Below, piece after piece: positions 1-64,000 of a stretch of 64,000 nucleotides of DNA (the first letter of the stretch is position 1; each line of letters begins with the position of its first letter). The stretch is taken from contig CBDASK010000003.1 in assembly GCA_965199495.1 (NCBI GenBank), forward strand, positions 288,001 to 352,000. The letters run 5' to 3'. A program made the translations under genes and the position numbers. The notes beneath the pieces were generated by a model. That model saw nothing but the letters and a program-made list of their open reading frames with translations, was not told the DNA's origin and ran no database searches. Source of the DNA: Abditibacterium sp. (lineage in GTDB: Bacteria; Armatimonadota; Abditibacteriia; Abditibacteriales; Abditibacteriaceae).

Positions 1-602
<602 letters not shown>

Positions 603-604
603 CA

Positions 605-937
605 TTAGTTTTTCTCCAACTGGATTTCCCCGGATTGTTCTTCTCGTTTCGTTCCGATAATTGCGCTCCACGCCAATCCCAAAGCCGCGCCCGCAACAAC
701 GGCAAACGCCGCTTCGCCCAACAGCAGCCACAGCGAGTCCATGCCGAATTTCGCGGTTAAAACTCCGTGGATTTGCCACAAAACGTAGACGAGCGGCCCG
801 CCCAGCGCGGCGACTAAACCGCGCGCGCGCGCCGCGACAAATCCCCAAATCGCGCCGATAAGTGTCAGGGCAATCGCCGTAGCTATCACTAAAATTTGCG
901 ATTGCGCGGGCGTAATCAGTTCTTGCAGTTGAGACAT
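605..937 (-). CDS. Small membrane protein (110 aa, about 3 hydrophobic segments)
   Basis: Start moved to MSQLQELITP, downstream of the promoter at 1009-1038. The longer ORF call overlaps the kinase gene. Confidence 0.7.
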   Translation of the reverse strand: MSQLQELITPAQSQILVIATAIALTLIGAIWGFVAARARGLVAALGGPLVYVLWQIHGVLTAKFGMDSLWLLLGEAAFAVVAGAALGLAWSAIIGTKREEQSGEIQLEKN

Positions 938-1008
938 CGGGAGCGCAACAAAAAGCCCGCGTCCACAACCGAACGGGGCCACATCGAGAAAAGGAAATGC
1001 GAGGGTGC

Positions 1009-1038
1009 AGTCTAAAGGCGCGCTGGGCGCAATGTCAA
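1009..1038 (-). promoter_or_regulatory. sigma70 promoter TTGACA-N18-TAGACT
   Basis: Consensus -35 and near-consensus -10 upstream of the membrane gene and ilvC. Confidence 0.65.
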
Positions 1039-1135
1039 CTTTGAAAGTGGACATTTCCCACAATTCAAATCTATCGCTCGCCTTGAATCCATATCTCTGG
1101 CTAAACTCACGCGCGCATTTAACGGGATTTCGCAA

Positions 1136-4100
1136 ATGAATATTCTGGCTGGCTGCCGTGTGCTGGAAACGCTGCACGAAGATCCGAAAACGGGGATTTA
1201 CCGCGCTCTGCGCAATACCGAAAACGGCGAACAACGCGTCGTCCTCAAAACTTTGCGCGCCGCGCATCCGCCGCTCGAAGATGTCGCGCAACTGCGCCAC
1301 GAGTTTCAGATCGCGCGCAATTTGCCGCTCGACGGCGTTTTGCAGCCGCTCGATTTGTTACAGCACGAAAATAGTTTCGTGCTGCTGCTCGAAGATTTCG
1401 ATGGCGTTTCGCTCCACCAATATCTCAAAAAACACGCGCCAGACGGACTCAGTCTCGACGGGTTTTTCCCGCTCGCGCTCAACTTGGCCGAAACCATCGG
1501 TCAAGTTCACGCGCACGGCGTGATTCATAAAGATATTAAACCCGACAATATCTTTGTCAACGCGCAAACCGGGCAGTTGAAATTGGGCGATTTCGGCATC
1601 GCCTCGCAGTTGGCCAGCGAAACGCCCGTCGCCCAGAGCTTGCGCCAGATGCAGGGCACGCTCGCCTATATGTCGCCCGAACAGACCGGGCGCATGAATC
1701 AGCCCTTGGACTATCGCAGCGATTTTTATTCTCTCGGCGTCACGTTTTACCAAATGCTGACGGGCCGCTTGCCTTTTGAGTCGGACGACGCGATGGAATT
1801 GGTTCACGCGCATCTGGCCCGCACACCAGCCACGCCGCCCGATGTTGCGCCGATGCTGAGCGCAATCGTCCTGAAATTGCTCGCCAAAACAGCCAATGAA
1901 CGTTATCAAAGCGCCGCCGGACTGCGCGCCGATTTGGAGGAGTGCCGCGCGCAGTGGACAAGTAACCAAACAATCGAACCATTTAAATTGGCGCGCTTTG
2001 ATCGCTCCGACGAACTGCATATTTCGACGCGCATTTATGGGCGCGACGCTGAAATCGCCATTTTGCTGGACGCCTTCGAGAGCGCGGCGCGTGGCGCGCG
2101 CGAACTGGTGATGGTCGCGGGCTATTCGGGCATCGGCAAAACTTCGGTTGTCGGCGAAATTCATAAACCGATTGTGGCACGGCGCGGCTGGTTCGCGCAG
2201 GGCAAATTCGACCAGTTCCGCCGCGACTCGCCTTACACGGCTTTGATTCAGGCGTTTCGCGAATTGATTCGGCAAGTGCTGACCGAAAGCGAGGAACAGT
2301 TGGTGCGCTTCAAAGCCGAATTGCTCGAAGCGTTGGGGGCAAACGGCCAACTGCTCATCGAAGTTATCCCTGAAATCGAACTAATTACCGGGCCGCAACC
2401 GCCGGTGGCTGCATTAGGGCCGCAGGAATCGCTCAATCGCTTCAACTTTGTTTTGGGCCAGTTCGTGCGCGTGTGGGCGCAAGAACAGCATCCGTTGGTT
2501 TTGTTCCTCGACGATTTGCAATGGGCGTCCGACGCGTCGCTGCGACTTTTGCAATCGCTAATCACTGACCGGCAATCGCATCATTTGTTGATCGTCGGCG
2601 CCTACCGCGACAACGAGGTTTCGGCCTCGCATCCGCTCGTTCTGACGCTCGATGAAATTCGCGAAAGCGGCTTGTCGCCACGCGAAATCACGTTGGGGCC
2701 GCTCCCACCGCAGTGCATCGAACAGTTGGTCGAGGACAGCCTACACTGCTCGCCCGAACAATCGAAACCGTTGGCGGCGCTACTGGAGCAGCGCACGCAG
2801 GGCAATCCGTTTTTTCTCAATCAACTGCTCAAATCATGGTATGAGAACAAGTTAATCGTCAGCATAAATGGGCGTTGGAGTTGGGATTTGGAAGTTTTGG
2901 GCGCGCTGAACCTCATCGGCGATGTCGTCGAATTGATGGTTGGCAAAATCCAGACTTTGCCCGCCGCGACGCAGGAAGTGACGAAGCTGGCGGCGTGCAT
3001 CGGCAACCGTTTCGACGCGCGCACCCTGGCGACGGTGCGCGAGACCGAGGCCGCGCAGGTCGCCGCCGATTTGTGGGACGCGCTGCGCGCCGGATTGATT
3101 TCGCCTCTGGGTGGCAATTATCAAAGCGCGCAATTGGCCGACGAATCGAACGTCGCTTATAAGTTTCTGCACGACCGAGTGCAACAGGCGGCTTATTCGC
3201 TGGTGAGCGACGACGAGCGCGGTGCCCTTCATCTCCAAATCGGGCGTTTGCTGTTGGCCGACGCAGCCACGCGCGACGAGCGATTGTTCGATATCGTCGG
3301 ACATCTCAACGAGGCGCGCGCGCTGATAACCGACGGCGACGAACGGCACAACGTCGTGCGCTTGAACTTGGAAGCGGGCCTCAAAGCCAAAGAAAGCGCC
3401 GCTTATGGCGCGGCCATCCGTTATTTCGCCATCGCGCAGGAAATCGCGCCCGCGATGTTGTGGCAAAGCGATTACGCTCTGATGTTCCAAATGGCGCGCG
3501 AGCGTTCGCAGTGCGAGTATTTGGAAGGCCATTTCGAGCAGGCCGAAGCGCAGTTTGAACTCGCCTTGAAGCACGCGCGCAATACGTTGGATCGAGCGGC
3601 GATTGAGACGATTCGCGTCAGTCTTTACACGACACGCAACGATTACGAGCGGGCGATTGCAGTGGGATTGGAGGGACTGGCGGCGCTGGGATTGCGTCTG
3701 CCACCCGATCCCACTCAGATGGCGGTGATGCGAGCATTACTCACGGCCAAGTGGCTTCAGGGACGCCGCGCCATTCCTGACATTATAAATCTTCCGCAGT
3801 TGCAAGACGCGCGGATGCTGGCCCAAATGGAACTGCTGTCTTCGATGACACCAGCGCTTTATCTCAATAATAGTCAGGGTCTCTTCGCGCTGACGAACTT
3901 AGTTATCGTCAATATTTCTTTGCGACACGGCAACGCGTTGTGGTCGGCTCACGGCTACTCGCTTTATGGCGTGTTGCTGGCTTCGGCGCTGGGCGATGCC
4001 AAAAAGGGCATTGCGTTCGGCGAAATGGCGATGCGACTTTCCGATCAATTCGATGGCGTCGCCGAACGTTGCAAGGCGCATTTCTCGACGGCGTGTTACC

Positions 4101-6478
4101 TACTCCACCATCACCGTCCCTTACGTGAAACCAACGCTCCCTTGGAAGAATGCTACCGTTTGGGAATTGAAGCGGGCAACACGGTTTACGCGGGTTACTC
4201 TTTGATGAATGCGTCTTCTCATATCTCGTTGCAGGGCACGAATTTAGAAAGCGCGGATGAAGAATTTGAAAAGTATCTGCCGTTTTTACGCGAAGCAAAC
4301 GACGCCGATCAGATCATGATGACGCTCATCAGTCAGCAGATGGGACGCAATCTGCGCGGATTGACCGAAAATCAGGGTTCTTTGAGTAGCGACGACTATG
4401 ATGAAGCTGCGGTTGTCGCCGCGATAGCAGCCGGCAAACACGCGCCCTCGACTGAGTGTTGGTATTACATCACTAAAGCGCGCCAGCATTATTTCTGGGG
4501 CGAATATCCCGCCGCGCTCGCAATGGCGCGTGAGGCGCAGCGCTTGAGTTCCGCATTGCTGGCGACGCCCTACATACCGGAGCTGAATTTTTTCCACTCA
4601 CTGACGTTGGCCGCGCTTTACTCCGACGCCGACGAAAAAGAGCGGGTAAGATTTTGGAAGCAGTTGCGCAAAAACCAGATTCAGATGGAAAAGTGGGCGG
4701 CCAACTCGCCCGCAAATTATCGGCATAAATACCTGCTCGTCAAAGCCGAAATGAACCGGCTCAAAGGCTGCGACAGCGAAGCCGCCGCATTGTATGACGC
4801 CGCGATTCGCGCCGCGCGCGACGCCGAATATACGCAGAACGAAGCCCTCGCCAACGAACTCGCCGCGCGCTTTTACCAATCGCACGACCGCAAGACGCTG
4901 GCAAGTTCTTACTTTGATGAGGCGCGCTATCTCTACGCAAAGTGGGGCGCCCATGCCAAAGTCGCGGCGCTCGATGCAGCCACGTCGCCCGACATTGCGC
5001 CGCAATCGCTCAACCCACAACGCACAACGGGCGGTGCGAACGTAGATAAATCGTCTCAACTCGATTTGTCCACGGTCATCAAAGCCTCGCAAGCGATTTC
5101 AGGCGAGATTGATCTGGGCCGCTTGCTGCAACAACTTTTGCGATTTGCTTTAGAAAACGCCGGAGCCACGCGCGGCGCGCTGATTTTGCGCCGCGACAAT
5201 CAATTTTTCGTCGAAGCCGTCGGCGCCAGCGAAGAAACCGAGATGGCTTTGCCGTCGCAGCCGCTCGAAGAATGCGGAAATTATCTGCCGCTTTCGGTTG
5301 TGCAGTTCGTGGCGCGCACGCGCGAAAACGTGATGCTCAACGACACGGCGCATCAGAAAATTTTCGCGGGCGATCCGTATCTGGCCAAGCGCGATATCAA
5401 ATCGCTATTGTGCGCGCCGATTGTGCATCAAACCAAACTCAACGGCCTGATTTATCTGGAAAACCATCTGGTCGCGGGCGCCTTCACGCCGCAGCGATTG
5501 GAAGTTTTGGGCGTGCTGTCGGCCCAAGCCGCGATTTCGCTGCAAAACGCGCGCTTGTATGAACAGCTCATGGATTACAGCCTGACGCTCAAACAACGCG
5601 TGGCCGAACGCACCGCCGAGTTAAGCGCCAAAAATGGCGAGTTGGAGGACACGTTGCGCGAACTTCAACAGATGCAAGAGCGAATTATTGTGCAGGAAAA
5701 AATGGCGTCTTTGGGCGCGTTGACGGCGGGCATCGCGCACGAAATCAAAAATCCGCTCAACTTCGTTAATAATTTCGCCCTGCTTTCGGTGGATTTGGCG
5801 GGCGAACTGCGCGAAGAAACCGACAAATTGATGGCCGATGCGGACGACGAAACGCGCGCTTATCTGGGCGAAATCTTGGACGATTTGCAGGGCAACGCGC
5901 GCAAAATCAGCGAACACGGCAAGCGCGCCGATAGCATCGTGCGCGGAATGCTGTTGCACTCGCGCGGCCAAGTCGGCGCGCCGGAACCGACCGACATCAA
6001 TGCCCTCGTTCACGAAGCCGTGCAGTTGGCCTATCACGGCCAACGCGCCCACGATTCGAGTTTCAATATTTCCATCGAAGAAAATTATGACGAGAATATC
6101 GGGAAAGTCAAAGTTTTGCCGCACGAAATTAGCCGCGTGATTTTGAATTTGGCCAACAACGCCTGTTATGCGGCTGGCAAAAAAGCCGAGCGTCTGCGCG
6201 GCGCAGGCGACACCGCGTTCGCGCCGACGATGCGGGCGACAACGCGCATGATCGGCGAGAACGTGGAAATTCGCGTGAGCGATAATGGCGACGGCATTCC
6301 CGATGAGGCGCGCAAAAATATCTTCACGCCGTTTTTCACCACCAAGCCGACGGGCGAAGGCACGGGACTGGGCCTTTCGATGAGCTACGAAATCGTAGTG
6401 CAACAGCACGGCGGGCAAATGAGATTCGAGAGTTCGGTTGACGCGGGCACTGTATTCATCATACAATTGCCGTGCTAA
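1136..6478 (+). CDS. Ser/Thr kinase - AAA ATPase - GAF - histidine kinase fusion (1780 aa)
   Basis: HKDIKPDN and DFG kinase motifs, Walker [20 protein letters not shown] region (LIYLEN), H-box [11 protein letters not shown]-boxes DNGDG and GTGLGL. Confidence 0.95.
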
Positions 6479-6539
6479 TTAAATTTAGTTTGTAACAACT
6501 TTAATTTTCTATCGCCAAATTGGCGACGGAAACGAAAAT

Positions 6540-8285
6540 ATGTCCCACAAAATTATAATCTTGGGCGGCGGCGTGGCTGGTATGAGTGCCGCGCACGAAT
6601 TGGCCGAGCGCGGCTTTGAAGTCGAAGTTTTCGAGCAAAACACGGTCGCTGGCGGCAAGGCGCGCAGCGTCGAAGTGCCGGGCACCGCGCAAGACGGGCG
6701 GCCCGGTTATCCGGGCGAACACGGTTTTCGCTTTTTCCCGCGCTTTTATAAGCACGTCACCGACACGATGAAGCGCATTCCGTTCGGCGATGGCGGCGCC
6801 AGCGTTTATCACAATTTGGTCGGCACCAGCCGCATCGAAATGGCGCGTTTCGATTTGCCACCGTTCACCATGAGCGCGCGTTTTCCGCAGAGTCTGGAAG
6901 ATTTTCTGCTAATTATTCACAACACTTTCGGCGATAGTCTGGGCGTGAGCAAAGACGACCGCGAATTTTTCGCCGCGCGCGTCTGGCAAATTCTCTCCAG
7001 TTGCCAGCAGCGCCGCGACGACGAATACGAAAAAATAGATTGGTGGAAATTCATCGAAGCCGACACGCGGAGCGAAGCCTATCAACACGTTTTCGGGTAT
7101 GGTCTGACGCGCTCGCTCGTGGCTTCTAAGGCGAATTTGGCTTCGACCAAAACCGTCGGCGATATTTTGGTGCAACTGCTTTTTGATGCGCTCGAACCGG
7201 GCATTTCCAGCGACCGCGTTTTAAACGGCCCGACCAACGATGTCTGGATCGAGCCGTGGATGAAGCATCTCGAATCAATGGGCGTGAAGTATCATCGCGG
7301 CGCCAAAGTCGTGGGCATGAGCATCGAAGGAAATCAAATTACCGGCGCGACAATCGAGAAAAATGGCGAGAAATTGGAAGTCGCGGGCGATTATTTTATT
7401 GCGGCGTTTCCCGTCGAAGTGATGGCGCAGTTCATCCGCGAGACGCCCGCGCTGAACGACAATCCGAATTTTGCCAGCATCGTCAAGCTGGGCTGTAACG
7501 TGGCCTGGATGAACGGCGCGCAGTTTTACTTGCGGAGCGATGTGCCGATTTGCAACGGCCACGTCATCTACATTGATGCGCCGTGGGCGTTGACTTCGGT
7601 TTCGCAGCACCAGTTTTGGCCCGATGTGGACTTGAGCCAATACGGCGACGGCAAAGTCAAAGGCATTTTGTCGGTTGATATTTCCGAGTGGGGCGAGCCG
7701 GGTTTAAACGGCAAAGCTGCGCGCGACTGCACACGCGAAGAAATCAAAGCCGAAGTCTGGGCGCAACTTCAACGCAGCCTAAACACCGATGGGCAAATGG
7801 TTTTGCGCGACGAAGATTTGCACGATTGGAGTTTGGACAGCGACATCGTGTTCGACGAAGAACACGCGCAGGGCGAATTGGCCTGTCACGCGGCGCAGAC
7901 GTTGAGCGCGCAGACTTCGAGCAACAAAACCAAAAATCGCGAGCCGTTGCTGGTAAATTTGATTAATACGTGGCAACTGCGACCCAAGGCGCACACGGCG
8001 ATTGAGAATTTGTATCTGGCTTCGGATTACGTGCAGACTTTCACCGACTTGGCGACGATGGAAGGCGCCAACGAAGCCGCGCGCCGCGCGACCAACGCCA
8101 TCATTGACGCGGCGGGCGTGGCTGTTGCGCCGTGTACATTGTGGCAGTTGCATGAGCCGGATGTTTTGATCCCGTTTCGCGCCTACGATTGGGCGCGCTA
8201 CAAGTTAGGGTTGCCGTGGCAAAAGCCGCTGGGCGCGAGCGCGAAAACGTTGGATACGCTGGAAGAGCTGAAAGAAATTTTGTAG
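6540..8285 (+). CDS. FAD-dependent oxidoreductase, carotenoid desaturase/HpnE-like family
   Basis: GGGVAG Rossmann motif, GGKARS, GEHGFRFFP, C-terminal LYLASDYV and ATMEGA. Confidence 0.8.
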   Translation: MSHKIIILGGGVAGMSAAHELAERGFEVEVFEQNTVAGGKARSVEVPGTAQDGRPGYPGEHGFRFFPRFYKHVTDTMKRIPFGDGGASVYHNLVGTSRIEMARFDLPPFTMSARFPQSLEDFLLIIHNTFGDSLGVSKDDREFFAARVWQILSSCQQRRDDEYEKIDWWKFIEADTRSEAYQHVFGYGLTRSLVASKANLASTKTVGDILVQLLFDALEPGISSDRVLNGPTNDVWIEPWMKHLESMGVKYHRGAKVVGMSIEGNQITGATIEKNGEKLEVAGDYFIAAFPVEVMAQFIRETPALNDNPNFASIVKLGCNVAWMNGAQFYLRSDVPICNGHVIYIDAPWALTSVSQHQFWPDVDLSQYGDGKVKGILSVDISEWGEPGLNGKAARDCTREEIKAEVWAQLQRSLNTDGQMVLRDEDLHDWSLDSDIVFDEEHAQGELACHAAQTLSAQTSSNKTKNREPLLVNLINTWQLRPKAHTAIENLYLASDYVQTFTDLATMEGANEAARRATNAIIDAAGVAVAPCTLWQLHEPDVLIPFRAYDWARYKLGLPWQKPLGASAKTLDTLEELKEIL

Positions 8286-8403
8286 AATCGCGGATTTTTC
8301 GTCAAACTTACGCGGACAAGTAACTGGCCCCGATTTTTGGAAAGGGGCAACCATTTAACAATCGTGCGAGCGGGCTATCAGTTTTGAAGCAAAGTAGCAT
8401 CTT

Positions 8404-9579
8404 ATGTCGAACAAAATTTTGATCGTTGATGACGAGCCGGACTTGGAAGTACTGATGCGCCAACGGTTTCGGCGCTCGATTCGCAGTGGCGAATACGAGT
8501 TTTTGTTCGCCCACAACGGCATCGAAGCGCTGAAAAAACTGCGCGAAAACTGGGACATCGCCGTGATGCTGACCGACATCAATATGCCGCACATGGACGG
8601 TTTGACGTTGCTCGCTGAACTGGAAAAATTCAACGAGGAAGCGGGACATTTGACTAAAGCGGTTGTCGTATCGGCCTATGGCGACATGGAAAATATTCGC
8701 ACCGCGATGAATCGGGGCGCCTTTGATTTTCTGACCAAGCCGATTGATTTTCAGGACGTGGAAATCACCATCAACAAAACGCTCGATTTCGTTCATCAAA
8801 TCAAAGAAAGCCAGCGCGCCGAAGAATATCGCATCGCCAAAATTGTCGCCGAAGAGAATTACGCGAAGCTTCAAGAACTCGAATTACTGCGCGACAGTCT
8901 GGTTCACATGATCGTCCACGATTTGCGCACGCCCCTGACGGGCGTCATTGGGGCAATACAACTGCTGGAAATGGGAACGGCTGGCGAGTTGAACGAGTTG
9001 CAGGCCGAAGTCGTGGAAATGTCACTTTATAGCGCGCAAACGTTGCTCGATATGATCAACGATTTGCTGGGCATCAGCAAAATGGAGAGCGGCACACTGA
9101 CAATTCAGCCCGCCGCAATTCACTCGCACGAAGTCGCACAAAAGGCGCTAAATCAGGTGCGCGCGCTGGCATCGGGCAAAGAGGTCGAACTGCACGATGA
9201 GTTCGCCAGCGATTTACCGATGTTGCTGGCCGACGCCGAAATGCTCTGTCGCATTCTGGTGAATTTGGTGGGTAACGCCATCAAATTTACGCCTTACAAA
9301 GGCCGCGTTAAATTAACCATCGCGCTCGACGCGAGTGGCACCAACCTCCATTTCGCGATTCAAGACAGTGGCATCGGCATTCCACCCGAAGCCTTCGAGC
9401 GTATTTTCGACAAATTCGGCCAAGTCGAGGCCCAATCGGGCGCGCGCACTTCGACCGGTCTGGGCCTCACCTTTTGCAAAATGGCGGTCGAAGCGCACGG
9501 CGGGCGCATCTGGGTCGAAAGCACGGTTGACAAGGGCAGCACTTTTAGTTTCGTGCTGCCAATTGGATCGAGCGCGTGA
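8404..9579 (+). CDS. Hybrid response regulator / histidine kinase
   Basis: N-terminal receiver (IVDDE, TDINMP), H-box VHDLRTPL, HATPase NAIKF and GLGL. Confidence 0.93.
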
Positions 9580-9600
9580 ATCGAACGCGAAATCTATTTT

Positions 9601-9708
9601 CGTAGCTTAAAAGCTACGGCAGAGGGCTGGCGCCGAACGTGCTTCGCACTGGAAATAAGTGCGAAGCACGTTCGGCGCCAGCCCTCTGCCGTAGGCTTTA
9701 GCCTACGA
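9601..9708. repeat. Cruciform palindromic element with a 37-bp perfect stem flanked by GTAG/CTAC mini-hairpins
   Basis: 9614-9650 is the exact reverse complement of 9658-9694. Flanks are CGTAGCTTAAAAGCTACG and CGTAGGCTTTAGCCTACG. Confidence 0.85.
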
Positions 9709-9757
9709 ACTGCGTAATTCCTAATTATCGGACGCGATCAATCGGCGTCTCTACGAT

Positions 9758-10596
9758 TCACGCTCGCCGCAACGTAAACACTGCGATTTCGGGCCGCACG
9801 CCCAAACGCATCGGCACGCCGATTGTGCCCGCGCCGGTCGAAACGTAAAGTTTGGCGTCACCAACGCAATACCAGCCACGTTGAAGGAACGATTGGCCCG
9901 CATCAACTGGCGATATCCGAAAACGCGCGGGCAAAGCGACTTGTCCGCCGTGCGTATGTCCGCTCAAAATCAGAGCGTTGCGATTACGCACAATAACGCT
10001 AATCGTGGATTGTGACTGAGAATAAGGTGCGCTTCATCGGGCGATACGCCCGCCGTGGCTGCATGAAGGTTGGGGAAACCGGCGCGCAAATCGTCAGCGC
10101 CAATTATCGGCAAACCGTTGGGCAAACGCGTATTTTTATTCAAAAGTGAAACGACGTTGGCGAGCGCCAGAATGTCGGCGATGGGGCCGAAATCTCCATT
10201 CCACAAATCGTGATTGCCCGGCACGGCGTAAATACCAAGTTGCGGATTTAAAATTTCGAGTTCACACGCTAAATCAGCGGCGTAGTCCGTGACAGTGCGC
10301 GCCAATTTGCGCAGGCCCGGCGGATAGGAATTGCGACGTGTGACGACATCGCCGGTTAAAACGACGGCATCGGTGTTTTGTGACGCGCAGAGTTTTATAA
10401 TGCGGCGAATAAGCGCGCCTGGCATCCATAAACCGGCGTGAATATCGGAAATTTGAGCGACGCGTAAACCGTCGCATTCCGTTGGTAGATTGGGCAGCTC
10501 GACATCGAATTTGCGCACAGCCACGCGCCACGGTTCGGCGAGCGCGTAGGCGAATGTTGCGGCGGCGGCGTATTTTATTAACTGCAACGTGGGCAT
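9758..10596 (-). pseudogene. YkuE/YaeI-like metallophosphoesterase split by a frameshift near 9990
   Basis: SDIH, GD, GNHD and SHNP motifs in ORF 9970-10596; SGHTHGGQ and RPEI in overlapping ORF 9758-9991. Confidence 0.8.
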
Positions 10597-10605
10597 AACG
10601 TTTTA

Positions 10606-10789
10606 GCCCCCTCCCCAACCCTCCCCCGTGCCGGGAGAGGGAGCTATCTCTCGGTCGCCGAAATACTACTGAGTTTTCTTCAAAGTAGAAAAACGGCGCC
10701 GTCCCATAATGTTCAAGCAAGTTGCGATACCTAACAGCGGCCTTGACGTGGCTCCCTCTCCCGGCACGGGGGAGGGCTGGGGTGGGGGC
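10606..10789. repeat. BoxC-like inverted pair (39-bp arms, 2 mismatches)
   Basis: GCCCCCTCCCCAACCCTCCCCCGTGCCGGGAGAGGGAGC ... GCTCCCTCTCCCGGCACGGGGGAGGGCTGGGGTGGGGGC; related to 43935-44181. Confidence 0.8.
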
Positions 10790-10808
10790 AAACCTCATGC
10801 TCACTTCA

Positions 10809-11513
10809 TCATTTACAAGCCGCTTTAAAGGCCTCGAACAATCGTTGCGTCGCATTCGATTCCGGCGCGCGTTCGGGATGCCATTGCACACCCAACATCC
10901 ACTCTGGGCCGCTCCATTCGACGGCTTCTAAAACGCCATCGGGCGCGACTGCCGAAATTAATGCGTTTTCCGCCGGGCGAGAAATCGCCTGATGATGAAA
11001 CGATGGCACGTCAAATTCTTCTTCGCCGACGATTTTATAAAGTTTGGAATTGCGATCTAAACGAACGCTGTGAATGTTGCCATCGGCGTGTTCCAATTGC
11101 GGCGCACGATTGGGCAATTGCAAATCAATGTCTTGAATCAAAGCGCCGCCGCGATAAACGTTGAGAAATTGCGCGCCGTAACAGATGCCCAGAACCGGTT
11201 TATCGCGCGCCAAAAATTCGTCGCAGATTTCGCGCTCGAATTTGGGACGGACATCGGAAACTAAATCTAATCCAGCGCCTTCGAGCGGCGTTTCGCCATA
11301 CCAATCGGGGGGCAAATCGGCGCCGCCCGCCAGAGCCACGCCGTCGAAGCTCTTGGCGGCGTGGCTGGCATTGGCGGCCCATTCATCGAGAAATAATAAC
11401 TCGATTTCCATGCCCGCGTTGCGAATCACGGCGCTATATTTTTCTAAGCGCCACAAATCTTTTTCATCGGAAGGCGGCGCTGGATAAGAAATCGTGAGGG
11501 CGATACGTTTCAT
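10809..11513 (-). CDS. Class I glutamine amidotransferase, peptidase C26/PuuD-like
   Basis: GGAD, LGICYGAQ nucleophile motif, SFHHQA, VQWHPE; start set at MKRIALT. Confidence 0.88.
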   Translation of the reverse strand: MKRIALTISYPAPPSDEKDLWRLEKYSAVIRNAGMEIELLFLDEWAANASHAAKSFDGVALAGGADLPPDWYGETPLEGAGLDLVSDVRPKFEREICDEFLARDKPVLGICYGAQFLNVYRGGALIQDIDLQLPNRAPQLEHADGNIHSVRLDRNSKLYKIVGEEEFDVPSFHHQAISRPAENALISAVAPDGVLEAVEWSGPEWMLGVQWHPERAPESNATQRLFEAFKAACK

Positions 11514-11517
11514 TTCA

Positions 11518-11615
11518 AGGTGGCAGGTGACAGGTAGCAAGAGGGAGCAAGCTGATGGTATCGTTCTAAAACGAATGCGCTTCCACTTGCCACCTGTTAC
11601 TTGCCACCTGCCACC
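11518..11615. repeat. Inverted pair of degenerate heptamer tandem arrays (AGGTGGC)n / (GCCACCT)n
   Basis: AGGTGGC AGGTGAC AGGTAGC ... GCCACCT GTTACTT GCCACCT GCCACC downstream of ftsZ. Confidence 0.75.
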
Positions 11616-11618
11616 CCG

Positions 11619-12740
11619 TTACTGTCCACGACGCAAGAACGACGGCACGTCAATATCCACGTTCTGTCCGCCTGCGCCTCCGCGATTACCGGCATTGCCG
11701 CCCATCGAGTTAATGGCGCCCGAAGGCGTTTTGGGAAATGGCATCGAAGCGGGCAAATTGCCGTGTCCGTTGTCATAGCCGGTCGCGACGACCGTCACGC
11801 GAAGTTCGTTTTCCATCGAAGGATTGAAGGCCAAGCCCCAGTAAACGTTGGTATCGGTGCCCGCCGCTTGGCGCACCATGTCCACGATTTCCTCGACTTC
11901 ACCGATGCCCAAATCGTCGCCCGCCGTGACGTTAATCAGCAGATTGCGCGCGCCAGAAATCGGGATTTCCAAGTAGGGCGAAGAAATCGCGGCGCTGGCC
12001 GCGTCGGTCGCGCGGTTTTCGCCGCTTCCCATGCCGATGCCCATCAAAGCCGGGCCAGCATCGCCCATGACACTTCTTACGTCTTGAAAGTCCAAATTGA
12101 CTTCGCCGGGAATCGTGATCAAATCCGAAATGCCCTGCACGCCCTGACGCAAAACGTCGTCGGCCTTGTCGAAAGCCTCGCGAATGCGGGCTTTGCGTTG
12201 CATGGTTTCGAGCAATTTGTCGTTGGGCACAACGATGAACGAATCCACCACGTTACGCAATTTCTCGACGCCATATTCGGCGTTGCTTTTGCGTTGCGGC
12301 CCCTCGAAATTAAACGGCTTGGTGACAACAGCCACCGTCAAGGCGCCCGATTGTTTGGCGACTTCGGCGATGACGGGCGCGGCGCCGGTTCCGGTGCCTC
12401 CGCCCATGCCAGCGGTCACGAAAACCAGATCGGCTTTGGCGATGGCGTCCACGATTTCGTCGCGCGATTCTTCGGCGCTACGGTGCCCAACTTCGGGGTT
12501 GCCGCCCGCGCCCAGACCCGACGTGACGCCGGTGCCGACCTGAATCTTCTGCTCGGCCTGCGAGGCGTCGAGCGCCTGTTTGTCGGTGTTAACGACGATA
12601 AATTCAACGCCGGTCAAACCGGCTTCGATCATGCGATTGACCGCGTTGGAGCCGCCGCCTCCAACACCGATGACCTTGATGACGGCTTGTCCACTGGGTC
12701 GCGATAGTGCCATTCCTGTAAGTTCTCCTGTTCCTTGCAT
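11619..12740 (-). CDS. ftsZ: Cell division protein FtsZ
   Basis: [26 protein letters not shown] tubulin signature, C-terminal DIDVPSFLR. Confidence 0.98.
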
Positions 12741-13009
12741 TCCTATGAATTAAGCCCATCTAAAATGAGCTTGAGATGAGAGGGTTTTCGCTCTTGAATT
12801 TATCGCAAACACGCGTTAGAGCGTCGCCGCAAACAATTTCAAAAGCCGCTTGCAATTTTACTTTAAATCCAAAAGCCGCGCGCAGTTTGCCCGCTTTTGG
12901 CACGTCGTGCCGCAAAATTTTTGGACAAAAGCCCAATTCAACGATTATAAAAGAATTTTTACGCGCGGAATCAGGGCACGGTCACAAGAATTCACGTTTT
13001 GTCGAAAAT

Positions 13010-13549
13010 TTAATCCGCGTTGACCTTTCGTCCCTTCAACAAAAAGCGCGCGTCGAACTTCCCGCCATTATATAAATTGCAACAACTCGCGCACGCACCG
13101 ACGCGGCTGATGCGCCGCCGCCGCGAAATTTGTGAATTGCAATGCGCGCACGAATAAATCCAACCGTTTTTCGGCGTCGGAAGCGCGATGCCATGCCGCG
13201 TTTTGGGTTGGCCAATGGCGCGCGCTTTGGCACGAAACGCTGCCGTATGTCCGCACGGCAATTTTTGAATATGCAGCCATAAATGAATCATTTCGTGTTT
13301 GAGAATTTCGCGCAACGCCGTTTCGCCATCGCAAGCAGCCACGCCGCAGACTTCGTGCGTCGCGCCGTCTTTAAATGCGTCAATTAAAAGTGGAATCGAA
13401 AGAGTGATGACACGCGATTGCACGCGAATATTGCCCGCCGCACGCGTGAGGCGGCGGCTCCAGCGAATTTCGCACGCGGGCAGAATGTCATCGAACCATT
13501 CGGTGTTGAATTTTTGATAAAGCGCGTTTGCGTCGCAAATGGAGTTGAT
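13010..13549 (-). CDS. SprT-like zinc metalloprotease with C-terminal Cys cluster; probable non-canonical start
   Basis: HEMIH motif, GHTAAF, CxxC...CxxC. SprT N-terminal motif LYQKFN..F...LP..I.WS.RL...AG lies in frame upstream of the first GTG at 13423. Confidence 0.75.
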   Translation of the reverse strand: MNSICDANALYQKFNTEWFDDILPACEIRWSRRLTRAAGNIRVQSRVITLSIPLLIDAFKDGATHEVCGVAACDGETALREILKHEMIHLWLHIQKLPCGHTAAFRAKARAIGQPKTRHGIALPTPKNGWIYSCAHCNSQISRRRRISRVGACASCCNLYNGGKFDARFLLKGRKVNAD

Positions 13550-13718
13550 GAGAGAAATTTTACCAAGCGGGCGAACGCCGAATCAATCAGCGAGCGGAAA
13601 ATACGGGGCTAAACTGTTGCTAAAACGTCTTTGATACCGTGGCAAATCGAGAAGTCTGCGCCGATACTTTTGCGGCGCAGGGGCCGCGCTTCTTATACTC
13701 TGCCATTCGGAGGTCTCT

Positions 13719-14171
13719 ATGAACAAACCTATTGTGCGTTGTCGCTGCGGTCATCAGGTGTTGGGACGCGAAGTTTTGCGCACGCAACCCTGCGAGAAGC
13801 CTTCGGGCGCCGAAGCTGTTTACGTGAAATATCGCTGTCGTCGCTGCAAGAAGATCGGCGAGTCCTTCATCCCGCACGACGAATGGAATCCCGACATCTT
13901 CGACGTGCCCCACAACGAAATGAAAGCGGACGAACGCGACCGTTTCATCGGCGCGGGCGCCATCGAAAGCGGCGATGTCATCTCGTTTCACCGGGCGCTG
14001 CAAAAAGCGAACACTCTCGCCGAACTGTTGCGGCCCGAACCAACCAAAAGCGAAACGCGTCGTAAAATTGAACCGCGTGGGAGCAACGCAACGCCGCGCG
14101 AAAGCGATAAAACTAAAAACGATAAATCGCAGGGCGATAAACCACCGCGCAGTTTTCGGCGTGGGAAATAA
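13719..14171 (+). CDS. Hypothetical zinc-ribbon protein
   Basis: GGAGG RBS; CRCGH...CRRC; charged C-terminal tail. Confidence 0.7.
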   Translation: MNKPIVRCRCGHQVLGREVLRTQPCEKPSGAEAVYVKYRCRRCKKIGESFIPHDEWNPDIFDVPHNEMKADERDRFIGAGAIESGDVISFHRALQKANTLAELLRPEPTKSETRRKIEPRGSNATPRESDKTKNDKSQGDKPPRSFRRGK

Positions 14172-14246
14172 ATGTTTATTTCCAAGCGGTAGTTAAGTTG
14201 CAACTGTGTTCCCCGCGCGACGCTTCGTTGCGCTCCTTTTTCTGGC

Positions 14247-16049
14247 ATGAGCCACTCTTTCGATTTCCCCCAATTCTTTTCCGCCCGCGATGACATCACG
14301 GGCGGATTTGGCGATTTGGGGAACAATGAGGAGCCAGAGAAAAATCCGCCGGACGAAATAAGCGAAATCACCGCCGACTCTTTCGCCAGTTTGCCTTCGG
14401 ACAATCCCGCCGATAATCCGCTTGGCTCGTCAGTGGAAGAGGGTAGCGGCTTGCCTTCGGCTGCGGAACTTGAGCAAACTTTGCAACGTTTGATGCGCCG
14501 CGTTTCGATGTTGGTGCAGGCCGAAAAGTGCGTGTTTCTGCTGCACGACCGCGACAGCCACGAGCTGGTGGCTCGTCCGCCAGCATTGGGATTTTCGCGC
14601 GAGCAGTTGCGGGCTTTGCGCTTGCCGCTCGACGAGGGCGTGGCTGCTCAGGCGTTTCGCGGCGGCACAGCGATTGTTGTCGAGAACGAGGCCAGCTTTA
14701 GCGAAAGCGACGCCGCGTGGGCCAAGGCGTTGGATGCGCGCAACCTCATCGCGTACCCGTTGGTGTTGGAGCGCCGCGACGAACACGAACACATCGCAAC
14801 TAATGTGACTGTCGGCGTGTTTCTGGTTCTCAATAAGCGCGGCAAATCGGGATTCACGCCCGAAGATTTGCATCTGCTTTCGGTGATGGCGCGCCAAGTC
14901 ACGGCGGTTATCGCCGACGCGCAGATTTATCTGCAACTCACCGAAGAAAAAGAGCAGCTCGCCGCCACGCTGCAAAGTCTGGGTTCGGGCGTGCTGATGA
15001 TCGAACCGACCGGCCATATCTCGCAGTTCAACGCCGCCGCGCGCGCTCTCTTTGGCGTGCCCGAAGGCATCGGCTTGGGGCGTCCCTTCGATGAAGTGAT
15101 TCACGAACCACAAATCGTTGAACTGCTGCACACCACGCTCAAGGACGGCAAAGAGGGGCGCGCCGAACTCGAAATCGAATTGCCCGGCAACCACGAGCCG
15201 CGCATATATCAGGCGCAGACGACTTTGGTGCGCGGTGAAAAAGGCGGATTTCCAGAGGTTTTGGGGTTGGCGACGATCTTCACCGACATCACCGAAATTC
15301 GCAACGTCGAAAGGATGAAAACCGCCTTCGTCTCGACGGTTTCGCACGAGTTGCGCACGCCGCTCACTTCAATCAAAGGTTTCGTTTCGACGCTGTTACA
15401 AGATACCGAAGGCTACTTCGATACCGAAACGCGACAGGAATTTTATGGGATTATAGATAACGAATGTGACCGATTGAAGCGTTTAATTGATGATTTACTC
15501 AACGTCTCGCGCATCGAATCGGGGCGCGCGTTGCAGATGCAGTGGGGCACGTTCGAGCCGTTAGCCATCATCGAAAAGGTGATGCAGGCGCAACGTTCTT
15601 ACACCGACAAACACCGCTTGATTTTAGATTTCAACGGCGAAGTGCCGCAGATCGTCGGCGACGCGGACAAGTTCGATCAGATTTTGACGAATCTGATTTC
15701 TAACGCCATCAAATATTCGCCGCTCGGCGGCGAAGTGCGCGTCGAAGTGGACGCTTCCGATCACGATCTCACCCTCAGCGTTAGCGATCAGGGCATCGGC
15801 TTGCCCGCCGATAAATTGTCGCGCATCTTCGAGAAATTCGAGCGCATTGACAACCGCGATACCCGTCAGGCGGGCGGTACAGGCATTGGTCTTTTTTTAG
15901 TCAAACATTTGGTCGAGCGCCACGAAGGCACGATTTCGGTGAGTTCGACAGTCGGTAAAGGCACGACTTTTACGGTTCATTTGCCTCTGCGCCCCAGAGA
16001 AGCCGCCGCCGAAGCGCAGGCCGACGCCGACGAAGATGCGCGCAAATAG
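14247..16049 (+). CDS. GAF/PAS sensor histidine kinase
   Basis: GAF region (LVLNKRG..FT.ED), PAS (FNAAA), SHELRTPL, NAIKYS, GTGIGL. Confidence 0.92.
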   Translation: MSHSFDFPQFFSARDDITGGFGDLGNNEEPEKNPPDEISEITADSFASLPSDNPADNPLGSSVEEGSGLPSAAELEQTLQRLMRRVSMLVQAEKCVFLLHDRDSHELVARPPALGFSREQLRALRLPLDEGVAAQAFRGGTAIVVENEASFSESDAAWAKALDARNLIAYPLVLERRDEHEHIATNVTVGVFLVLNKRGKSGFTPEDLHLLSVMARQVTAVIADAQIYLQLTEEKEQLAATLQSLGSGVLMIEPTGHISQFNAAARALFGVPEGIGLGRPFDEVIHEPQIVELLHTTLKDGKEGRAELEIELPGNHEPRIYQAQTTLVRGEKGGFPEVLGLATIFTDITEIRNVERMKTAFVSTVSHELRTPLTSIKGFVSTLLQDTEGYFDTETRQEFYGIIDNECDRLKRLIDDLLNVSRIESGRALQMQWGTFEPLAIIEKVMQAQRSYTDKHRLILDFNGEVPQIVGDADKFDQILTNLISNAIKYSPLGGEVRVEVDASDHDLTLSVSDQGIGLPADKLSRIFEKFERIDNRDTRQAGGTGIGLFLVKHLVERHEGTISVSSTVGKGTTFTVHLPLRPREAAAEAQADADEDARK

Positions 16050-16131
16050 AAGCCAAGTGTCAGCGTGAAAATTTAAAGTTTTGCTGTTTAACTTTTCGTG
16101 TGTCCTCGTCTTCTGTATCCTAATTAAAACC

Positions 16132-16578
16132 ATGAAAATAGCCATTGGCGGCGATCACGCCGGATTTCCCCTTAAAACTGAACTGATTCCGCTTATCATC
16201 GAGATGGGCCACGAAGTCATTGACTGCGGCACCGATTCCACGGTCGCTGTAGATTATCCCGATTTTTCGCGCGCCGTCGGCGAATTGGTGCGCGACGGTG
16301 CCGTTGATCGCGGCATCGTGATTTGCGGTTCGGGCGCAGGAGCCACCGTGGCCGCCAACAAAATCAAAGGCGTGCGCGCGGCGCTGGCCCACGATCACTA
16401 TTCGGCGCATCAGGGCGTCGAACACGACGACATAAACGTGCTAACAATGGGTTCACGCGTTATCGGAACCGCGATTGCCACCGAAGTGACACAAGCGTTT
16501 CTAAACGCGAATTTTAGCGGTGAGGAGCGTCATGTGCGGCGTTTGAAGAAAGTGATGGAAATTGAAGCGGAGAATTAA
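16132..16578 (+). CDS. rpiB: Ribose-5-phosphate isomerase B
   Basis: [38 protein letters not shown]. Confidence 0.95.
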
Positions 16579-16607
16579 GGGAACAATGTCCGCTATTGCC
16601 AAAAACA

Positions 16608-16641
16608 AAAAACCGCGCTGACCCAAATCAGCGCGGTTTTT
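16608..16641. terminator. Bidirectional intrinsic terminator
   Basis: AAAAACCGCGCTGA-loop-TCAGCGCGGTTTTT between convergent genes. Confidence 0.8.
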
Positions 16642-16656
16642 CGTTCTATTCCAACT

Positions 16657-17433
16657 CTATTTTTCGATTTCGCTATCGGGCGCGCCCGGCACTGGCGCGG
16701 GCACGGCGCCGCCGGTGGCTTTGACTTTGGGCAGCAATTGTTGAATCGCCGCGACGCGCTTTTTGCCTTCGGGGTGATCGCTGAGCCATTGAAACGCGCT
16801 GTCGCCATCGTCCTCGTTGGACAAACGTTGAAGCACCGTCACCATCGCGTTGGGATCGAAACCGGCGCGCTCCATGCGCGCCAAGCCTTCTCGGTCGGCC
16901 TGATATTCGTTGGCTCGACTATATTTCTGCGTCATCGCGTCGCTACCGATGCTGAGCGCCTGACCTAAAGCGGGCGGAATTCCCAGCAAAATCGAGCCGA
17001 CGGCCAACAATGTCCCGCGTCCGTTGGCTTTGGCCGAAGACTTGGCGTAATGATGATCTTCGGCGTGCGTGATTTCGTGGCCTAACACGGCGGCCAGTTC
17101 GTCATCGGTTTTGACGACTTTGCGCAAACCGGTGTAAACGAAAACGTGGCCGCCCGGCAAACAAAACGCGTTGATTTCGGGCGAGTCAATGACGTGAAAA
17201 TCGTATTGAAATTCGGGATTAGAAACCGCCGCCAAGCGCTTGCCAACGCGCTCGACCCAATCGGCGACCGGGCCAGTCACAATCGGCGCATTTTTCTCGA
17301 TGTCTGCGGCGGCTTCCTGCCCGACGCGCCGCTCTTTGGCGGGCGAAACCGAGAACGGCCCGGCATGAGCCACGCGCGGCGCCAACGGCATCACGGCTGA
17401 AATGGCAAGAGTGAAAACAAGCGTTTTTTTCAT
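16657..17433 (-). CDS. Exported M48 family metallopeptidase
   Basis: Signal peptide, NAFCLPGG, GHEITH, YSRANEYQAD, SDHP. Confidence 0.9.
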   Translation of the reverse strand: MKKTLVFTLAISAVMPLAPRVAHAGPFSVSPAKERRVGQEAAADIEKNAPIVTGPVADWVERVGKRLAAVSNPEFQYDFHVIDSPEINAFCLPGGHVFVYTGLRKVVKTDDELAAVLGHEITHAEDHHYAKSSAKANGRGTLLAVGSILLGIPPALGQALSIGSDAMTQKYSRANEYQADREGLARMERAGFDPNAMVTVLQRLSNEDDGDSAFQWLSDHPEGKKRVAAIQQLLPKVKATGGAVPAPVPGAPDSEIEK

Positions 17434-17495
17434 GGAAGTCAGTTGAAGATTTTGAGTAAGAAGCAAAAGTGCCCAGCGAGCGATGTTACCGCCTC

Positions 17496-17716
17496 CTAAT
17501 TAACCCTGTGTGCAAGTTCTATTCACGTTCAATCTCTCCCTTTTGTCATTCTGAGCGAAGAGAGGAACGAACGCAGTCGAAGAAACCATAACGTTGAACT
17601 CGCGACGAACGTCAAACTCCGTCGCAACCTGTGGATTCTTCGACTGCGTTCGTTCCTCACTACGCTCAGAATGACAACGACGGCAAGTTCTAAATCTTGC
17701 ACATAGGGTTAATTAG
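17496..17716 (+). mobile_element. Composite MITE-like element, copy 1
   Basis: Terminal IR CTAATTAACCCT(G/A)TGTGCAAG; inner IR TTGTCATTCTGAGCG...CGCTCAGAATGACAA; homologous to 29919-30141. Confidence 0.7.
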
Positions 17717-17730
17717 AATCAATTGCGAAC

Positions 17731-18795
17731 TTACGGCACCAAGCGCAAGCCCAGCGTGCCGGTAAAGTCCACCCACGACGGATCGCTTTTGCGCCCGGCG
17801 GCGTTGATGGTGCGGCTTTGGCCGCGCGCGTCAATCGCCATTTGGCCGCGCACGATTTGACCTTTGGCAGCGTCGAACCACAAATCGCCGTCCACGGTTT
17901 GAGAAACGTTGTCCAACTGCGGCGTAAATTTCGCGCCGTTTTTGGGCGCGGTCGGCGCGGGCAAATTCTTGCCGTCCAACTCGATACCGCCGACGATACC
18001 CACGCGCCACAACGAAACGCCGTCCACAACTTCCTGGTCTTTGAGCGTCATCGTCCATTTGCTGAGCGGCGGCGCGGTTTTCGCGATTTCAGGCGTGCGC
18101 GCGATAAACGCGGGCAACGCCAATTCGGTTTGCCAAGTGTCGCCGGGTTTGACATCGCCTTTGGGCCACAACGTCGGCAACGCGTTCAAAATCGTCGAAG
18201 CGATCAAACCGCCTTTATCCGCCGCCATTTTCGAGTTATCTTCCTCAGCGACCAATTTCAACGGCGCCGTGGCTGCTGTTGCCGCGACCGTCGGCAATAA
18301 CTGGCCGTCTTTGCCGACTTGTTTCACGCCTTTAACGCGGCCATCTTTGCTCACGATTAACGCGTAGGCTTTGTTATCGGCTTTATCGCCCGGTTTTTTG
18401 TCGGGCACAACGCCGCCCATTGGCTTGCCGTTGAACAAAACACGCGGTTTGCCATCGCGCAGTTCGAGCAAAACTTTCTGGCCGAAAGAGCTGCCGTTCA
18501 AATCGAATTTCGGCAACTGCGCCAATAAAGTTCCATCCCCAGTCGGACTCACTTCGAGCGTTTTGAGCGTTGCCGTGCCTTTGCCGTTCAACTCGACTTC
18601 GAGCGGCACGCCCGCAAAGACAACCGGCATTTCGGACGGCACTTTCAAATTGGCGGTGCCGTCCATCGCGATGTCATAGTTGAGCGATTGGCCCGCCTGA
18701 AATTTTTGCTGGAGTTCGACGGCGCGCGCCGGAGTTAAAGCGACCGTCGCCAAAACGCCAGCAGCCAACAGGGAAAGAATGGGTTTGTGTTTCAT
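17731..18795 (-). CDS. Exported hypothetical protein
   Basis: MKHKPILS signal peptide ending in ARA; typical codon usage. Confidence 0.75.
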   Translation of the reverse strand: MKHKPILSLLAAGVLATVALTPARAVELQQKFQAGQSLNYDIAMDGTANLKVPSEMPVVFAGVPLEVELNGKGTATLKTLEVSPTGDGTLLAQLPKFDLNGSSFGQKVLLELRDGKPRVLFNGKPMGGVVPDKKPGDKADNKAYALIVSKDGRVKGVKQVGKDGQLLPTVAATAATAPLKLVAEEDNSKMAADKGGLIASTILNALPTLWPKGDVKPGDTWQTELALPAFIARTPEIAKTAPPLSKWTMTLKDQEVVDGVSLWRVGIVGGIELDGKNLPAPTAPKNGAKFTPQLDNVSQTVDGDLWFDAAKGQIVRGQMAIDARGQSRTINAAGRKSDPSWVDFTGTLGLRLVP

Positions 18796-18993
18796 GGCAA
18801 ATAATGAACTTAATTTTCGACGTTTCCAGACGCGAAAAAGCGGTGAGCAGACCAAAAAATTTGACGGTCAAATGTCAAGTTAATTAAGGCCGATAATAAC
18901 GGCAAATTTAAATAACAAACACCGAGACGACTGGTCTCGGTGTTTGAACTTTTATTTAAGGGAGAGTTGCATCTCGACAAATTAATCCCTGAA

Positions 18994-19650
18994 TTAATTG
19001 CTCAAGGGCGCGTCTTCATACTCTTGCGATTCGGAATCTTCGTCGTCTTCCAAATCATCTTCATCGCTTTGAGTTTCGGATGTCGCGGCCTCATCGTCGT
19101 CCTGCATCTCGAATTCGCCGGGGAAGCCACGGCCAATCGGTCGCTGCAACTGGCCGGGGTTAAGCACGACTTCCGGCCCCATCTGAATAAATTCGGTGGC
19201 CGATAACCGCAACTCTTCGGCGGTCGAATAGGGAAACGAGTAGACCTCGACGCGCACGCCGCGCGCCTTGAGAAAATTGACCAATTCGACGAAATCGCCG
19301 TCGCCCGAAACAATCGCGATAACGTCCAGGCGGTCGCTCATCGCCATCGCGTCCAAGGCCATGCCCATGTCCCAATCGCCTTTGGCGGTCCCGTCGGGAC
19401 GTTGCTTGAGGTCTTTGATGCGCACTTCGTAGCCGTTGGAGCGCAGCATCGTGAGGAAATTGCTTTGGTCAATTTCGGGCGTGCGCACGATATAAGCGAT
19501 GGCGCGGCACAAAGGGCGACCTTTGGCGATATAATCCAGCAGTTTGGTAAAGTTCAGTTTGGAGCCATACAAATGTTTGGCTGCATAGAACATGTTCTGG
19601 ACGTCGATAAAAATACCGACGCGCTGTTCAAAGGGAATCTGTCTTGGCAC
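18994..19650 (-). CDS. NYN domain protein (LabA/DUF88)
   Basis: IFIDVQN, KGDWDMGMALD, VSGDGDF; AGGAG RBS before GTG; acidic tail. Confidence 0.9.
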   Translation of the reverse strand: MPRQIPFEQRVGIFIDVQNMFYAAKHLYGSKLNFTKLLDYIAKGRPLCRAIAYIVRTPEIDQSNFLTMLRSNGYEVRIKDLKQRPDGTAKGDWDMGMALDAMAMSDRLDVIAIVSGDGDFVELVNFLKARGVRVEVYSFPYSTAEELRLSATEFIQMGPEVVLNPGQLQRPIGRGFPGEFEMQDDDEAATSETQSDEDDLEDDEDSESQEYEDAPLSN

Positions 19651-20006
19651 TATTTTTTCTCCTGAAATTCTGATACAACTCACCCAATCAAATGCAAATG
19701 CGTTTCGTTTTCTATCCGCGATTGCGAGGTATGACTATGGATTCGTGATGCTTGGATAGAGACGCAAACATTCTCTGTTTCCACAAAGAATCCGCGACTT
19801 GAGACGCGCTATTTTGCTCTGGCAATAAACGGGCGCGCCGTGGCTGCTTCGCGCGTTAATTTCCGTTCAACTCACATTTTGACAGAATTAGCCAACGCGC
19901 GTCGAGTTGAATTGTGAATTTTATTTGCAGAATCAATTCGGAGGCGTTGTTTTAAGCGCGAGGAAAAGAATAAGTTTGTTCTCAAATATCATTAGAAAAA
20001 CTAAAA

Positions 20007-20816
20007 ATGAATTTCAATCTCTACTGGAAAGTCGCTCTGCTCGGCTGGCAAGATTCGCTGGTTTACCGCCTCAACGCTCTCGTCTGGGTGCTTTACGCCG
20101 TCGTGCCTTCGCTCACGCTGATGCTTGTCTGGCTCGCCGCTTACTCGGACAGCCACGGCGCCTCGATTGGCGGTTACAACCTGAGCGAAATGCTGACGTA
20201 TTATTTGTTCGTCACCGCATTGAGCGTCGCGATTACGCCGCATCCCGAATGGGACATCGCCGCCACAATTCGCGACGGCAAACTGACGCCGTTTCTGCTG
20301 CGTCCCGTCGGTTATTTCGGCTACCGTTTCTCGTGGGAAAGCGCCTATCAAATCGTCAAATCGTTCATGATGCTGCCCGCCATCGCGCTGTTGTGGTGGC
20401 TATTTCGCGATTATATCGCTCTGCCCCATTTAACTTTTGCGCGCGGAATTTTATTCGTTTTATCGGCACTGGGCGCTTACGTCGTGTTGAGCCAACTCAA
20501 ATTTCTGCTGGGAATTTCGGCGTTCTGGATTCTCGAACCCGGCGGCTTAATGGAAATCTGGAACGTTCTCAACGGCCTGTTCGCCGGTCGCTTATTGCCG
20601 CTCACGCTTTTGCCGATGTGGGCGCAAACATTGGCGAATATTCTGCCGTTTTCGATTCTCTACGCGTTCCCGATGTCAATTTTGCTGGGTCGCGCGACAC
20701 CCGAAGAATTAATCTGGGGTTTCGCGCGCCAAATCGTATGGATTGGATTGTTATCGTTGGCCGTGCGCTGGACGTGGAATCGCGGTTTATTGGCTTACGA
20801 GTCAGTCGGCGGGTAG
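20007..20816 (+). CDS. ABC-2 family transporter permease
   Basis: About 6 TM segments; IRDGKLTPFLLRP, LPF, terminal YESVGG. Confidence 0.85.
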   Translation: MNFNLYWKVALLGWQDSLVYRLNALVWVLYAVVPSLTLMLVWLAAYSDSHGASIGGYNLSEMLTYYLFVTALSVAITPHPEWDIAATIRDGKLTPFLLRPVGYFGYRFSWESAYQIVKSFMMLPAIALLWWLFRDYIALPHLTFARGILFVLSALGAYVVLSQLKFLLGISAFWILEPGGLMEIWNVLNGLFAGRLLPLTLLPMWAQTLANILPFSILYAFPMSILLGRATPEELIWGFARQIVWIGLLSLAVRWTWNRGLLAYESVGG

Positions 20817-20851
20817 TTTCGGATTTTTGAAATACCTCAAACTAAACAGAC

Positions 20852-21607
20852 ATGAAAATTCTGGTTTTGTCCGATGTTCACGGCAATCGTTTCGGCTTGG
20901 AAGCCGTTTTAGAATATGGCGCGCAGTGCGATAAAATTTTGTGTCTGGGCGACATCGTCGGCTACGGCGCGCATCCCAACGAATGTTGCGAGATGCTGCG
21001 CGAGCGCGCGGCGATTTGTCTGTCGGGCAACCACGACGCGGCGGTTTTGGGCGAGATTTCGACGGAGTGGTTCAACGACATCGCAGCCACCGCCGCCTTG
21101 TGGACGCGCCGCCAGATGACGCCCGACAACTTGGCGTGGCTGGGAACATTACCGGCGGGTTTGGAATTTCCCGACTGGAATTTTCAGGCAGTTCATGCCA
21201 GTTTGAGATCGCCGTGGGAAGAATATATTTTGAGCGATGACATCGCGCTGGGTTCGTTCAAGGAAATGGTGCGTCCACTGTTGTTCTTTGGCCACACGCA
21301 TCAGGCGATGTGCGCGACGATCACCGCCGACCGCGCGCGCTGGCACAGTTATCTCGATGTCGAGTGGCACGATTTGCCCGCAGGCGCCGTCATCGAGTTA
21401 GACGAACAAGAGATGGCAATGATCAATCCCGGTTCGTGCGGCCAACCGCGCGACCGCGTGCCGCTCGCCAAAGCCGCGATTTTCGATGTGGACGCTCAAA
21501 TGGTGGATATTTTCACGACGCCCTACGACGTGGAAGCGGCGCGCGAAGCGATCATCGAAGCGGGTTTGCCCACGTCTTTGGGCGACCGTTTGTTGAAGGG
21601 ACGCTAA
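20852..21607 (+). CDS. Metallophosphoesterase (YfcE-like family)
   Basis: SDVHGN, GDIVGYG, GNHD, GHTH, NPGSCGQPRD. Confidence 0.9.
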   Translation: MKILVLSDVHGNRFGLEAVLEYGAQCDKILCLGDIVGYGAHPNECCEMLRERAAICLSGNHDAAVLGEISTEWFNDIAATAALWTRRQMTPDNLAWLGTLPAGLEFPDWNFQAVHASLRSPWEEYILSDDIALGSFKEMVRPLLFFGHTHQAMCATITADRARWHSYLDVEWHDLPAGAVIELDEQEMAMINPGSCGQPRDRVPLAKAAIFDVDAQMVDIFTTPYDVEAAREAIIEAGLPTSLGDRLLKGR

Positions 21608-21663
21608 AGCTAAAATAAAAAAGCCAATCGCGAATGTCGCGATTGACTTTTTTTGTTTTATCG

Positions 21664-21738
21664 GGCGAGAGATGGGGCTCGAACCCACGACCTCCTGAAC
21701 CACAATCAGGCGCTCTAACCAGCTGAGCTACACCCGCC
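21664..21738 (-). tRNA. tRNA-His (GTG)
   Basis: Cloverleaf with D arm GCTC/GAGC, anticodon arm CCTGA-TTGTGGT-TCAGG, T loop TTCGAGC, G-1:C73. CCA not encoded. TTGAAA-N17-TAATAT upstream. Confidence 0.95.
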
Positions 21739-21825
21739 GTTTTGCTCAAGAGATATTACCGCAAATCGAAGCCAATTTCAAGGGCTATTGCCAAGAAAAT
21801 TTCGAGCGGCACGTTTATCACCGCT

Positions 21826-22635
21826 TCAAAACATCGCCACGCGTCTGCCGCGTCCGATAACGCGCGCGTCGCGCCATTGCGTCGTCATCCAAATTTTGGC
21901 ACGGCGCGTCGCTTCGAGCGGCTCGACATTTTGAGCCAACTGCGCGGCTAAAGCCGAGGCCAACAGACAGCCCGTTCCACGCACACCTTCGCCGGGAATA
22001 CGTGGCGCACTTAACAGTTCGATTTGGTTTTCGGCGCAGTAAACATCAATTGATTCGTCGGGCGAATTTTCCAAATGTCCGCCTTTGAGCAACACGATTT
22101 GGGCGCCGCAGTTCGCGCGCAAATCGCGCGCGACGCTTTGCATCGCGGCTTCATCGTTAATGACGCGACCAGACAAAATTTGCGCTTCGGGCACGTTAGG
22201 TATCAGCATCGTGGCGAGCGGAAATATCTGCGCGCGCATCGCGGCGAGGGTCGCATCGTCGCTCCAAACCGGGCCGCGCGTGGGCGCCAAAACCGGGTCA
22301 ACGACAATTGGAACATCGTGGCGCGCGGTAAATTCGGCGACGACCTCGATAGCAGCCACGTCGGGTAACAGTCCGATTTTTATGGCGTCAAACGCGATGT
22401 CGGCGGCCAAAGTTTCGAGTTGCAACTTCAACAAATTGGGCGCCGTGGCTGCAACGGCGCACACGCCGACGGTATTTTGCGGCACCAGGGCGGTTTGCAC
22501 ACCCAATGCGTAGGCGCCAAAGGCGGCGACGGCGCGCGCGTCGGCCAAAAGTCCGGCGCCGCCGCACGGATCGAATCCGGCGATAGACAAAACAATCGCG
22601 GTTTTTGGTGGGAGATTTCCATGAGCGAGGGACAT
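21826..22635 (-). CDS. thiD: Hydroxymethylpyrimidine/phosphomethylpyrimidine kinase
   Basis: SIAGFDPCGGAG, VDPV, PNVPEA, LKGGH, RGTGC. Confidence 0.9.
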   Translation of the reverse strand: MSLAHGNLPPKTAIVLSIAGFDPCGGAGLLADARAVAAFGAYALGVQTALVPQNTVGVCAVAATAPNLLKLQLETLAADIAFDAIKIGLLPDVAAIEVVAEFTARHDVPIVVDPVLAPTRGPVWSDDATLAAMRAQIFPLATMLIPNVPEAQILSGRVINDEAAMQSVARDLRANCGAQIVLLKGGHLENSPDESIDVYCAENQIELLSAPRIPGEGVRGTGCLLASALAAQLAQNVEPLEATRRAKIWMTTQWRDARVIGRGRRVAMF

Positions 22636-22684
22636 AAACGAAATTTGGGAAACCGTTTTGCAATTCCCGGCAGCTCCTTTTATT

Positions 22685-23572
22685 ATGTCACAATCGTTTT
22701 CTTTGTTCGAACCTTTGACCGATCTCGAACCCAAACGGCGGCGCGTTTTGGTGACGGGCGCGGCGGGCCGCATCGGTTCGTTTTTCGCCTCCAAAACATA
22801 TGAGAAATATGATTTGCGTTTGATGGTGCGCGAAGACGACGAAGACGTGGACGCCATACAAGAATTCGGCGAAGTCGTGGTTTGCGATTTGTCCGAATTG
22901 CGCCGTCTCGAAACGCTGTGCGAGGGCATGGATACCGTCGTGCATCTGGCGGGCAATCCGTCACCCGAACAAACCTGGGATAGCGTGATCGCCAACAACA
23001 TTACCGGGACTTATAACGCGTTCGTCGCGGCCAAAGCGGCGGGCTGTCGGCGCGTGGTTTACGCGTCTTCGATTCACGCGGTTTCGGGTTATCCGCAGGG
23101 CGTGCAGGTCAAAACCAGCGAGCCGGTCAATCCCGGCGATTTGTATGGCGTCTCCAAATGTTTCGGCGAAGCGCTGGGCCGTTACATGGCGCAGCAGGAA
23201 AATTTGTCAGTTATTGCGCTACGTATCGGCGGCTTTCAACCCGAAACGACCGCGCGTAAACCTGAACTGAGCCTGATGGACGGCTGGGTTTCGCGCGAAG
23301 ATTTGATTCAACTCATCGAACGTTGCATTGACGTGCGCCAATTGAAGTGGGCGGTTTTTCACGCGCTCTCGAACAACACGTTCAATTGTCTCGATATTTC
23401 CGATGCGCGCGAATTGGTCGGTTACAATCCGCAGGACAATTTTACTCGCGAGAATCCGTTGCTCAAAGATTTGCATATTGACGAAGAATTGATGACTCAT
23501 GCTTTAACAGATGAAAGCAAATCGGGATTGCGCGATGAAGTCGCGGCGGCCAAAGGAGAAAACGCAGCTTAA
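22685..23572 (+). CDS. NAD-dependent epimerase/dehydratase (uronate dehydrogenase-like)
   Basis: TGAAGRIG, VHLAG, ASSIHA, YGVSK. Confidence 0.85.
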   Translation: MSQSFSLFEPLTDLEPKRRRVLVTGAAGRIGSFFASKTYEKYDLRLMVREDDEDVDAIQEFGEVVVCDLSELRRLETLCEGMDTVVHLAGNPSPEQTWDSVIANNITGTYNAFVAAKAAGCRRVVYASSIHAVSGYPQGVQVKTSEPVNPGDLYGVSKCFGEALGRYMAQQENLSVIALRIGGFQPETTARKPELSLMDGWVSREDLIQLIERCIDVRQLKWAVFHALSNNTFNCLDISDARELVGYNPQDNFTRENPLLKDLHIDEELMTHALTDESKSGLRDEVAAAKGENAA

Positions 23573-23584
23573 CGGAAACGGAGT

Positions 23585-23601
23585 TTGGCATTATATCTGC
23601 T
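23585..23601 (+). promoter_or_regulatory. Putative sigma54 promoter
   Basis: TTGGCATTATATCTGCT = GG-N10-GC. Confidence 0.55.
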
Positions 23602-23665
23602 TTTTTCTGGGCCACCCCAATTCAAAGGCGAGACCAATCATCGTCTATTTCAAGGAGATAAAATC

Positions 23666-24670
23666 ATGTCAACAGATAACATTAACGATCCGATCATCGA
23701 AAGCACACAGGCGCGTATCGAACAAATCAACCACCCCAACGATCCCGTGGTCGTCACTAACCGCGACGTGGTTGTGGGAACCGATCATGCGCGTCACGGT
23801 TTGGACGACGACCCCAACAACGACGCCGAGAAGGGCGCGGCGTTGGGCGGCCTGGGCGGCGCCGCAGTCGGTGCGGCGGCGGGTTCGATTGCCGGGCCAA
23901 TCGGCACGCTGGTTGGCGCCATCGCTGGCGGATTGGTCGGCGCGGGCGCGTCGGGCGCCGCCGTGGCTGCTGTTGACTCGATGGATAACGACAATACCGT
24001 CACCGGCATCGGCGATGGAGTCACGCTCGATAGCGATGGACGCCGCGTGGATACGGGCTATGCGCAACGCACGGGCGTCGTGATGGACGCGGACGCTCAC
24101 GGCCATAACATCGTGACGGGTGGCGAAGCGCACACCGAAGCGGGCGACACCGGCTTGGCGGGCGGCGCGGTTATCGGCGGCGTCGTTGGCGCGGTTGTTG
24201 GTGGGCCAGTTGGCGCAGTTGTTGGCGGCACTCTGGGTTCGCTGGCGGGCGGCGTGGCGGGCGATGCCACCGAAGCGGCGGACGAAGAGGGTTTGACCCG
24301 TCCCTCGGTTTACAACAGCCCAACCGAAACCAACATGGCGATCAATCCCGCCGCTTACACCGAAGGTTCGACAGCGATGGGCAATGCGGTTGTGCCGCCA
24401 GTCTCCACACCGATGGCCGATTCGGTTGTTGTCGGCGATAATTCGATTGGCGATGGGCACAACATCGTGACGGGCGGCCCAGCCACGACCGAGGCGGGCG
24501 ACGACGGATTGGCGGGCGGCGCCGTTGTTGGTGGCGTTATCGGAGCGGCGGTCGGCGGCCCGGTCGGCGCGGTCGTTGGCGGCACTTTGGGTTCGCTGGC
24601 GGGCGGCGTGGCTGGCGATGCGGCGGAAGCCGCCGCCGACGATGAGGTGACGCGCACCGATGTCCGTTAA
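23666..24670 (+). CDS. Acidic protein with three glycine-zipper hairpins
   Basis: AAGGAG RBS; repeated GxxxG segments; internal repeat GHNIVTGG...TEAGD.GLAGGAV; paralog of 56753-57175. Confidence 0.85.
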   Translation: MSTDNINDPIIESTQARIEQINHPNDPVVVTNRDVVVGTDHARHGLDDDPNNDAEKGAALGGLGGAAVGAAAGSIAGPIGTLVGAIAGGLVGAGASGAAVAAVDSMDNDNTVTGIGDGVTLDSDGRRVDTGYAQRTGVVMDADAHGHNIVTGGEAHTEAGDTGLAGGAVIGGVVGAVVGGPVGAVVGGTLGSLAGGVAGDATEAADEEGLTRPSVYNSPTETNMAINPAAYTEGSTAMGNAVVPPVSTPMADSVVVGDNSIGDGHNIVTGGPATTEAGDDGLAGGAVVGGVIGAAVGGPVGAVVGGTLGSLAGGVAGDAAEAAADDEVTRTDVR

Positions 24671-25061
24671 AGAAGAAGACATCGCCCGCGCTAACAATTA
24701 CGCGGGCGAGGCTTTTCAAGCCGATGCCGCGATGAACGAGGCGGTTCGTCCGATGGATCAAACTCCATCGGACGACGAAGTTAAACCCTCGGAGCAGACC
24801 GATTATCGCAGCGTAGACAATGGCCTGACCAGCATCGGTTCAACGAGCGAAAATGCCGACACCGCCATTTTGGGCCAGACCGATACGCCCGGAGTGCGCA
24901 CAGGCAGCGATGGAAATGCGCCCGGTGTCGAAGTCGTCGGACGCACGCAACAAGGGCCAGATGCCGAAGAGATCGTCGCCAGCGAATCCGATCCGATTAG
25001 CGGCGATAACGTAGACGACAAAACGGGCGGTGGCTTCGTCAACGACCCAGAAAATCGTTGA
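24660..25061 (+). CDS. Acidic hydrophilic hypothetical protein
   Basis: Overlaps upstream stop; C-terminal GDNVDDKTGG shared with 56753-57175. Confidence 0.75.
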   Translation: MSVKEEDIARANNYAGEAFQADAAMNEAVRPMDQTPSDDEVKPSEQTDYRSVDNGLTSIGSTSENADTAILGQTDTPGVRTGSDGNAPGVEVVGRTQQGPDAEEIVASESDPISGDNVDDKTGGGFVNDPENR

Positions 25062-25085
25062 TTTTCACCACAAGGAGAAAATAAC

Positions 25086-25262
25086 ATGGAAAATCCAAAA
25101 ACCGAAGAAACTACGCACAGCGATTCTACCGAACCGATTATCTCATGGTCGGGTGTGCAGGGAGAAACTCAAAGCGAAGACGTTGAAATTCCCAATGCGC
25201 AAGAACTCGATGTCGAAGAAAACAGAAGTGAAGATGGAGTTTCGGACACGAAAACAAATTAG
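25086..25262 (+). CDS. Small acidic protein (58 aa, MENPKTEETT...)
   Basis: AAGGAG RBS, ATG at 25086 and TAG at 25260, followed by a terminator; below the ORF-track cutoff. Confidence 0.65.
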   Translation: MENPKTEETTHSDSTEPIISWSGVQGETQSEDVEIPNAQELDVEENRSEDGVSDTKTN

Positions 25263-25271
25263 CCAATTGAG

Positions 25272-25307
25272 AAAAGCCGCGAATGGACTGTCCATTCGCG
25301 GCTTTTT
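25272..25307 (+). terminator. Intrinsic terminator
   Basis: AAAAGCCGCGAATGGAC-T-GTCCATTCGCGGCTTTTT. Confidence 0.8.
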
Positions 25308-25392
25308 GCGTTCTGCTTTTAATCAGATTTCTTCAAACCCAATAAAACCTCCGCCTTCATCAGAGAAAGCGGAGGTTTTATTTGATCGAACT

Positions 25393-26211
25393 CTATCGGC
25401 GTCCGCCCCACCAGCCGTTGGGACTGGCCGAGGGATTGAAAAGCTGTCCGCCGTCCGACTTACTCTTGGTTTCAAGATAGGCCGATACGCCCGACCAGAC
25501 GCCCTCACTGGCTAACGCCTGATAATCGCCGACATCGAGTTTGCCGCCCTTATGGAGAGCCTGATACTTTTGAAACGTCTTTGCAGAAGCGGGGTCGTTA
25601 AACACCAAGACCTGCATTGTCGTCCAACGGCCACCGGGAGCAATCGCCTGTCTGGCAGATCTCGCGAGTTGCCCCGCTTGAACATCTGAGAGACCGGGCG
25701 TATTCGACATGATCGCCACCGTTCCGTTAGACCAGCGCGGATTGGGCGGCACCACGATTTTGAATGTCGCTACTCGCGGCGTGCCTCCATCCGTCGGGTT
25801 TCCACTGGGACCAATCGTCGGCGGGCTTATGACTGGCGCTTGTTGAAGCGGTTGCACCTGTTGCACAGTTGTTACTGTTTCGTTTGGGCCATCTGGCAAT
25901 GTGGGCAAATCGGTGGAAGTGTTTCCGCCTCCGCCACCACCGAACATTCCAGTAGTGAACCCTCCGATGATGAGCGCGGCCACCAGCAGACCAGCAACTA
26001 AAAATATCTTTGGATCGATCGCTTTTTTCTCGTCGTCCGCGTGGGCGGCAGTGGCAGCGGGTGTCACTGCGGCTGCGCCTCCACGGGGTGCGACTAAACC
26101 TCCTCCTGCAACGGCGGCGGCGCCACCAGCTAATGGCGTATAGCACGCCCAACACATCACGGCCTCAGCCGGATTTTCTTCCCCACATTTGGGGCATTTT
26201 TTATTGGCCAC
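25393..26211 (-). CDS. Zinc-ribbon, membrane-anchored hypothetical protein
   Basis: CPKCG...CWAC N-terminus, one TM segment, AAGGAG RBS. Confidence 0.75.
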   Translation of the reverse strand: MANKKCPKCGEENPAEAVMCWACYTPLAGGAAAVAGGGLVAPRGGAAAVTPAATAAHADDEKKAIDPKIFLVAGLLVAALIIGGFTTGMFGGGGGGNTSTDLPTLPDGPNETVTTVQQVQPLQQAPVISPPTIGPSGNPTDGGTPRVATFKIVVPPNPRWSNGTVAIMSNTPGLSDVQAGQLARSARQAIAPGGRWTTMQVLVFNDPASAKTFQKYQALHKGGKLDVGDYQALASEGVWSGVSAYLETKSKSDGGQLFNPSASPNGWWGGRR

Positions 26212-26522
26212 GGAACTCCTTGGTATGATGAAAATTAAAAAACCGCTTTTATTTTACCCATCTTGACAACTATTTAAACAGGCAACCGAAAAACGATACC
26301 CTCAATATAACTAAAATCCCCAAACAAAACCGGGTTTTCAGGCGATTTTCGTTGGTATTGATGAATGAATTTCGGTTTTTCTGTGATTAGTCCCTTTTTT
26401 GAAAACTCTGACAACACAATGATGCGCAGAATCGAATTTTTCGCTTTCGAGGCTCACTGATCTAAAAACAATCGGATGTCCCGCAAAATAATTATTCAGA
26501 GGGTAAACGGTATGCCTTCAGT

Positions 26523-27971
26523 TTAACGCGAAAGCACATCATTTTCACCTACACGATGCAATTTCATCAGATTGGTTGAACCTGACAGCGTCACGGGCGC
26601 GCCCAAGATAACCACGACCTTGTCGCCCGGCGCCACCAAACCCGACGCCAACAACTCTTTGTCGGCCAAGCCAATCATTTCGTCGGTCGAAAAACTCGGC
26701 GCGATGGGCATGGCCCGCACGCCCCACGCCATATTCAACTGGCGCACGACCCACGGATAAGGTGTCATCGCCAAAACCGGGACGGGCGGACGAAATTTGG
26801 CCAGTTTGCGCGCCGTACTGCCGCGCTCGGTGAAGCAGACGATGGCCTTGGCATTGAGATTTCCCGCCGCGCTGGCCGCCGCCTGACAGATCGCCGACGC
26901 AAAATCGTCTTCGCCATAAGAAAACAGATACGGCCCGGCCTTGCCGTCTTCGATAGCGCCTTCGGTTTTGGAAACGATGCGCGCCATCGTTTTCACGGCG
27001 TCAATGGGATGACTGCCCGCCGCCGTTTCGCCCGAAAGCATCACCGCATCCGTTCCGTCAATGATGGCATTAGCCACGTCGGATGCCTCGGCGCGCGTCG
27101 GGCGCGGATTCACCGTCATGCTTTCCAGCATTTGAGTGGCTGTGATAACCATTTTGCCCAGCGCGTTGGCGCGGCTGATGATGCGTTTTTGCAGCATCGG
27201 CACATCTTCGGGTGCCATCTCGACGCCCAAATCGCCGCGCGCCACCATCACGCCGTCCGACGCTTCGATAATCTCGTCGAGATTATCCATCGCTTCGGGT
27301 TTTTCCAATTTGGAAATCAACTTGATATTGCTCATCGAGCCGTTGATAATATCGCGGAGTTGCATCACGTCTTCGACGCGGCGCACAAACGAAAGCGCGA
27401 CGTAATCCAATTTTTGCGCGATGGCCCATTCGACATCGTGCAAATCTTTGTCGCTGAGGGCGGGCGCCGAAACGTTGACGCCGGGCAAATTGATGCCCTT
27501 GCTATTTTTCAAAATGCCGCCGTCCACGACAACGCATTTGACATCGGTATCGGTCGTGGCTTCGACGCGCAGCGACAGATTGCCATCGTCTAATAAAATC
27601 GAATCGTTGACGCGGCAATCGCGCGGCAGAGCGTGATAGGTCGTCGAAACCTCGCTTTCGTCGCCCTCGACGTTGCGCGTGGTGAGCGTGAAAGAGCGGC
27701 CCGCGACCAATTCGATGGGGCCACAGGCCAAGTTGCCGGTGCGAATTTTTGGGCCTTGCAGGTCTTGCAGCAGAGCCACCGGGCGTCCTTCTTCGCGCGA
27801 GATTTCGCGCAGTTGCTCGACATGCGGCGCATGAGCCAACGGGCCGCCATGCGAAAAATTGAAGCGCGCCACGTCCATGCCCGAAAGCACGAGCGCGCGC
27901 ATGACTTGATGCCCTTGCGAAGCCGGGCCGAGCGTAGCGATGATTTTGGCGCGACGAGAATGTAAATCCAT
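26523..27971 (-). CDS. pyk: Pyruvate kinase
   Basis: KIIATLGPAS, RFNFSHG, DLQGPKIR, MVARGDLG, TATQML, LSGETA. Confidence 0.97.
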   Translation of the reverse strand: MDLHSRRAKIIATLGPASQGHQVMRALVLSGMDVARFNFSHGGPLAHAPHVEQLREISREEGRPVALLQDLQGPKIRTGNLACGPIELVAGRSFTLTTRNVEGDESEVSTTYHALPRDCRVNDSILLDDGNLSLRVEATTDTDVKCVVVDGGILKNSKGINLPGVNVSAPALSDKDLHDVEWAIAQKLDYVALSFVRRVEDVMQLRDIINGSMSNIKLISKLEKPEAMDNLDEIIEASDGVMVARGDLGVEMAPEDVPMLQKRIISRANALGKMVITATQMLESMTVNPRPTRAEASDVANAIIDGTDAVMLSGETAAGSHPIDAVKTMARIVSKTEGAIEDGKAGPYLFSYGEDDFASAICQAAASAAGNLNAKAIVCFTERGSTARKLAKFRPPVPVLAMTPYPWVVRQLNMAWGVRAMPIAPSFSTDEMIGLADKELLASGLVAPGDKVVVILGAPVTLSGSTNLMKLHRVGENDVLSR

Positions 27972-28073
27972 AAATAACTCCGAAAGCGAAAACGCACTTC
28001 GCCCCCGCAAATTGTAACGCGATTGGGCCTTTGGTTTCAAGCGCAAATTAAGAAGCAGAACTGACATACACAT

Positions 28074-28113
28074 ACGAAAGGGCAGCGACTTGGTCAAGTC
28101 GCTGCCCTTTCGT
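28074..28113 (-). terminator. Hairpin terminator
   Basis: ACGAAAGGGCAGCGACTTG-GT-CAAGTCGCTGCCCTTTCGT. Confidence 0.7.
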
Positions 28114-28129
28114 TATTTTTCGAGAATGC

Positions 28130-29062
28130 TTAGCCGTCGCCGCCCAGATCGCCCTGACCAATCGAATCGAACGAATTCGACGGTTGATTGAGACCTTTTT
28201 GCATCGGAGAATATTCGACGGTGTAAGCGCCCGCGTTGAAGTAGCGTTGGTTGGCTTTGTCGCTGGTGTAACTCTTCAAAAGTTCCTTAACGCCGTCGCC
28301 CTTGCGCTTGCGTTTGGTGGGCTGAAAATAATCGTCAATGGTCTCCAGCCACGGCGAGACCACAACTTCGCCCGTGTTGCTCAGGCGCGACGGCGGATTG
28401 ACGCGCAATGGATCGTTGATATAGGACGTGATGGCGGCGTTGAGTTCGCTGTCAAGGTTAAATCCCAGAATCGAGCCGCTCACGGCACGCGGCCCAGATT
28501 TGGTGCCGTCCATCAACACGAACAAAGCGCGTGGGTCAATGGCGATGATTTTCTTGCGCAGTTCGTCCAGACTCATCTGTTCGCCAGCGACTTTATGCTT
28601 TTGCGTAGTTAGACCGGCGATGTCGCCGACATTGCTCACCGGATACGCCTGCGCGACGGCTTGCAGAAACAGACCGTTATAGGCGTTGATATAAAATGAC
28701 AACGGCTGGCGCTGATCGAGATAAGGTGCGCCTGTTTCATCTTTGTCTTTGAAGACCGGAAAATTGTTCATATCCGCCTCGCCGACCGCGCGCACGAAAA
28801 CGGCGAGGTCGTCGTTGTTGCGGGCGAAACCGTAATTCACTTCGCCCGCTTTATTAACGACTTTGGACATCACGCGATTGAGAATTTCGTAGGGAAACGC
28901 CACGCCCTGCCCCAACGCTTTGATCTGTTCGATGGTCATATCGGCGGCGGCGGGCCGCGTAGGCGCGACAGTCACGATGCCGGTGGCTTGTGCGTGCGCT
29001 GCTAAGGAGAGCGGTGCCAGCAGACCGATGGCGAGTAAGGCGGGAAGAATTCGGGTTTTCAT
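28130..29062 (-). CDS. Exported DUF547-like protein
   Basis: Signal peptide; V...G.VNY, FYINAYN, DPRALF. Confidence 0.75.
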   Translation of the reverse strand: MKTRILPALLAIGLLAPLSLAAHAQATGIVTVAPTRPAAADMTIEQIKALGQGVAFPYEILNRVMSKVVNKAGEVNYGFARNNDDLAVFVRAVGEADMNNFPVFKDKDETGAPYLDQRQPLSFYINAYNGLFLQAVAQAYPVSNVGDIAGLTTQKHKVAGEQMSLDELRKKIIAIDPRALFVLMDGTKSGPRAVSGSILGFNLDSELNAAITSYINDPLRVNPPSRLSNTGEVVVSPWLETIDDYFQPTKRKRKGDGVKELLKSYTSDKANQRYFNAGAYTVEYSPMQKGLNQPSNSFDSIGQGDLGGDG

Positions 29063-29169
29063 GGGAATTATGCGTTGTATTTTCTTTTGTTGGAGTTTGA
29101 GTTGGGCCAGACGTTGCATCCGCGCTCAGAGTTCGCGAGTTTTTGACTAAGTCTCTTTAACATAACAAT

Positions 29170-29832
29170 TTATCGCTCGCGGTAACTCGCGCCCAACTCG
29201 CGAATCGCGTTTTGCCAACGCCGCCCGATCTCTTCCAACACTTCGCGGCTGGCGCGTTGCGCATACAAATCGTTCAACTCCAACGGTTTGCCGATGCGAA
29301 TTTCGGTGCGCACGAGTTTAAATTTCGGGTTCATCGGCGAAAGCGCGCGGTTGGTGCCACCCAGAAATATCGGCACAATCGCGGCTTTGGCGCCGTGCGC
29401 CATCATCGCCACGCCGATTTCGGGCGCTTGCAGTTGGCCATCGCGCGAGCGTGTGCCTTCGGGGAAAATAATGATCGCCTCGCCCTCTTTGAGCAACCTG
29501 CGCGCGGTGCGCATCGCGCGGCGGTCGGCCTCGCCGCGATGAACGGGAAAGGTGCCCATCTGCTCGATGACCCAGCCGAAGGCGCCTTTGAACAGTTCGG
29601 CTTTGGCCATCGTGTAGGGCCAGCGCCCGCACGAAACGCCGACGATGGGCGGATCTAAATCGGAAACGTGATTGGGCGCCAAAATCACCGGGCCGCTCTG
29701 CGGAACATTGCGCCGACCGTAAACGCGCGAACGGCCCAAACGCAGATAGCCTTTATAGAGCGCGGTCATAATCGCGAAGACAACGGTATGGCGTGGCACG
29801 AAATCGGGAGCAAAGGCTTTGTTGGGTTTCAT
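29170..29832 (-). CDS. Lysophospholipid acyltransferase (PlsC family)
   Basis: NHVSDLD (HX4D), FPEGTRS. Confidence 0.9.
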   Translation of the reverse strand: MKPNKAFAPDFVPRHTVVFAIMTALYKGYLRLGRSRVYGRRNVPQSGPVILAPNHVSDLDPPIVGVSCGRWPYTMAKAELFKGAFGWVIEQMGTFPVHRGEADRRAMRTARRLLKEGEAIIIFPEGTRSRDGQLQAPEIGVAMMAHGAKAAIVPIFLGGTNRALSPMNPKFKLVRTEIRIGKPLELNDLYAQRASREVLEEIGRRWQNAIRELGASYRER

Positions 29833-29918
29833 CGAAAGGTCGGCTTCTTCGTTTACCAAATTTCGCGACGCGTGTTCGCGAATTTCTCGTTACGCGCGAA
29901 AATCGCTGAGAATTGAGT

Positions 29919-30141
29919 TAACGCTGTGTGCAAGTTCTAAAACCGCTTGGATTGTCATGGGTGCGCAGTGAGGAACGAACGAAGTCGAAGAATCCACCAA
30001 TTGCGCGTTGACTTCGCTTTGGTTTCGACTCTAAATTATGGATTCTTCGACTTCGTTCGTTCCTGCTGCCCAGAGGGCGCCCGCGCTCAGAATGACAAAG
30101 GGGGAGAGAGTGAACGTGAATAGAACTTGTACACGGAGTCA
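29919..30141 (-). mobile_element. Composite MITE-like element, copy 2 (inverted relative to copy 1)
   Basis: Ends GTGTGCAAGTTCTA / TAGAACTTGTACAC; inner IR AGGAACGAACGAAGTCGAAGAATCCA; shares about 50 nt of terminal sequence with 17505-17557. Confidence 0.7.
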
Positions 30142-30158
30142 CCTCCAATTTATTAACC

Positions 30159-30839
30159 ATGAGATTTCTTGATAATCAATCGCCCCAGGCGCGCGCAAAG
30201 CAACTGTTGCTGGCGTGGGGCTTGGTGCTGGCGCCGTTTTTATTGTGGGGCGGGCTGGCCGAAAATATTTGGAAGCGCGAATCGTTTCGCTTCGACAACC
30301 CGATTTTGCTGTGGCTGCACGCGCACTCTAACACCTTTCTCGACCGCCTGATGGTGGGATTGTCGCTCGTCGGCGGGTACCCGTTGCTCGTCGCATCGGT
30401 GCTGTTGTGCGTGGGTTTTTGGCTGGCGCACAAACATCGCGAGGCGCTTTTTGTCGCGCTGTGCATGGGCGGCGCGAGCGCGCTCAACGTCACCGCAAAA
30501 ATTATCTTTCATCGCACGCGGCCCGATTTGTGGGTTTCGCTGGCGCCCGAACACGATTATAGTTTTCCCAGTGGGCACGCGATGGTTTCGAGCGCATTTA
30601 TCGCCACGATTTTGGCGCTGATCTGGGCGGCGACCAGCACTACAGCCACCGGCAGGATGTGGCGCTCGATTGCGGCGCCAATTGGCGTTGTGTTCGTGCT
30701 GGCGGTGGGTTTATCGCGGCTTTATTTGGGCGTGCATTATCCGTCGGATATTTTGGCGGGTTGGCTGGCCTCGCTGGGTTGGGTCGCCATGATTCGGATC
30801 TTTCAGATTTTGCCGAAGTTTGTGAGACAAAACAAATAA
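30159..30839 (+). CDS. PAP2 family phosphatase
   Basis: K..F.R.RP, SFPSGH, SRLYLGVHYPSD. Confidence 0.92.
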   Translation: MRFLDNQSPQARAKQLLLAWGLVLAPFLLWGGLAENIWKRESFRFDNPILLWLHAHSNTFLDRLMVGLSLVGGYPLLVASVLLCVGFWLAHKHREALFVALCMGGASALNVTAKIIFHRTRPDLWVSLAPEHDYSFPSGHAMVSSAFIATILALIWAATSTTATGRMWRSIAAPIGVVFVLAVGLSRLYLGVHYPSDILAGWLASLGWVAMIRIFQILPKFVRQNK

Positions 30840-31017
30840 AGCCCACGCTTGGCCAAATTGGAGAGATATTTGGATCGGCGCGGGCTTTACTGTTTTCAAG
30901 ACGAGCAAAGAGCGTCCCATCGTTCCTTGGCGTGAGAAACTTCTTAGCCGAAAACTGCGGGATTTATCAAGAAAAAGCACAATTCGTTGGTTGAACGGGT
31001 CACACTCTAACCTAATT

Positions 31018-31683
31018 ATGAACGTTCTCATTGTCGAAGATGAACCCGGTGTCGCGCGCTTTCTCAATCAGGCGTGTCAGGAAGCCGGTTATATGGCGCG
31101 CGTTGAAACCGATGGTGCGCGCGCGTTGGATGCGGCCAAAGCGCAGAATTTCGATCTGATTTTATTGGATGTGATGCTGCCTTCGATGGACGGATTTGAA
31201 GTCTGTCGGCGCTTGCGCACGGCGGAGATAGATTCGCGCGTTTTGATGATTACCGCGCGCGACACGCTCGAAGACAAAGTCGCCGGATTGGACGCGGGCG
31301 CCGATGATTACGTTTGCAAACCGTTTCGCGTCGCCGAAATTCTGGCGCGTATGCGGGCTTTGCTGCGCCGCAAAGATTCGGGCGCGGCGATGTTGGAAGT
31401 CGGCGATTTGTTGCTCGATCCGGTCACGCGTCTGGCCACGCGCGATGGCAAACAAATTCGGCTGTCGGCCACCGAATATTCTCTGCTCGAATTTCTGATG
31501 CGACACGCCGGAAAAACCATGCCGCGCAGCGTGATTTTAGAACACGTCTGGCAATACGATTTCGCCGGTCACGACAACGTTTTGGACGTTTATATCGGCT
31601 ACCTGCGCGCCAAAATAGACAAGGGTTACGCGCCGCTCATTCACACCGCGCGCGGCGTCGGCTACCGTTTGGGCGTAGAGTAA
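31018..31683 (+). CDS. OmpR-family response regulator
   Basis: VEDE, LDVMLP, GADDY, C-terminal TARGVGY. Confidence 0.93.
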   Translation: MNVLIVEDEPGVARFLNQACQEAGYMARVETDGARALDAAKAQNFDLILLDVMLPSMDGFEVCRRLRTAEIDSRVLMITARDTLEDKVAGLDAGADDYVCKPFRVAEILARMRALLRRKDSGAAMLEVGDLLLDPVTRLATRDGKQIRLSATEYSLLEFLMRHAGKTMPRSVILEHVWQYDFAGHDNVLDVYIGYLRAKIDKGYAPLIHTARGVGYRLGVE

Positions 31684-31693
31684 ATGTAAATGC

Positions 31694-31803
31694 TGGATAA
31701 TCGGATGCCAGATTTCGGATTTCGGATAGATCAAAGAGATTTATAAGAAGGCGATTTCTTCAAACCGTCCGAGTTCCGATTATCTGCTATCCGACATCCG
31801 AAA
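31694..31803. repeat. Inverted pair of degenerate heptamer arrays (CGGATTT-like)
   Basis: CGGATGC CAGATTT CGGATTT CGGATAG ... TCCGAGT TCCGATT ATCTGCT ATCCGAC ATCCGAA. Confidence 0.65.
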
Positions 31804-31805
31804 CC

Positions 31806-33134
31806 ATGCTTTCTGAATTGCGTTCGATGCGCGCGCGCATGACGGCTTTATTTGCATTATTTGTCGCGTTGCTGATGGCGGTGGCTGGTGGCGCGGTGCA
31901 GCGACACGAAAGTCGGCGCGCGGAAAATCGGGTCAATGAGATATTGGATGTCGCGACGGTGCGCGCGCGCGCCGAAATCGCCAGAGATATGGGGCGCGGC
32001 CAGAAAGATTTGCTGGCCACGGTGCGACGCGACGCGGGCGAGTTGGCGGCGGGCGGCTTGACTTTGATGGTGACGCAGGGCGACGACGTTTTGTGGCAAT
32101 CGCGCCAGCGCGCGCCCAATTGGCCCAGTTTGGACAGCGATTGGCGGGCGCGCACTTTGTCATCGCAGCATCAAACTTTGGTGCTGGCCAGCGATTGGAA
32201 ACCGATTCGCGAAGACCTCAAAGGCACCGCGTTGGCGTTGCTGGCGTTGGGCGTTATTGTGGTGAGTGCCACCGCCGTGGCTGCCTGGTTTGTGGTGGGC
32301 ATCACGCTTTCGCCGCTCGACAAATTGGCGGCACAGGCGCGTTGTTCTTCGACCGAAGGCACCGGATTGGACGTGCGTTTGAGTTCGCCATCGAGCGACG
32401 CCGAGATGATTTATCTCACGCAAACGCTCAACGGTTTGCTGGCGCAGTTGCAGCGCGAAGCGCAGGCGCGCGGACGCTTTTACGCGGCGGCCTCGCACGA
32501 ACTGCGCACGCCGATTCAGGTTTTGCAGGGCCAAATTGACGTGGCGCGCTCGCGACCGCGCTCGATTGAAGCGCACGAGGAAGTTTTGGCCCAACTTCAG
32601 GCCGAATCGGAACGGCTGGCGACGTTAGTTGCCGATTTATTGCAACTCAACTCGCTCGAAATGCGCCAGAGCACGGCGCCCTGCGAATTGGTCAATCTGG
32701 AGTTTTGGGCGGAGCGCGCGCTGAGCCAACAAACGCGGGCCATCGCCGAGCGCGCGTTAAATTTGCAAACCCAATTGCGCGATGTCGAAGTTTTGGCGCC
32801 GCCCTTACATTTGGAAATGTTGCTGCGCAATTTAGTCGAGAACGCCGTCAAATATTGCGCGCCGGGCGGCATCATCGAAATCAGCAGCCACGCCGCGACA
32901 CAAGGCGAGCAACTGCGCCTGTGGAACGAGTGCGATTTGCCCGGCGATGCGCAAATCGAGAACTGGTTCGAGCCGTTCTATCGTCCCGACGCCGCGCGGA
33001 ACTCGCAAACCGGCGGCAACGGTCTGGGCCTTTCCATCGTCGCCGCGCTGGGCCGCGCCAACCACTGGCCCATCGAACTCAAACAACGCGATGGCGGCGT
33101 CGAAGCGACAGTGACTTTTAAGCGCGAAGATTAA
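31806..33134 (+). CDS. Membrane sensor histidine kinase with HAMP domain
   Basis: Two TM segments, ASHELRTP, ENAVKY, GNGLGL. Confidence 0.9.
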   Translation: MLSELRSMRARMTALFALFVALLMAVAGGAVQRHESRRAENRVNEILDVATVRARAEIARDMGRGQKDLLATVRRDAGELAAGGLTLMVTQGDDVLWQSRQRAPNWPSLDSDWRARTLSSQHQTLVLASDWKPIREDLKGTALALLALGVIVVSATAVAAWFVVGITLSPLDKLAAQARCSSTEGTGLDVRLSSPSSDAEMIYLTQTLNGLLAQLQREAQARGRFYAAASHELRTPIQVLQGQIDVARSRPRSIEAHEEVLAQLQAESERLATLVADLLQLNSLEMRQSTAPCELVNLEFWAERALSQQTRAIAERALNLQTQLRDVEVLAPPLHLEMLLRNLVENAVKYCAPGGIIEISSHAATQGEQLRLWNECDLPGDAQIENWFEPFYRPDAARNSQTGGNGLGLSIVAALGRANHWPIELKQRDGGVEATVTFKRED

Positions 33135-33157
33135 GTTGGTCAAATTTTCCAACGCGA

Positions 33158-33835
33158 TTATTTTAGACGTTCGCGCGCCAGACTCACGATATGAGCGACA
33201 ACCTGGTCGCTGTTCATCTCGTCGGTCAGGACGTGAACGGCATCGTGGGCCGCGATTAACGGCGATGATTCGCGGCTCTGGTCGCGCGCGTCGCGTTCGC
33301 GCACATCGCGTAGCGCCGCTTCGAGCGAGGCGCCATCGGCGCCTTTTTCCTGCCACTGCTGCAAGCGACGCCCGGCGCGCGCTTCGTCCGAGGCGGTCAA
33401 AAATATTTTTAGCTCCGCTTCGGGAAAAACCACGGTTTGAATATCGCGGCCTTCCAAAACCGCGCCGCCGACTTCGGTTTCCGCCTGCCGCCCCAATTCG
33501 CGCTGACGAGTAGCCACGCGTTCGCGGAGCGGGCCATTGGCCGCGATTTGCGAGGCCAATGCGCCAACGGCGGGCGCGCTAATGGCATCGGTTAAATCGC
33601 GCTCGTCCGACCAAATTTGCGTGCCGCCTGCGCCAAAACGGAGCGGCAAATCGGCGCCGAGGGCGACGATTGCGCTTTGGTCATCGGGCAAATGGAAACC
33701 GCGTTCGCGCGCGACCAAAGCGATGGCGCGATACATAGCGCCGGTATTGATGTAGGCGAAACGCAGCTCGCGCGCGACGCGCGCGGCGACGGTGGACTTG
33801 CCCGCTCCGGCGGGGCCGTCAATGGCGATAATCAT
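33158..33835 (-). CDS. cmk: Cytidylate kinase
   Basis: IAIDGPAGAGKST, TGAMYR, EGRDI, RDARD..R..SPL. Confidence 0.95.
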   Translation of the reverse strand: MIIAIDGPAGAGKSTVAARVARELRFAYINTGAMYRAIALVARERGFHLPDDQSAIVALGADLPLRFGAGGTQIWSDERDLTDAISAPAVGALASQIAANGPLRERVATRQRELGRQAETEVGGAVLEGRDIQTVVFPEAELKIFLTASDEARAGRRLQQWQEKGADGASLEAALRDVRERDARDQSRESSPLIAAHDAVHVLTDEMNSDQVVAHIVSLARERLK

Positions 33836-33912
33836 AATTGCGCCGCAGAGTTTAAAAGGTCGAGTGCGTTATCGTGAATAGAAAGGCCAAAATGCGCTAA
33901 AATATTTGGCTC

Positions 33913-34947
33913 ATGAGTTCCCCTAATGCGCCTTTGCGCGTGCTCCAAATCGGTTGCGGCGGCATCACCGGCGCGTGGATTCCACCCGCACTGGCCAACC
34001 CCGACATCGAAATCGTCGGGTTGTGCGATCTGTTTCCCGAAGCCGCCGTCAAACTGCGCGATAAATACGAACTGCCCGCCGAAACCCCGATTTTCGGCGA
34101 CGCCCAAACCGCGTTGCAAGAACTCAAACCCGACGCGATTTTCGATTGCACGATTCCCGACGCGCACACCTCCAACGCACTGCTCGCCTTCCAAAATGGC
34201 GCGCACGTTTTAAGCGAAAAGCCTTTGTCCGACACGCTCGAAAACGCGCGGCGCGCCCTTGACGCGGCGCGAGACAACGGTTTGATTTACGCGGTTACGC
34301 AACAATATCGCTACGCCAACGGCCCGCGCCGCTTAAAAGCGTTTCTGCAAAGCGGCGCGATTGGCGCGGTGACAACCGTGAATGCCGATATGTATTTGGG
34401 CGCGCACTTCGGCGGTTTCCGCGACGAGATGCAGCACGTTTTGCTGCTCGATATGGCGATTCACACTTTCGATATGACGCGCTTTCTGAGCGGCGCCAAC
34501 GCGCAGAGCGTGTTTTGTCACGAGTGGAATCCGCGCGGCAGTTGGTATAGCCACGGAGCCTCGGCCTCAGCGATTTTCGAGATGGACGAAAGCATCGTCG
34601 CCAATTTCCGGGGCAGTTGGTGCGCGACCGGTTTGCCGACAGGTTTTGAATCGAACTGGCGCATCATCGGCGAAAAGGGCACGGTTTTGTGGGACGGCAA
34701 AGAAGATTTTCAGTGCGAAATCGAAGACGGCGACGAAGGTTTCATGCGCCCGGTCAAAACAGTCGAAGTGCAGGTCGGCGATTTCGGTGCCAAAGCCGAA
34801 GGTCACGGCGGCATCATGCGCGAGTTCGTCGCAGCGATTCGCGGCGGCGCGGCGCCCGAAACCAACGCGGCGGATAATTACAATTCGCTGGCGATGGTTT
34901 TGGGCGCCGTCGAAAGCTCGGATTCGGGATTGCGCGTCAATTTGTAG
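33913..34947 (+). CDS. Gfo/Idh/MocA oxidoreductase
   Basis: IGCG, SEKP, DMAIHTFD. Confidence 0.9.
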   Translation: MSSPNAPLRVLQIGCGGITGAWIPPALANPDIEIVGLCDLFPEAAVKLRDKYELPAETPIFGDAQTALQELKPDAIFDCTIPDAHTSNALLAFQNGAHVLSEKPLSDTLENARRALDAARDNGLIYAVTQQYRYANGPRRLKAFLQSGAIGAVTTVNADMYLGAHFGGFRDEMQHVLLLDMAIHTFDMTRFLSGANAQSVFCHEWNPRGSWYSHGASASAIFEMDESIVANFRGSWCATGLPTGFESNWRIIGEKGTVLWDGKEDFQCEIEDGDEGFMRPVKTVEVQVGDFGAKAEGHGGIMREFVAAIRGGAAPETNAADNYNSLAMVLGAVESSDSGLRVNL

Positions 34948-35338
34948 AAGCTGGAGCGGGAATTTGCGCCAGAGTTTGGTAATCTCCAGTTTGTTGTTTC
35001 ATAGTCGCGCGCACGCGGAGCGGCCACGAAACGCCGTCGCTCACCAAAGCATCCAAAGCTATAGGCTGTTTGACGTTCCACCAACCGCCACGCGGATCGC
35101 CAAAAGGAGCGAAATCAAATATCGCCTCGTTTGCGGGCAAATTGGGATAGTTGTTGCGAAAAATATAAGACCAACCGTCCATTGGGCGCGTTTTGCCATT
35201 TTTGTCCACAAAAACGATTTCCTTTCCCTTGCTATCGCGCAACGAATAAGAAAAAACCCGCAAATTGTTCCAATCGCGCTTTTGTCCGTCGCGCGTGCGC
35301 AAACGCACCAAACAATAATTAATATTGGGCTTGTAATA

Positions 35339-36261
35339 TAGCTTATCCTGAAGAAGATGCTACACTGCTTGGAATGCGAGCGACTTATAGTCAAGACCTT
35401 CGTTTGTGCGTGCTTGGGGCATTGGACAGCGGGCAGAACAAGATGAGCGTTCAAGTGAGCCGCACCACCATTGACCGCTGGTTAGCTTTACGAGAGAGCC
35501 AAGGCCATGTGCAACCCAAAAAGCGGCGGGGCAAAACTCCCGTGATCTGTGACATGGCCGTCTTTGAAGCCTTCGCCACGCGCCATCGGGGAGCGACTTT
35601 GGAGCAGATGGCCCAGGCGTGGCAACAAGAAACGGGAGTGCGCCTGAGCCGCAACACCTTTTCTGTGGCGCTGCGTCGTTTGGGCTGGACGCGTAAAAAA
35701 AGAGTTTCCTCTACCAAGAACGCGACGCCGCCAAGCGCGCCCTCTTTGTAAGTCAACTCCAGACTATTGCGCCTCACAACCGAGTCTATATCGACCAAGC
35801 GGGCATTGAGGACACCTGGTGTTTGCCTTGGGGCTGGAGCCGCAAAGGAGAGCGTTGCCCCGCAGAGAAGTTGGGGCACGCCACACAACGCATCTCGATG
35901 CAGGCGGCTTGGTGTTGTGGTGTGTTGTTTTCGCCTCACACTTTCACCGGCACCTGCAACGCCGACGTGGTGGAGGCGTGGTTCGAGCAGCAACTGATCC
36001 ATGACTTGCGACCGGGGCAAACAGTAATTCTGGATAACGCCTCCTTCCACCGCGAGAGCGTGTTGCGCCCTCTGCTGGAAAGCGTGGGGTGCTTTCTGCT
36101 CTTTTTACCGCCTTACTCCCCTGACCTCAACCTCATCGAACCCCAATGGCAACGCCTCAAAACTAAGATCGCACTCGACTCCAAGCCTTACCTCTCCTTC
36201 CACCTCAAAGTCGATGCCGCGTTCAATTAAATTGTTGTAGCATCTTCTTCAGGATAAGCTA
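35339..36261 (+). mobile_element. IS630-family insertion sequence (923 bp)
   Basis: Perfect 26-bp TIR TAGCTTATCCTGAAGAAGATGCTACA; TA duplication at 35337-38 and 36262-63. Confidence 0.95.
35374..36230 (+). CDS. IS630 transposase, two ORFs joined by a -1 frameshift
   Basis: HTH ORF ending LGWTRKK at A7G (35695-35702); -1 frame gives YIDQAG, ILDNASFH and LPPYSPDLNLIE (DDE triad). Confidence 0.88.
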
Positions 36262-37008
36262 TAGCAACTGGCGGCGACAAATTCCAAATCTGGCACGCGC
36301 GCAACGTGGGGATGAGGCGTTGGTTGCCCAGAACCTTTGATTAAAAGATCGAACGGTTTTGAACGCAGATTGACCCAATGCCTTTTGCCCGCGCTGCGAA
36401 ATTGGGGTGGCAATTTCGTGCCGGGCGGCAAAACGCCGGCATAATCCAACGACGATTCAATGTGTCCGCGCAATCGCACTTCTTCGGCGTCGGGCGGCAC
36501 TCTTTCCAGATTAACTTTGAGAGTCAAACCTTCGTCCGAAGCCGCATTGCGTATAGTTGCCAACCTTTGGAATCAACTTTGGGTGTTGTCTTCCAAACGG
36601 TGCCTTTGCGATAGACCAACTGCACTTGACCAAAAGGGCCACTGGCTCCGACGCTCTGGAGATTTGTGGGAGCATCCAATTTCCCGCGCTTTTGCACGGA
36701 AGTTTTAGTAGCCCAATCGAATCCTTCGTAAACGTCAGCAGGAGATAATTCGACCGTTTCAAATTCCGAAAATTCCAGCCGCGCTGGCCCGTTATCGAAC
36801 CGCGCGGGCAAGAGCGAACGCCCTTGGCCCGCAAGCAGCCACGCCGTGCCGCCGATGAAAATCAGGGGCAAAGAAATCAACGCGATTTCGCGCATGAATT
36901 TGCGTTTCATTTATCACAGTATGGCAAACGCGCAAGGCTCGCCAAAGTGAGACGCGGCGTGCCGATAAGGCTCTAACATCTTTCGTCGCTCCATCTCACT
37001 TCCGTTAA

Positions 37009-39018
37009 ATGCCCCATTTTTCTCGACGCGCTTTTCTACTGAGCGCGAGTTTGTTTTCTCTTGTTCTCGCCGGTTGCGGCGGCGGTGGCTCCGGCACGGG
37101 CGGTTCTTCCAATCCCGGCGCCAACGGCCCCGCCGCGCCCGCGCTCACTTCGATTCCGCGCGTCATCAGCGACGATTTCACGCTCAGCCCCCTCTTTACC
37201 AACGGCGCGGTTTTGCAGCGCGACCGTCCGATTCCCGTCTGGGGCAGCGCCGCGCCCGGCGAAAATATTACGGTCGAATTGGCCGGGCACACGGCGCAAA
37301 CCGTCGCAGGGAGCGACGGGCGTTGGACGGCGAATTTAGCGGCGTTGGGCGCGGGCGGGCCTTATGTTTTGAACGCCAAAACGGCGGGCGGACAAACCTT
37401 GACGCGCAACGATATTTTGCTGGGAGATGTCTGGCTGTGCAGTGGCCAATCGAACATGGAAATGAGCTTCGAGTGGAATGTGAAAAACAAATTTGCCGAA
37501 GTCGCCGCCGCTAATTATCCCAACATCCGTTTGCTCGAATTGCCGCAGAAATCTGGATGGTCGCCGCAAACCTCGTTCGACGCGAGTTGGCAGGTTTGTC
37601 GGCCCGATACGGTGCGACCGTTTTCGGCGGCGGCCTATTTCTTCGGGCGCGAACTGAACCAAAAAACCGGCGTGCCCATCGGTTTAATTGACGCCGCGTG
37701 GGCCTCGACGCCCGCGCAATCTTGGGTTTCGGCGGGCGGGCTGCAACCATTGGGCGAGTTTCGTTCGCCGATTGCGCAAAACCCCGAAACCAGTTTTTTG
37801 GATCGGCTCAATCGCTGGTGGCGCGATAATGATGCGGGCACGCGCGAAGATTGGAGCCGCGCGAGTTTCGATGACAGCACTTGGAAAACGGCGGCGTTGC
37901 CCAATAGTTGGAGCGCGGCGGGCATTACCGAACCGGTCGGCGTGGTGTGGTTGCGCCTGACGGTGAATGTGCCCGATGCGGCGGCGGGCCGCGATTTGAA
38001 ATGGCGCGCGGGCACAATCGGCGGCGCCGATACGGCGTTTTGGAACGGCAGTTTGGTTGGACAAAACGTCGAACGCGGCAAGGCGCGTAATTATATTATT
38101 CCGGGCGCCCTCGTCAAAGCTGGGCCAAACCAACTGGCGCTACGCGTGGCCGACAACGGAAGCGGCGGCATCGGCGGCAATTTGAATTTGACAAGTGCCG
38201 ATGGAAGCGGCGCGCCGATTGTGCTGAACGGCATCTGGAAATATCGCGTCACGATGGCGCCCGATAAATCCGCCACGATGCCAACTCTGGGTTCAGTTGG
38301 CACGCCAGCCAGTAACAATCCGACAATCGCTTTCAACGGTTTGATTGCGCCCCTCCAACCGATGGGATTGAAGGGAGTCTTCTGGTATCAGGGCGAGGCT
38401 AACAAAGACAAAGCGAGCGGTTATCCGGCTTTGCTGACGGCGTTAATTGGCGATTGGCGCGCTGGTTTTAACAATCCCGATTTGCCGTTTATCATCGCGC
38501 AGTTGGCAAGTTATGGTGCGCCCGACGACAACCCGACCGACGGCGATTGGGCGAATTTGCAATGGGCGCAAAACCGCGTCGCGGCCAACGTGCCGAATAC
38601 GAGTTTGGTCGTGCTTAACGACATCGGCGAAGTCGCGGAACTGCATCCGGCCAACAAACAAGATGTCGGCAAACGCGCGGCGTTGTGGGCGCTCAAAAAT
38701 CAATGCGGGCAAAACGTGGTGGCGAGCGGCCCGGTTTTGCAGCGATTCGCGGCGCAAAACAACGAACTGCGCCTGACCTTTATCAATGCCGATGGCGGAT
38801 TGAGATTGGACGGCGACAGCAGCCACGTCTTCGCCGTGGCTGGTGTTAACGGCCAGTTCGTGTGGGCGACGCCGCGCATCGAAGCCAGCGAAATCGTGTT
38901 GAGCGCGCCGGGCGTGAATAATCCCAAAAACGCGCGTTTCGCATGGTCGGGCACGCCGCGCGCGACGCTGTATAACGGTGCGAATTTGCCCGCGAGTTTA
39001 TTCGCGACGGATAAATGA
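37009..39018 (+). CDS. Sialate O-acetylesterase family Tat lipoprotein with inserted jelly-roll domain
   Basis: SRRAFL twin-arginine motif, LAGC lipobox, GDVWLCSGQSNM, WYQGEAN, LHPANK. Confidence 0.88.
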   Translation: MPHFSRRAFLLSASLFSLVLAGCGGGGSGTGGSSNPGANGPAAPALTSIPRVISDDFTLSPLFTNGAVLQRDRPIPVWGSAAPGENITVELAGHTAQTVAGSDGRWTANLAALGAGGPYVLNAKTAGGQTLTRNDILLGDVWLCSGQSNMEMSFEWNVKNKFAEVAAANYPNIRLLELPQKSGWSPQTSFDASWQVCRPDTVRPFSAAAYFFGRELNQKTGVPIGLIDAAWASTPAQSWVSAGGLQPLGEFRSPIAQNPETSFLDRLNRWWRDNDAGTREDWSRASFDDSTWKTAALPNSWSAAGITEPVGVVWLRLTVNVPDAAAGRDLKWRAGTIGGADTAFWNGSLVGQNVERGKARNYIIPGALVKAGPNQLALRVADNGSGGIGGNLNLTSADGSGAPIVLNGIWKYRVTMAPDKSATMPTLGSVGTPASNNPTIAFNGLIAPLQPMGLKGVFWYQGEANKDKASGYPALLTALIGDWRAGFNNPDLPFIIAQLASYGAPDDNPTDGDWANLQWAQNRVAANVPNTSLVVLNDIGEVAELHPANKQDVGKRAALWALKNQCGQNVVASGPVLQRFAAQNNELRLTFINADGGLRLDGDSSHVFAVAGVNGQFVWATPRIEASEIVLSAPGVNNPKNARFAWSGTPRATLYNGANLPASLFATDK

Positions 39019-39037
39019 TTTTCGTAACATCAATAAC

Positions 39038-39105
39038 AATAGGGCTTGCGCGGCAAGCCCCTACCGTTCCCGCGAATATGTAGGGGCTTGCCGCGCAAGC
39101 CTATT
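39038..39105. repeat. GTAG-type REP doublet with GTAG ends facing inward
   Basis: GGCTTGCGCGGCAAGCCCCTAC ... GTAGGGGCTTGCCGCGCAAGCC. Confidence 0.8.
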
Positions 39106-39130
39106 TGGTGAGCTTTATTCACCGGCAAAA

Positions 39131-39159
39131 TTGACTTAGTGCGCCGATTCGTTTACAAT
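39131..39159 (+). promoter_or_regulatory. sigma70 promoter TTGACT-N17-TACAAT
   Basis: Near-consensus boxes upstream of the IMPDH-family gene. Confidence 0.7.
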
Positions 39160-39230
39160 CTTTCAAAATCAACGGCGGCAAAGCGCGGTCATAAGCCTTT
39201 AGACTGCCTTTCCCCTGCGGAGAATTTTAT

Positions 39231-40382
39231 ATGTTAATTGGTGGCAAACGTGAGGCGCGCCGCGCCTATGGACTTGACGAACTGGCTCTGGCGCCGGGAA
39301 CCGTCAACATTGACCCGGACGATATTTCAATCGGCCTGAACATTGGCGACTTAGAATTTCAGATTCCGTTTCTGGCGAGCGCGATGGATGGCGCCGTTGA
39401 TCCGCGCGTCGCCATCGAACTAACGCGATTGGGTGGCTTAGCCGTGATGAACGGTGAAGGCTTGCAAACGCGCTACGAAAATCCCGACGAAATCATCGCG
39501 CAACTCATCGCCGAACCCGTCGAAACGGTCGTGCCGCTGATTCAAAAACTCTACCGCGAAAGCGTCAAACCCGAACTGATTGCCAAGCGCGTCGAACAGA
39601 TTAAAGCGGGCGGCGGAACGGCGGTTTTGAGCTTCACGCCCTTTGGCGCGCGCAACGCGCACATCGCTATCGAAGCGGGCGCCGACGCGGTTTGCATCGC
39701 GACGACCGTGACGACGACCGAATTTCGGTCGAGCAAAGGTGCGTCCATTGATCTGGAACGCTTCTGCAAGGAAGTCAAAGTGCCGGTGATTATCGGCAAC
39801 GCGGTCGGTTATCAGGGCGTGAAGAACTTGCTCGAAGCTGGCGCCGATTGCGTTTTGGTCGGCGTCGGGCCGGGCGCCGCTTGCACGACGCGCCGCGTTT
39901 TGGGTCTGGGCGTGCCACAAGCCACGGCGATTGCCGACAGCGCGCACGCGCGCGACGATTACTTCGAGGAAACCGGTCGTTATGTGCCGATCATCGCCGA
40001 CGGCGGTTTACGCACGGGTGGCGACGTTTGTAAGGCGATTGCGTGCGGCGCCGACGGCGTGATGATGGGCCAACCCATCGCCAGTTCGCTGGAAGCGCCG
40101 GGGCACGGCCATCACTGGGGCATGGCGACGAGTTCGGCCAGTCTGCCGCGTGGCACTCGCGTCAAAGTCGGCCAAAAAGCGAGTTTGGAACAGATTCTGT
40201 TTGGCCCGGCCACGACCGACAACGGCACGCTGAATTTCGTCGGCGCGCTGAAGTTGGGCATGGGTTCGGTCGGTGCGCAGAACATCCGCGAGATGCAGCG
40301 TGTCGAAATCATGATCGCGCCGACGTTGGCGACCGAAGGCAAAAAGGATCAATTCGCGCAGCACGTCGGTCAGGGCAACTAA
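39231..40382 (+). CDS. GuaB3-type IMP dehydrogenase family protein (no CBS domains)
   Basis: [36 protein letters not shown]; near guaA. Confidence 0.88.
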
Positions 40383-40681
40383 ATTTGGGCAATTTCAGAG
40401 AATGGCAGATGACGTTGCGCGTCGTCTGCCATTTTTAATTACAATCGGGTTATTCGCAAATAGGCCGACAGTTTTCCTGTCGTCCCAAAGTGAAGGACAT
40501 TTGCGCGCGAAAATGTGGCATGCTTTTGGAGAATCCATTATTGAGGCTTTGCACCTAACTTCTGCTGCCGGGCGGCGTGGCTGATGTTGTCAGAGAACAA
40601 AATTGATTGGCGCAATACATTGGACGGAGCAACTCAATTACTATAAATTATAAGGTGAATTTTAGTTCATAGGAGGCCGAT

Positions 40682-41863
40682 GTGAAAATTGGAATTGTAT
40701 TGGGATTGCTGGGCGTTTTGATGGGTTCAGCGCGGGTCGCGCACGCTCAATTTGGTGGTGCGCGGGGCATGGCGCGTGGCGGGCAGAACACGCAGGAACT
40801 GACAGTTCCAATAGATGTGGTATTTTTGGTGGACGGCTCCGGCTCGATGACGGGATATCTGGAGCAAACCAAGGGCTTGATTCAGTCTTTGGCGCGCAAT
40901 TGGAAAATTCCCCAAGGGAATATCAAAACCGATTTACGCGTTGGTCTAATTCAATACGGTAACGGCGATGAAACTTATAATGTCGTGCCGATGACGCGTG
41001 ATTCCGAGAGGCTTTTGGCCCAGATGCAGGAGATGCAAGCCGATATCGGCGGCTCCGAACTTGTGGGGCGCGTCATTCAATTGGCGCAACAAAAGATGGA
41101 TTGGCGAGATGGCGATGTTTTCCGAACGATCTACGTTTTGGGTAACGAAACCACCGACCAAGGCGAGGTTTCTTTCCGCGACAGCACGACACAAGCTCTA
41201 AATAGTGGCATCGCCGTCAACGCCGTTCAGTGCGAATATGTGGATATAGACGCCGAAGATGAAGAGGGGCCGAATTTTGCGCACTCTCGAAGTGCCTGGG
41301 GCGGCACCGAAACATGGTTGGAAATGGCAAAGCTGGGGCACGGAGATTATTTTCACTATCGCTTTAACAGCAACGCTGATTTCGATGGCGCAAAACAGGC
41401 GGCCTATTCGCGCCAGTTCGACCAATTTCGCAAGGACGAATTGAAGGAGCGCCGCATAGACGAATGGATCAATGCGCGCATGGGCGTCGGTTTAGCTCTG
41501 CTGCGCGCCACCTACATTCCTCAGACAAATGAAAATTCTCTGGCGCGTGTGGGCTATCGAATGATGTCGAAAATCAACCGATCTTTGGGAGGAGCGCCAC
41601 CTTTTGGAGTCGCCAACAATACATTGGAAAAATCGCTTAAGGAGGCCTTTTCCGGTCAATATGATAGCGATTTGGTGGGGCTAAGTCTCAAAAACGGCTT
41701 CAATTTCAACGCGCTTTCCGACGCCGACTTTCCGATGGAGATGCGAATCATGAGTTGGCCAGAGCGCCAATCTTATCTGGCCGAACTGGGGTCTCAGCGC
41801 CAGCAAATCCTCTCGCAACTCGCTGGATTGCAGCAACAGCGATTGTATTTAAAAACACATTAA
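40682..41863 (+). CDS. Exported von Willebrand factor A domain protein
   Basis: Signal peptide, DVVFLVDGSGSM MIDAS motif, GNE; GGAGG RBS. Confidence 0.8.
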   Translation: MKIGIVLGLLGVLMGSARVAHAQFGGARGMARGGQNTQELTVPIDVVFLVDGSGSMTGYLEQTKGLIQSLARNWKIPQGNIKTDLRVGLIQYGNGDETYNVVPMTRDSERLLAQMQEMQADIGGSELVGRVIQLAQQKMDWRDGDVFRTIYVLGNETTDQGEVSFRDSTTQALNSGIAVNAVQCEYVDIDAEDEEGPNFAHSRSAWGGTETWLEMAKLGHGDYFHYRFNSNADFDGAKQAAYSRQFDQFRKDELKERRIDEWINARMGVGLALLRATYIPQTNENSLARVGYRMMSKINRSLGGAPPFGVANNTLEKSLKEAFSGQYDSDLVGLSLKNGFNFNALSDADFPMEMRIMSWPERQSYLAELGSQRQQILSQLAGLQQQRLYLKTH

Positions 41864-41985
41864 TCAACGGCGTTTTTACTTTTGTGCGTTCGTCAAACGG
41901 CGGATAACTTTCCGTTATCCGCCGTTTTCGTTCACGAACTCGATGCCGTTCACGCGGTGGGCGTTTGCGACATAAGATTTATTCG

Positions 41986-42240
41986 ATGAACTGCCCGCCC
42001 AAAATCGAACCGGTTCTCTGCCGCGTTTTGCGGATTGGAATACTTAATGCCCGCGTCTGCATCTGGCAAAACAACGCAAAAACGGCGACTTTGGAAGCAG
42101 ATCATGTTCATAATTTGCTCGCGTTGTTATGCGATTTTTCGCAACGTAAGCTCGAACATTACTGGAGAATTGAGCGACTTTATTACCTTGGAAAGCGCCT
42201 TAAATTTAGCAATCGCGTGCTTCCATTCGAGGGCTTGTAG
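41986..42240 (+). CDS. Small hypothetical protein, possibly truncated by TAG (frame stays open to 42300)
   Basis: MNCPPKIEP...EADHVHNL...YWRIER. Confidence 0.5.
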   Translation: MNCPPKIEPVLCRVLRIGILNARVCIWQNNAKTATLEADHVHNLLALLCDFSQRKLEHYWRIERLYYLGKRLKFSNRVLPFEGL

Positions 42241-42383
42241 GCGCAATTGGAAAGCGCCGCGCCCTATTTAAACGAAAGTGAAACGAACGAAATCAAATAA
42301 CATCATTTAGAAGGAAAAAGAGTTAACCCAAACTTTATCCGCGCTTGTTCGAGAAATTCGGGTAAACCTTATCCACCATTTGA

Positions 42384-43931
42384 ATGCAAGCCATCTCCAA
42401 CGAAACCATTATCGTCCTCGATTTCGGGGCGCAATACGCGCAACTCATCGCGCGCAAAGTCCGCGCGTGCCGCGTTTACTGCGAAATCATGCCGCACGAC
42501 GCCACGCTCGAAGATATTTTGGCGCGTAACCCACAAGGTATCATTTTTTCGGGCGGGCCATCTTCGGTCTACGAAGTCGAGGCACCGCAATGCGCCGAAG
42601 GATTGTTCCATTGCGGCGTGCCGATTTTGGGCATTTGCTACGGGCATCAAGTCATGGCGCACATGATGGGCGGGACGGTGACGCCCGCCGACCGTCGCGA
42701 ATTTGGCAAAACCGAACTGCAAGTCGCGCCCGATGCGCTGCTCTACGACGGACTCAATCGCAAACTGCAATGCTGGATGAGCCACGGCGACCTCGTCATT
42801 GAGCCGCCGCCCGGTTTCGTTTCGACCGCCAAAACAGTTTCGACGCCCGTGGCTTCGATGGCCAACGTCGAGAAGAAGCTCTACGGAGTGCAGTATCATC
42901 CCGAAGTGACGCATACGCCCTGGGGCATCGAAATTATTCGCAATTTTTTGTATAGCGTTTGCGAATGTTCGGGCAACTGGACGATGGAAAACTTCGTCGA
43001 AACCGAATCGAAGCGCATTCGCGAAATCGTCGGCGATGGAAGGGTTTTGTGCGCTTTGTCCGGCGGCGTTGACTCCGCCGTGGCTGCTGTTTTGTTGCAT
43101 CACGCGATTGGTTCGCAGTTGACGTGTCTGTTCGTCAATCACGGCTTTTTGCGCAAGAACGAAGCGGAAGAAGTTTGTGAGGCGTTCACCACCCGATACT
43201 CCGATATTCAATTTGAATATGTGGACGCCTCGGCGCGATTTATTAAAATGATGGAAGGCGTGACGGCGCCCGAAGAGAAACGCGTCAAAATCGGCAACGA
43301 GTTCGTGGCGACGTTCGAGCGCGAACTCAAGCGCATCGGGCATCACGATTTTCTGGCGCAGGGCACGCTCTATCCCGACGTTATCGAATCGGGTTCGGGC
43401 AAAGCCGCGAAAATCAAAACGCATCACAACGTCGGAGGCTTGCCCGAAGATATGGAGTTCAAGCTGATCGAACCGTTTCGCACTTTATTCAAAGATGAAG
43501 TGCGCGCATTGGGCGAAGAGTTGGGCTTGCCGTCGGAAATGGTGTGGCGCCAACCGTTTCCCGGCCCCGGATTAGCAATTCGCATTATCGGCGAAGTGAC
43601 GCCCGAACGTTTGGAAGTGTTGCGCGAAGCCGACCATATTTTGATTGACGAGATTAAACGCGCCGGATTGTATCGGCAGATTTGGCAGTGTTTCGCGGCG
43701 CTCTTGCCCACGGTAAACTCAGTCGGTGTGATGGGCGATCAACGGACTTACGCGCATCCGGTCGTGGTGCGCGCGGTGACGAGCGAAGACGGTATGACCA
43801 GCGATTGGGCGCGCATGCCGTACGAAGTTTTGGAGACGATTTCCAATCGCATCGTCAACGAAGTGAGCGGCGTCAATCGCGTGGTTTACGACGTGACGAG
43901 CAAGCCACCGGCGACGATTGAGTGGGAATAG
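42384..43931 (+). CDS. guaA: GMP synthase (glutamine-hydrolysing)
   Basis: [36 protein letters not shown]. Confidence 0.98.
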
Positions 43932-43934
43932 GTT

Positions 43935-44181
43935 TTTGGTTTAGTTTATGGCGATTCCTTGTTTGGGGAGAGCGATGACTGTTGCCCCTCACCCCAGCCC
44001 TCTCCCACAGGAGAGGGAGCCACCTGCCCCAAAGTCTTCGTCGCTTCAACTGTCTTTGAAAGAGAGTTCAAAACCACAATAATTTCTTGCGAGTGGCTCC
44101 CTCTCCTGTGGGAGAGGGCTGGGGTGAGGGGCAACAGTCATCGCTCTCCCCAAACAAGGAATCGCCATAAACTAAACCAAA
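43935..44181. repeat. Perfect 89-bp inverted repeat with BoxC-like core and 69-nt spacer
   Basis: 43935-44023 is the exact reverse complement of 44093-44181; core CCCCTCACCCCAGCCCTCTCCCACAGGAGAGGG. Confidence 0.92.
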
Positions 44182-44199
44182 TTTAATCAAACCAAAACC

Positions 44200-44544
44200 A
44201 TGTCCCATATGATCGAGCGCGCCCGCGAATTGCGCCAAACGCAAACGCCTTACGAAGCGAAATTGTGGAAACTGTTGCGCAACCGCCAACTCGATGGCAC
44301 TAAATTTCGCCGTCAAGTTCCAATCGGCCCTTACTTCGCTGATTTCGCTTGCATCAAAGAAAAGCTCGTCATTGAACTCGACGGCAGCAGCCACGTCGGA
44401 CGCGAAGAACATGACGGCGAACGAGATGCGTTTTTACACAACGACGGCTGGCGCACAATTCGCATTCTCAATCGCGATTTGATGCGCAACGCAGACGGCG
44501 TGTGGCAAACAATTGAACAAATTTTAGAGGAGAAAAAACAATGA
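44200..44544 (+). CDS. DUF559 / Vsr-like PD-(D/E)xK endonuclease
   Basis: ARELR..QT..E..LW..LR, KFRRQVPIGPYFADF, IELDGSSH, D.ERDAFL...GW. Confidence 0.9.
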   Translation: MSHMIERARELRQTQTPYEAKLWKLLRNRQLDGTKFRRQVPIGPYFADFACIKEKLVIELDGSSHVGREEHDGERDAFLHNDGWRTIRILNRDLMRNADGVWQTIEQILEEKKQ

Positions 44545-44789
44545 CTACCGGACACGAAGATGATGTTTTGGCCGCCCTGCGGCAGACCGTTGAAGAGCAA
44601 ATTCGCGCCGCCAACGATGGCGAGAACAATGAACCTTTGCTCATTCAAGGCGCCTCCGCCGAGGAGAATTTGGCGCGCGTTGTGCAGAGCCATCTGCACT
44701 TGCAACAGGAAGTCGCCTTGCTGCGCACCGTGATGCTCAAACTGATTTCGCAGCCGATTGAGTTCGAGAAGTCAGACGCGCACCGTTAA
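44541..44789 (+). CDS. Small hypothetical coiled-coil protein
   Basis: ATGA overlap with the DUF559 gene; GAGGAG RBS. Confidence 0.65.
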   Translation: MTTGHEDDVLAALRQTVEEQIRAANDGENNEPLLIQGASAEENLARVVQSHLHLQQEVALLRTVMLKLISQPIEFEKSDAHR

Positions 44790-44816
44790 AGCGCATCGTT
44801 AGTTTTGACCTGAAAT

Positions 44817-45416
44817 ATGTCACTTACCTCTCAACCATTTCGTCCGCACTCGCTCGACGGTGATATTCATCCGTCCGAAGCCGATGTCGAATCGATTCTG
44901 CTGACGCCCGAACAGATCGCGGCGCGCGTCGCCGAAATGGGCGCTCAAATTTCGCGCGATTACGAAGGTAAAGACCCGGTTTTTGTGTCGGTTCTGGTCG
45001 GCGCCGCCATCTTCACCTCTGATTTGCTGCGTCAAATTACCATTCCCTGCTCGCTTGATTTCATCGCGATTTCGAGTTACGGCAAGGAGACGCGCTCGTC
45101 GGGCGTCGTGCGCATGATGAAAGATTTGGACGAAAGCATCGAAAGCCGCCACGTTATTATTCTCGAAGATATTATTGATACCGGCCTGACGCTGAACTAT
45201 TTGCTCGATAACATCCGCAATCGCAACGTCGCTTCGGTGCGCGTGGCTGCTCTGCTCGACAAGCCATCGCGCCGCCTGACGGACGTGAAAGTGGATTACA
45301 TCGGCTTTGAAGTGCCCGACGAGTTTGTTATCGGTTACGGATTGGATTTCGCCCAGCGTTACCGTAATTTCCCCTATGTCGGAGTGTTGCGCCCCGAAGT
45401 TTACGGCGGCAAATAG
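44817..45416 (+). CDS. hpt: Hypoxanthine phosphoribosyltransferase
   Basis: ISSYG, ILEDIIDTGLT, FVIGYGLD. Confidence 0.95.
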   Translation: MSLTSQPFRPHSLDGDIHPSEADVESILLTPEQIAARVAEMGAQISRDYEGKDPVFVSVLVGAAIFTSDLLRQITIPCSLDFIAISSYGKETRSSGVVRMMKDLDESIESRHVIILEDIIDTGLTLNYLLDNIRNRNVASVRVAALLDKPSRRLTDVKVDYIGFEVPDEFVIGYGLDFAQRYRNFPYVGVLRPEVYGGK

Positions 45417-45434
45417 TTAAATTGTAGCCCCGCG

Positions 45435-45463
45435 TTTACAGCGAGGGCGCAAAATTGTAGACT
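45435..45463 (+). promoter_or_regulatory. rho promoter TTTACA-N17-TAGACT (extended TG)
   Basis: Near-consensus boxes about 350 nt upstream of rho. Confidence 0.65.
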
Positions 45464-45817
45464 GTCGCGCTGTTCCAACTCCCCGCCCCTATTTGAAAGC
45501 GTTCGCGGTTTAATTCCTTTTAATTATTCCGGCGCGGGCCGAGTTCATTTCGTTGAAAGTTTTCCATCCGTCGTTTTTAGTTGCTAATTCGCGTTTCGCG
45601 AGTTTCATCGCACGCAAGAGCGTTTGAAATTTCAGTTTGAGCCAACGCTTGAACGGAGTTTTTGCGTTCACCTCGTCAAAAATCCGCACTTAATTCGTTT
45701 CGTCCGCGCGTTTTCCTACCAATTCACGCTTTCGCTTTTCATAGCATAAAATTTGGTTTTTCAACGCCATTTCCCATTTCTCCCCACAAATAAACGCGTC
45801 CTGCGTTTGAGGTTTTC

Positions 45818-48097
45818 ATGATCGAAGAAGTCACCGAACTTGCTGGCGACACGTCCACAAGGACGCTCGCCCCCACCGAAGCCACCGACACCGCCAGCGA
45901 AGGCGCGTCCGCCGAAAAGCCCAAGCGCCGTCGCGTCACCAAGAAAAGCGCCGACGCCGAATTGCCCCTCGAAGGTGTCGAAACCGACGCGAGCGCCGAA
46001 GCCAAACCCAAACGCGCCCCGCGCAAAAAGAAAACCGACGAAGCCGCGCCCGCAAAGGTTGAACCCACAAACGCCGACGAAGCCGCGCCTGCCAAACCCA
46101 AACGCGTGACACGAGCCAAAAAAGTCGCGGAGCCAACAGACGAAGTTCAAAATCCCGCTCCAGTTGAACAAACGGCATCCAATGCTCCGGCCTCTTTTCA
46201 GGTCGCGCCCGCCGTAGCGATGGGTAGCTTTACGCCCGCGCCCGCAGCGCCAGTTGAACGCGAAGAGAATCGCGAAGTTTCGACGCGCGCGCGCCGAACC
46301 CATCGCGACGACGATGTAGCCACGGCGCCCGGTAACGAGGCGCCGAGCAATGGCGAGAGTAGCGCGCCAGCCGAAAACAACGAAAATGCGAACACCGAAA
46401 ATCGCGGCGAAAACGCTGACGACGATGATTTTCGCAACAGCCGATTAAGTTATCGCGACCGTCGCGCGATGCGCCGCGAACAACGCATCGTTTCTCGTTC
46501 AGGCCGCGAAGAAGGCGAAACTGTCACGGGCGAAACGAACGGTGAAGCGCGCGCGCCACGCCCGCGCGAAGAGCGCGATGACCGTCCCAATAATCGCGAC
46601 AACGATAACCGCGATAATCGGGGCGAGCGCAGTAATCGCGATAATAACAATCGCAACGACCGCAACAATCGCGGCGACAATCGTAACGACCGTAATAATC
46701 GTGGTGATAACCGCAATAATCGTAACGACAACCGGAACGACCGCAATAATCGCAATGACCGCGAACCTCGTGAAGCCCGCGAATTACGCGAGCCGCGCGA
46801 CAATCGGCGCGAGCGCAACGGCAGTCGTGGGCGCGAATACGATTTGCCGCAGCTTCAAGAAATGGATGGCGAGGCTTTGATGGCCGTCGTCGCCGAGTTG
46901 AATATGGAAGCGGCGCCCGGCGAAAAAGACGCGTTGATTTACGCGATTTTGGAAGCGCAGGCGGGCGCGCAAAATGCGATCCTGAAAAAAGGGATTTTGG
47001 AGATTTTGAACGACGGCAAAGGCTTTTTGCGGTGCGAAAATTATTATCCCAGCGAAGGCGATGTCTACGTCTCGCAAACCCAGATCAAACGTTTCGGCCT
47101 CAAAACTGGCGACGAAGTTCTGGGCACGGCGCGCGTGCCCAAGGAAAACGAGCGTTATCACGGTTTGTTGCGCGTCGAATCTATCAACGGATTGAGCATC
47201 GAAGAATCGCGCGGGCGCCTCAATTTCGAGAAGCTAACGCCGATTTTCCCGACCGAACGGTTCTCGATGGAAACCGAGCCGGGCAACATTACGGCGCGCA
47301 TCATTGACTTGATTTCGCCAATTGGCAAAGGTCAGCGCGGCTTGATCGTGGCGCCGCCCAAAGCGGGCAAAACGACGCTGATTAAAAATATCGCCAACTC
47401 GATTACCGAAAATAATCCCGAAGTTTTGCTGTTCGTTTTGCTGATTGACGAGCGCCCCGAAGAAGTCACCGATTTGTCGCGCAGCGTGCGCGGCGAGGTC
47501 GTGGCTTCGACGTTCGACGAAGTGCCGGAAAACCATATTCGCGTTTCCGACATCGTGATGGAACGCGCTAAACGTCTGGTCGAAATGGGCCACGATGTCG
47601 TGGTTTTGATGGACTCGATTACGCGTTTGTCGCGTGCCTCGAACTTGGTCGTTTCGCCGTCGGGCCGCACCATGAGCGGCGGTTTGGATCCGGCGGCGAT
47701 GTATAAGCCCAAGCGTCATTTTGGCGCCGCGCGCAACATCGAAAACGGCGGCTCGCTGACGATGCTCGCCACGGTTTTGGTGGACACTGGCTCGCGCATG
47801 GACGATTATATTTTCGAGGAACTCAAGGGCACCGGCAACCTCGATTTGGTTTTGGACAGAGATTTGTTCAACCAGCGCATTTTCCCGGCGATTGACATCA
47901 ACCGCAGCGGCACGCGCCGCGACGATTTGCTGCTCAACAAAGAGGAACTGGCCGCGACCTTCCATCTGCGCCGCACGCTCGCCGCCCTCGATAACGACAA
48001 AGCCGTGATGCTGTTGATTGATCGGTTGAAAAACACCAAGTCGAACGCCGATTTCATGGAAGTCGTGGCGAAATCGCAGCGCAATCAACCGGCGTAA
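45818..48097 (+). CDS. rho: Transcription termination factor Rho with long disordered N-terminus
   Basis: DVYVSQTQI, PIGKGQR, APPKAGKT, DERPEEVT, RIFPAID. Confidence 0.97.
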   Translation: MIEEVTELAGDTSTRTLAPTEATDTASEGASAEKPKRRRVTKKSADAELPLEGVETDASAEAKPKRAPRKKKTDEAAPAKVEPTNADEAAPAKPKRVTRAKKVAEPTDEVQNPAPVEQTASNAPASFQVAPAVAMGSFTPAPAAPVEREENREVSTRARRTHRDDDVATAPGNEAPSNGESSAPAENNENANTENRGENADDDDFRNSRLSYRDRRAMRREQRIVSRSGREEGETVTGETNGEARAPRPREERDDRPNNRDNDNRDNRGERSNRDNNNRNDRNNRGDNRNDRNNRGDNRNNRNDNRNDRNNRNDREPREARELREPRDNRRERNGSRGREYDLPQLQEMDGEALMAVVAELNMEAAPGEKDALIYAILEAQAGAQNAILKKGILEILNDGKGFLRCENYYPSEGDVYVSQTQIKRFGLKTGDEVLGTARVPKENERYHGLLRVESINGLSIEESRGRLNFEKLTPIFPTERFSMETEPGNITARIIDLISPIGKGQRGLIVAPPKAGKTTLIKNIANSITENNPEVLLFVLLIDERPEEVTDLSRSVRGEVVASTFDEVPENHIRVSDIVMERAKRLVEMGHDVVVLMDSITRLSRASNLVVSPSGRTMSGGLDPAAMYKPKRHFGAARNIENGGSLTMLATVLVDTGSRMDDYIFEELKGTGNLDLVLDRDLFNQRIFPAIDINRSGTRRDDLLLNKEELAATFHLRRTLAALDNDKAVMLLIDRLKNTKSNADFMEVVAKSQRNQPA

Positions 48098-48115
48098 ACA
48101 CGTCCACCGAGAACG

Positions 48116-48148
48116 AAAAAAGGCACGCGAAAATCGCGTGCCTTTTTT
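48116..48148 (+). terminator. Intrinsic terminator after rho
   Basis: AAAAAAGGCACGCGA-AAA-TCGCGTGCCTTTTTT. Confidence 0.85.
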
Positions 48149-48186
48149 CGTTCATGATGCGCCACTTATAAGTAAACTCAGATTTC

Positions 48187-49845
48187 ATGTGGCAACGATT
48201 CACCGAGCGCTCGCGGCGCGTTATTCTGCTCGCTCAGGAAGAAGCCGGAAAAATGAATTCCGGCCATGTCGGAACCGAACATTTATTGCTGGGTTTGGCG
48301 CGCGAAAACGAAGGCATCGCCGCGCAGGTTTTGGTCAAAATGGGCGTCTCGCTCGCCAAAGTGCGGGCAGAAATCGAAGGAGAAGTCCAATCCGCCCACG
48401 ACCCGACGGCGGGCGAGCCGAAACTGACGCCCAAAGCCAAACGCGTGTTGGAACTGGCCGCAGACGAAGCGCGCCGGATGAAGCACAATTATATCGGCAC
48501 AGAGCATTTATTACTGGCGCTCTTGCGCGAAAAAGACGGTTTGGCCGCCACAGTTTTGCGCCGTCTGGGCCTTAATCTGGAAAAGGCACGCGCGCAGGTC
48601 ATGGAATATCTCGTCCCAGATCGTCCTGAATTAGCAGCGGCGAATCCGTTCGGCGAAGAACGCGGCCAACTCGCTGGAAGCATGAGTTGGACGAGTTACG
48701 CTGATCGCGCCCGGCGCGCGGTTTTGTTGGCGCAGGAAGAGGCTTTGCGATTGCAATCGAGCCACGTCGGAAGCGAGCATTTGCTGGTGGGTTTATTGGT
48801 CGAAGGCGACGGCGTGGCTGCTCACGCGCTCCGACATTTGGGCGTCGAATTGGAAACCGTGCGGCCACTCATCGAGGTGGAAAGCGAATGGGCGCCGCTT
48901 GCGGTGAGTGAACCCAAACTCACGCCCGAAGCCAAGCGCATTTTGGAGTTCGCCGTCGTCGAGGCGCGTCGCTTTCGGCGCGCGACCGTCGGCACCGAAC
49001 ATTTGTTGCTGGCGCTGATGAACGAAGAAAACGGAACGGGCGCCGCGATTTTGCGCGAATTAGGCGTTGATTTGCACGAAGCGCGCGCGATAGTTTTCGA
49101 TTTTGCTGGGCCAGTCGAAGCGCCGCCCGACCCGCTCGAACTCGCGCGCGAAGAGCAGCCACGGCCAACGCAGCGCGGGCGCGAAGACAAACCCGCGCTG
49201 TGGAAACGGCTCGATGACGACGCCAAACGCGCGCTCCAATTCGCACAGCAAGAAGCGGCTTTGCGGCGTTACGCCAATGTCGGCAGCGAACACATTTTGC
49301 TCGGATTATTGGCCGCAGAGCAAAGCGTCGCCGCGCAATTGCTGCACGCGCGCGGGATTTTTCTGCCGCAACTGCGCGCGCACATCAAAACTCGCGTGCC
49401 CGATGGAAACGATGTCGTGACAGACGAAGCGCAGTTCGATGATAAAGCGCTCGAACTTTTGAAGCGCGCCGCCGCCGAAGCCAAAGGTATGGGACACAAT
49501 GCTATCGGCACCGAGCATTTGTTGCTGGCTTTGTTGAGCGATAAAAGCAGCATTGCGGCGCAAATCGTCGCGCAATTAATAGACGAAGCGAACGATTTGG
49601 AAGCGCGCCTCAACGCGCGCTTGGCGCCCGCGACCGAGTTCGCGCAGGTCTCGCCCAGGTTCGCGCTATCGTCGCAAACGATAAACGTTTTAGAACTCGC
49701 CGCCGCGCAGGCGCATCGCTTGGGCGAGCCGGAAATCACGCCCGAAATTTTGTTCGCCGCTTTGCTAAGAGTGGCCGACGACAAAATGGAAGCGATTCTC
49801 AAACAGGCCAAAAAGAACAACGAAGCGCGCGAAAAAAGCGATTGA
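48187..49845 (+). CDS. Clp N-terminal repeat protein with about 7 repeats and no ATPase domain
   Basis: Six G(T/S)EH(L/I)L motifs plus a degenerate seventh; first 142 aa differ from ClpC at only 11 positions. Confidence 0.9.
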   Translation: MWQRFTERSRRVILLAQEEAGKMNSGHVGTEHLLLGLARENEGIAAQVLVKMGVSLAKVRAEIEGEVQSAHDPTAGEPKLTPKAKRVLELAADEARRMKHNYIGTEHLLLALLREKDGLAATVLRRLGLNLEKARAQVMEYLVPDRPELAAANPFGEERGQLAGSMSWTSYADRARRAVLLAQEEALRLQSSHVGSEHLLVGLLVEGDGVAAHALRHLGVELETVRPLIEVESEWAPLAVSEPKLTPEAKRILEFAVVEARRFRRATVGTEHLLLALMNEENGTGAAILRELGVDLHEARAIVFDFAGPVEAPPDPLELAREEQPRPTQRGREDKPALWKRLDDDAKRALQFAQQEAALRRYANVGSEHILLGLLAAEQSVAAQLLHARGIFLPQLRAHIKTRVPDGNDVVTDEAQFDDKALELLKRAAAEAKGMGHNAIGTEHLLLALLSDKSSIAAQIVAQLIDEANDLEARLNARLAPATEFAQVSPRFALSSQTINVLELAAAQAHRLGEPEITPEILFAALLRVADDKMEAILKQAKKNNEAREKSD

Positions 49846-49868
49846 ATGAACAACCAAAGGAGAAAACT

Positions 49869-50552
49869 ATGTGGCAACGATATACCGAACGCGCGCGGCG
49901 CGTTATCTTGCTGGGTCAGGAAGAGGCCGGAAAGATGAACTCCAGTCACGTCGGCACCGAGCATTTGCTGTTGGGACTCATCAGACATCCCGATTGCAGC
50001 GGCGCGCGCGTGTTGCAGCAAATGAGCGTTTCGCTTGACGGAGTGCGCGAACAGGTTGTCGCCCAAATGGCACCGGCGACGCAGGCTTTCGGCGGCGAGC
50101 CAAAACTCACGCCCAAAGCCAAACGCGTCCTGGAATTGGCCGCCGACGAAGCGCGCCGTTTGCGTCACAATTATATTGGCACCGAACATCTTTTGCTGGC
50201 GCTCTTACGCGAGAAAGATGGTTTGGCGGCGACAGTGCTGCGCCAATTGAACCTCAATCTGGAAAAGGTGCGCTCGCAGGTTACAGAGTATCTCGATGAT
50301 ACCAACGCGCCGATAGCAGCCACGGCGGCGGCCAACGAAAGCGTCGCGCAGTTTCGCGTGGCGCCCGCCGTGCGCGATGCGCTCAATTTGGCGATGCAGG
50401 AAAGCCGAGAAGTGGGCGCGGATCAAATCGAAATCGCTCAATTGCTCCGCGCGCTGTGCCAGCCCGGTAGCGAAGGCGCGCGCTGCTTGGAAGGCCTCGG
50501 CGTGGATGTGCCAAAATTATACGCGAGTTTGCGCGGCGCCCGCAGCGATTAA
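49869..50552 (+). CDS. Clp N-terminal repeat protein with about 3 repeats and no ATPase domain
   Basis: AAGGAG RBS, MWQRYTERARR, two GTEHLLL motifs plus one degenerate repeat. Confidence 0.88.
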   Translation: MWQRYTERARRVILLGQEEAGKMNSSHVGTEHLLLGLIRHPDCSGARVLQQMSVSLDGVREQVVAQMAPATQAFGGEPKLTPKAKRVLELAADEARRLRHNYIGTEHLLLALLREKDGLAATVLRQLNLNLEKVRSQVTEYLDDTNAPIAATAAANESVAQFRVAPAVRDALNLAMQESREVGADQIEIAQLLRALCQPGSEGARCLEGLGVDVPKLYASLRGARSD

Positions 50553-50568
50553 GACGCAAACTATAACG

Positions 50569-51624
50569 ATGAAATTTTTCCTACTCTCAGCCTCAATCAA
50601 CATTCTCGCCGCAATCGCGCAAGCGGCGCCTGCCGCATTACCGGCGCTCGCGCCCAGCGCTCAAATCGCGCCCAAACCATTGAATACCTTCCGAAATCCG
50701 CTCAAAACCAACGGCGCCGATCCGTGTTTGTTCACTTACGACGGCTATTATTACCTCAGTTCGACGACGGCCAGCGATGTGAAACTGCGACGCGCCAAAC
50801 GCATCGGCGAACTGAAAGACGCGCCCGATGTGCAGGTTTGGAAAGACGCTGATCCGGCGCGCGACCGCGATATTTGGGCGCCCGAATTTCATCTGTTCGA
50901 CGCTGGAGACGGCAGTGGCCCGCGTTGGTATTTGTATTACACCGCGTCGGCGGGGCCGGAGCCTTCGCACCGCATGTATGTCGCCCAGAGCGCCGGAATC
51001 GATCCGATGGGGCCATACACGTTCAAGGCCAAACTGCAAACCGACGCCAAAGACGAATTTTATGCCATTGACGGAACCGCCGTTCGTTTGCCCAACGGCC
51101 AACTCATTTTCGCGTGGTGCGGTCGGCCCAGCTCTTACGGTCAGGGCATTTTTATCTCGAAAATGACGAACCCTTGGACTTTAACGGGCGAGCGCACTTC
51201 GCTGGGTGCCGACGGATTTGGTTGTCCGGTCGTGCGCGAAGGGCCAGAGTTTTTGATGCACGGCGACAGGATATTTCTGGTTTATTCGATGTGCGACGCC
51301 TCGACGCCCGACTATCGCATGAGCGCTTTGGTTGGCAACGTTGGTGATGATTTATCGCAAGCCGCTTCGTGGAAACAGTTGCCGCGTTTGCTGATGGCGC
51401 GCGTTGATCAAAACGGAGTGTGGGGGCCGGGCCATAATTTCTTCTTCAAATCGCCCGATGGCACGCAGGATTGGCAAGCCTATCACGCCAAAATCTCGAC
51501 CAACAAAACATTTGGCGACCGTTCGACGCGCGCCGGGCGCATTACGTGGCGCGCCGATGGCACACCCGATTTTGGCATTGCGCCCGCTTACGATACGCCA
51601 ATTGAAGTTCCGTCAGGCGATTAG
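50569..51624 (+). CDS. Exported GH43 glycosidase (arabinofuranosidase-like)
   Basis: NP...GADP, IWAPE, AIDG, EGP, GPGHN. Confidence 0.9.
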   Translation: MKFFLLSASINILAAIAQAAPAALPALAPSAQIAPKPLNTFRNPLKTNGADPCLFTYDGYYYLSSTTASDVKLRRAKRIGELKDAPDVQVWKDADPARDRDIWAPEFHLFDAGDGSGPRWYLYYTASAGPEPSHRMYVAQSAGIDPMGPYTFKAKLQTDAKDEFYAIDGTAVRLPNGQLIFAWCGRPSSYGQGIFISKMTNPWTLTGERTSLGADGFGCPVVREGPEFLMHGDRIFLVYSMCDASTPDYRMSALVGNVGDDLSQAASWKQLPRLLMARVDQNGVWGPGHNFFFKSPDGTQDWQAYHAKISTNKTFGDRSTRAGRITWRADGTPDFGIAPAYDTPIEVPSGD

Positions 51625-51730
51625 CAAGCCGCCGTGGCTGTTGATGGAGCCACGGCGCGCCCAACTTGCAAGTGCGACGGAACGAAAAGGGCATTGAACA
51701 ATCTCATTTTGCCCCTTGTGATATTACAAG

Positions 51731-52339
51731 ATGACGCTTAAAAACAGACGATTCATACTGCTGACAATTGTTGCAGCTCCGCTGCTTTACTTCGGCGCGC
51801 GGGCGCTCTATCTGGAATTTCGACCACAGCCTTGGATACCTGTCATAGACAAAAATTTTGCATTGGCAATATGCCAGAACAACAAGGCTTTTGATGCGCT
51901 GTTTCCCGACGGAAAAATCAGTAAAACTTCGCGATTATGGCTCGTTACCCAGCCAAATGCCAAAGGCGAAGTCGTCGCGTATGCGCTTGACGGAGTGGTT
52001 TACGATCCGCCTACGCCGATAAGTTTTGAAACACCCGCGAACCTCTGGCACGTTCTGAACGAAGACGAACTCCACCAGCGGTTTTCCTTGAAGGGCAACG
52101 ATAGCAAAATTATCGCGCAACAAGAAAATTTCTCCGTCGACTTAAAGTTAGCTGACATCGACAAGGACGCGAAGCCAGAAGTCGTCCTTCACAAGCGTTA
52201 CAGATATAGCAGCACTTACGATTATACCGAAGAGACTTCGTGTGCCTATAATGTCGAGGGCGGCAAAGCTCGTTTTCTGAATTATGGAGAGACATCATCG
52301 GGACGCGGCTTCTTGGATGGACGTTTGAACTTCGACTAA
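51731..52339 (+). CDS. Membrane-anchored hypothetical protein
   Basis: N-terminal TM segment; DIDKDAKPE Ca-loop-like motif. Confidence 0.65.
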   Translation: MTLKNRRFILLTIVAAPLLYFGARALYLEFRPQPWIPVIDKNFALAICQNNKAFDALFPDGKISKTSRLWLVTQPNAKGEVVAYALDGVVYDPPTPISFETPANLWHVLNEDELHQRFSLKGNDSKIIAQQENFSVDLKLADIDKDAKPEVVLHKRYRYSSTYDYTEETSCAYNVEGGKARFLNYGETSSGRGFLDGRLNFD

Positions 52340-52589
52340 AGGCGTTTGGTTTGCCACTTTATACAATGGCGCTCAACGCGACGGAACGAAAAGAGCGTCT
52401 AACAGTCTTTATAGTTACGAAATATCCGGCTTCGCAAAACCATTCGAGTCGGATTTTTTGTTGTTACAATTCCCCCAACTTTTTAGTGAATTTCGGCGTT
52501 TACCCGATTGCGAAAACAATCGGAAACACAGCGCCGTTATGATGAGTTAGGCGGGTTAAAATTCACACCAAAGGATAATACCCAAATTT

Positions 52590-55205
52590 ATGTGGCAAAG
52601 ATTTACTGAACGCGCCCGTCGCGTTATTCTGCTCGGACAGGAAGAAGCAGGCAAAATGAATTCGGGCCACGTTGGAACCGAACATTTGTTGCTCGGACTC
52701 GTGCGCGAAAACGAAGGCGTCGCCGCGCAGGTTCTCACCAAAATGGGCGTTTCGCTGGCCAAAGTGCGCACCGAAATCGAAGGAGAAGTCCAGCCCGGCT
52801 CCGATCCGACATCGGGCGAACCGAAACTGACGCCCAAAGCCAAACGCGTGTTGGAACTGGCTGCCGACGAAGCGCGCCGGATGCGCCATAATTATATCGG
52901 GACGGAACATTTGCTTTTGGCGCTATTGCGCGAGAAAGACGGATTGGCGGCGACGGTTCTGCGCCGATTGGGCTTGAACTTGGAAAAGGCGCGCGCGCAG
53001 GTCATGGAGTATCTCGGCCCCGAAGCGCCCGGTAGCGAAGGCGAACGCGGCCCGGAAAAAGCGGGCGTCGGCGGTGGCCGCGAGGGCAATGAGCGCGGCG
53101 AACGCGGTGGCAAAACCGGTCGCTCGCAAACGCCCGCGCTCGATTCGTTCGGTCGCGACATCAACCAACTGGCCCAGGAAGGCAAACTCGATCCGGTCAT
53201 CGGGCGCGAGGCGCAGATTGATCGCGCGATTCAGATTTTGTGTCGGCGCGGCAAGAACAATCCGGTTCTGGTCGGCGAACCCGGCGTCGGCAAAACTGCG
53301 ATCGTCGAAGGTTTGGCGCAGCGCATCGTCTCGCGCGACGTGCCCGAACCTTTGTTGGACAAGCGCATCATCGCGCTCGATTTGGCAAACGTCGTGGCGG
53401 GCACCAAATATCGCGGCGAATTTGAAGAGCGCATGAAGCGCATTATGTCCGAGATTCGCGCGAGCAACGGCAAAATTATCGTCTTCATTGACGAGTTGCA
53501 CACCATTATCGGCGCGGGCGCCGCCGAAGGCGCCATTGACGCCAGCAATATGCTGAAACCGGCTCTGGCGCGTGGCGAAATGCGTTGTATGGGCGCGACA
53601 ACGTTGGACGAATATCGCAAATACATCGAGAAATCGGGCGCCTTAGAGCGTCGTTTTCAGATGGTTTTGGTGCCGGAACCGACGGTGGAAGACACGATTG
53701 AGATTCTGAAAGGCTTGCGCGGGCGCTACGAAGATTTTCACAAAGTTCGCATCACCGACGAGGCGCTCAAGGACGCAGTGGATTTGTCGCAGCGTTACAT
53801 CACGCAGCGCCAGTTGCCCGACAAAGCGATTGACTTGATTGATGAAGCCGGTTCGCGCGTGAAATTGCGCGTGGCTTTGCCGCCCAAAGAAATCCGGGAA
53901 CTGACGCGCGAGTTGGACGAAATCAATACGCAGAAGGAAGATGCGGTCAACTCGGACGAATACGAGAAAGCAGCCACGTTGCGTGACAAGGCCAGCGAGT
54001 TAGAAGACAAGTTGACCGAAGCGCAGGAGCGTTGGCAGGCCGAGCGCGAAGAAGAAGAGGGCGACGACCAACCGACCGTCACAGAAGACGACATCGCCTC
54101 GATTGTCTCAGAGTGGACGGGCGTGCCAGTTAAGAAATTGACCGAGGCCGAAACCGCCAAATTGCTGCGTATGGAAGACGACCTGCACGAGCGCGTCGTT
54201 GGTCAGCACGAAGCGATTAAAGTTGTGTCCAAAGCCGTGCGTCGTGGTCGCGCCGGGTTGAAAGACCCGAAACGTCCGATTGGCGTGTTCATGTTCGTCG
54301 GCCCAACCGGTGTCGGCAAAACCGAGTTGGCCAAAGCTCTGGCCGAGTTCTTGTTCGACGACGAAAGCGCGCTGATTCGTCTCGATATGAGCGAGTATTC
54401 CGAGCATTTCAACGTGTCGCGGATGCTGGGTTCGCCTCCCGGCTATGTCGGCTACGACGAGGGCGGACAGTTGACGGAAGCGGTGCGTCGCCGGCCTTAT
54501 TCGGTCGTGTTGTTCGACGAAATCGAGAAGGCTCACCCCGATATTTTCAACACGCTGTTGCAAATTTTCGAGGACGGTCGCCTCACCGATTCGCAGGGTC
54601 GCGTGGTGGATTTTAAGAACACTGTCATCATTATGACGAGTAACGTCGGCACGGCGGATTTGGGCAAGGGCATCGGTTTCCGTGGTGGCGAGGACGCGAA
54701 TGGCGAATCGGATTCGGCGTATCGCGCGATGAAGGGCAAAGTCATGGACGCCTATAACAAGGCGTTTCGCCCCGAACTGCGCAACCGCATTGACGAAGTC
54801 ATTGTGTTCCATCACCTCGACCGCCAAGAGATTTATCAAATCGTGTCGCAGTTTTCCAAGCGCATTACCGACGAGGTCGTGCGCCGCGATATGCAACTCG
54901 AATTTCTGCCGCGAGCCGTCGAACTGCTGGCTAAAGAAGGTTATGACCGTCAGTTCGGAGCGCGCCCGTTGCGTCGCGCCGTGCAGCGATTGGTCGAAGA
55001 CCCGTTGGCCGAGCGGTTGTTGATGGGCGAATACAACGCGGGCGAAACGGTTTATGTGGACGCGCAAAACGGCGAAATGGTGTTCACGACCGAAAAACCC
55101 GAAGATGGCGGCGAACTGCCGGTGGCTGTTGGCGCTGACGGTGAGGGCAACGAGCCACCGTCGAGCGATGACGAGTTGACGCTCAATAAGTTGATGAGCG
55201 AATAA
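52590..55205 (+). CDS. clpC: ATP-dependent Clp protease ATP-binding subunit ClpC
   Basis: N-domain, GEPGVGKT, short UVR-type M domain ([10 protein letters not shown]), [11 protein letters not shown] ClpP-docking loop. Confidence 0.95.
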
Positions 55206-55429
55206 TTGTTGGATCAAGTAAGCGGCCCGTCTTGAAAAAGGCGGGCCGTTCTTGTTTTTAGGATAGATTCCAAGGCATCCAACGCGCGTGAACTGGAACT
55301 GTGCCGCGTGGCTCAACGGTTCCGATGGTTGAAGATTTCCGCGGGCTACGCCAGACTACGCAAATACCTTATGTTAAGCCCGGTAAATATGAAAATCGCC
55401 GCCAGTTCCCAAATCCTTTTGAGATGTGT

Positions 55430-56638
55430 ATGAACTCCGCAACCTTTGAACGCCCAATTCCAGATCGTCTGCACTATCTCGATGTGCTGAGAGGATTCGC
55501 GGCCTTTTGCATTGTTGTTTATCATTGGCAACATTTCACTTTCCACGGTGTTCATCCAACAAATTTCGATCATCGTTTGTTGCCTTTTTACGCGCTTCTC
55601 AGCCCATTGTATGAGCAGGGAAATCGAGCGGTTCAACTTTTCTTTTGTTTGTCGGGATTCATATTTTTCTGGCTCTACGCCAAACCCATCGCACAACGCG
55701 AAGTCGGATTAGCAAAGTTTGCCTGGCTGCGGTTTTCTCGCCTTTATCCTCTCCACTTCGTGACATTGATCCTTGTTCTCGTGGGTCAATTTTATTTCAA
55801 ATCAAATTACGGCCATTTCTTCGTTTACCCGTTCAACGATGCTTACCATTTCGTGCTTCAACTGTTTTTTATGTCGCACTGGGGATTTCAGCAAGGTCAA
55901 TCGTTCAACGCGCCCATCTGGTCGGTTTCCATAGAAGTTTTAATTTACATTTTCTTCGCCCTGTTCTGCTTCGCCGGTTTAATTCGATGGTGGCAACTTT
56001 TGTTTATCGTGCTGCTGACTCTTTTGCTGGCTAAAATAGAAAATCCTAACGTTCAAGCGATCCTCTTTGCAGCCACAGCTTTCTTTTGCGGCGGATTGTC
56101 TTTTAAGTTATATCTCTACGCGCACAAACGTAAATTTCTATGGAACAAAACTGGATTATGGATTGTTTTCTTCATCTGCTTAACGACTTGGGCGTGTGCC
56201 CCGTTCATCGCCAACAACCCTTTGCCGCCTCTTTTCTATCGAGTGACAGGAAAGCTGACCTTGTTTGGGAACAATGTTCTGATTTATTTGCTGCTCCAAA
56301 TTTCCCAACATTTCTACGAAATCGTAGTTTTTCCACTAACGATATTTTTCTTGGCCGTCGTCGAATCTTATAAAACTACTTTTATAACCAAGCTCTCTTT
56401 TGTTGGTGAGCTGACCTACTCCTCTTATCTGCTGCATTTCCCTTTGCAATTGACGTTTTATAGTTTGTCCAAACACTACCATCTGAACGCATCCGTATTC
56501 TACTCGCCGGTTGTATTCATCGCCTTTTTCAGCGTTCTCGTTCCGCTCTCGTTTTTGAGTTACCGCTATTTTGAACATCCGACCCAAATTCTATTGCGGC
56601 GCGCCGTGGCTACTACTAAGCCACGGCGCGCCCAGTAA
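55430..56638 (+). CDS. Acyltransferase family 3 (OafA-like membrane O-acyltransferase)
   Basis: LDVLRG, V.LFFCLSG, RFSRLYP, WSVSIE, YSSYLLH, FEHP; AT-richer than its neighbours. Confidence 0.9.
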   Translation: MNSATFERPIPDRLHYLDVLRGFAAFCIVVYHWQHFTFHGVHPTNFDHRLLPFYALLSPLYEQGNRAVQLFFCLSGFIFFWLYAKPIAQREVGLAKFAWLRFSRLYPLHFVTLILVLVGQFYFKSNYGHFFVYPFNDAYHFVLQLFFMSHWGFQQGQSFNAPIWSVSIEVLIYIFFALFCFAGLIRWWQLLFIVLLTLLLAKIENPNVQAILFAATAFFCGGLSFKLYLYAHKRKFLWNKTGLWIVFFICLTTWACAPFIANNPLPPLFYRVTGKLTLFGNNVLIYLLLQISQHFYEIVVFPLTIFFLAVVESYKTTFITKLSFVGELTYSSYLLHFPLQLTFYSLSKHYHLNASVFYSPVVFIAFFSVLVPLSFLSYRYFEHPTQILLRRAVATTKPRRAQ

Positions 56639-56653
56639 ATTTGGTGCATCTAT

Positions 56654-56670
56654 TTGGTATGTCAATTGCA
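56654..56670 (+). promoter_or_regulatory. Putative sigma54 promoter
   Basis: TTGGTATGTCAATTGCA = GG-N10-GC. Confidence 0.6.
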
Positions 56671-56752
56671 GTTATCACAAGGGATATACCCTGCCGTTTG
56701 ACATATAAACCCTTGCGGCAGAAACAAAAACACAGGAGAAAAATACAAGAAC

Positions 56753-57175
56753 ATGGCTACAAACGATAACATTCAACACGGAATAGATGACGATCCCAAC
56801 AACGATGCAACCAAAGGTGGCATCGGCGGCGCCGTTGGTGGCGCGGTTGTGGGCGCATTAGCGGGCGGCCCGGTTGGCGCCGTGGTTGGCGCTGTCGCGG
56901 GCGGCGTGGCTTCGGCGGCGGGCGTCGCGGCAGTTGATGCTGTGGACAACGATAACAACATCAGTGGCGTCGGCCACGGCGTGACGCGCGATGTCGGAGA
57001 TCAGGTCGCTGACGCGACTTATGGTGGCGTTCGCACGCCCGGCAACGATGTGCCCGGCGTGCAGACTGGCGGCGTGACAACGGCGGGCGCCGACACGCGT
57101 GGCATTAGCGAGAAAGTCGCTGATGCCGTGACCGGCGATAATGTCGATGACAAAACCGGCGGACGCGTCATTTGA
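56753..57175 (+). CDS. Acidic glycine-zipper protein
   Basis: AGGAG RBS; GxxxG repeats; shares motifs with 23666-24670 and 24660-25061. Confidence 0.85.
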   Translation: MATNDNIQHGIDDDPNNDATKGGIGGAVGGAVVGALAGGPVGAVVGAVAGGVASAAGVAAVDAVDNDNNISGVGHGVTRDVGDQVADATYGGVRTPGNDVPGVQTGGVTTAGADTRGISEKVADAVTGDNVDDKTGGRVI

Positions 57176-57192
57176 TTCGCGTGAGATAAAGC

Positions 57193-57227
57193 AAAAGCGG
57201 GATGCCTTTCAGGCATCCCGCTTTTTT
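57193..57227 (+). terminator. Intrinsic terminator
   Basis: AAAAGCGGGATGCCT-TTC-AGGCATCCCGCTTTTTT. Confidence 0.85.
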
Positions 57228-57390
57228 ATTCTCCGACTGAGTTCGCCGCGCACAATCGCGCAAGACGCATTTTTGATAAAAATAAGCATCGGCAGTAGAG
57301 GCGACTTACGGTACGGTTAGGAACGAGCGAAAGCAAACATAAAAGAGCGCGCCCAACTGAATTGGGCGCGCTCTAATTTTTTTATTTGCG

Positions 57391-57885
57391 TTACGCTTGC
57401 GCCGTATGATCGGCATCGTGATCGCCGGAAGCGCCAGTCGCTCCGCTTTTCATAGCGTCATTGCCTTCTTGAACCACAGTTTTGAAACGCAGCAAGTCTT
57501 CTTGGAGTTGCGCATCGGGATCGTTGGTTAGCTTGGCGACGGCTTCGCCAATTGGGCCGCCGGGCGCTTTGTATTCCAAACCGACGGTGACGCGAGTGCT
57601 GTTATCATCCACTTTTTCGAAGACGACCGAACCGTGATTTTCGATGGCACCGCTCGTGCTTTGCCATGAGATTTTCTCGTTGTCGATCATCGCGGTTGTT
57701 TTGGCGTCCCATTCGATGGGCACGCCCAAGGGGCCTTTCATTTTCCAATGTGTCAATTCGGGGCCGACGACCTGAATGGATTCGATGTTGTGCATGAAGC
57801 GCGGGAAATTCTCGAAGTTCTTCCAAAACTCGAAAACTTCGGAGACCGGCGCGTTGACGACGATGTCGTGTGTGACTGCTGCCAT
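57391..57885 (-). CDS. SRPBCC (cyclase/dehydrase) family protein
   Basis: VNAPV.EVF.FW.NFENFPRFM, EWDA, I.WQS, DL.RFK; GGAGG RBS. Confidence 0.9.
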   Translation of the reverse strand: MAAVTHDIVVNAPVSEVFEFWKNFENFPRFMHNIESIQVVGPELTHWKMKGPLGVPIEWDAKTTAMIDNEKISWQSTSGAIENHGSVVFEKVDDNSTRVTVGLEYKAPGGPIGEAVAKLTNDPDAQLQEDLLRFKTVVQEGNDAMKSGATGASGDHDADHTAQA

Positions 57886-57928
57886 AATTGTATGTTCCTC
57901 CAACAGTTGGATGGTGAATTTATTCAAG

Positions 57929-57943
57929 GCAAAGCCCGTGCCG
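57929..57943 (-). promoter_or_regulatory. Putative sigma54 promoter
   Basis: CGGCACGGGCTTTGC matches YGGCAC-N5-TTGC. Confidence 0.65.
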
Positions 57944-57945
57944 AT

Positions 57946-58018
57946 TTCAATCATCAAAGACACGAAAAAGGCATCCGGCCAGAAAGCGGATGCCTTTTTC
58001 GTGTCTTTGATGATTGAA
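57946..58018 (-). terminator. 32-bp perfect hairpin downstream of the ECF sigma gene
   Basis: 57946-57977 is the reverse complement of 57987-58018. Confidence 0.75.
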
Positions 58019-58024
58019 GAAAAT

Positions 58025-58939
58025 TTACATATTCAAATACGAGCGCAGCTTTCGGTGCAACTGATCGCGGCCACGAGCGAGGCGGCTTTTGACAGTGCCG
58101 GTCGGCACGCCCAAAATTCCGGCGATGTCGTTGACTTCCATGCCCTGAAAATGGTGCATCACGATGACCGCTTTGTGATCGGTCGAAAGCGTCGTCACCG
58201 CTTCGCGCACGCGTTGTTGCAGTTCATCGGTATTGACGGTTTCTTCCGGTAATTTGCCTTGGTCGGGAAAATCCATCGGTTCGACATCGCCATCGTCATC
58301 GGCGCGCGGCGTATCAATGGACTGAAAACGCACGCGCTTCTTGCGGCGCGCCCGGTCGCGGCATAAGTTCAGTGCGATACGATACAAATACGTCGAAAAC
58401 GCTTCGTCGGCGCGCAACGTCGGCAACGCGTCGTGCAAGCGCATGAAGACATCCTGCGTTACGTCTTGCGCATCGTCGGCATCGCCCAACATACCGTAAA
58501 CCGCGTTATAAATGCGGCGATGATAAAGCTGATAAATTTCCTCGAACGCTTTGAGATCGCCCTCTTTGGCACGCTGCAAAGTTTCCAAAAACGCTTGCTT
58601 TTCGGGCGAAATCGCGCTGGCGCGGTCGGGCGCCTCATCTTCTTCGTCCTCGTCACCTAAATCATCGGCCTCGTTTGACGGCGAAGTCGCGCTATCTTCT
58701 GTTGCGTCCTCGGTTGTTTCGTCGTCCGCGAATTCTTCTGTTTCTTCGTCCACTGTTGTGGCAACTCCATTTGTATTAGCCGCGCTTGCGCTGCTGCCAG
58801 CGCGCGCCGAAGCAGCGAAAGCCGAAATTGAGGCGACGCTCGAATTTTGCGCAACCACTCCTCCAGTCGCTCGTCCTGATTGAGACGCCGATAACGGCGA
58901 TATTCCTGCCTGCATCAATGAACGCGTAGTCAACACCAT
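58025..58939 (-). CDS. ECF sigma-70 factor with Ser/Ala-rich and acidic N-terminal extension
   Basis: GD..AFE.IY, DAQDVTQDVF, FSTYLYRIA.N, GTVKSRLARGR; AAGGAG RBS. Confidence 0.92.
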   Translation of the reverse strand: MVLTTRSLMQAGISPLSASQSGRATGGVVAQNSSVASISAFAASARAGSSASAANTNGVATTVDEETEEFADDETTEDATEDSATSPSNEADDLGDEDEEDEAPDRASAISPEKQAFLETLQRAKEGDLKAFEEIYQLYHRRIYNAVYGMLGDADDAQDVTQDVFMRLHDALPTLRADEAFSTYLYRIALNLCRDRARRKKRVRFQSIDTPRADDDGDVEPMDFPDQGKLPEETVNTDELQQRVREAVTTLSTDHKAVIVMHHFQGMEVNDIAGILGVPTGTVKSRLARGRDQLHRKLRSYLNM

Positions 58940-59306
58940 AAATACTCCTTTTTCGGGCGAAACTTCTGCTCTCCACAAACGAAATTGGCTGATAGAGCCA
59001 TTGACATAAAGGAGAAAAAACCTTTTTAGTTCCGCCAATTTTAGTCGCTGGCAGTGAACTTTCGCTCCCGGCTTTCGCTAAACCGAGGGAGCAATTGAAA
59101 GGCCTAATACTTAATTCGGGACAACAATAGATTTGCTTATCGTCCGCTATTTTGCTATTGCTATTTTTAGAAATAAGCCGATAAGTTTGAATCGTAAAAC
59201 ATTCAAACCTACTTTTCAAAGCAATAAACAATTGTAATGCGCCGCGTTTAAAACGCGGCGCATTTTTGCTATGCGTCATTATATCATGACACTGGTAAAA
59301 ACGGCT

Positions 59307-59543
59307 TCAGTTCTTTTCGCTGAACTCGCGCATCAAGCGTTCGATGCGCTCCAATTTCTTCTCGCACGATTCGATAATTTTATCGGCTTTCTCGCCCGGC
59401 GAAGCCTCCAAGGCCGCGCGAACACGGGCGCGCCACATATAAGTCGAAATCGCCGCTCCAGCCAGCACACCAAGAGCCACGCCGCCATAAACCAACAATT
59501 CGTTCGCTGGCTGTTGCGCATTTTTACCGCCCGGTGCGGCCAT
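59307..59543 (-). CDS. Small single-TM hypothetical protein
   Basis: TM segment plus charged coiled tail; followed by a palindromic terminator at about 59236-59267. Confidence 0.65.
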   Translation of the reverse strand: MAAPGGKNAQQPANELLVYGGVALGVLAGAAISTYMWRARVRAALEASPGEKADKIIESCEKKLERIERLMREFSEKN

Positions 59544-59678
59544 TGCAAAATTACGAGTTAAAGTCATTGTTCTTCTATTTTAACCAAAGCGTGCGATGGA
59601 CGCGTTTTCGCGAAACAAGAAGCGCAAAAAACTCTCCTCGTTTGTTATTTGCTGCCCGCTCATCGCACGCGGTGGCTC

Positions 59679-60110
59679 TTAATCGAGACTATAAACGTCT
59701 TCGTCAATCTCGTAAGTTTTATCTGCGTTATCGGCCTCTCCTTTGGCGTCGAAGATGCGCTTGACGAAAGTCAGCAACTCGATGGGATTGAAGGGCTTGG
59801 TCAGATAAAGATCGGCGCCGCTCTGCCAGCCGTGAAAAACGTCGGCATCCTGCGCTTTGGCCGTCAGCATAATCACGGGAATAGTCGCGGTTTCCGGGTC
59901 GGCCTTGAGTTGCTTGAGCGCCTCGAAACCGTCCATTTCTGGCATCATCACATCCATGACGATGAGTTCCGGTTTTTCCGCGCGCACCATTTCCAACGCC
60001 TCGCGTCCATTGGTTCCCGTCACCACTTCGTAGCCCGCCTTTTCCAGATTGATTTGCACCAAACGCAGGATATGCTTTTCGTCATCAACAGCGAGAATTT
60101 TTTTAGCCAT
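59679..60110 (-). CDS. Single-domain response regulator
   Basis: AVDDE, MDVMMP, MLTAK, TKPF. Confidence 0.93.
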   Translation of the reverse strand: MAKKILAVDDEKHILRLVQINLEKAGYEVVTGTNGREALEMVRAEKPELIVMDVMMPEMDGFEALKQLKADPETATIPVIMLTAKAQDADVFHGWQSGADLYLTKPFNPIELLTFVKRIFDAKGEADNADKTYEIDEDVYSLD

Positions 60111-60411
60111 TTTAATTTTTCTCCAAACGTGTCCGGCTCCGGGAAACGCGCTTTTAGTTTAAGGAATCCGTGCGCCCCGTGAACGAAGATTATAACGCGC
60201 TCCCTGTCAGGCTGCAAAGAAAAACGCGCGTTTTGCCGTCATTAATTTTACACGATGAACGCAATGCACTTTTAATGAGGGGCAATAAAGATTCATTTGC
60301 AAAGTCGTTGCCCTATTATGCTCCCTTGCGTTATTAGAGTGAAATTTCGTCGCAACTCTCGTTATTTTGCTGATTCACTTAAAAATATCGAATAAAAGAC
60401 ATTTTCGCGCT

Positions 60412-61209
60412 TTAATCTCCAAACGCTTCCCTGCCCGTTTTCGTCCAAACCGGATCGCGATATTTCTCTCGTTCTAACTTTTGCGCTTGCTGCGTTTCTT
60501 CATCGCCCAATTTCGAGAGGTGCAAACGGGCGCCGGTAACGCGCTCGAAGCCCTGACAAAGCTGTTCGATTACGTTTTCCACGCCAGTCGAATCGGTGAC
60601 GTTCAGGCCCAAATCGGACAACGAAACGGCGTCGTGCATCGGGCCACCGGCGCGTTGTTCCCATTGCGCGCGGTTAATCGAAAGCAAGAGCGAGCCGTGT
60701 TGCAAAAGCGCGTCGTCGCGGCGGCACTGCGCGGCGCCGATGAGTTTTTTGCCTTCGACTAAAAAATCGCAACTCGCGCTGGCGGCGAAACAGTTCGGCC
60801 CCTGCGTTCGCACGCCCTGCGCCGCCATCTCGACGGGCAAACCGAGCGCGCGCAAGCCTGCCGAAAAACCGTCGCTCAACCAACGATAGGCGCCACTGAC
60901 CGAACGCGCATCGGGCGGCAGACCGTCGAGCGGCATCGCCAGCGCGTAAGTGATTTCGTGCGCGTGCCAGACCGCGCGCCCGCCAGTTGGGCGACGCACG
61001 ACATCCAAACCGAACTCGCCGTCGAAAACGGCAGGCGGCAACGATTTTTGCAAACGGCCCAGCGACAAGCAGTGCGGTTGCCAACGGTAAAAGCGTAGCG
61101 TAGCGTCGCCGCGCGCCGCGCTATGCAACAACGTTTCGTCAACTGCCATGTTGCGCGCGCCGGTGGCTGCTCCGTCGCGCAAGAGGCGCCAAGAATTTGA
61201 ATGGTTCAT
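60412..61209 (-). CDS. Lipoate-protein ligase A / LipM-like octanoyltransferase
   Basis: NMAVDE, LRFY.W, VRRPTGGRAVWH, CF, KLIGAAQ, QHGS. Confidence 0.9.
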   Translation of the reverse strand: MNHSNSWRLLRDGAATGARNMAVDETLLHSAARGDATLRFYRWQPHCLSLGRLQKSLPPAVFDGEFGLDVVRRPTGGRAVWHAHEITYALAMPLDGLPPDARSVSGAYRWLSDGFSAGLRALGLPVEMAAQGVRTQGPNCFAASASCDFLVEGKKLIGAAQCRRDDALLQHGSLLLSINRAQWEQRAGGPMHDAVSLSDLGLNVTDSTGVENVIEQLCQGFERVTGARLHLSKLGDEETQQAQKLEREKYRDPVWTKTGREAFGD

Positions 61210-63431
61210 CAGGCTGGCGGCGCGATTTCGACGGCAAAGGCGATGGCGCCGAATTCCCCGTCCCACGATTCCTGCGCGGCGCTGTAAGCGGGCGCTTTGT
61301 ATTCGCCGGTCGCGGGCACGCGCACCAAGCCGTAAATCACTTTATATTTGCCGGGCCGCGCGGGTGCGGTCAAATCGAAATCCCACTTAGTGCGCGCGCC
61401 GGGCGCGACGGCTTCGCGCAACCAGAAAAAGTTCCACTGGCGCCGCGTGCCCGTCGAAAAATCCACCCAACGCGCCACAACGCGCACGCGGTTGGCGCCG
61501 CTACTGCCAGTTTCCCAGTTCGAGGTGCCGCGATTGATGCCCCAAAACGTGACGCTGGCTTTTTGTCCCGGCGCCATGCGCGCGGGCGTCCCCGACACGT
61601 TAAATTGCGCGACAAATGGCGCATCCGTCGCGGCGGGCACATCACCGTAATTGGCGTCGTCGGCGTTCGCACCGGTTGAATCGGAATTGTTATCGTCGGG
61701 CGCGCTGTTTTCAATAGTGGGAGTGCCGGGCAATTGAATTGGCGGAATCGCGGGAAGGGGAACGGGCGAAGTTTTGACGGGTGGCGGCACGCGCATCGGC
61801 TCGATGGGAACGATGGGAATTTGCGCCGTTGTCGGCGTTTTGCCGGGCGTTTTCGGCGGATCAATCGGCGAGATTTGTGGAATTGGCGGAATGATAAAAG
61901 GCGGAATCGAAGACGAGTCCGGCGCCTGAACCGATGGGAATGTCGGCAATTCGTCGTTGTCTTTGTCATCGGGCGCGGGCACAGCAACCGGCAAATCGGG
62001 CGCACCGATGGGCGAGGTTTCGATGGCCGACGATTCGGGGCGCGACAGTTCGACTTTGGGCGGCAATGCAGGCGTCTCGGCGGGCAACGGCAATTTGATG
62101 CGCAACAAACTTTGGGTGGCGCCGCCCAGACCGCTCAGGCTCAGGCGAAACGTCCATTTTCCTTTGGCGCGCGCGGGTGGATTCCAGAAAGCCAAAACGC
62201 GATTGCCCTGCGCGTCCAATAAAGGCGATGTCGGCGGAAAGGGCACGTCCAAAGTTTCCCAGTGGCGCGGCTTTTCGCCCGCGCCAACTTCGAGTTGGAC
62301 GATGGAACTGCTGGCGCCGCGCAACGCCCCGATAATCGCGATGCCTTCGCTGGCCGAACGCACCTGCGAAAGTTGAGCCACCGGCAAGTCATAGGGCGTG
62401 GGATTATCCACGATTAGACGCGCGCCACGCGGAACATTGGCCGTTTCGCTGCTTGGCACTTCGCCACTTGGCACATTGAGCAATGGCGTGACCCACAAAG
62501 TGCGCACGCCATTTTGCGGCGCATCGAAGGCCAACGTCGTTCCATCGGGCGAGACCGCCGGGCGCCGCGCGTTTGCGGTGCCATTAAGCACGCGCAATCC
62601 TGAACCGTCGCGCGCGATGACGTATAAATTGGGCGGCGCACCCGCCGATTTTTTCGCCGAAAAAACGAGGCCGTTGGCACCCAAAACGGTCGCCTCGCCG
62701 CCGCCGCCAATCACAAGGCGCGGCGACGAACCCGGCGTCGTCCAATACAAACCGCGCGCTTTGGGCACCAGACTTTCCACCAAAAGCGACTTGTTATCGA
62801 GCCAGACCGGTTGCCGCGCGGCGTCCGCAACGGGCGTAACTTCGGGTATAAGACGTTGCGTTGAATTAGTTGTCGAAGCGGTGTAAACGCGCATATCGGC
62901 GCCCTGCCCGCCCGCGAACGCGACGCGCGATCCGTCGGGCGAAACGCGCGGCGAATCGTAGAAACGCACGCCATCGGAAAGCGCCGTCCACACTTGTTCA
63001 GGCAAATCGAAACGCACGATTTGCGCGATCCGCGAAGTCTGATTCGAGTTGGCTAACGCGTTGGAAACGCACACCAAAGCGCGCTGGCCCGGCAACAGCG
63101 CGGGCTGCGCGGCATAGCGCGGCGCGCGCAAATCAGTGATGGGAAGGGCGCGCCACGCCGGAAAACGCGAATCGTCCTGCGGATCGGGAAAAGCGCGCCA
63201 GATATTGCGCGTGCCGCCGCGTTCGAGCGTAAAATATACGCCGCCGCCGCGCTCTTCCCACGCCACGTCCGAAGGCGAACCCGCGAGCGGCGAACCATCG
63301 CTCGAAATCAAGCGTAGCGGACGCGGCGCGCCCGCGCGCGGCAGTTCACCCGTCGCGGCAAAAGCGCGCGTTGGCAAAGCGCAAGTGGAGGACAAAAAGG
63401 CGCATAACAGCAACCAGAAAAAATATCGCAC
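61209..63431 (-). CDS. Exported TolB-like beta-propeller protein with Pro-rich linker and C-terminal Ig-like domain
   Basis: Signal peptide from GTG at 63431; SPDG..(V/L)AF repeats; Pro-rich region; APARPGKY. Confidence 0.75.
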   Translation of the reverse strand: MRYFFWLLLCAFLSSTCALPTRAFAATGELPRAGAPRPLRLISSDGSPLAGSPSDVAWEERGGGVYFTLERGGTRNIWRAFPDPQDDSRFPAWRALPITDLRAPRYAAQPALLPGQRALVCVSNALANSNQTSRIAQIVRFDLPEQVWTALSDGVRFYDSPRVSPDGSRVAFAGGQGADMRVYTASTTNSTQRLIPEVTPVADAARQPVWLDNKSLLVESLVPKARGLYWTTPGSSPRLVIGGGGEATVLGANGLVFSAKKSAGAPPNLYVIARDGSGLRVLNGTANARRPAVSPDGTTLAFDAPQNGVRTLWVTPLLNVPSGEVPSSETANVPRGARLIVDNPTPYDLPVAQLSQVRSASEGIAIIGALRGASSSIVQLEVGAGEKPRHWETLDVPFPPTSPLLDAQGNRVLAFWNPPARAKGKWTFRLSLSGLGGATQSLLRIKLPLPAETPALPPKVELSRPESSAIETSPIGAPDLPVAVPAPDDKDNDELPTFPSVQAPDSSSIPPFIIPPIPQISPIDPPKTPGKTPTTAQIPIVPIEPMRVPPPVKTSPVPLPAIPPIQLPGTPTIENSAPDDNNSDSTGANADDANYGDVPAATDAPFVAQFNVSGTPARMAPGQKASVTFWGINRGTSNWETGSSGANRVRVVARWVDFSTGTRRQWNFFWLREAVAPGARTKWDFDLTAPARPGKYKVIYGLVRVPATGEYKAPAYSAAQESWDGEFGAIAFAVEIAPPA

Positions 63432-63570
63432 AGTGCCCACAGTGTGCGCGCACACTGCCAGCGCCGTCAATTGAAAATGCGCGATTGAAAGTGCCGAAAC
63501 TCGAAGAAACGACTTTCTCTTCCCCGATGCAGCCACGCCGTCGGGCGACGTGGCTGCATCGAGGGGCAAG

Positions 63571-64000
63571 TTACGGCGCGCAACCGTTGCCGATCATATC
63601 GTAGGCTGGCGGCGTGTGGTCGTGAGCAACGGCCATAATCGTCTGCTCCAGAATGCCCGCCAATTGTTCGGTCACGCCTTCGTAGGTGCGCTCGACCAAA
63701 CCGTGCGCGTTGATCACCACAAACGCGGGCACGCGCGTGATGTCGAACGCCGCGTGCAATTGGCCCGAAGTATCGGCTGTAACGGGGAAATCCAAATTTT
63801 TGGCATTGGCGAAATTGGTCGCGTCGGTTTCGCTATCGTTGCCCACGGCGATGCCCGCCAAAATGAAGTCGAGTTTTTCGTGGCGCCGGTAAACGTCGGC
63901 GAGTTGCGGCATCTCGGAGGCGCACCAGGGGCAATCGGAACGAAAGAAATTGAGGATGACCGGTTGGTCATCGCGTTCGATATCGAGTTTTTGCAGCAGT
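63571..64000 (-). CDS. TlpA/redoxin-family thioredoxin-fold protein (3' part)
   Basis: VILNFFRSDCPWCASEMPQL with CxxC; cis-Pro loop RVP. Confidence 0.85.
   Translation of the reverse strand, partial: LLQKLDIERDDQPVILNFFRSDCPWCASEMPQLADVYRRHEKLDFILAGIAVGNDSETDATNFANAKNLDFPVTADTSGQLHAAFDITRVPAFVVINAHGLVERTYEGVTEQLAGILEQTIMAVAHDHTPPAYDMIGNGCAP

Follow-up and report, generated by a model that had tools for sequence, protein, structure and literature searches.

An abundant, lineage-specific DNA word in Abditibacterium whose copies are spaced according to orientation

The window analyzed here is a 64,000-nucleotide stretch of the chromosome of an Abditibacterium species (genome G000). Copies of a short DNA word, the 7-mer CGTGGCT or its 9-mer form CGTGGCTGC, are present throughout, including in guaA, rho and a clpC-like gene. 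Genes were called with our own crude ORF caller (3879 genes), some of whose calls are wrong, for example 21826-23572. The copies are as follows, with the strand of each.

1828..1834, minus, 7-mer
3263..3271, minus, 9-mer
4976..4984, minus, 9-mer
5164..5170, minus, 7-mer
6572..6578, plus, 7-mer
7118..7124, plus, 7-mer
8117..8123, plus, 7-mer
9874..9880, minus, 7-mer
10054..10062, plus, 9-mer
10519..10525, minus, 7-mer
10747..10753, plus, 7-mer
11334..11366, close inverted pair of 7-mers within the peptidase C26 gene (11334-11340 minus, 11360-11366 plus)
13335..13343, minus, 9-mer
14556..14562, minus, 7-mer
14639..14647, plus, 9-mer
17368..17374, minus, 7-mer
18268..18276, plus, 9-mer
19125..19131, minus, 7-mer
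19839..19847, plus, 9-mer
20151..20157, minus, 7-mer
21135..21141, plus, 7-mer
22352..22360, minus, 9-mer
22444..22452, plus, 9-mer
23962..23970, plus, 9-mer
24481..24487, minus, 7-mer
24607..24613, plus, 7-mer
27072..27078, minus, 7-mer
27555..27561, plus, 7-mer
28347..28353, minus, 7-mer
32276..32284, plus, 9-mer
32884..32892, minus, 9-mer
33512..33518, minus, 7-mer
34549..34555, minus, 7-mer
36835..36843, minus, 9-mer
38819..38841, close inverted pair near the 3' end of the SASA esterase gene (9-mer 38819-38827 minus, 7-mer 38835-38841 plus)
39920..39926, minus, 7-mer
40576..40582, plus, 7-mer
42780..42786, minus, 7-mer in guaA, common to G011, G004 and the outgroup G003
42848..42854, plus, 7-mer in guaA, G000 only; CGTCGCT or GGTCGCT in all five relatives
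43079..43087, plus, 9-mer in guaA, common to G004; absent from three outgroups
44387..44395, minus, 9-mer within the DUF559 gene
45242..45250, plus, 9-mer
46318..46324, minus, 7-mer in rho
47500..47506, plus, 7-mer in rho, common to G011; GTCGCC or GTCGCT in the others
48760..48766, minus, 7-mer
48813..48821, plus, 9-mer
49155..49163, minus, 9-mer
50316..50324, minus, 9-mer
51633..51654, intergenic inverted pair of 7-mers, 8 bases past the GH43 gene (51633-51639 plus, 51648-51654 minus); a hairpin is possible, with no T-run behind it
53870..53876, plus, 7-mer in the clpC-like gene, G000 only
53970..53978, minus, 9-mer in the clpC-like gene, also in G004, absent from G011
55307..55313, plus, 7-mer at the start of the acyltransferase ORF
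56605..56625, close inverted pair of 7-mers at the 3' end of the acyltransferase gene (56605-56611 plus, 56619-56625 minus)
56905..56911, plus, 7-mer
59475..59481, minus, 7-mer
63529..63557, inverted pair of 9-mers, intergenic by our gene calls (63529-63537 minus, 63549-63557 plus)

The sequence-only reading of the window had counted 23 exact 9-mers by hand, 11 on the plus and 12 on the minus strand, and we recovered every one at the same position. Its figure of about 60 7-mers was also accurate, with 61 present (28 plus and 33 minus). The 9-mer occurred 0.84 times on average (at most 6) in 100 dinucleotide-preserving shuffles of the window, and the 7-mer 8.34 times (at most 18) in shuffles of the same kind, near the zero-order expectations of about 1 and about 10 given earlier. 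Two places had been described as free of the 7-mer, and they are: no CGTGGCT lies between 34555 and 36837, around the DDE_3 fragment (35922-36230) of the IS630 element, and in the acyltransferase gene (55301-56638) the copies are terminal (55307 on one side, 56605 and 56619 on the other), leaving its body free.

The word is abundant well beyond the window. The core 8-mer, CGTGGCTG, occurs 3083 times in the 4.72-Mb chromosome, and its density is about one per 1.5 kb in the chromosomes of three closely related Abditibacterium species. Genome-wide there were 4533 copies of CGTGGCT, compared to 3384 expected under a maximal-order Markov model, and CGTGGCT and GTGGCTG had the highest z scores (37-39) of all 7-mers under that model. 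The commonest 11-mer in the chromosome is CGCCGTGGCTG (1051 copies) and the top 12-mer is GCAGCCACGGCG (690 copies). The strict core is GTGGCT, the consensus in G000 is CG-c-C-GTGGCT-G-C, and the information content of the sequence logo is limited to about 12 bases.

If nothing reads the DNA, the word could simply be a by-product of composition or of a preference for certain codon pairs or dipeptides. Of all copies, 67% (2069/3083) fall in either sense xxC-GTG-GCT-Gxx or antisense xCA-GCC-ACG, contexts that specify the frequent peptides Val-Ala-x and Ala-Ala-Thr, and the reading frames reported for the window were found genome-wide (xVAx, AAT, SSH and AWL). However, CGTGGCTG was enriched 10.5-fold overall, and 3.5- to 24-fold in each of the six frames, over 20 within-gene synonymous-codon shuffles, and the 11-mer was enriched 55-fold over the synonymous-codon shuffle. 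The abundance of the word runs against the codon habits of the host: GCT is rare, at 10.2% of alanine codons in G000, and 2089 of 11745 Val-Ala pairs are written GTG-GCT, compared to 425 expected. Of the 3083 copies, 2851 are in called genes, 222 are intergenic and 10 lie on a boundary, giving 0.70 per kb in genes and 0.34 per kb in intergenic DNA. Order 1-3 Markov models of intergenic DNA predict only about 15 of those 222 copies, and 0.3-0.4 copies of the 11-mer, which has 79. Codon bias had been judged a poor explanation from the window alone, and the enrichment, which is seen in each of the six frames as well as between genes and persisted under every null tried, leads us to the same view. 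The by-product explanation is also contradicted by the 24 of 27 family genomes that have similar composition and lack the word, by the conservation of the word's silent positions above background, and by an orientation-specific spacing that control 7-mers lack (below). We give it almost no credence.

The word had been proposed to be a lineage-specific signal at the level of DNA, and its distribution bears this out. The 8-mer was about 10-fold more frequent than its reversed control in three of the 27 family genomes (G000, 3091 copies; G011, 2676; G004, 3503) and at control level in the other 24. These three are the closest by nucleotide identity, and the distribution of the 11-mer in 31 relatives agrees with this pattern. 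The sister genome G012 yielded no word of comparable abundance in the 200 kb searched. G004 has its own dialect, preferring a longer flank, GGACGTGGCTG[G/C]TGTC; 256 kb of G004 contain 69 copies of GGACGTGGCTGGTGT, often as intergenic inverted pairs, compared to 3 in the whole of G000 and 0 in 200 kb of G011.

Sites have been gained by synonymous change and kept far better than background. Eight of nine sites in four orthologous genes were missing from all three outgroups, and the differences were mostly at third codon positions, GTC GCC changing to GTG GCT. G000 and G011 were 85.2% identical across the 129 kb compared; 63 of 75 and 63 of 93 8-mer sites were shared between them, compared to 37% for background 8-mers.

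Cyanobacterial HIP1 likewise spreads by substitution within genes. By analogy, an asymmetric methyltransferase, a nickase or short-patch repair could target the word, with near-matches converted by biased repair; in a variant, the marked word would act on each strand as a strand-discrimination signal reaching about 1 kb. Consistent with this, the word spreads inside genes by nucleotide substitution, at about one per kb, and the genome encodes several methyltransferases. If an asymmetric site were marked on one strand, its two orientations would no longer be equivalent, which could explain a per-strand coverage of about 1 kb. Sixteen of 18 single-mismatch variants of the core were at 0.15-0.98 of the codon-shuffle null, but this null is inflated by the motif's own codons and the deficit is not specific to C-to-T changes. 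Moreover, the word is not a palindrome, no C5 methyltransferase limited to the three motif genomes stood out among 13 genomes of the genus, and DUF559, which has a Vsr-like fold, is in 20 of the 27 family genomes. We know of no methylation site enriched 10- to 55-fold by modification or repair, and we consider this explanation quite unlikely.

Genome-wide, as noted earlier for the window, the word is non-palindromic and strand-balanced (1525 plus and 1558 minus copies, even across 12 chromosome bins). The sequence-only reading had taken strong leading-strand skew as a sign of a Chi-like site; we found no replichore skew: dividing the chromosome at the best GC-skew split puts 52% of copies on the 'leading' strand, and GC skew itself is almost nil.

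We found that copies in the same orientation exclude each other to about 1-1.5 kb, a new feature of the word in Abditibacterium. In G000, the same-orientation pair correlation in successive 250-bp bins was 0.23, 0.33, 0.54, 0.78, 0.81 and 0.94, then approximately 1; for opposite orientations it was approximately 1 across all bins. Nearest neighbors had the same orientation in 37% of cases, compared to 51-54% for four control 7-mers, and convergent and divergent pairs were equally frequent. A 200-kb sample of G011 repeated the exclusion (23 of 69 neighbors at 60-2000 bp in the same orientation). G004 had no exclusion beyond close inverted pairs (50 of 101 in the same orientation at 60-2000 bp). 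Close inverted pairs in G000 are away from terminator positions, with 114 of 136 within called genes. Because same-strand copies avoid each other, these results suggest that the word is read on one strand, whatever its reader.

A comparison of core and accessory DNA, proposed earlier, revealed that the word is depleted in mobile DNA. The two small contigs, C1 and C2, have 2 and 6 copies of the 8-mer, compared to 16 and 42 expected at chromosomal density, a 7- to 8-fold depletion. A 110-kb mobile and defense island (C3:1.115-1.23 Mb) with serine recombinases, R-M, TIR and DISARM-like genes and a transposase is also motif-poor.

One candidate for a one-strand reader is an end-processing helicase-nuclease that, as at Chi, would travel from a double-strand break or incoming DNA end and switch from degradation to recombination at the word. 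Two-ended breaks would require both orientations everywhere, with coverage per orientation decisive. The exclusion depends on orientation and recovers nearly linearly to about half of the mean same-orientation spacing of 3.06 kb, as selection for even per-orientation coverage would predict. Opposite orientations are mutually independent, the word occurs once per 3 kb per orientation, mostly in genes, and is depleted in foreign DNA; with hardly any GC skew, the model does not require a replichore bias, although the absence of one is otherwise a point against Chi. A candidate enzyme is a 1421-aa nuclease-helicase with PD-(D/E)XK and SF1 helicase domains (C3:4111365-4115630), but this Dna2-like protein is not limited to the clade, with similar long frames in G016 and G017. 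A search for RecC (PF04257) gave no hit in any of the 27 family genomes. An AddAB-like operon is carried by all 10 genomes of the genus that lack the motif; none was found in the motif genomes G000, G011 and G004. Were this a universal repair signal, G012 should have an equivalent, and none of comparable abundance appeared in 200 kb of it; Chi has no place for close inverted pairs or for the REPIN-like pairs of G004. Chi in E. coli is also less enriched than the 10- to 55-fold of this word. It seems unlikely that the word is Chi-like.

The exclusion could also arise if the word were a REP-derived recognition or cleavage site for a single-strand DNA enzyme of the REP/RAYT type (HUH transposase). 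Same-strand copies in one single-stranded gap at a fork would be cut and joined and the intervening DNA lost, so that selection would remove close same-strand pairs. The same-strand exclusion, with its reach of 1-1.5 kb, would match the size of such gaps, and control 7-mers of equal length show no exclusion, so a general tendency to avoid direct repeats does not account for it. A GTAG head and inverted doublets are hallmarks of REP/REPIN elements; in G004 the long form has GTAG at its start and occurs as inverted doublets, spaced by about 33 bp, at places with no alignment to G000. A classical REPIN family headed by GTAG is present in G000, and Y1_Tnp genes are in 25 of 27 family genomes (8 matches in G000). 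Nevertheless, the copies in G000 are overwhelmingly genic, in all frames, and come from point substitution at orthologous positions, not insertion. This mechanism would cover the exclusion and leave the 10- to 55-fold enrichment without explanation, and we think it improbable.

The explanation we prefer, tentatively and at somewhat less than an even chance, is that the word is a lineage-specific 'self' tag for uptake or recombination, read on one strand. The tag would be written by point substitutions, mostly synonymous, and retained by a force on the DNA itself, most likely preferential uptake or recombination of word-bearing DNA. Such molecular drive is the logic proposed for DUS in Neisseriaceae and USS in Pasteurellaceae. 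The reader would probably see only one strand and may read single-stranded DNA, or DNA processed in one direction. One copy would then suffice for about 1-1.5 kb of the strand it lies on, so that a nearby second copy on that strand would gain nothing whereas one on the opposite strand would. If the receptor took double-stranded DNA and saturated, exclusion would be equal for the two orientations, so the per-strand exclusion calls for a further assumption. We infer the uptake or recombination function, the strand specificity of the reader, and its identity from these patterns. One operon in G000 encodes PilB, PilT-like, PilC, PilD and three pilins, and secretins, a ComEA-like protein, ComEC and DprA are encoded as well. 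The search for com and type IV pilus genes suggested earlier thus succeeded for generic competence genes and failed for a clade-specific, ComP-like pilin: G009, G012 and G006, which lack the motif, encode orthologues of all three operon pilins. With generic competence genes and shared pilins, no clade-specific receptor was identified.

The resemblance to DUS and USS asserted from the window holds in part. Pilin, intergenic density and same-orientation exclusion do not fit. The intergenic density of the word is half its genic density, unlike DUS and USS, which exceed expectation in non-coding DNA according to passages of PMC1939737. In a Neisseria DUS control sample the same-orientation deficit was limited to 60-250 bp (10 of 41 pairs, a small number; approximately 0.5 beyond), unlike the 1.5 kb or so in Abditibacterium. 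The generic competence genes, the low intergenic density, this short-range DUS deficit, the mostly genic inverted pairs, the lack of exclusion in G004, and the orientation-independent uptake described for Haemophilus in passages of PMC1939737 all count against a tag. On the other side, the word is similar to the Neisseria and Haemophilus uptake tags in its hyper-abundance, and like DUS and USS it is independent of codons and reading frame, non-palindromic, strand-balanced, depleted in mobile DNA, restricted to a small clade with a dialect, and accompanied by competence genes.

We counted the word CGTGGCT and its extensions in the window and in the whole genome. The sequence-only reading had proposed CGTGGCT(GC) as an over-represented word, and its counts were reproduced. 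The 9-mer CGTGGCTGC occurs 23 times in the window (11 on + and 12 on −), every copy lying where that reading had placed it, compared with 0.84 expected from dinucleotide-preserving shuffles. CGTGGCT occurs 61 times (28 on + and 33 on −; about 60 had been claimed), compared with 8.3 expected. The window spans C3:288001-352000. The genome, which consists of one 4.72-Mb contig plus contigs of 24.7 kb and 64.6 kb (55.7% G+C), contains 4533 copies of CGTGGCT, 3083 of the 8-mer CGTGGCTG and 1780 of the 9-mer. Its commonest 11-mer is CGCCGTGGCTG (n = 1051) and its commonest 12-mer GCAGCCACGGCG (n = 690). Under a maximal-order Markov model, the top z-scores among all 7-mers were those of GTGGCTG and CGTGGCT. 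Information in the logo of 6390 GTGGCT sites was limited to positions −4 to +8, with the consensus C-G-n-C-GTGGCT-G-C-(T). The motif of which CGTGGCTG is the type is a short word, not a piece of a longer repeat. It is non-palindromic, as had been claimed, its reverse complement CAGCCACG being unlike the forward word.

Genes were called with a crude self-trained ORF scorer that gave 3879 genes, some of the calls being wrong. Called genes hold 92% of the 8-mer copies (2851 of 3083), and 2069 of the 3083 copies lie in just two contexts, sense xxC-GTG-GCT-Gxx and antisense xCA-GCC-ACG. Codon or dipeptide bias as the cause is ruled out by codon shuffling, by the rarity of GCT and by the intergenic excess. 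When synonymous codons were shuffled within each gene (20 shuffles), the excess of the 8-mer stayed, at 3.5- to 24-fold per frame in all six frames and 10.5-fold overall, and the 11-mer was 55-fold over the shuffle. GCT is a rare Ala codon in this genome (10.2% of Ala codons), and Val-Ala pairs are written GTG-GCT in 2089 of 11745 cases compared with 425 expected. There were 222 intergenic 8-mers compared with 14-16 expected, and 79 intergenic 11-mers compared with 0.3-0.4 expected (both Markov order 1-3; intergenic DNA is 47.7% G+C). This 14-fold enrichment of the 8-mer between genes is as high as that within genes; its raw density is greater in genes (0.70 per kb) than between them (0.34 per kb). 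Variants with one mismatch were mostly depleted relative to the null, from which we draw no conclusion because the codons of the motif itself raise the null.

The 8-mer is balanced between strands, as the sequence-only reading had held for the window (1525 copies on + and 1558 on −), and is even across 12 chromosome bins. There was no replichore skew: 52% of copies are on the 'leading' strand at the best GC-skew split, GC skew in this genome being almost nil and too weak for firm placement of the origin. Strand balance and the 52% figure together exclude a skew of the Chi or KOPS type. KOPS and architecture-imparting sequences are strongly skewed between replichores towards dif, unlike this word.

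Mobile DNA is poor in the word. On the two small contigs the 8-mer count is 2 and 6, compared with 16 and 42 predicted from chromosomal density, and the largest motif-free stretches of the chromosome (contig C3) gather at C3:1.12-1.22 Mb, a region of accessory DNA. The island C3:1115001-1230000, outside the window, is nearly without the word and carries mobile and defence genes: three large serine recombinases, a transposase, a type I restriction-modification system, TIR, a KAP NTPase, RelE toxins, a 2097-aa STAND-like protein, a DnaE2-type polymerase and a DISARM-like set (an SNF2 helicase, a 1432-aa Eco57I-type methylase and a 1980-aa DEAD helicase with a PLD-like end). No copies lie in the IS630-type fragment of the window (35922-36230) or within the body of its acyltransferase gene, as had been claimed. 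The word also has a practical use as a marker of foreign DNA in these genomes.

We also recorded the following features of the window:

About 498-620 (C3:288497 on + and C3:288585 on −): classical REPIN or MITE family, present genome-wide, with inverted arms cGTAGAGACACCGACTTGTCGTGTCTAAAA about 86 bp apart
1136-6478: 1780-aa protein with Ser/Thr kinase, AAA_16 (STAND-type) ATPase, GAF and histidine-kinase ATPase domains
43986-44130, about 145 bp: dispersed palindromic repeat, so classed because it matches many contigs of the relatives G011 and G004 on both strands
44209-44544: DUF559 gene (Vsr-like domain), downstream of that repeat
45818-48097: Rho, 759 aa, with a long N-terminal extension and Rho domains from residue 391
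48187-49845: 552-aa protein of six Clp_N repeats, following Rho
49842-50552: second Clp_N protein

REPIN/MITE arms of the form GTAGAGAC number 294 in the chromosome, each with its own hairpin, and the family is also present in G004 (14 copies of GTAGAGACACCG in 256 kb). There were 10 DUF559 matches in G004. DUF559, which lies beside the repeat, was rejected as a candidate: it is widespread, 20 of 27 family genomes having it. The shares in the lichen and rock metagenome runs were small (0.10 and 0.06) and carry no inference about habitat.

The word is restricted to one small clade. The 8-mer was far above its reversed control in only 3 of 27 family genomes, namely that of the window (G000; 3091 copies), G011 (2676) and G004 (3503); the remaining 24 were at control level, and the distribution of the 11-mer among 31 relatives, up to phylum level, agrees. 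The three genomes are one another's closest relatives. Orthologous DNA is 84-91% identical to the window in G011 and 81-87% in G004; in G006, G003 and G009 identity is 75-82%. The flanks of the core form dialects, with CGcC on the 5' side and GC on the 3' side in G000 and G011, and GGAC on the 5' side and G[G/C]TGTC on the 3' side in G004. Counts of the G004 form GGACGTGGCTGGTGT were 69 in 256 kb of that genome, 3 in the whole of G000 and none in 200 kb of G011. Many copies in G004 are 19-mers starting with GTAG and arranged as inverted doublets at a distance of about 33 bp, and these doublets sit in DNA that cannot be aligned with G000. No comparable word was found in a 200-kb sample of G012, which lacks the motif; words like GCTGATGCTG were set aside there as a tandem repeat at one site, not a genome-wide word. 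The GCTGATGCTG-type units form a dense tandem array at G012 loci L120-L121 (C1, ~1,039,800-1,040,100) that dominates the k-mer ranking of the sample. A literature search with either orientation did not find the word, and among the Abditibacterium papers listed none dealt with genome words. Locus L091 of G004 (contig C1, 7886 bases) has 107 repeats containing TAGGGTGCTATTCCGGCT at a spacing of about 73 bp, probably a CRISPR array that fills the whole small contig.

The long form in G004 bears on the idea that a single-strand HUH enzyme, akin to those of REP/RAYT systems, targets the word. REP and REPIN elements are extragenic and palindromic, and spread by transposition, mobilised by RAYT transposases. 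The GTAG head and intergenic inverted doublets of the G004 form fit this in part, and the same genomes carry Y1 transposases alongside a classical REPIN family; RAYT itself was set aside as a candidate on the distribution of Y1_Tnp, which is widespread. We regard such a target as improbable in view of G000, where 2851 of 3083 copies are genic and arose by point change, orthologous sites differing by point changes.

The origin of the sites was followed in orthologous DNA. Of nine sites in four window genes with orthologues, eight were missing from all three outgroups, and the differences at these sites fall mainly at the third base of a codon (an outgroup GTC GCC, for instance, compared with GTG GCT). 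Over 129 kb of aligned DNA (85.2% identity), 63 sites were common to G000 and G011, that is, 63 of the 75 in G011 and of the 93 in G000; by comparison, sharing was 37% for arbitrary 8-mers and 41-57% for similar control 8-mers with at least 21 sites. For G000 and G004 (80% identity) the shared fractions were 27/49 and 27/88, and the background was 28%. Sites are therefore created by silent substitution and retained afterwards, with turnover and lineage-specific gains. A separate comparison of window positions 37001-56700 with the relatives' contigs from runs X1, X2 and X4 found a window T facing C in a relative's contig about twice as often as a window C facing T (108 vs 56, 257 vs 125 and 217 vs 135), and symmetric A/G differences. 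The T-over-C asymmetry may come from GCT-type gains in genes mostly on the + strand.

In this one small clade the DNA word is itself under a force that overrides codon preference, conserves silent positions and spares recently acquired DNA. One candidate for its nature is a modification or repair word of the kind of HIP1, the hyper-abundant palindromic 8-mer of cyanobacteria, which occurs about once per kb and spreads by substitution within genes. The present word matches HIP1 in abundance (about one per kb) and in its spread by substitution within genes. Unlike HIP1, it is asymmetric and its orientations act as separate populations. C5 methyltransferases, found in 8 of 13 genus genomes, had no clade-only distribution and were rejected as candidates. 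We consider a word of this kind distinctly unlikely.

The arrangement of the two orientations was not random. Only 37% of 3082 nearest-neighbour pairs of the 8-mer in G000 had the same orientation, and at distances of 40-500 bp the share was 20-23%, compared with 51-54% for neighbours of four control 7-mers of similar abundance. The pair correlation for the same orientation was 0.23, 0.33, 0.54, 0.78, 0.81 and 0.94 in successive 250-bp bins, and reached about 1 from 1.5 kb; for opposite orientations it was about 1 across all distances, with convergent pairs as frequent as divergent pairs. Inverted pairs were 3.4- to 4-fold over-represented at 10-20 bp. Among 7-mer pairs at most 40 bp apart in G000, there were 136 inverted and 15 direct; of the inverted pairs, 114 were in called genes and 22 were intergenic. 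Same-orientation neighbours made up 15 of 60 pairs in the window and 23 of 69 at 60-2000 bp in a 200-kb sample of G011, the same effect. There was no such deficit in G004 (50 of 101 at 60-2000 bp).

We applied the same measure to the Neisseriaceae uptake sequence (DUS), using 748 DUS 10-mers in 682 kb of non-redundant Neisseria-type metagenome contigs. The same-orientation share of DUS was 0.24 at 60-250 bp (10 of 41; 368 copies outside close pairs) and 0.52, 0.42, 0.51 and 0.46 in the bins beyond 250 bp, compared with 0.22, 0.23, 0.37, 0.43 and 0.49 for G000 in the same five bins. The DUS numbers are small, and DUS may have a weaker long-range effect.

This spacing constrains any account of the word: neither orientation can stand in for the other, and where one copy is present, another on that strand within about 1-1.5 kb adds nothing. 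The spacing pattern, including the equal frequency of convergent and divergent pairs, would follow if only one strand is read, whether by a protein that meets single-stranded DNA while it is imported or integrated, or by a translocating enzyme. A receptor for duplex DNA that saturates would not give it. Orientation-specific exclusion is a simple genomic statistic that can separate one-strand from duplex readers, and it is applicable to every 'genome word'.

The generic competence and type IV pilus genes that a DNA-uptake role would call on are present in G000. One operon encodes PilB, a PilT-like ATPase, PilC, a prepilin peptidase and three pilin-like proteins, and there are further T2SSE ATPases, secretins, a ComEA-like HHH_3 protein, ComEC and DprA. 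Genes of this kind are widespread among bacteria. Among the pilins of the operon no clade-specific receptor was found: all three have orthologues in non-motif genomes too, and there are 58-145 prepilin-like matches per genome. The operon pilins were rejected as a clade marker; because they are conserved in genomes with and without the motif, their presence or absence gives no signal.

The orientation-dependent behaviour of the word suggests a reader with polarity, and brings into consideration a Chi-like signal for an end-processing enzyme. Chi is an 8-mer read by RecBCD or AddAB and co-oriented with replication; like Chi, the word is an over-represented 8-mer, mostly genic and a mark of self-DNA. 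RecC was found in none of the 27 family genomes. All 10 genomes of the genus that lack the motif have a pair of AddB-like (1072 aa, PD-(D/E)XK) and AddA-like (1079 aa, UvrD) proteins, encoded in G009 at L174:4065-10544 (−); searches with the G009 proteins did not find the pair in the three motif genomes (G000, G011, G004) or in the 14 genomes from other genera. The pair was either lost by the motif clade or gained by the rest of the genus. Although anticorrelated with the motif within the genus, its absence is insufficient as a link, because the 14 other-genus genomes without the pair are also without the motif. With neither RecC nor the AddAB-like pair found in the motif genomes, no leading-strand bias (52%) and an enrichment above that of Chi, a signal of this type seems unlikely.

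In our analysis, an uptake or recombination tag is the best reading, since the pattern matches those of DUS and of USS, the Pasteurellaceae uptake sequence; we put it at somewhat short of an even chance. The self-DNA signal of the sequence-only reading stands as a lineage-specific signal at the DNA level and departs from DUS and USS in its orientation-dependent spacing. To our knowledge, sequence-tagged recognition of self-DNA is firmly known in two proteobacterial families only. More tentatively, the word may be the first self-tag for uptake or recombination outside the Proteobacteria, read on one strand, with a reach of about 1-1.5 kb per copy along the strand that carries it. Reading on one strand only would account for two independent, evenly spaced populations of orientations, and would point to a sequence-specific single-stranded DNA step of transformation or repair, for instance the choice of a strand, its protection or the loading of a recombinase. 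If true, this would be a third case of a self-tag, in the barely studied phylum Abditibacteriota, and would make it possible to test whether drive or selection spreads such words. The word originated inside a single genus and the closest sister species are without it, which makes the origin of such a system datable, and comparison of the three motif genomes with the ten others of the genus could reveal the reader.

The closest parallels are DUS and USS, taken together as DUES. DUES occur hundreds to thousands of times beyond chance. Among their traits given in PMC1939737 are a surplus in non-coding DNA, inverted pairs downstream of genes and action independent of orientation; further DUES traits are taken from PMC3630211, PMC2817400, PMC2397512 and bioRxiv 10.1101/2025.10.24.684340. 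The Abditibacterium word is like DUES in being short, non-palindromic, present about once per kb and equally on both strands, and free of replichore bias. Copies lie both between genes and, in several frames, inside them, some inverted pairs are able to fold as hairpins, and the word is clade-specific, has flank dialects and is rare in mobile DNA. The host has pilus and competence genes. Unlike the DUES hosts, Abditibacterium belongs to another phylum, and the range of the word is three species of one genus, not a whole family. It is sparser in intergenic DNA than in genes. Same-orientation exclusion extends to about 1.5 kb, in contrast to less than 250 bp in the DUS sample, and spacing depends on orientation, unlike the action of DUES, the spacing being a genomic proxy and not a measure of uptake. 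DUES have a specific receptor (a ComP-type minor pilin) and an uptake bias; for the Abditibacterium word preferential uptake is a proposed role. The word resembles DUES in most genomic respects; what is new is the phylum, the very recent origin and a spacing rule not described for DUES.
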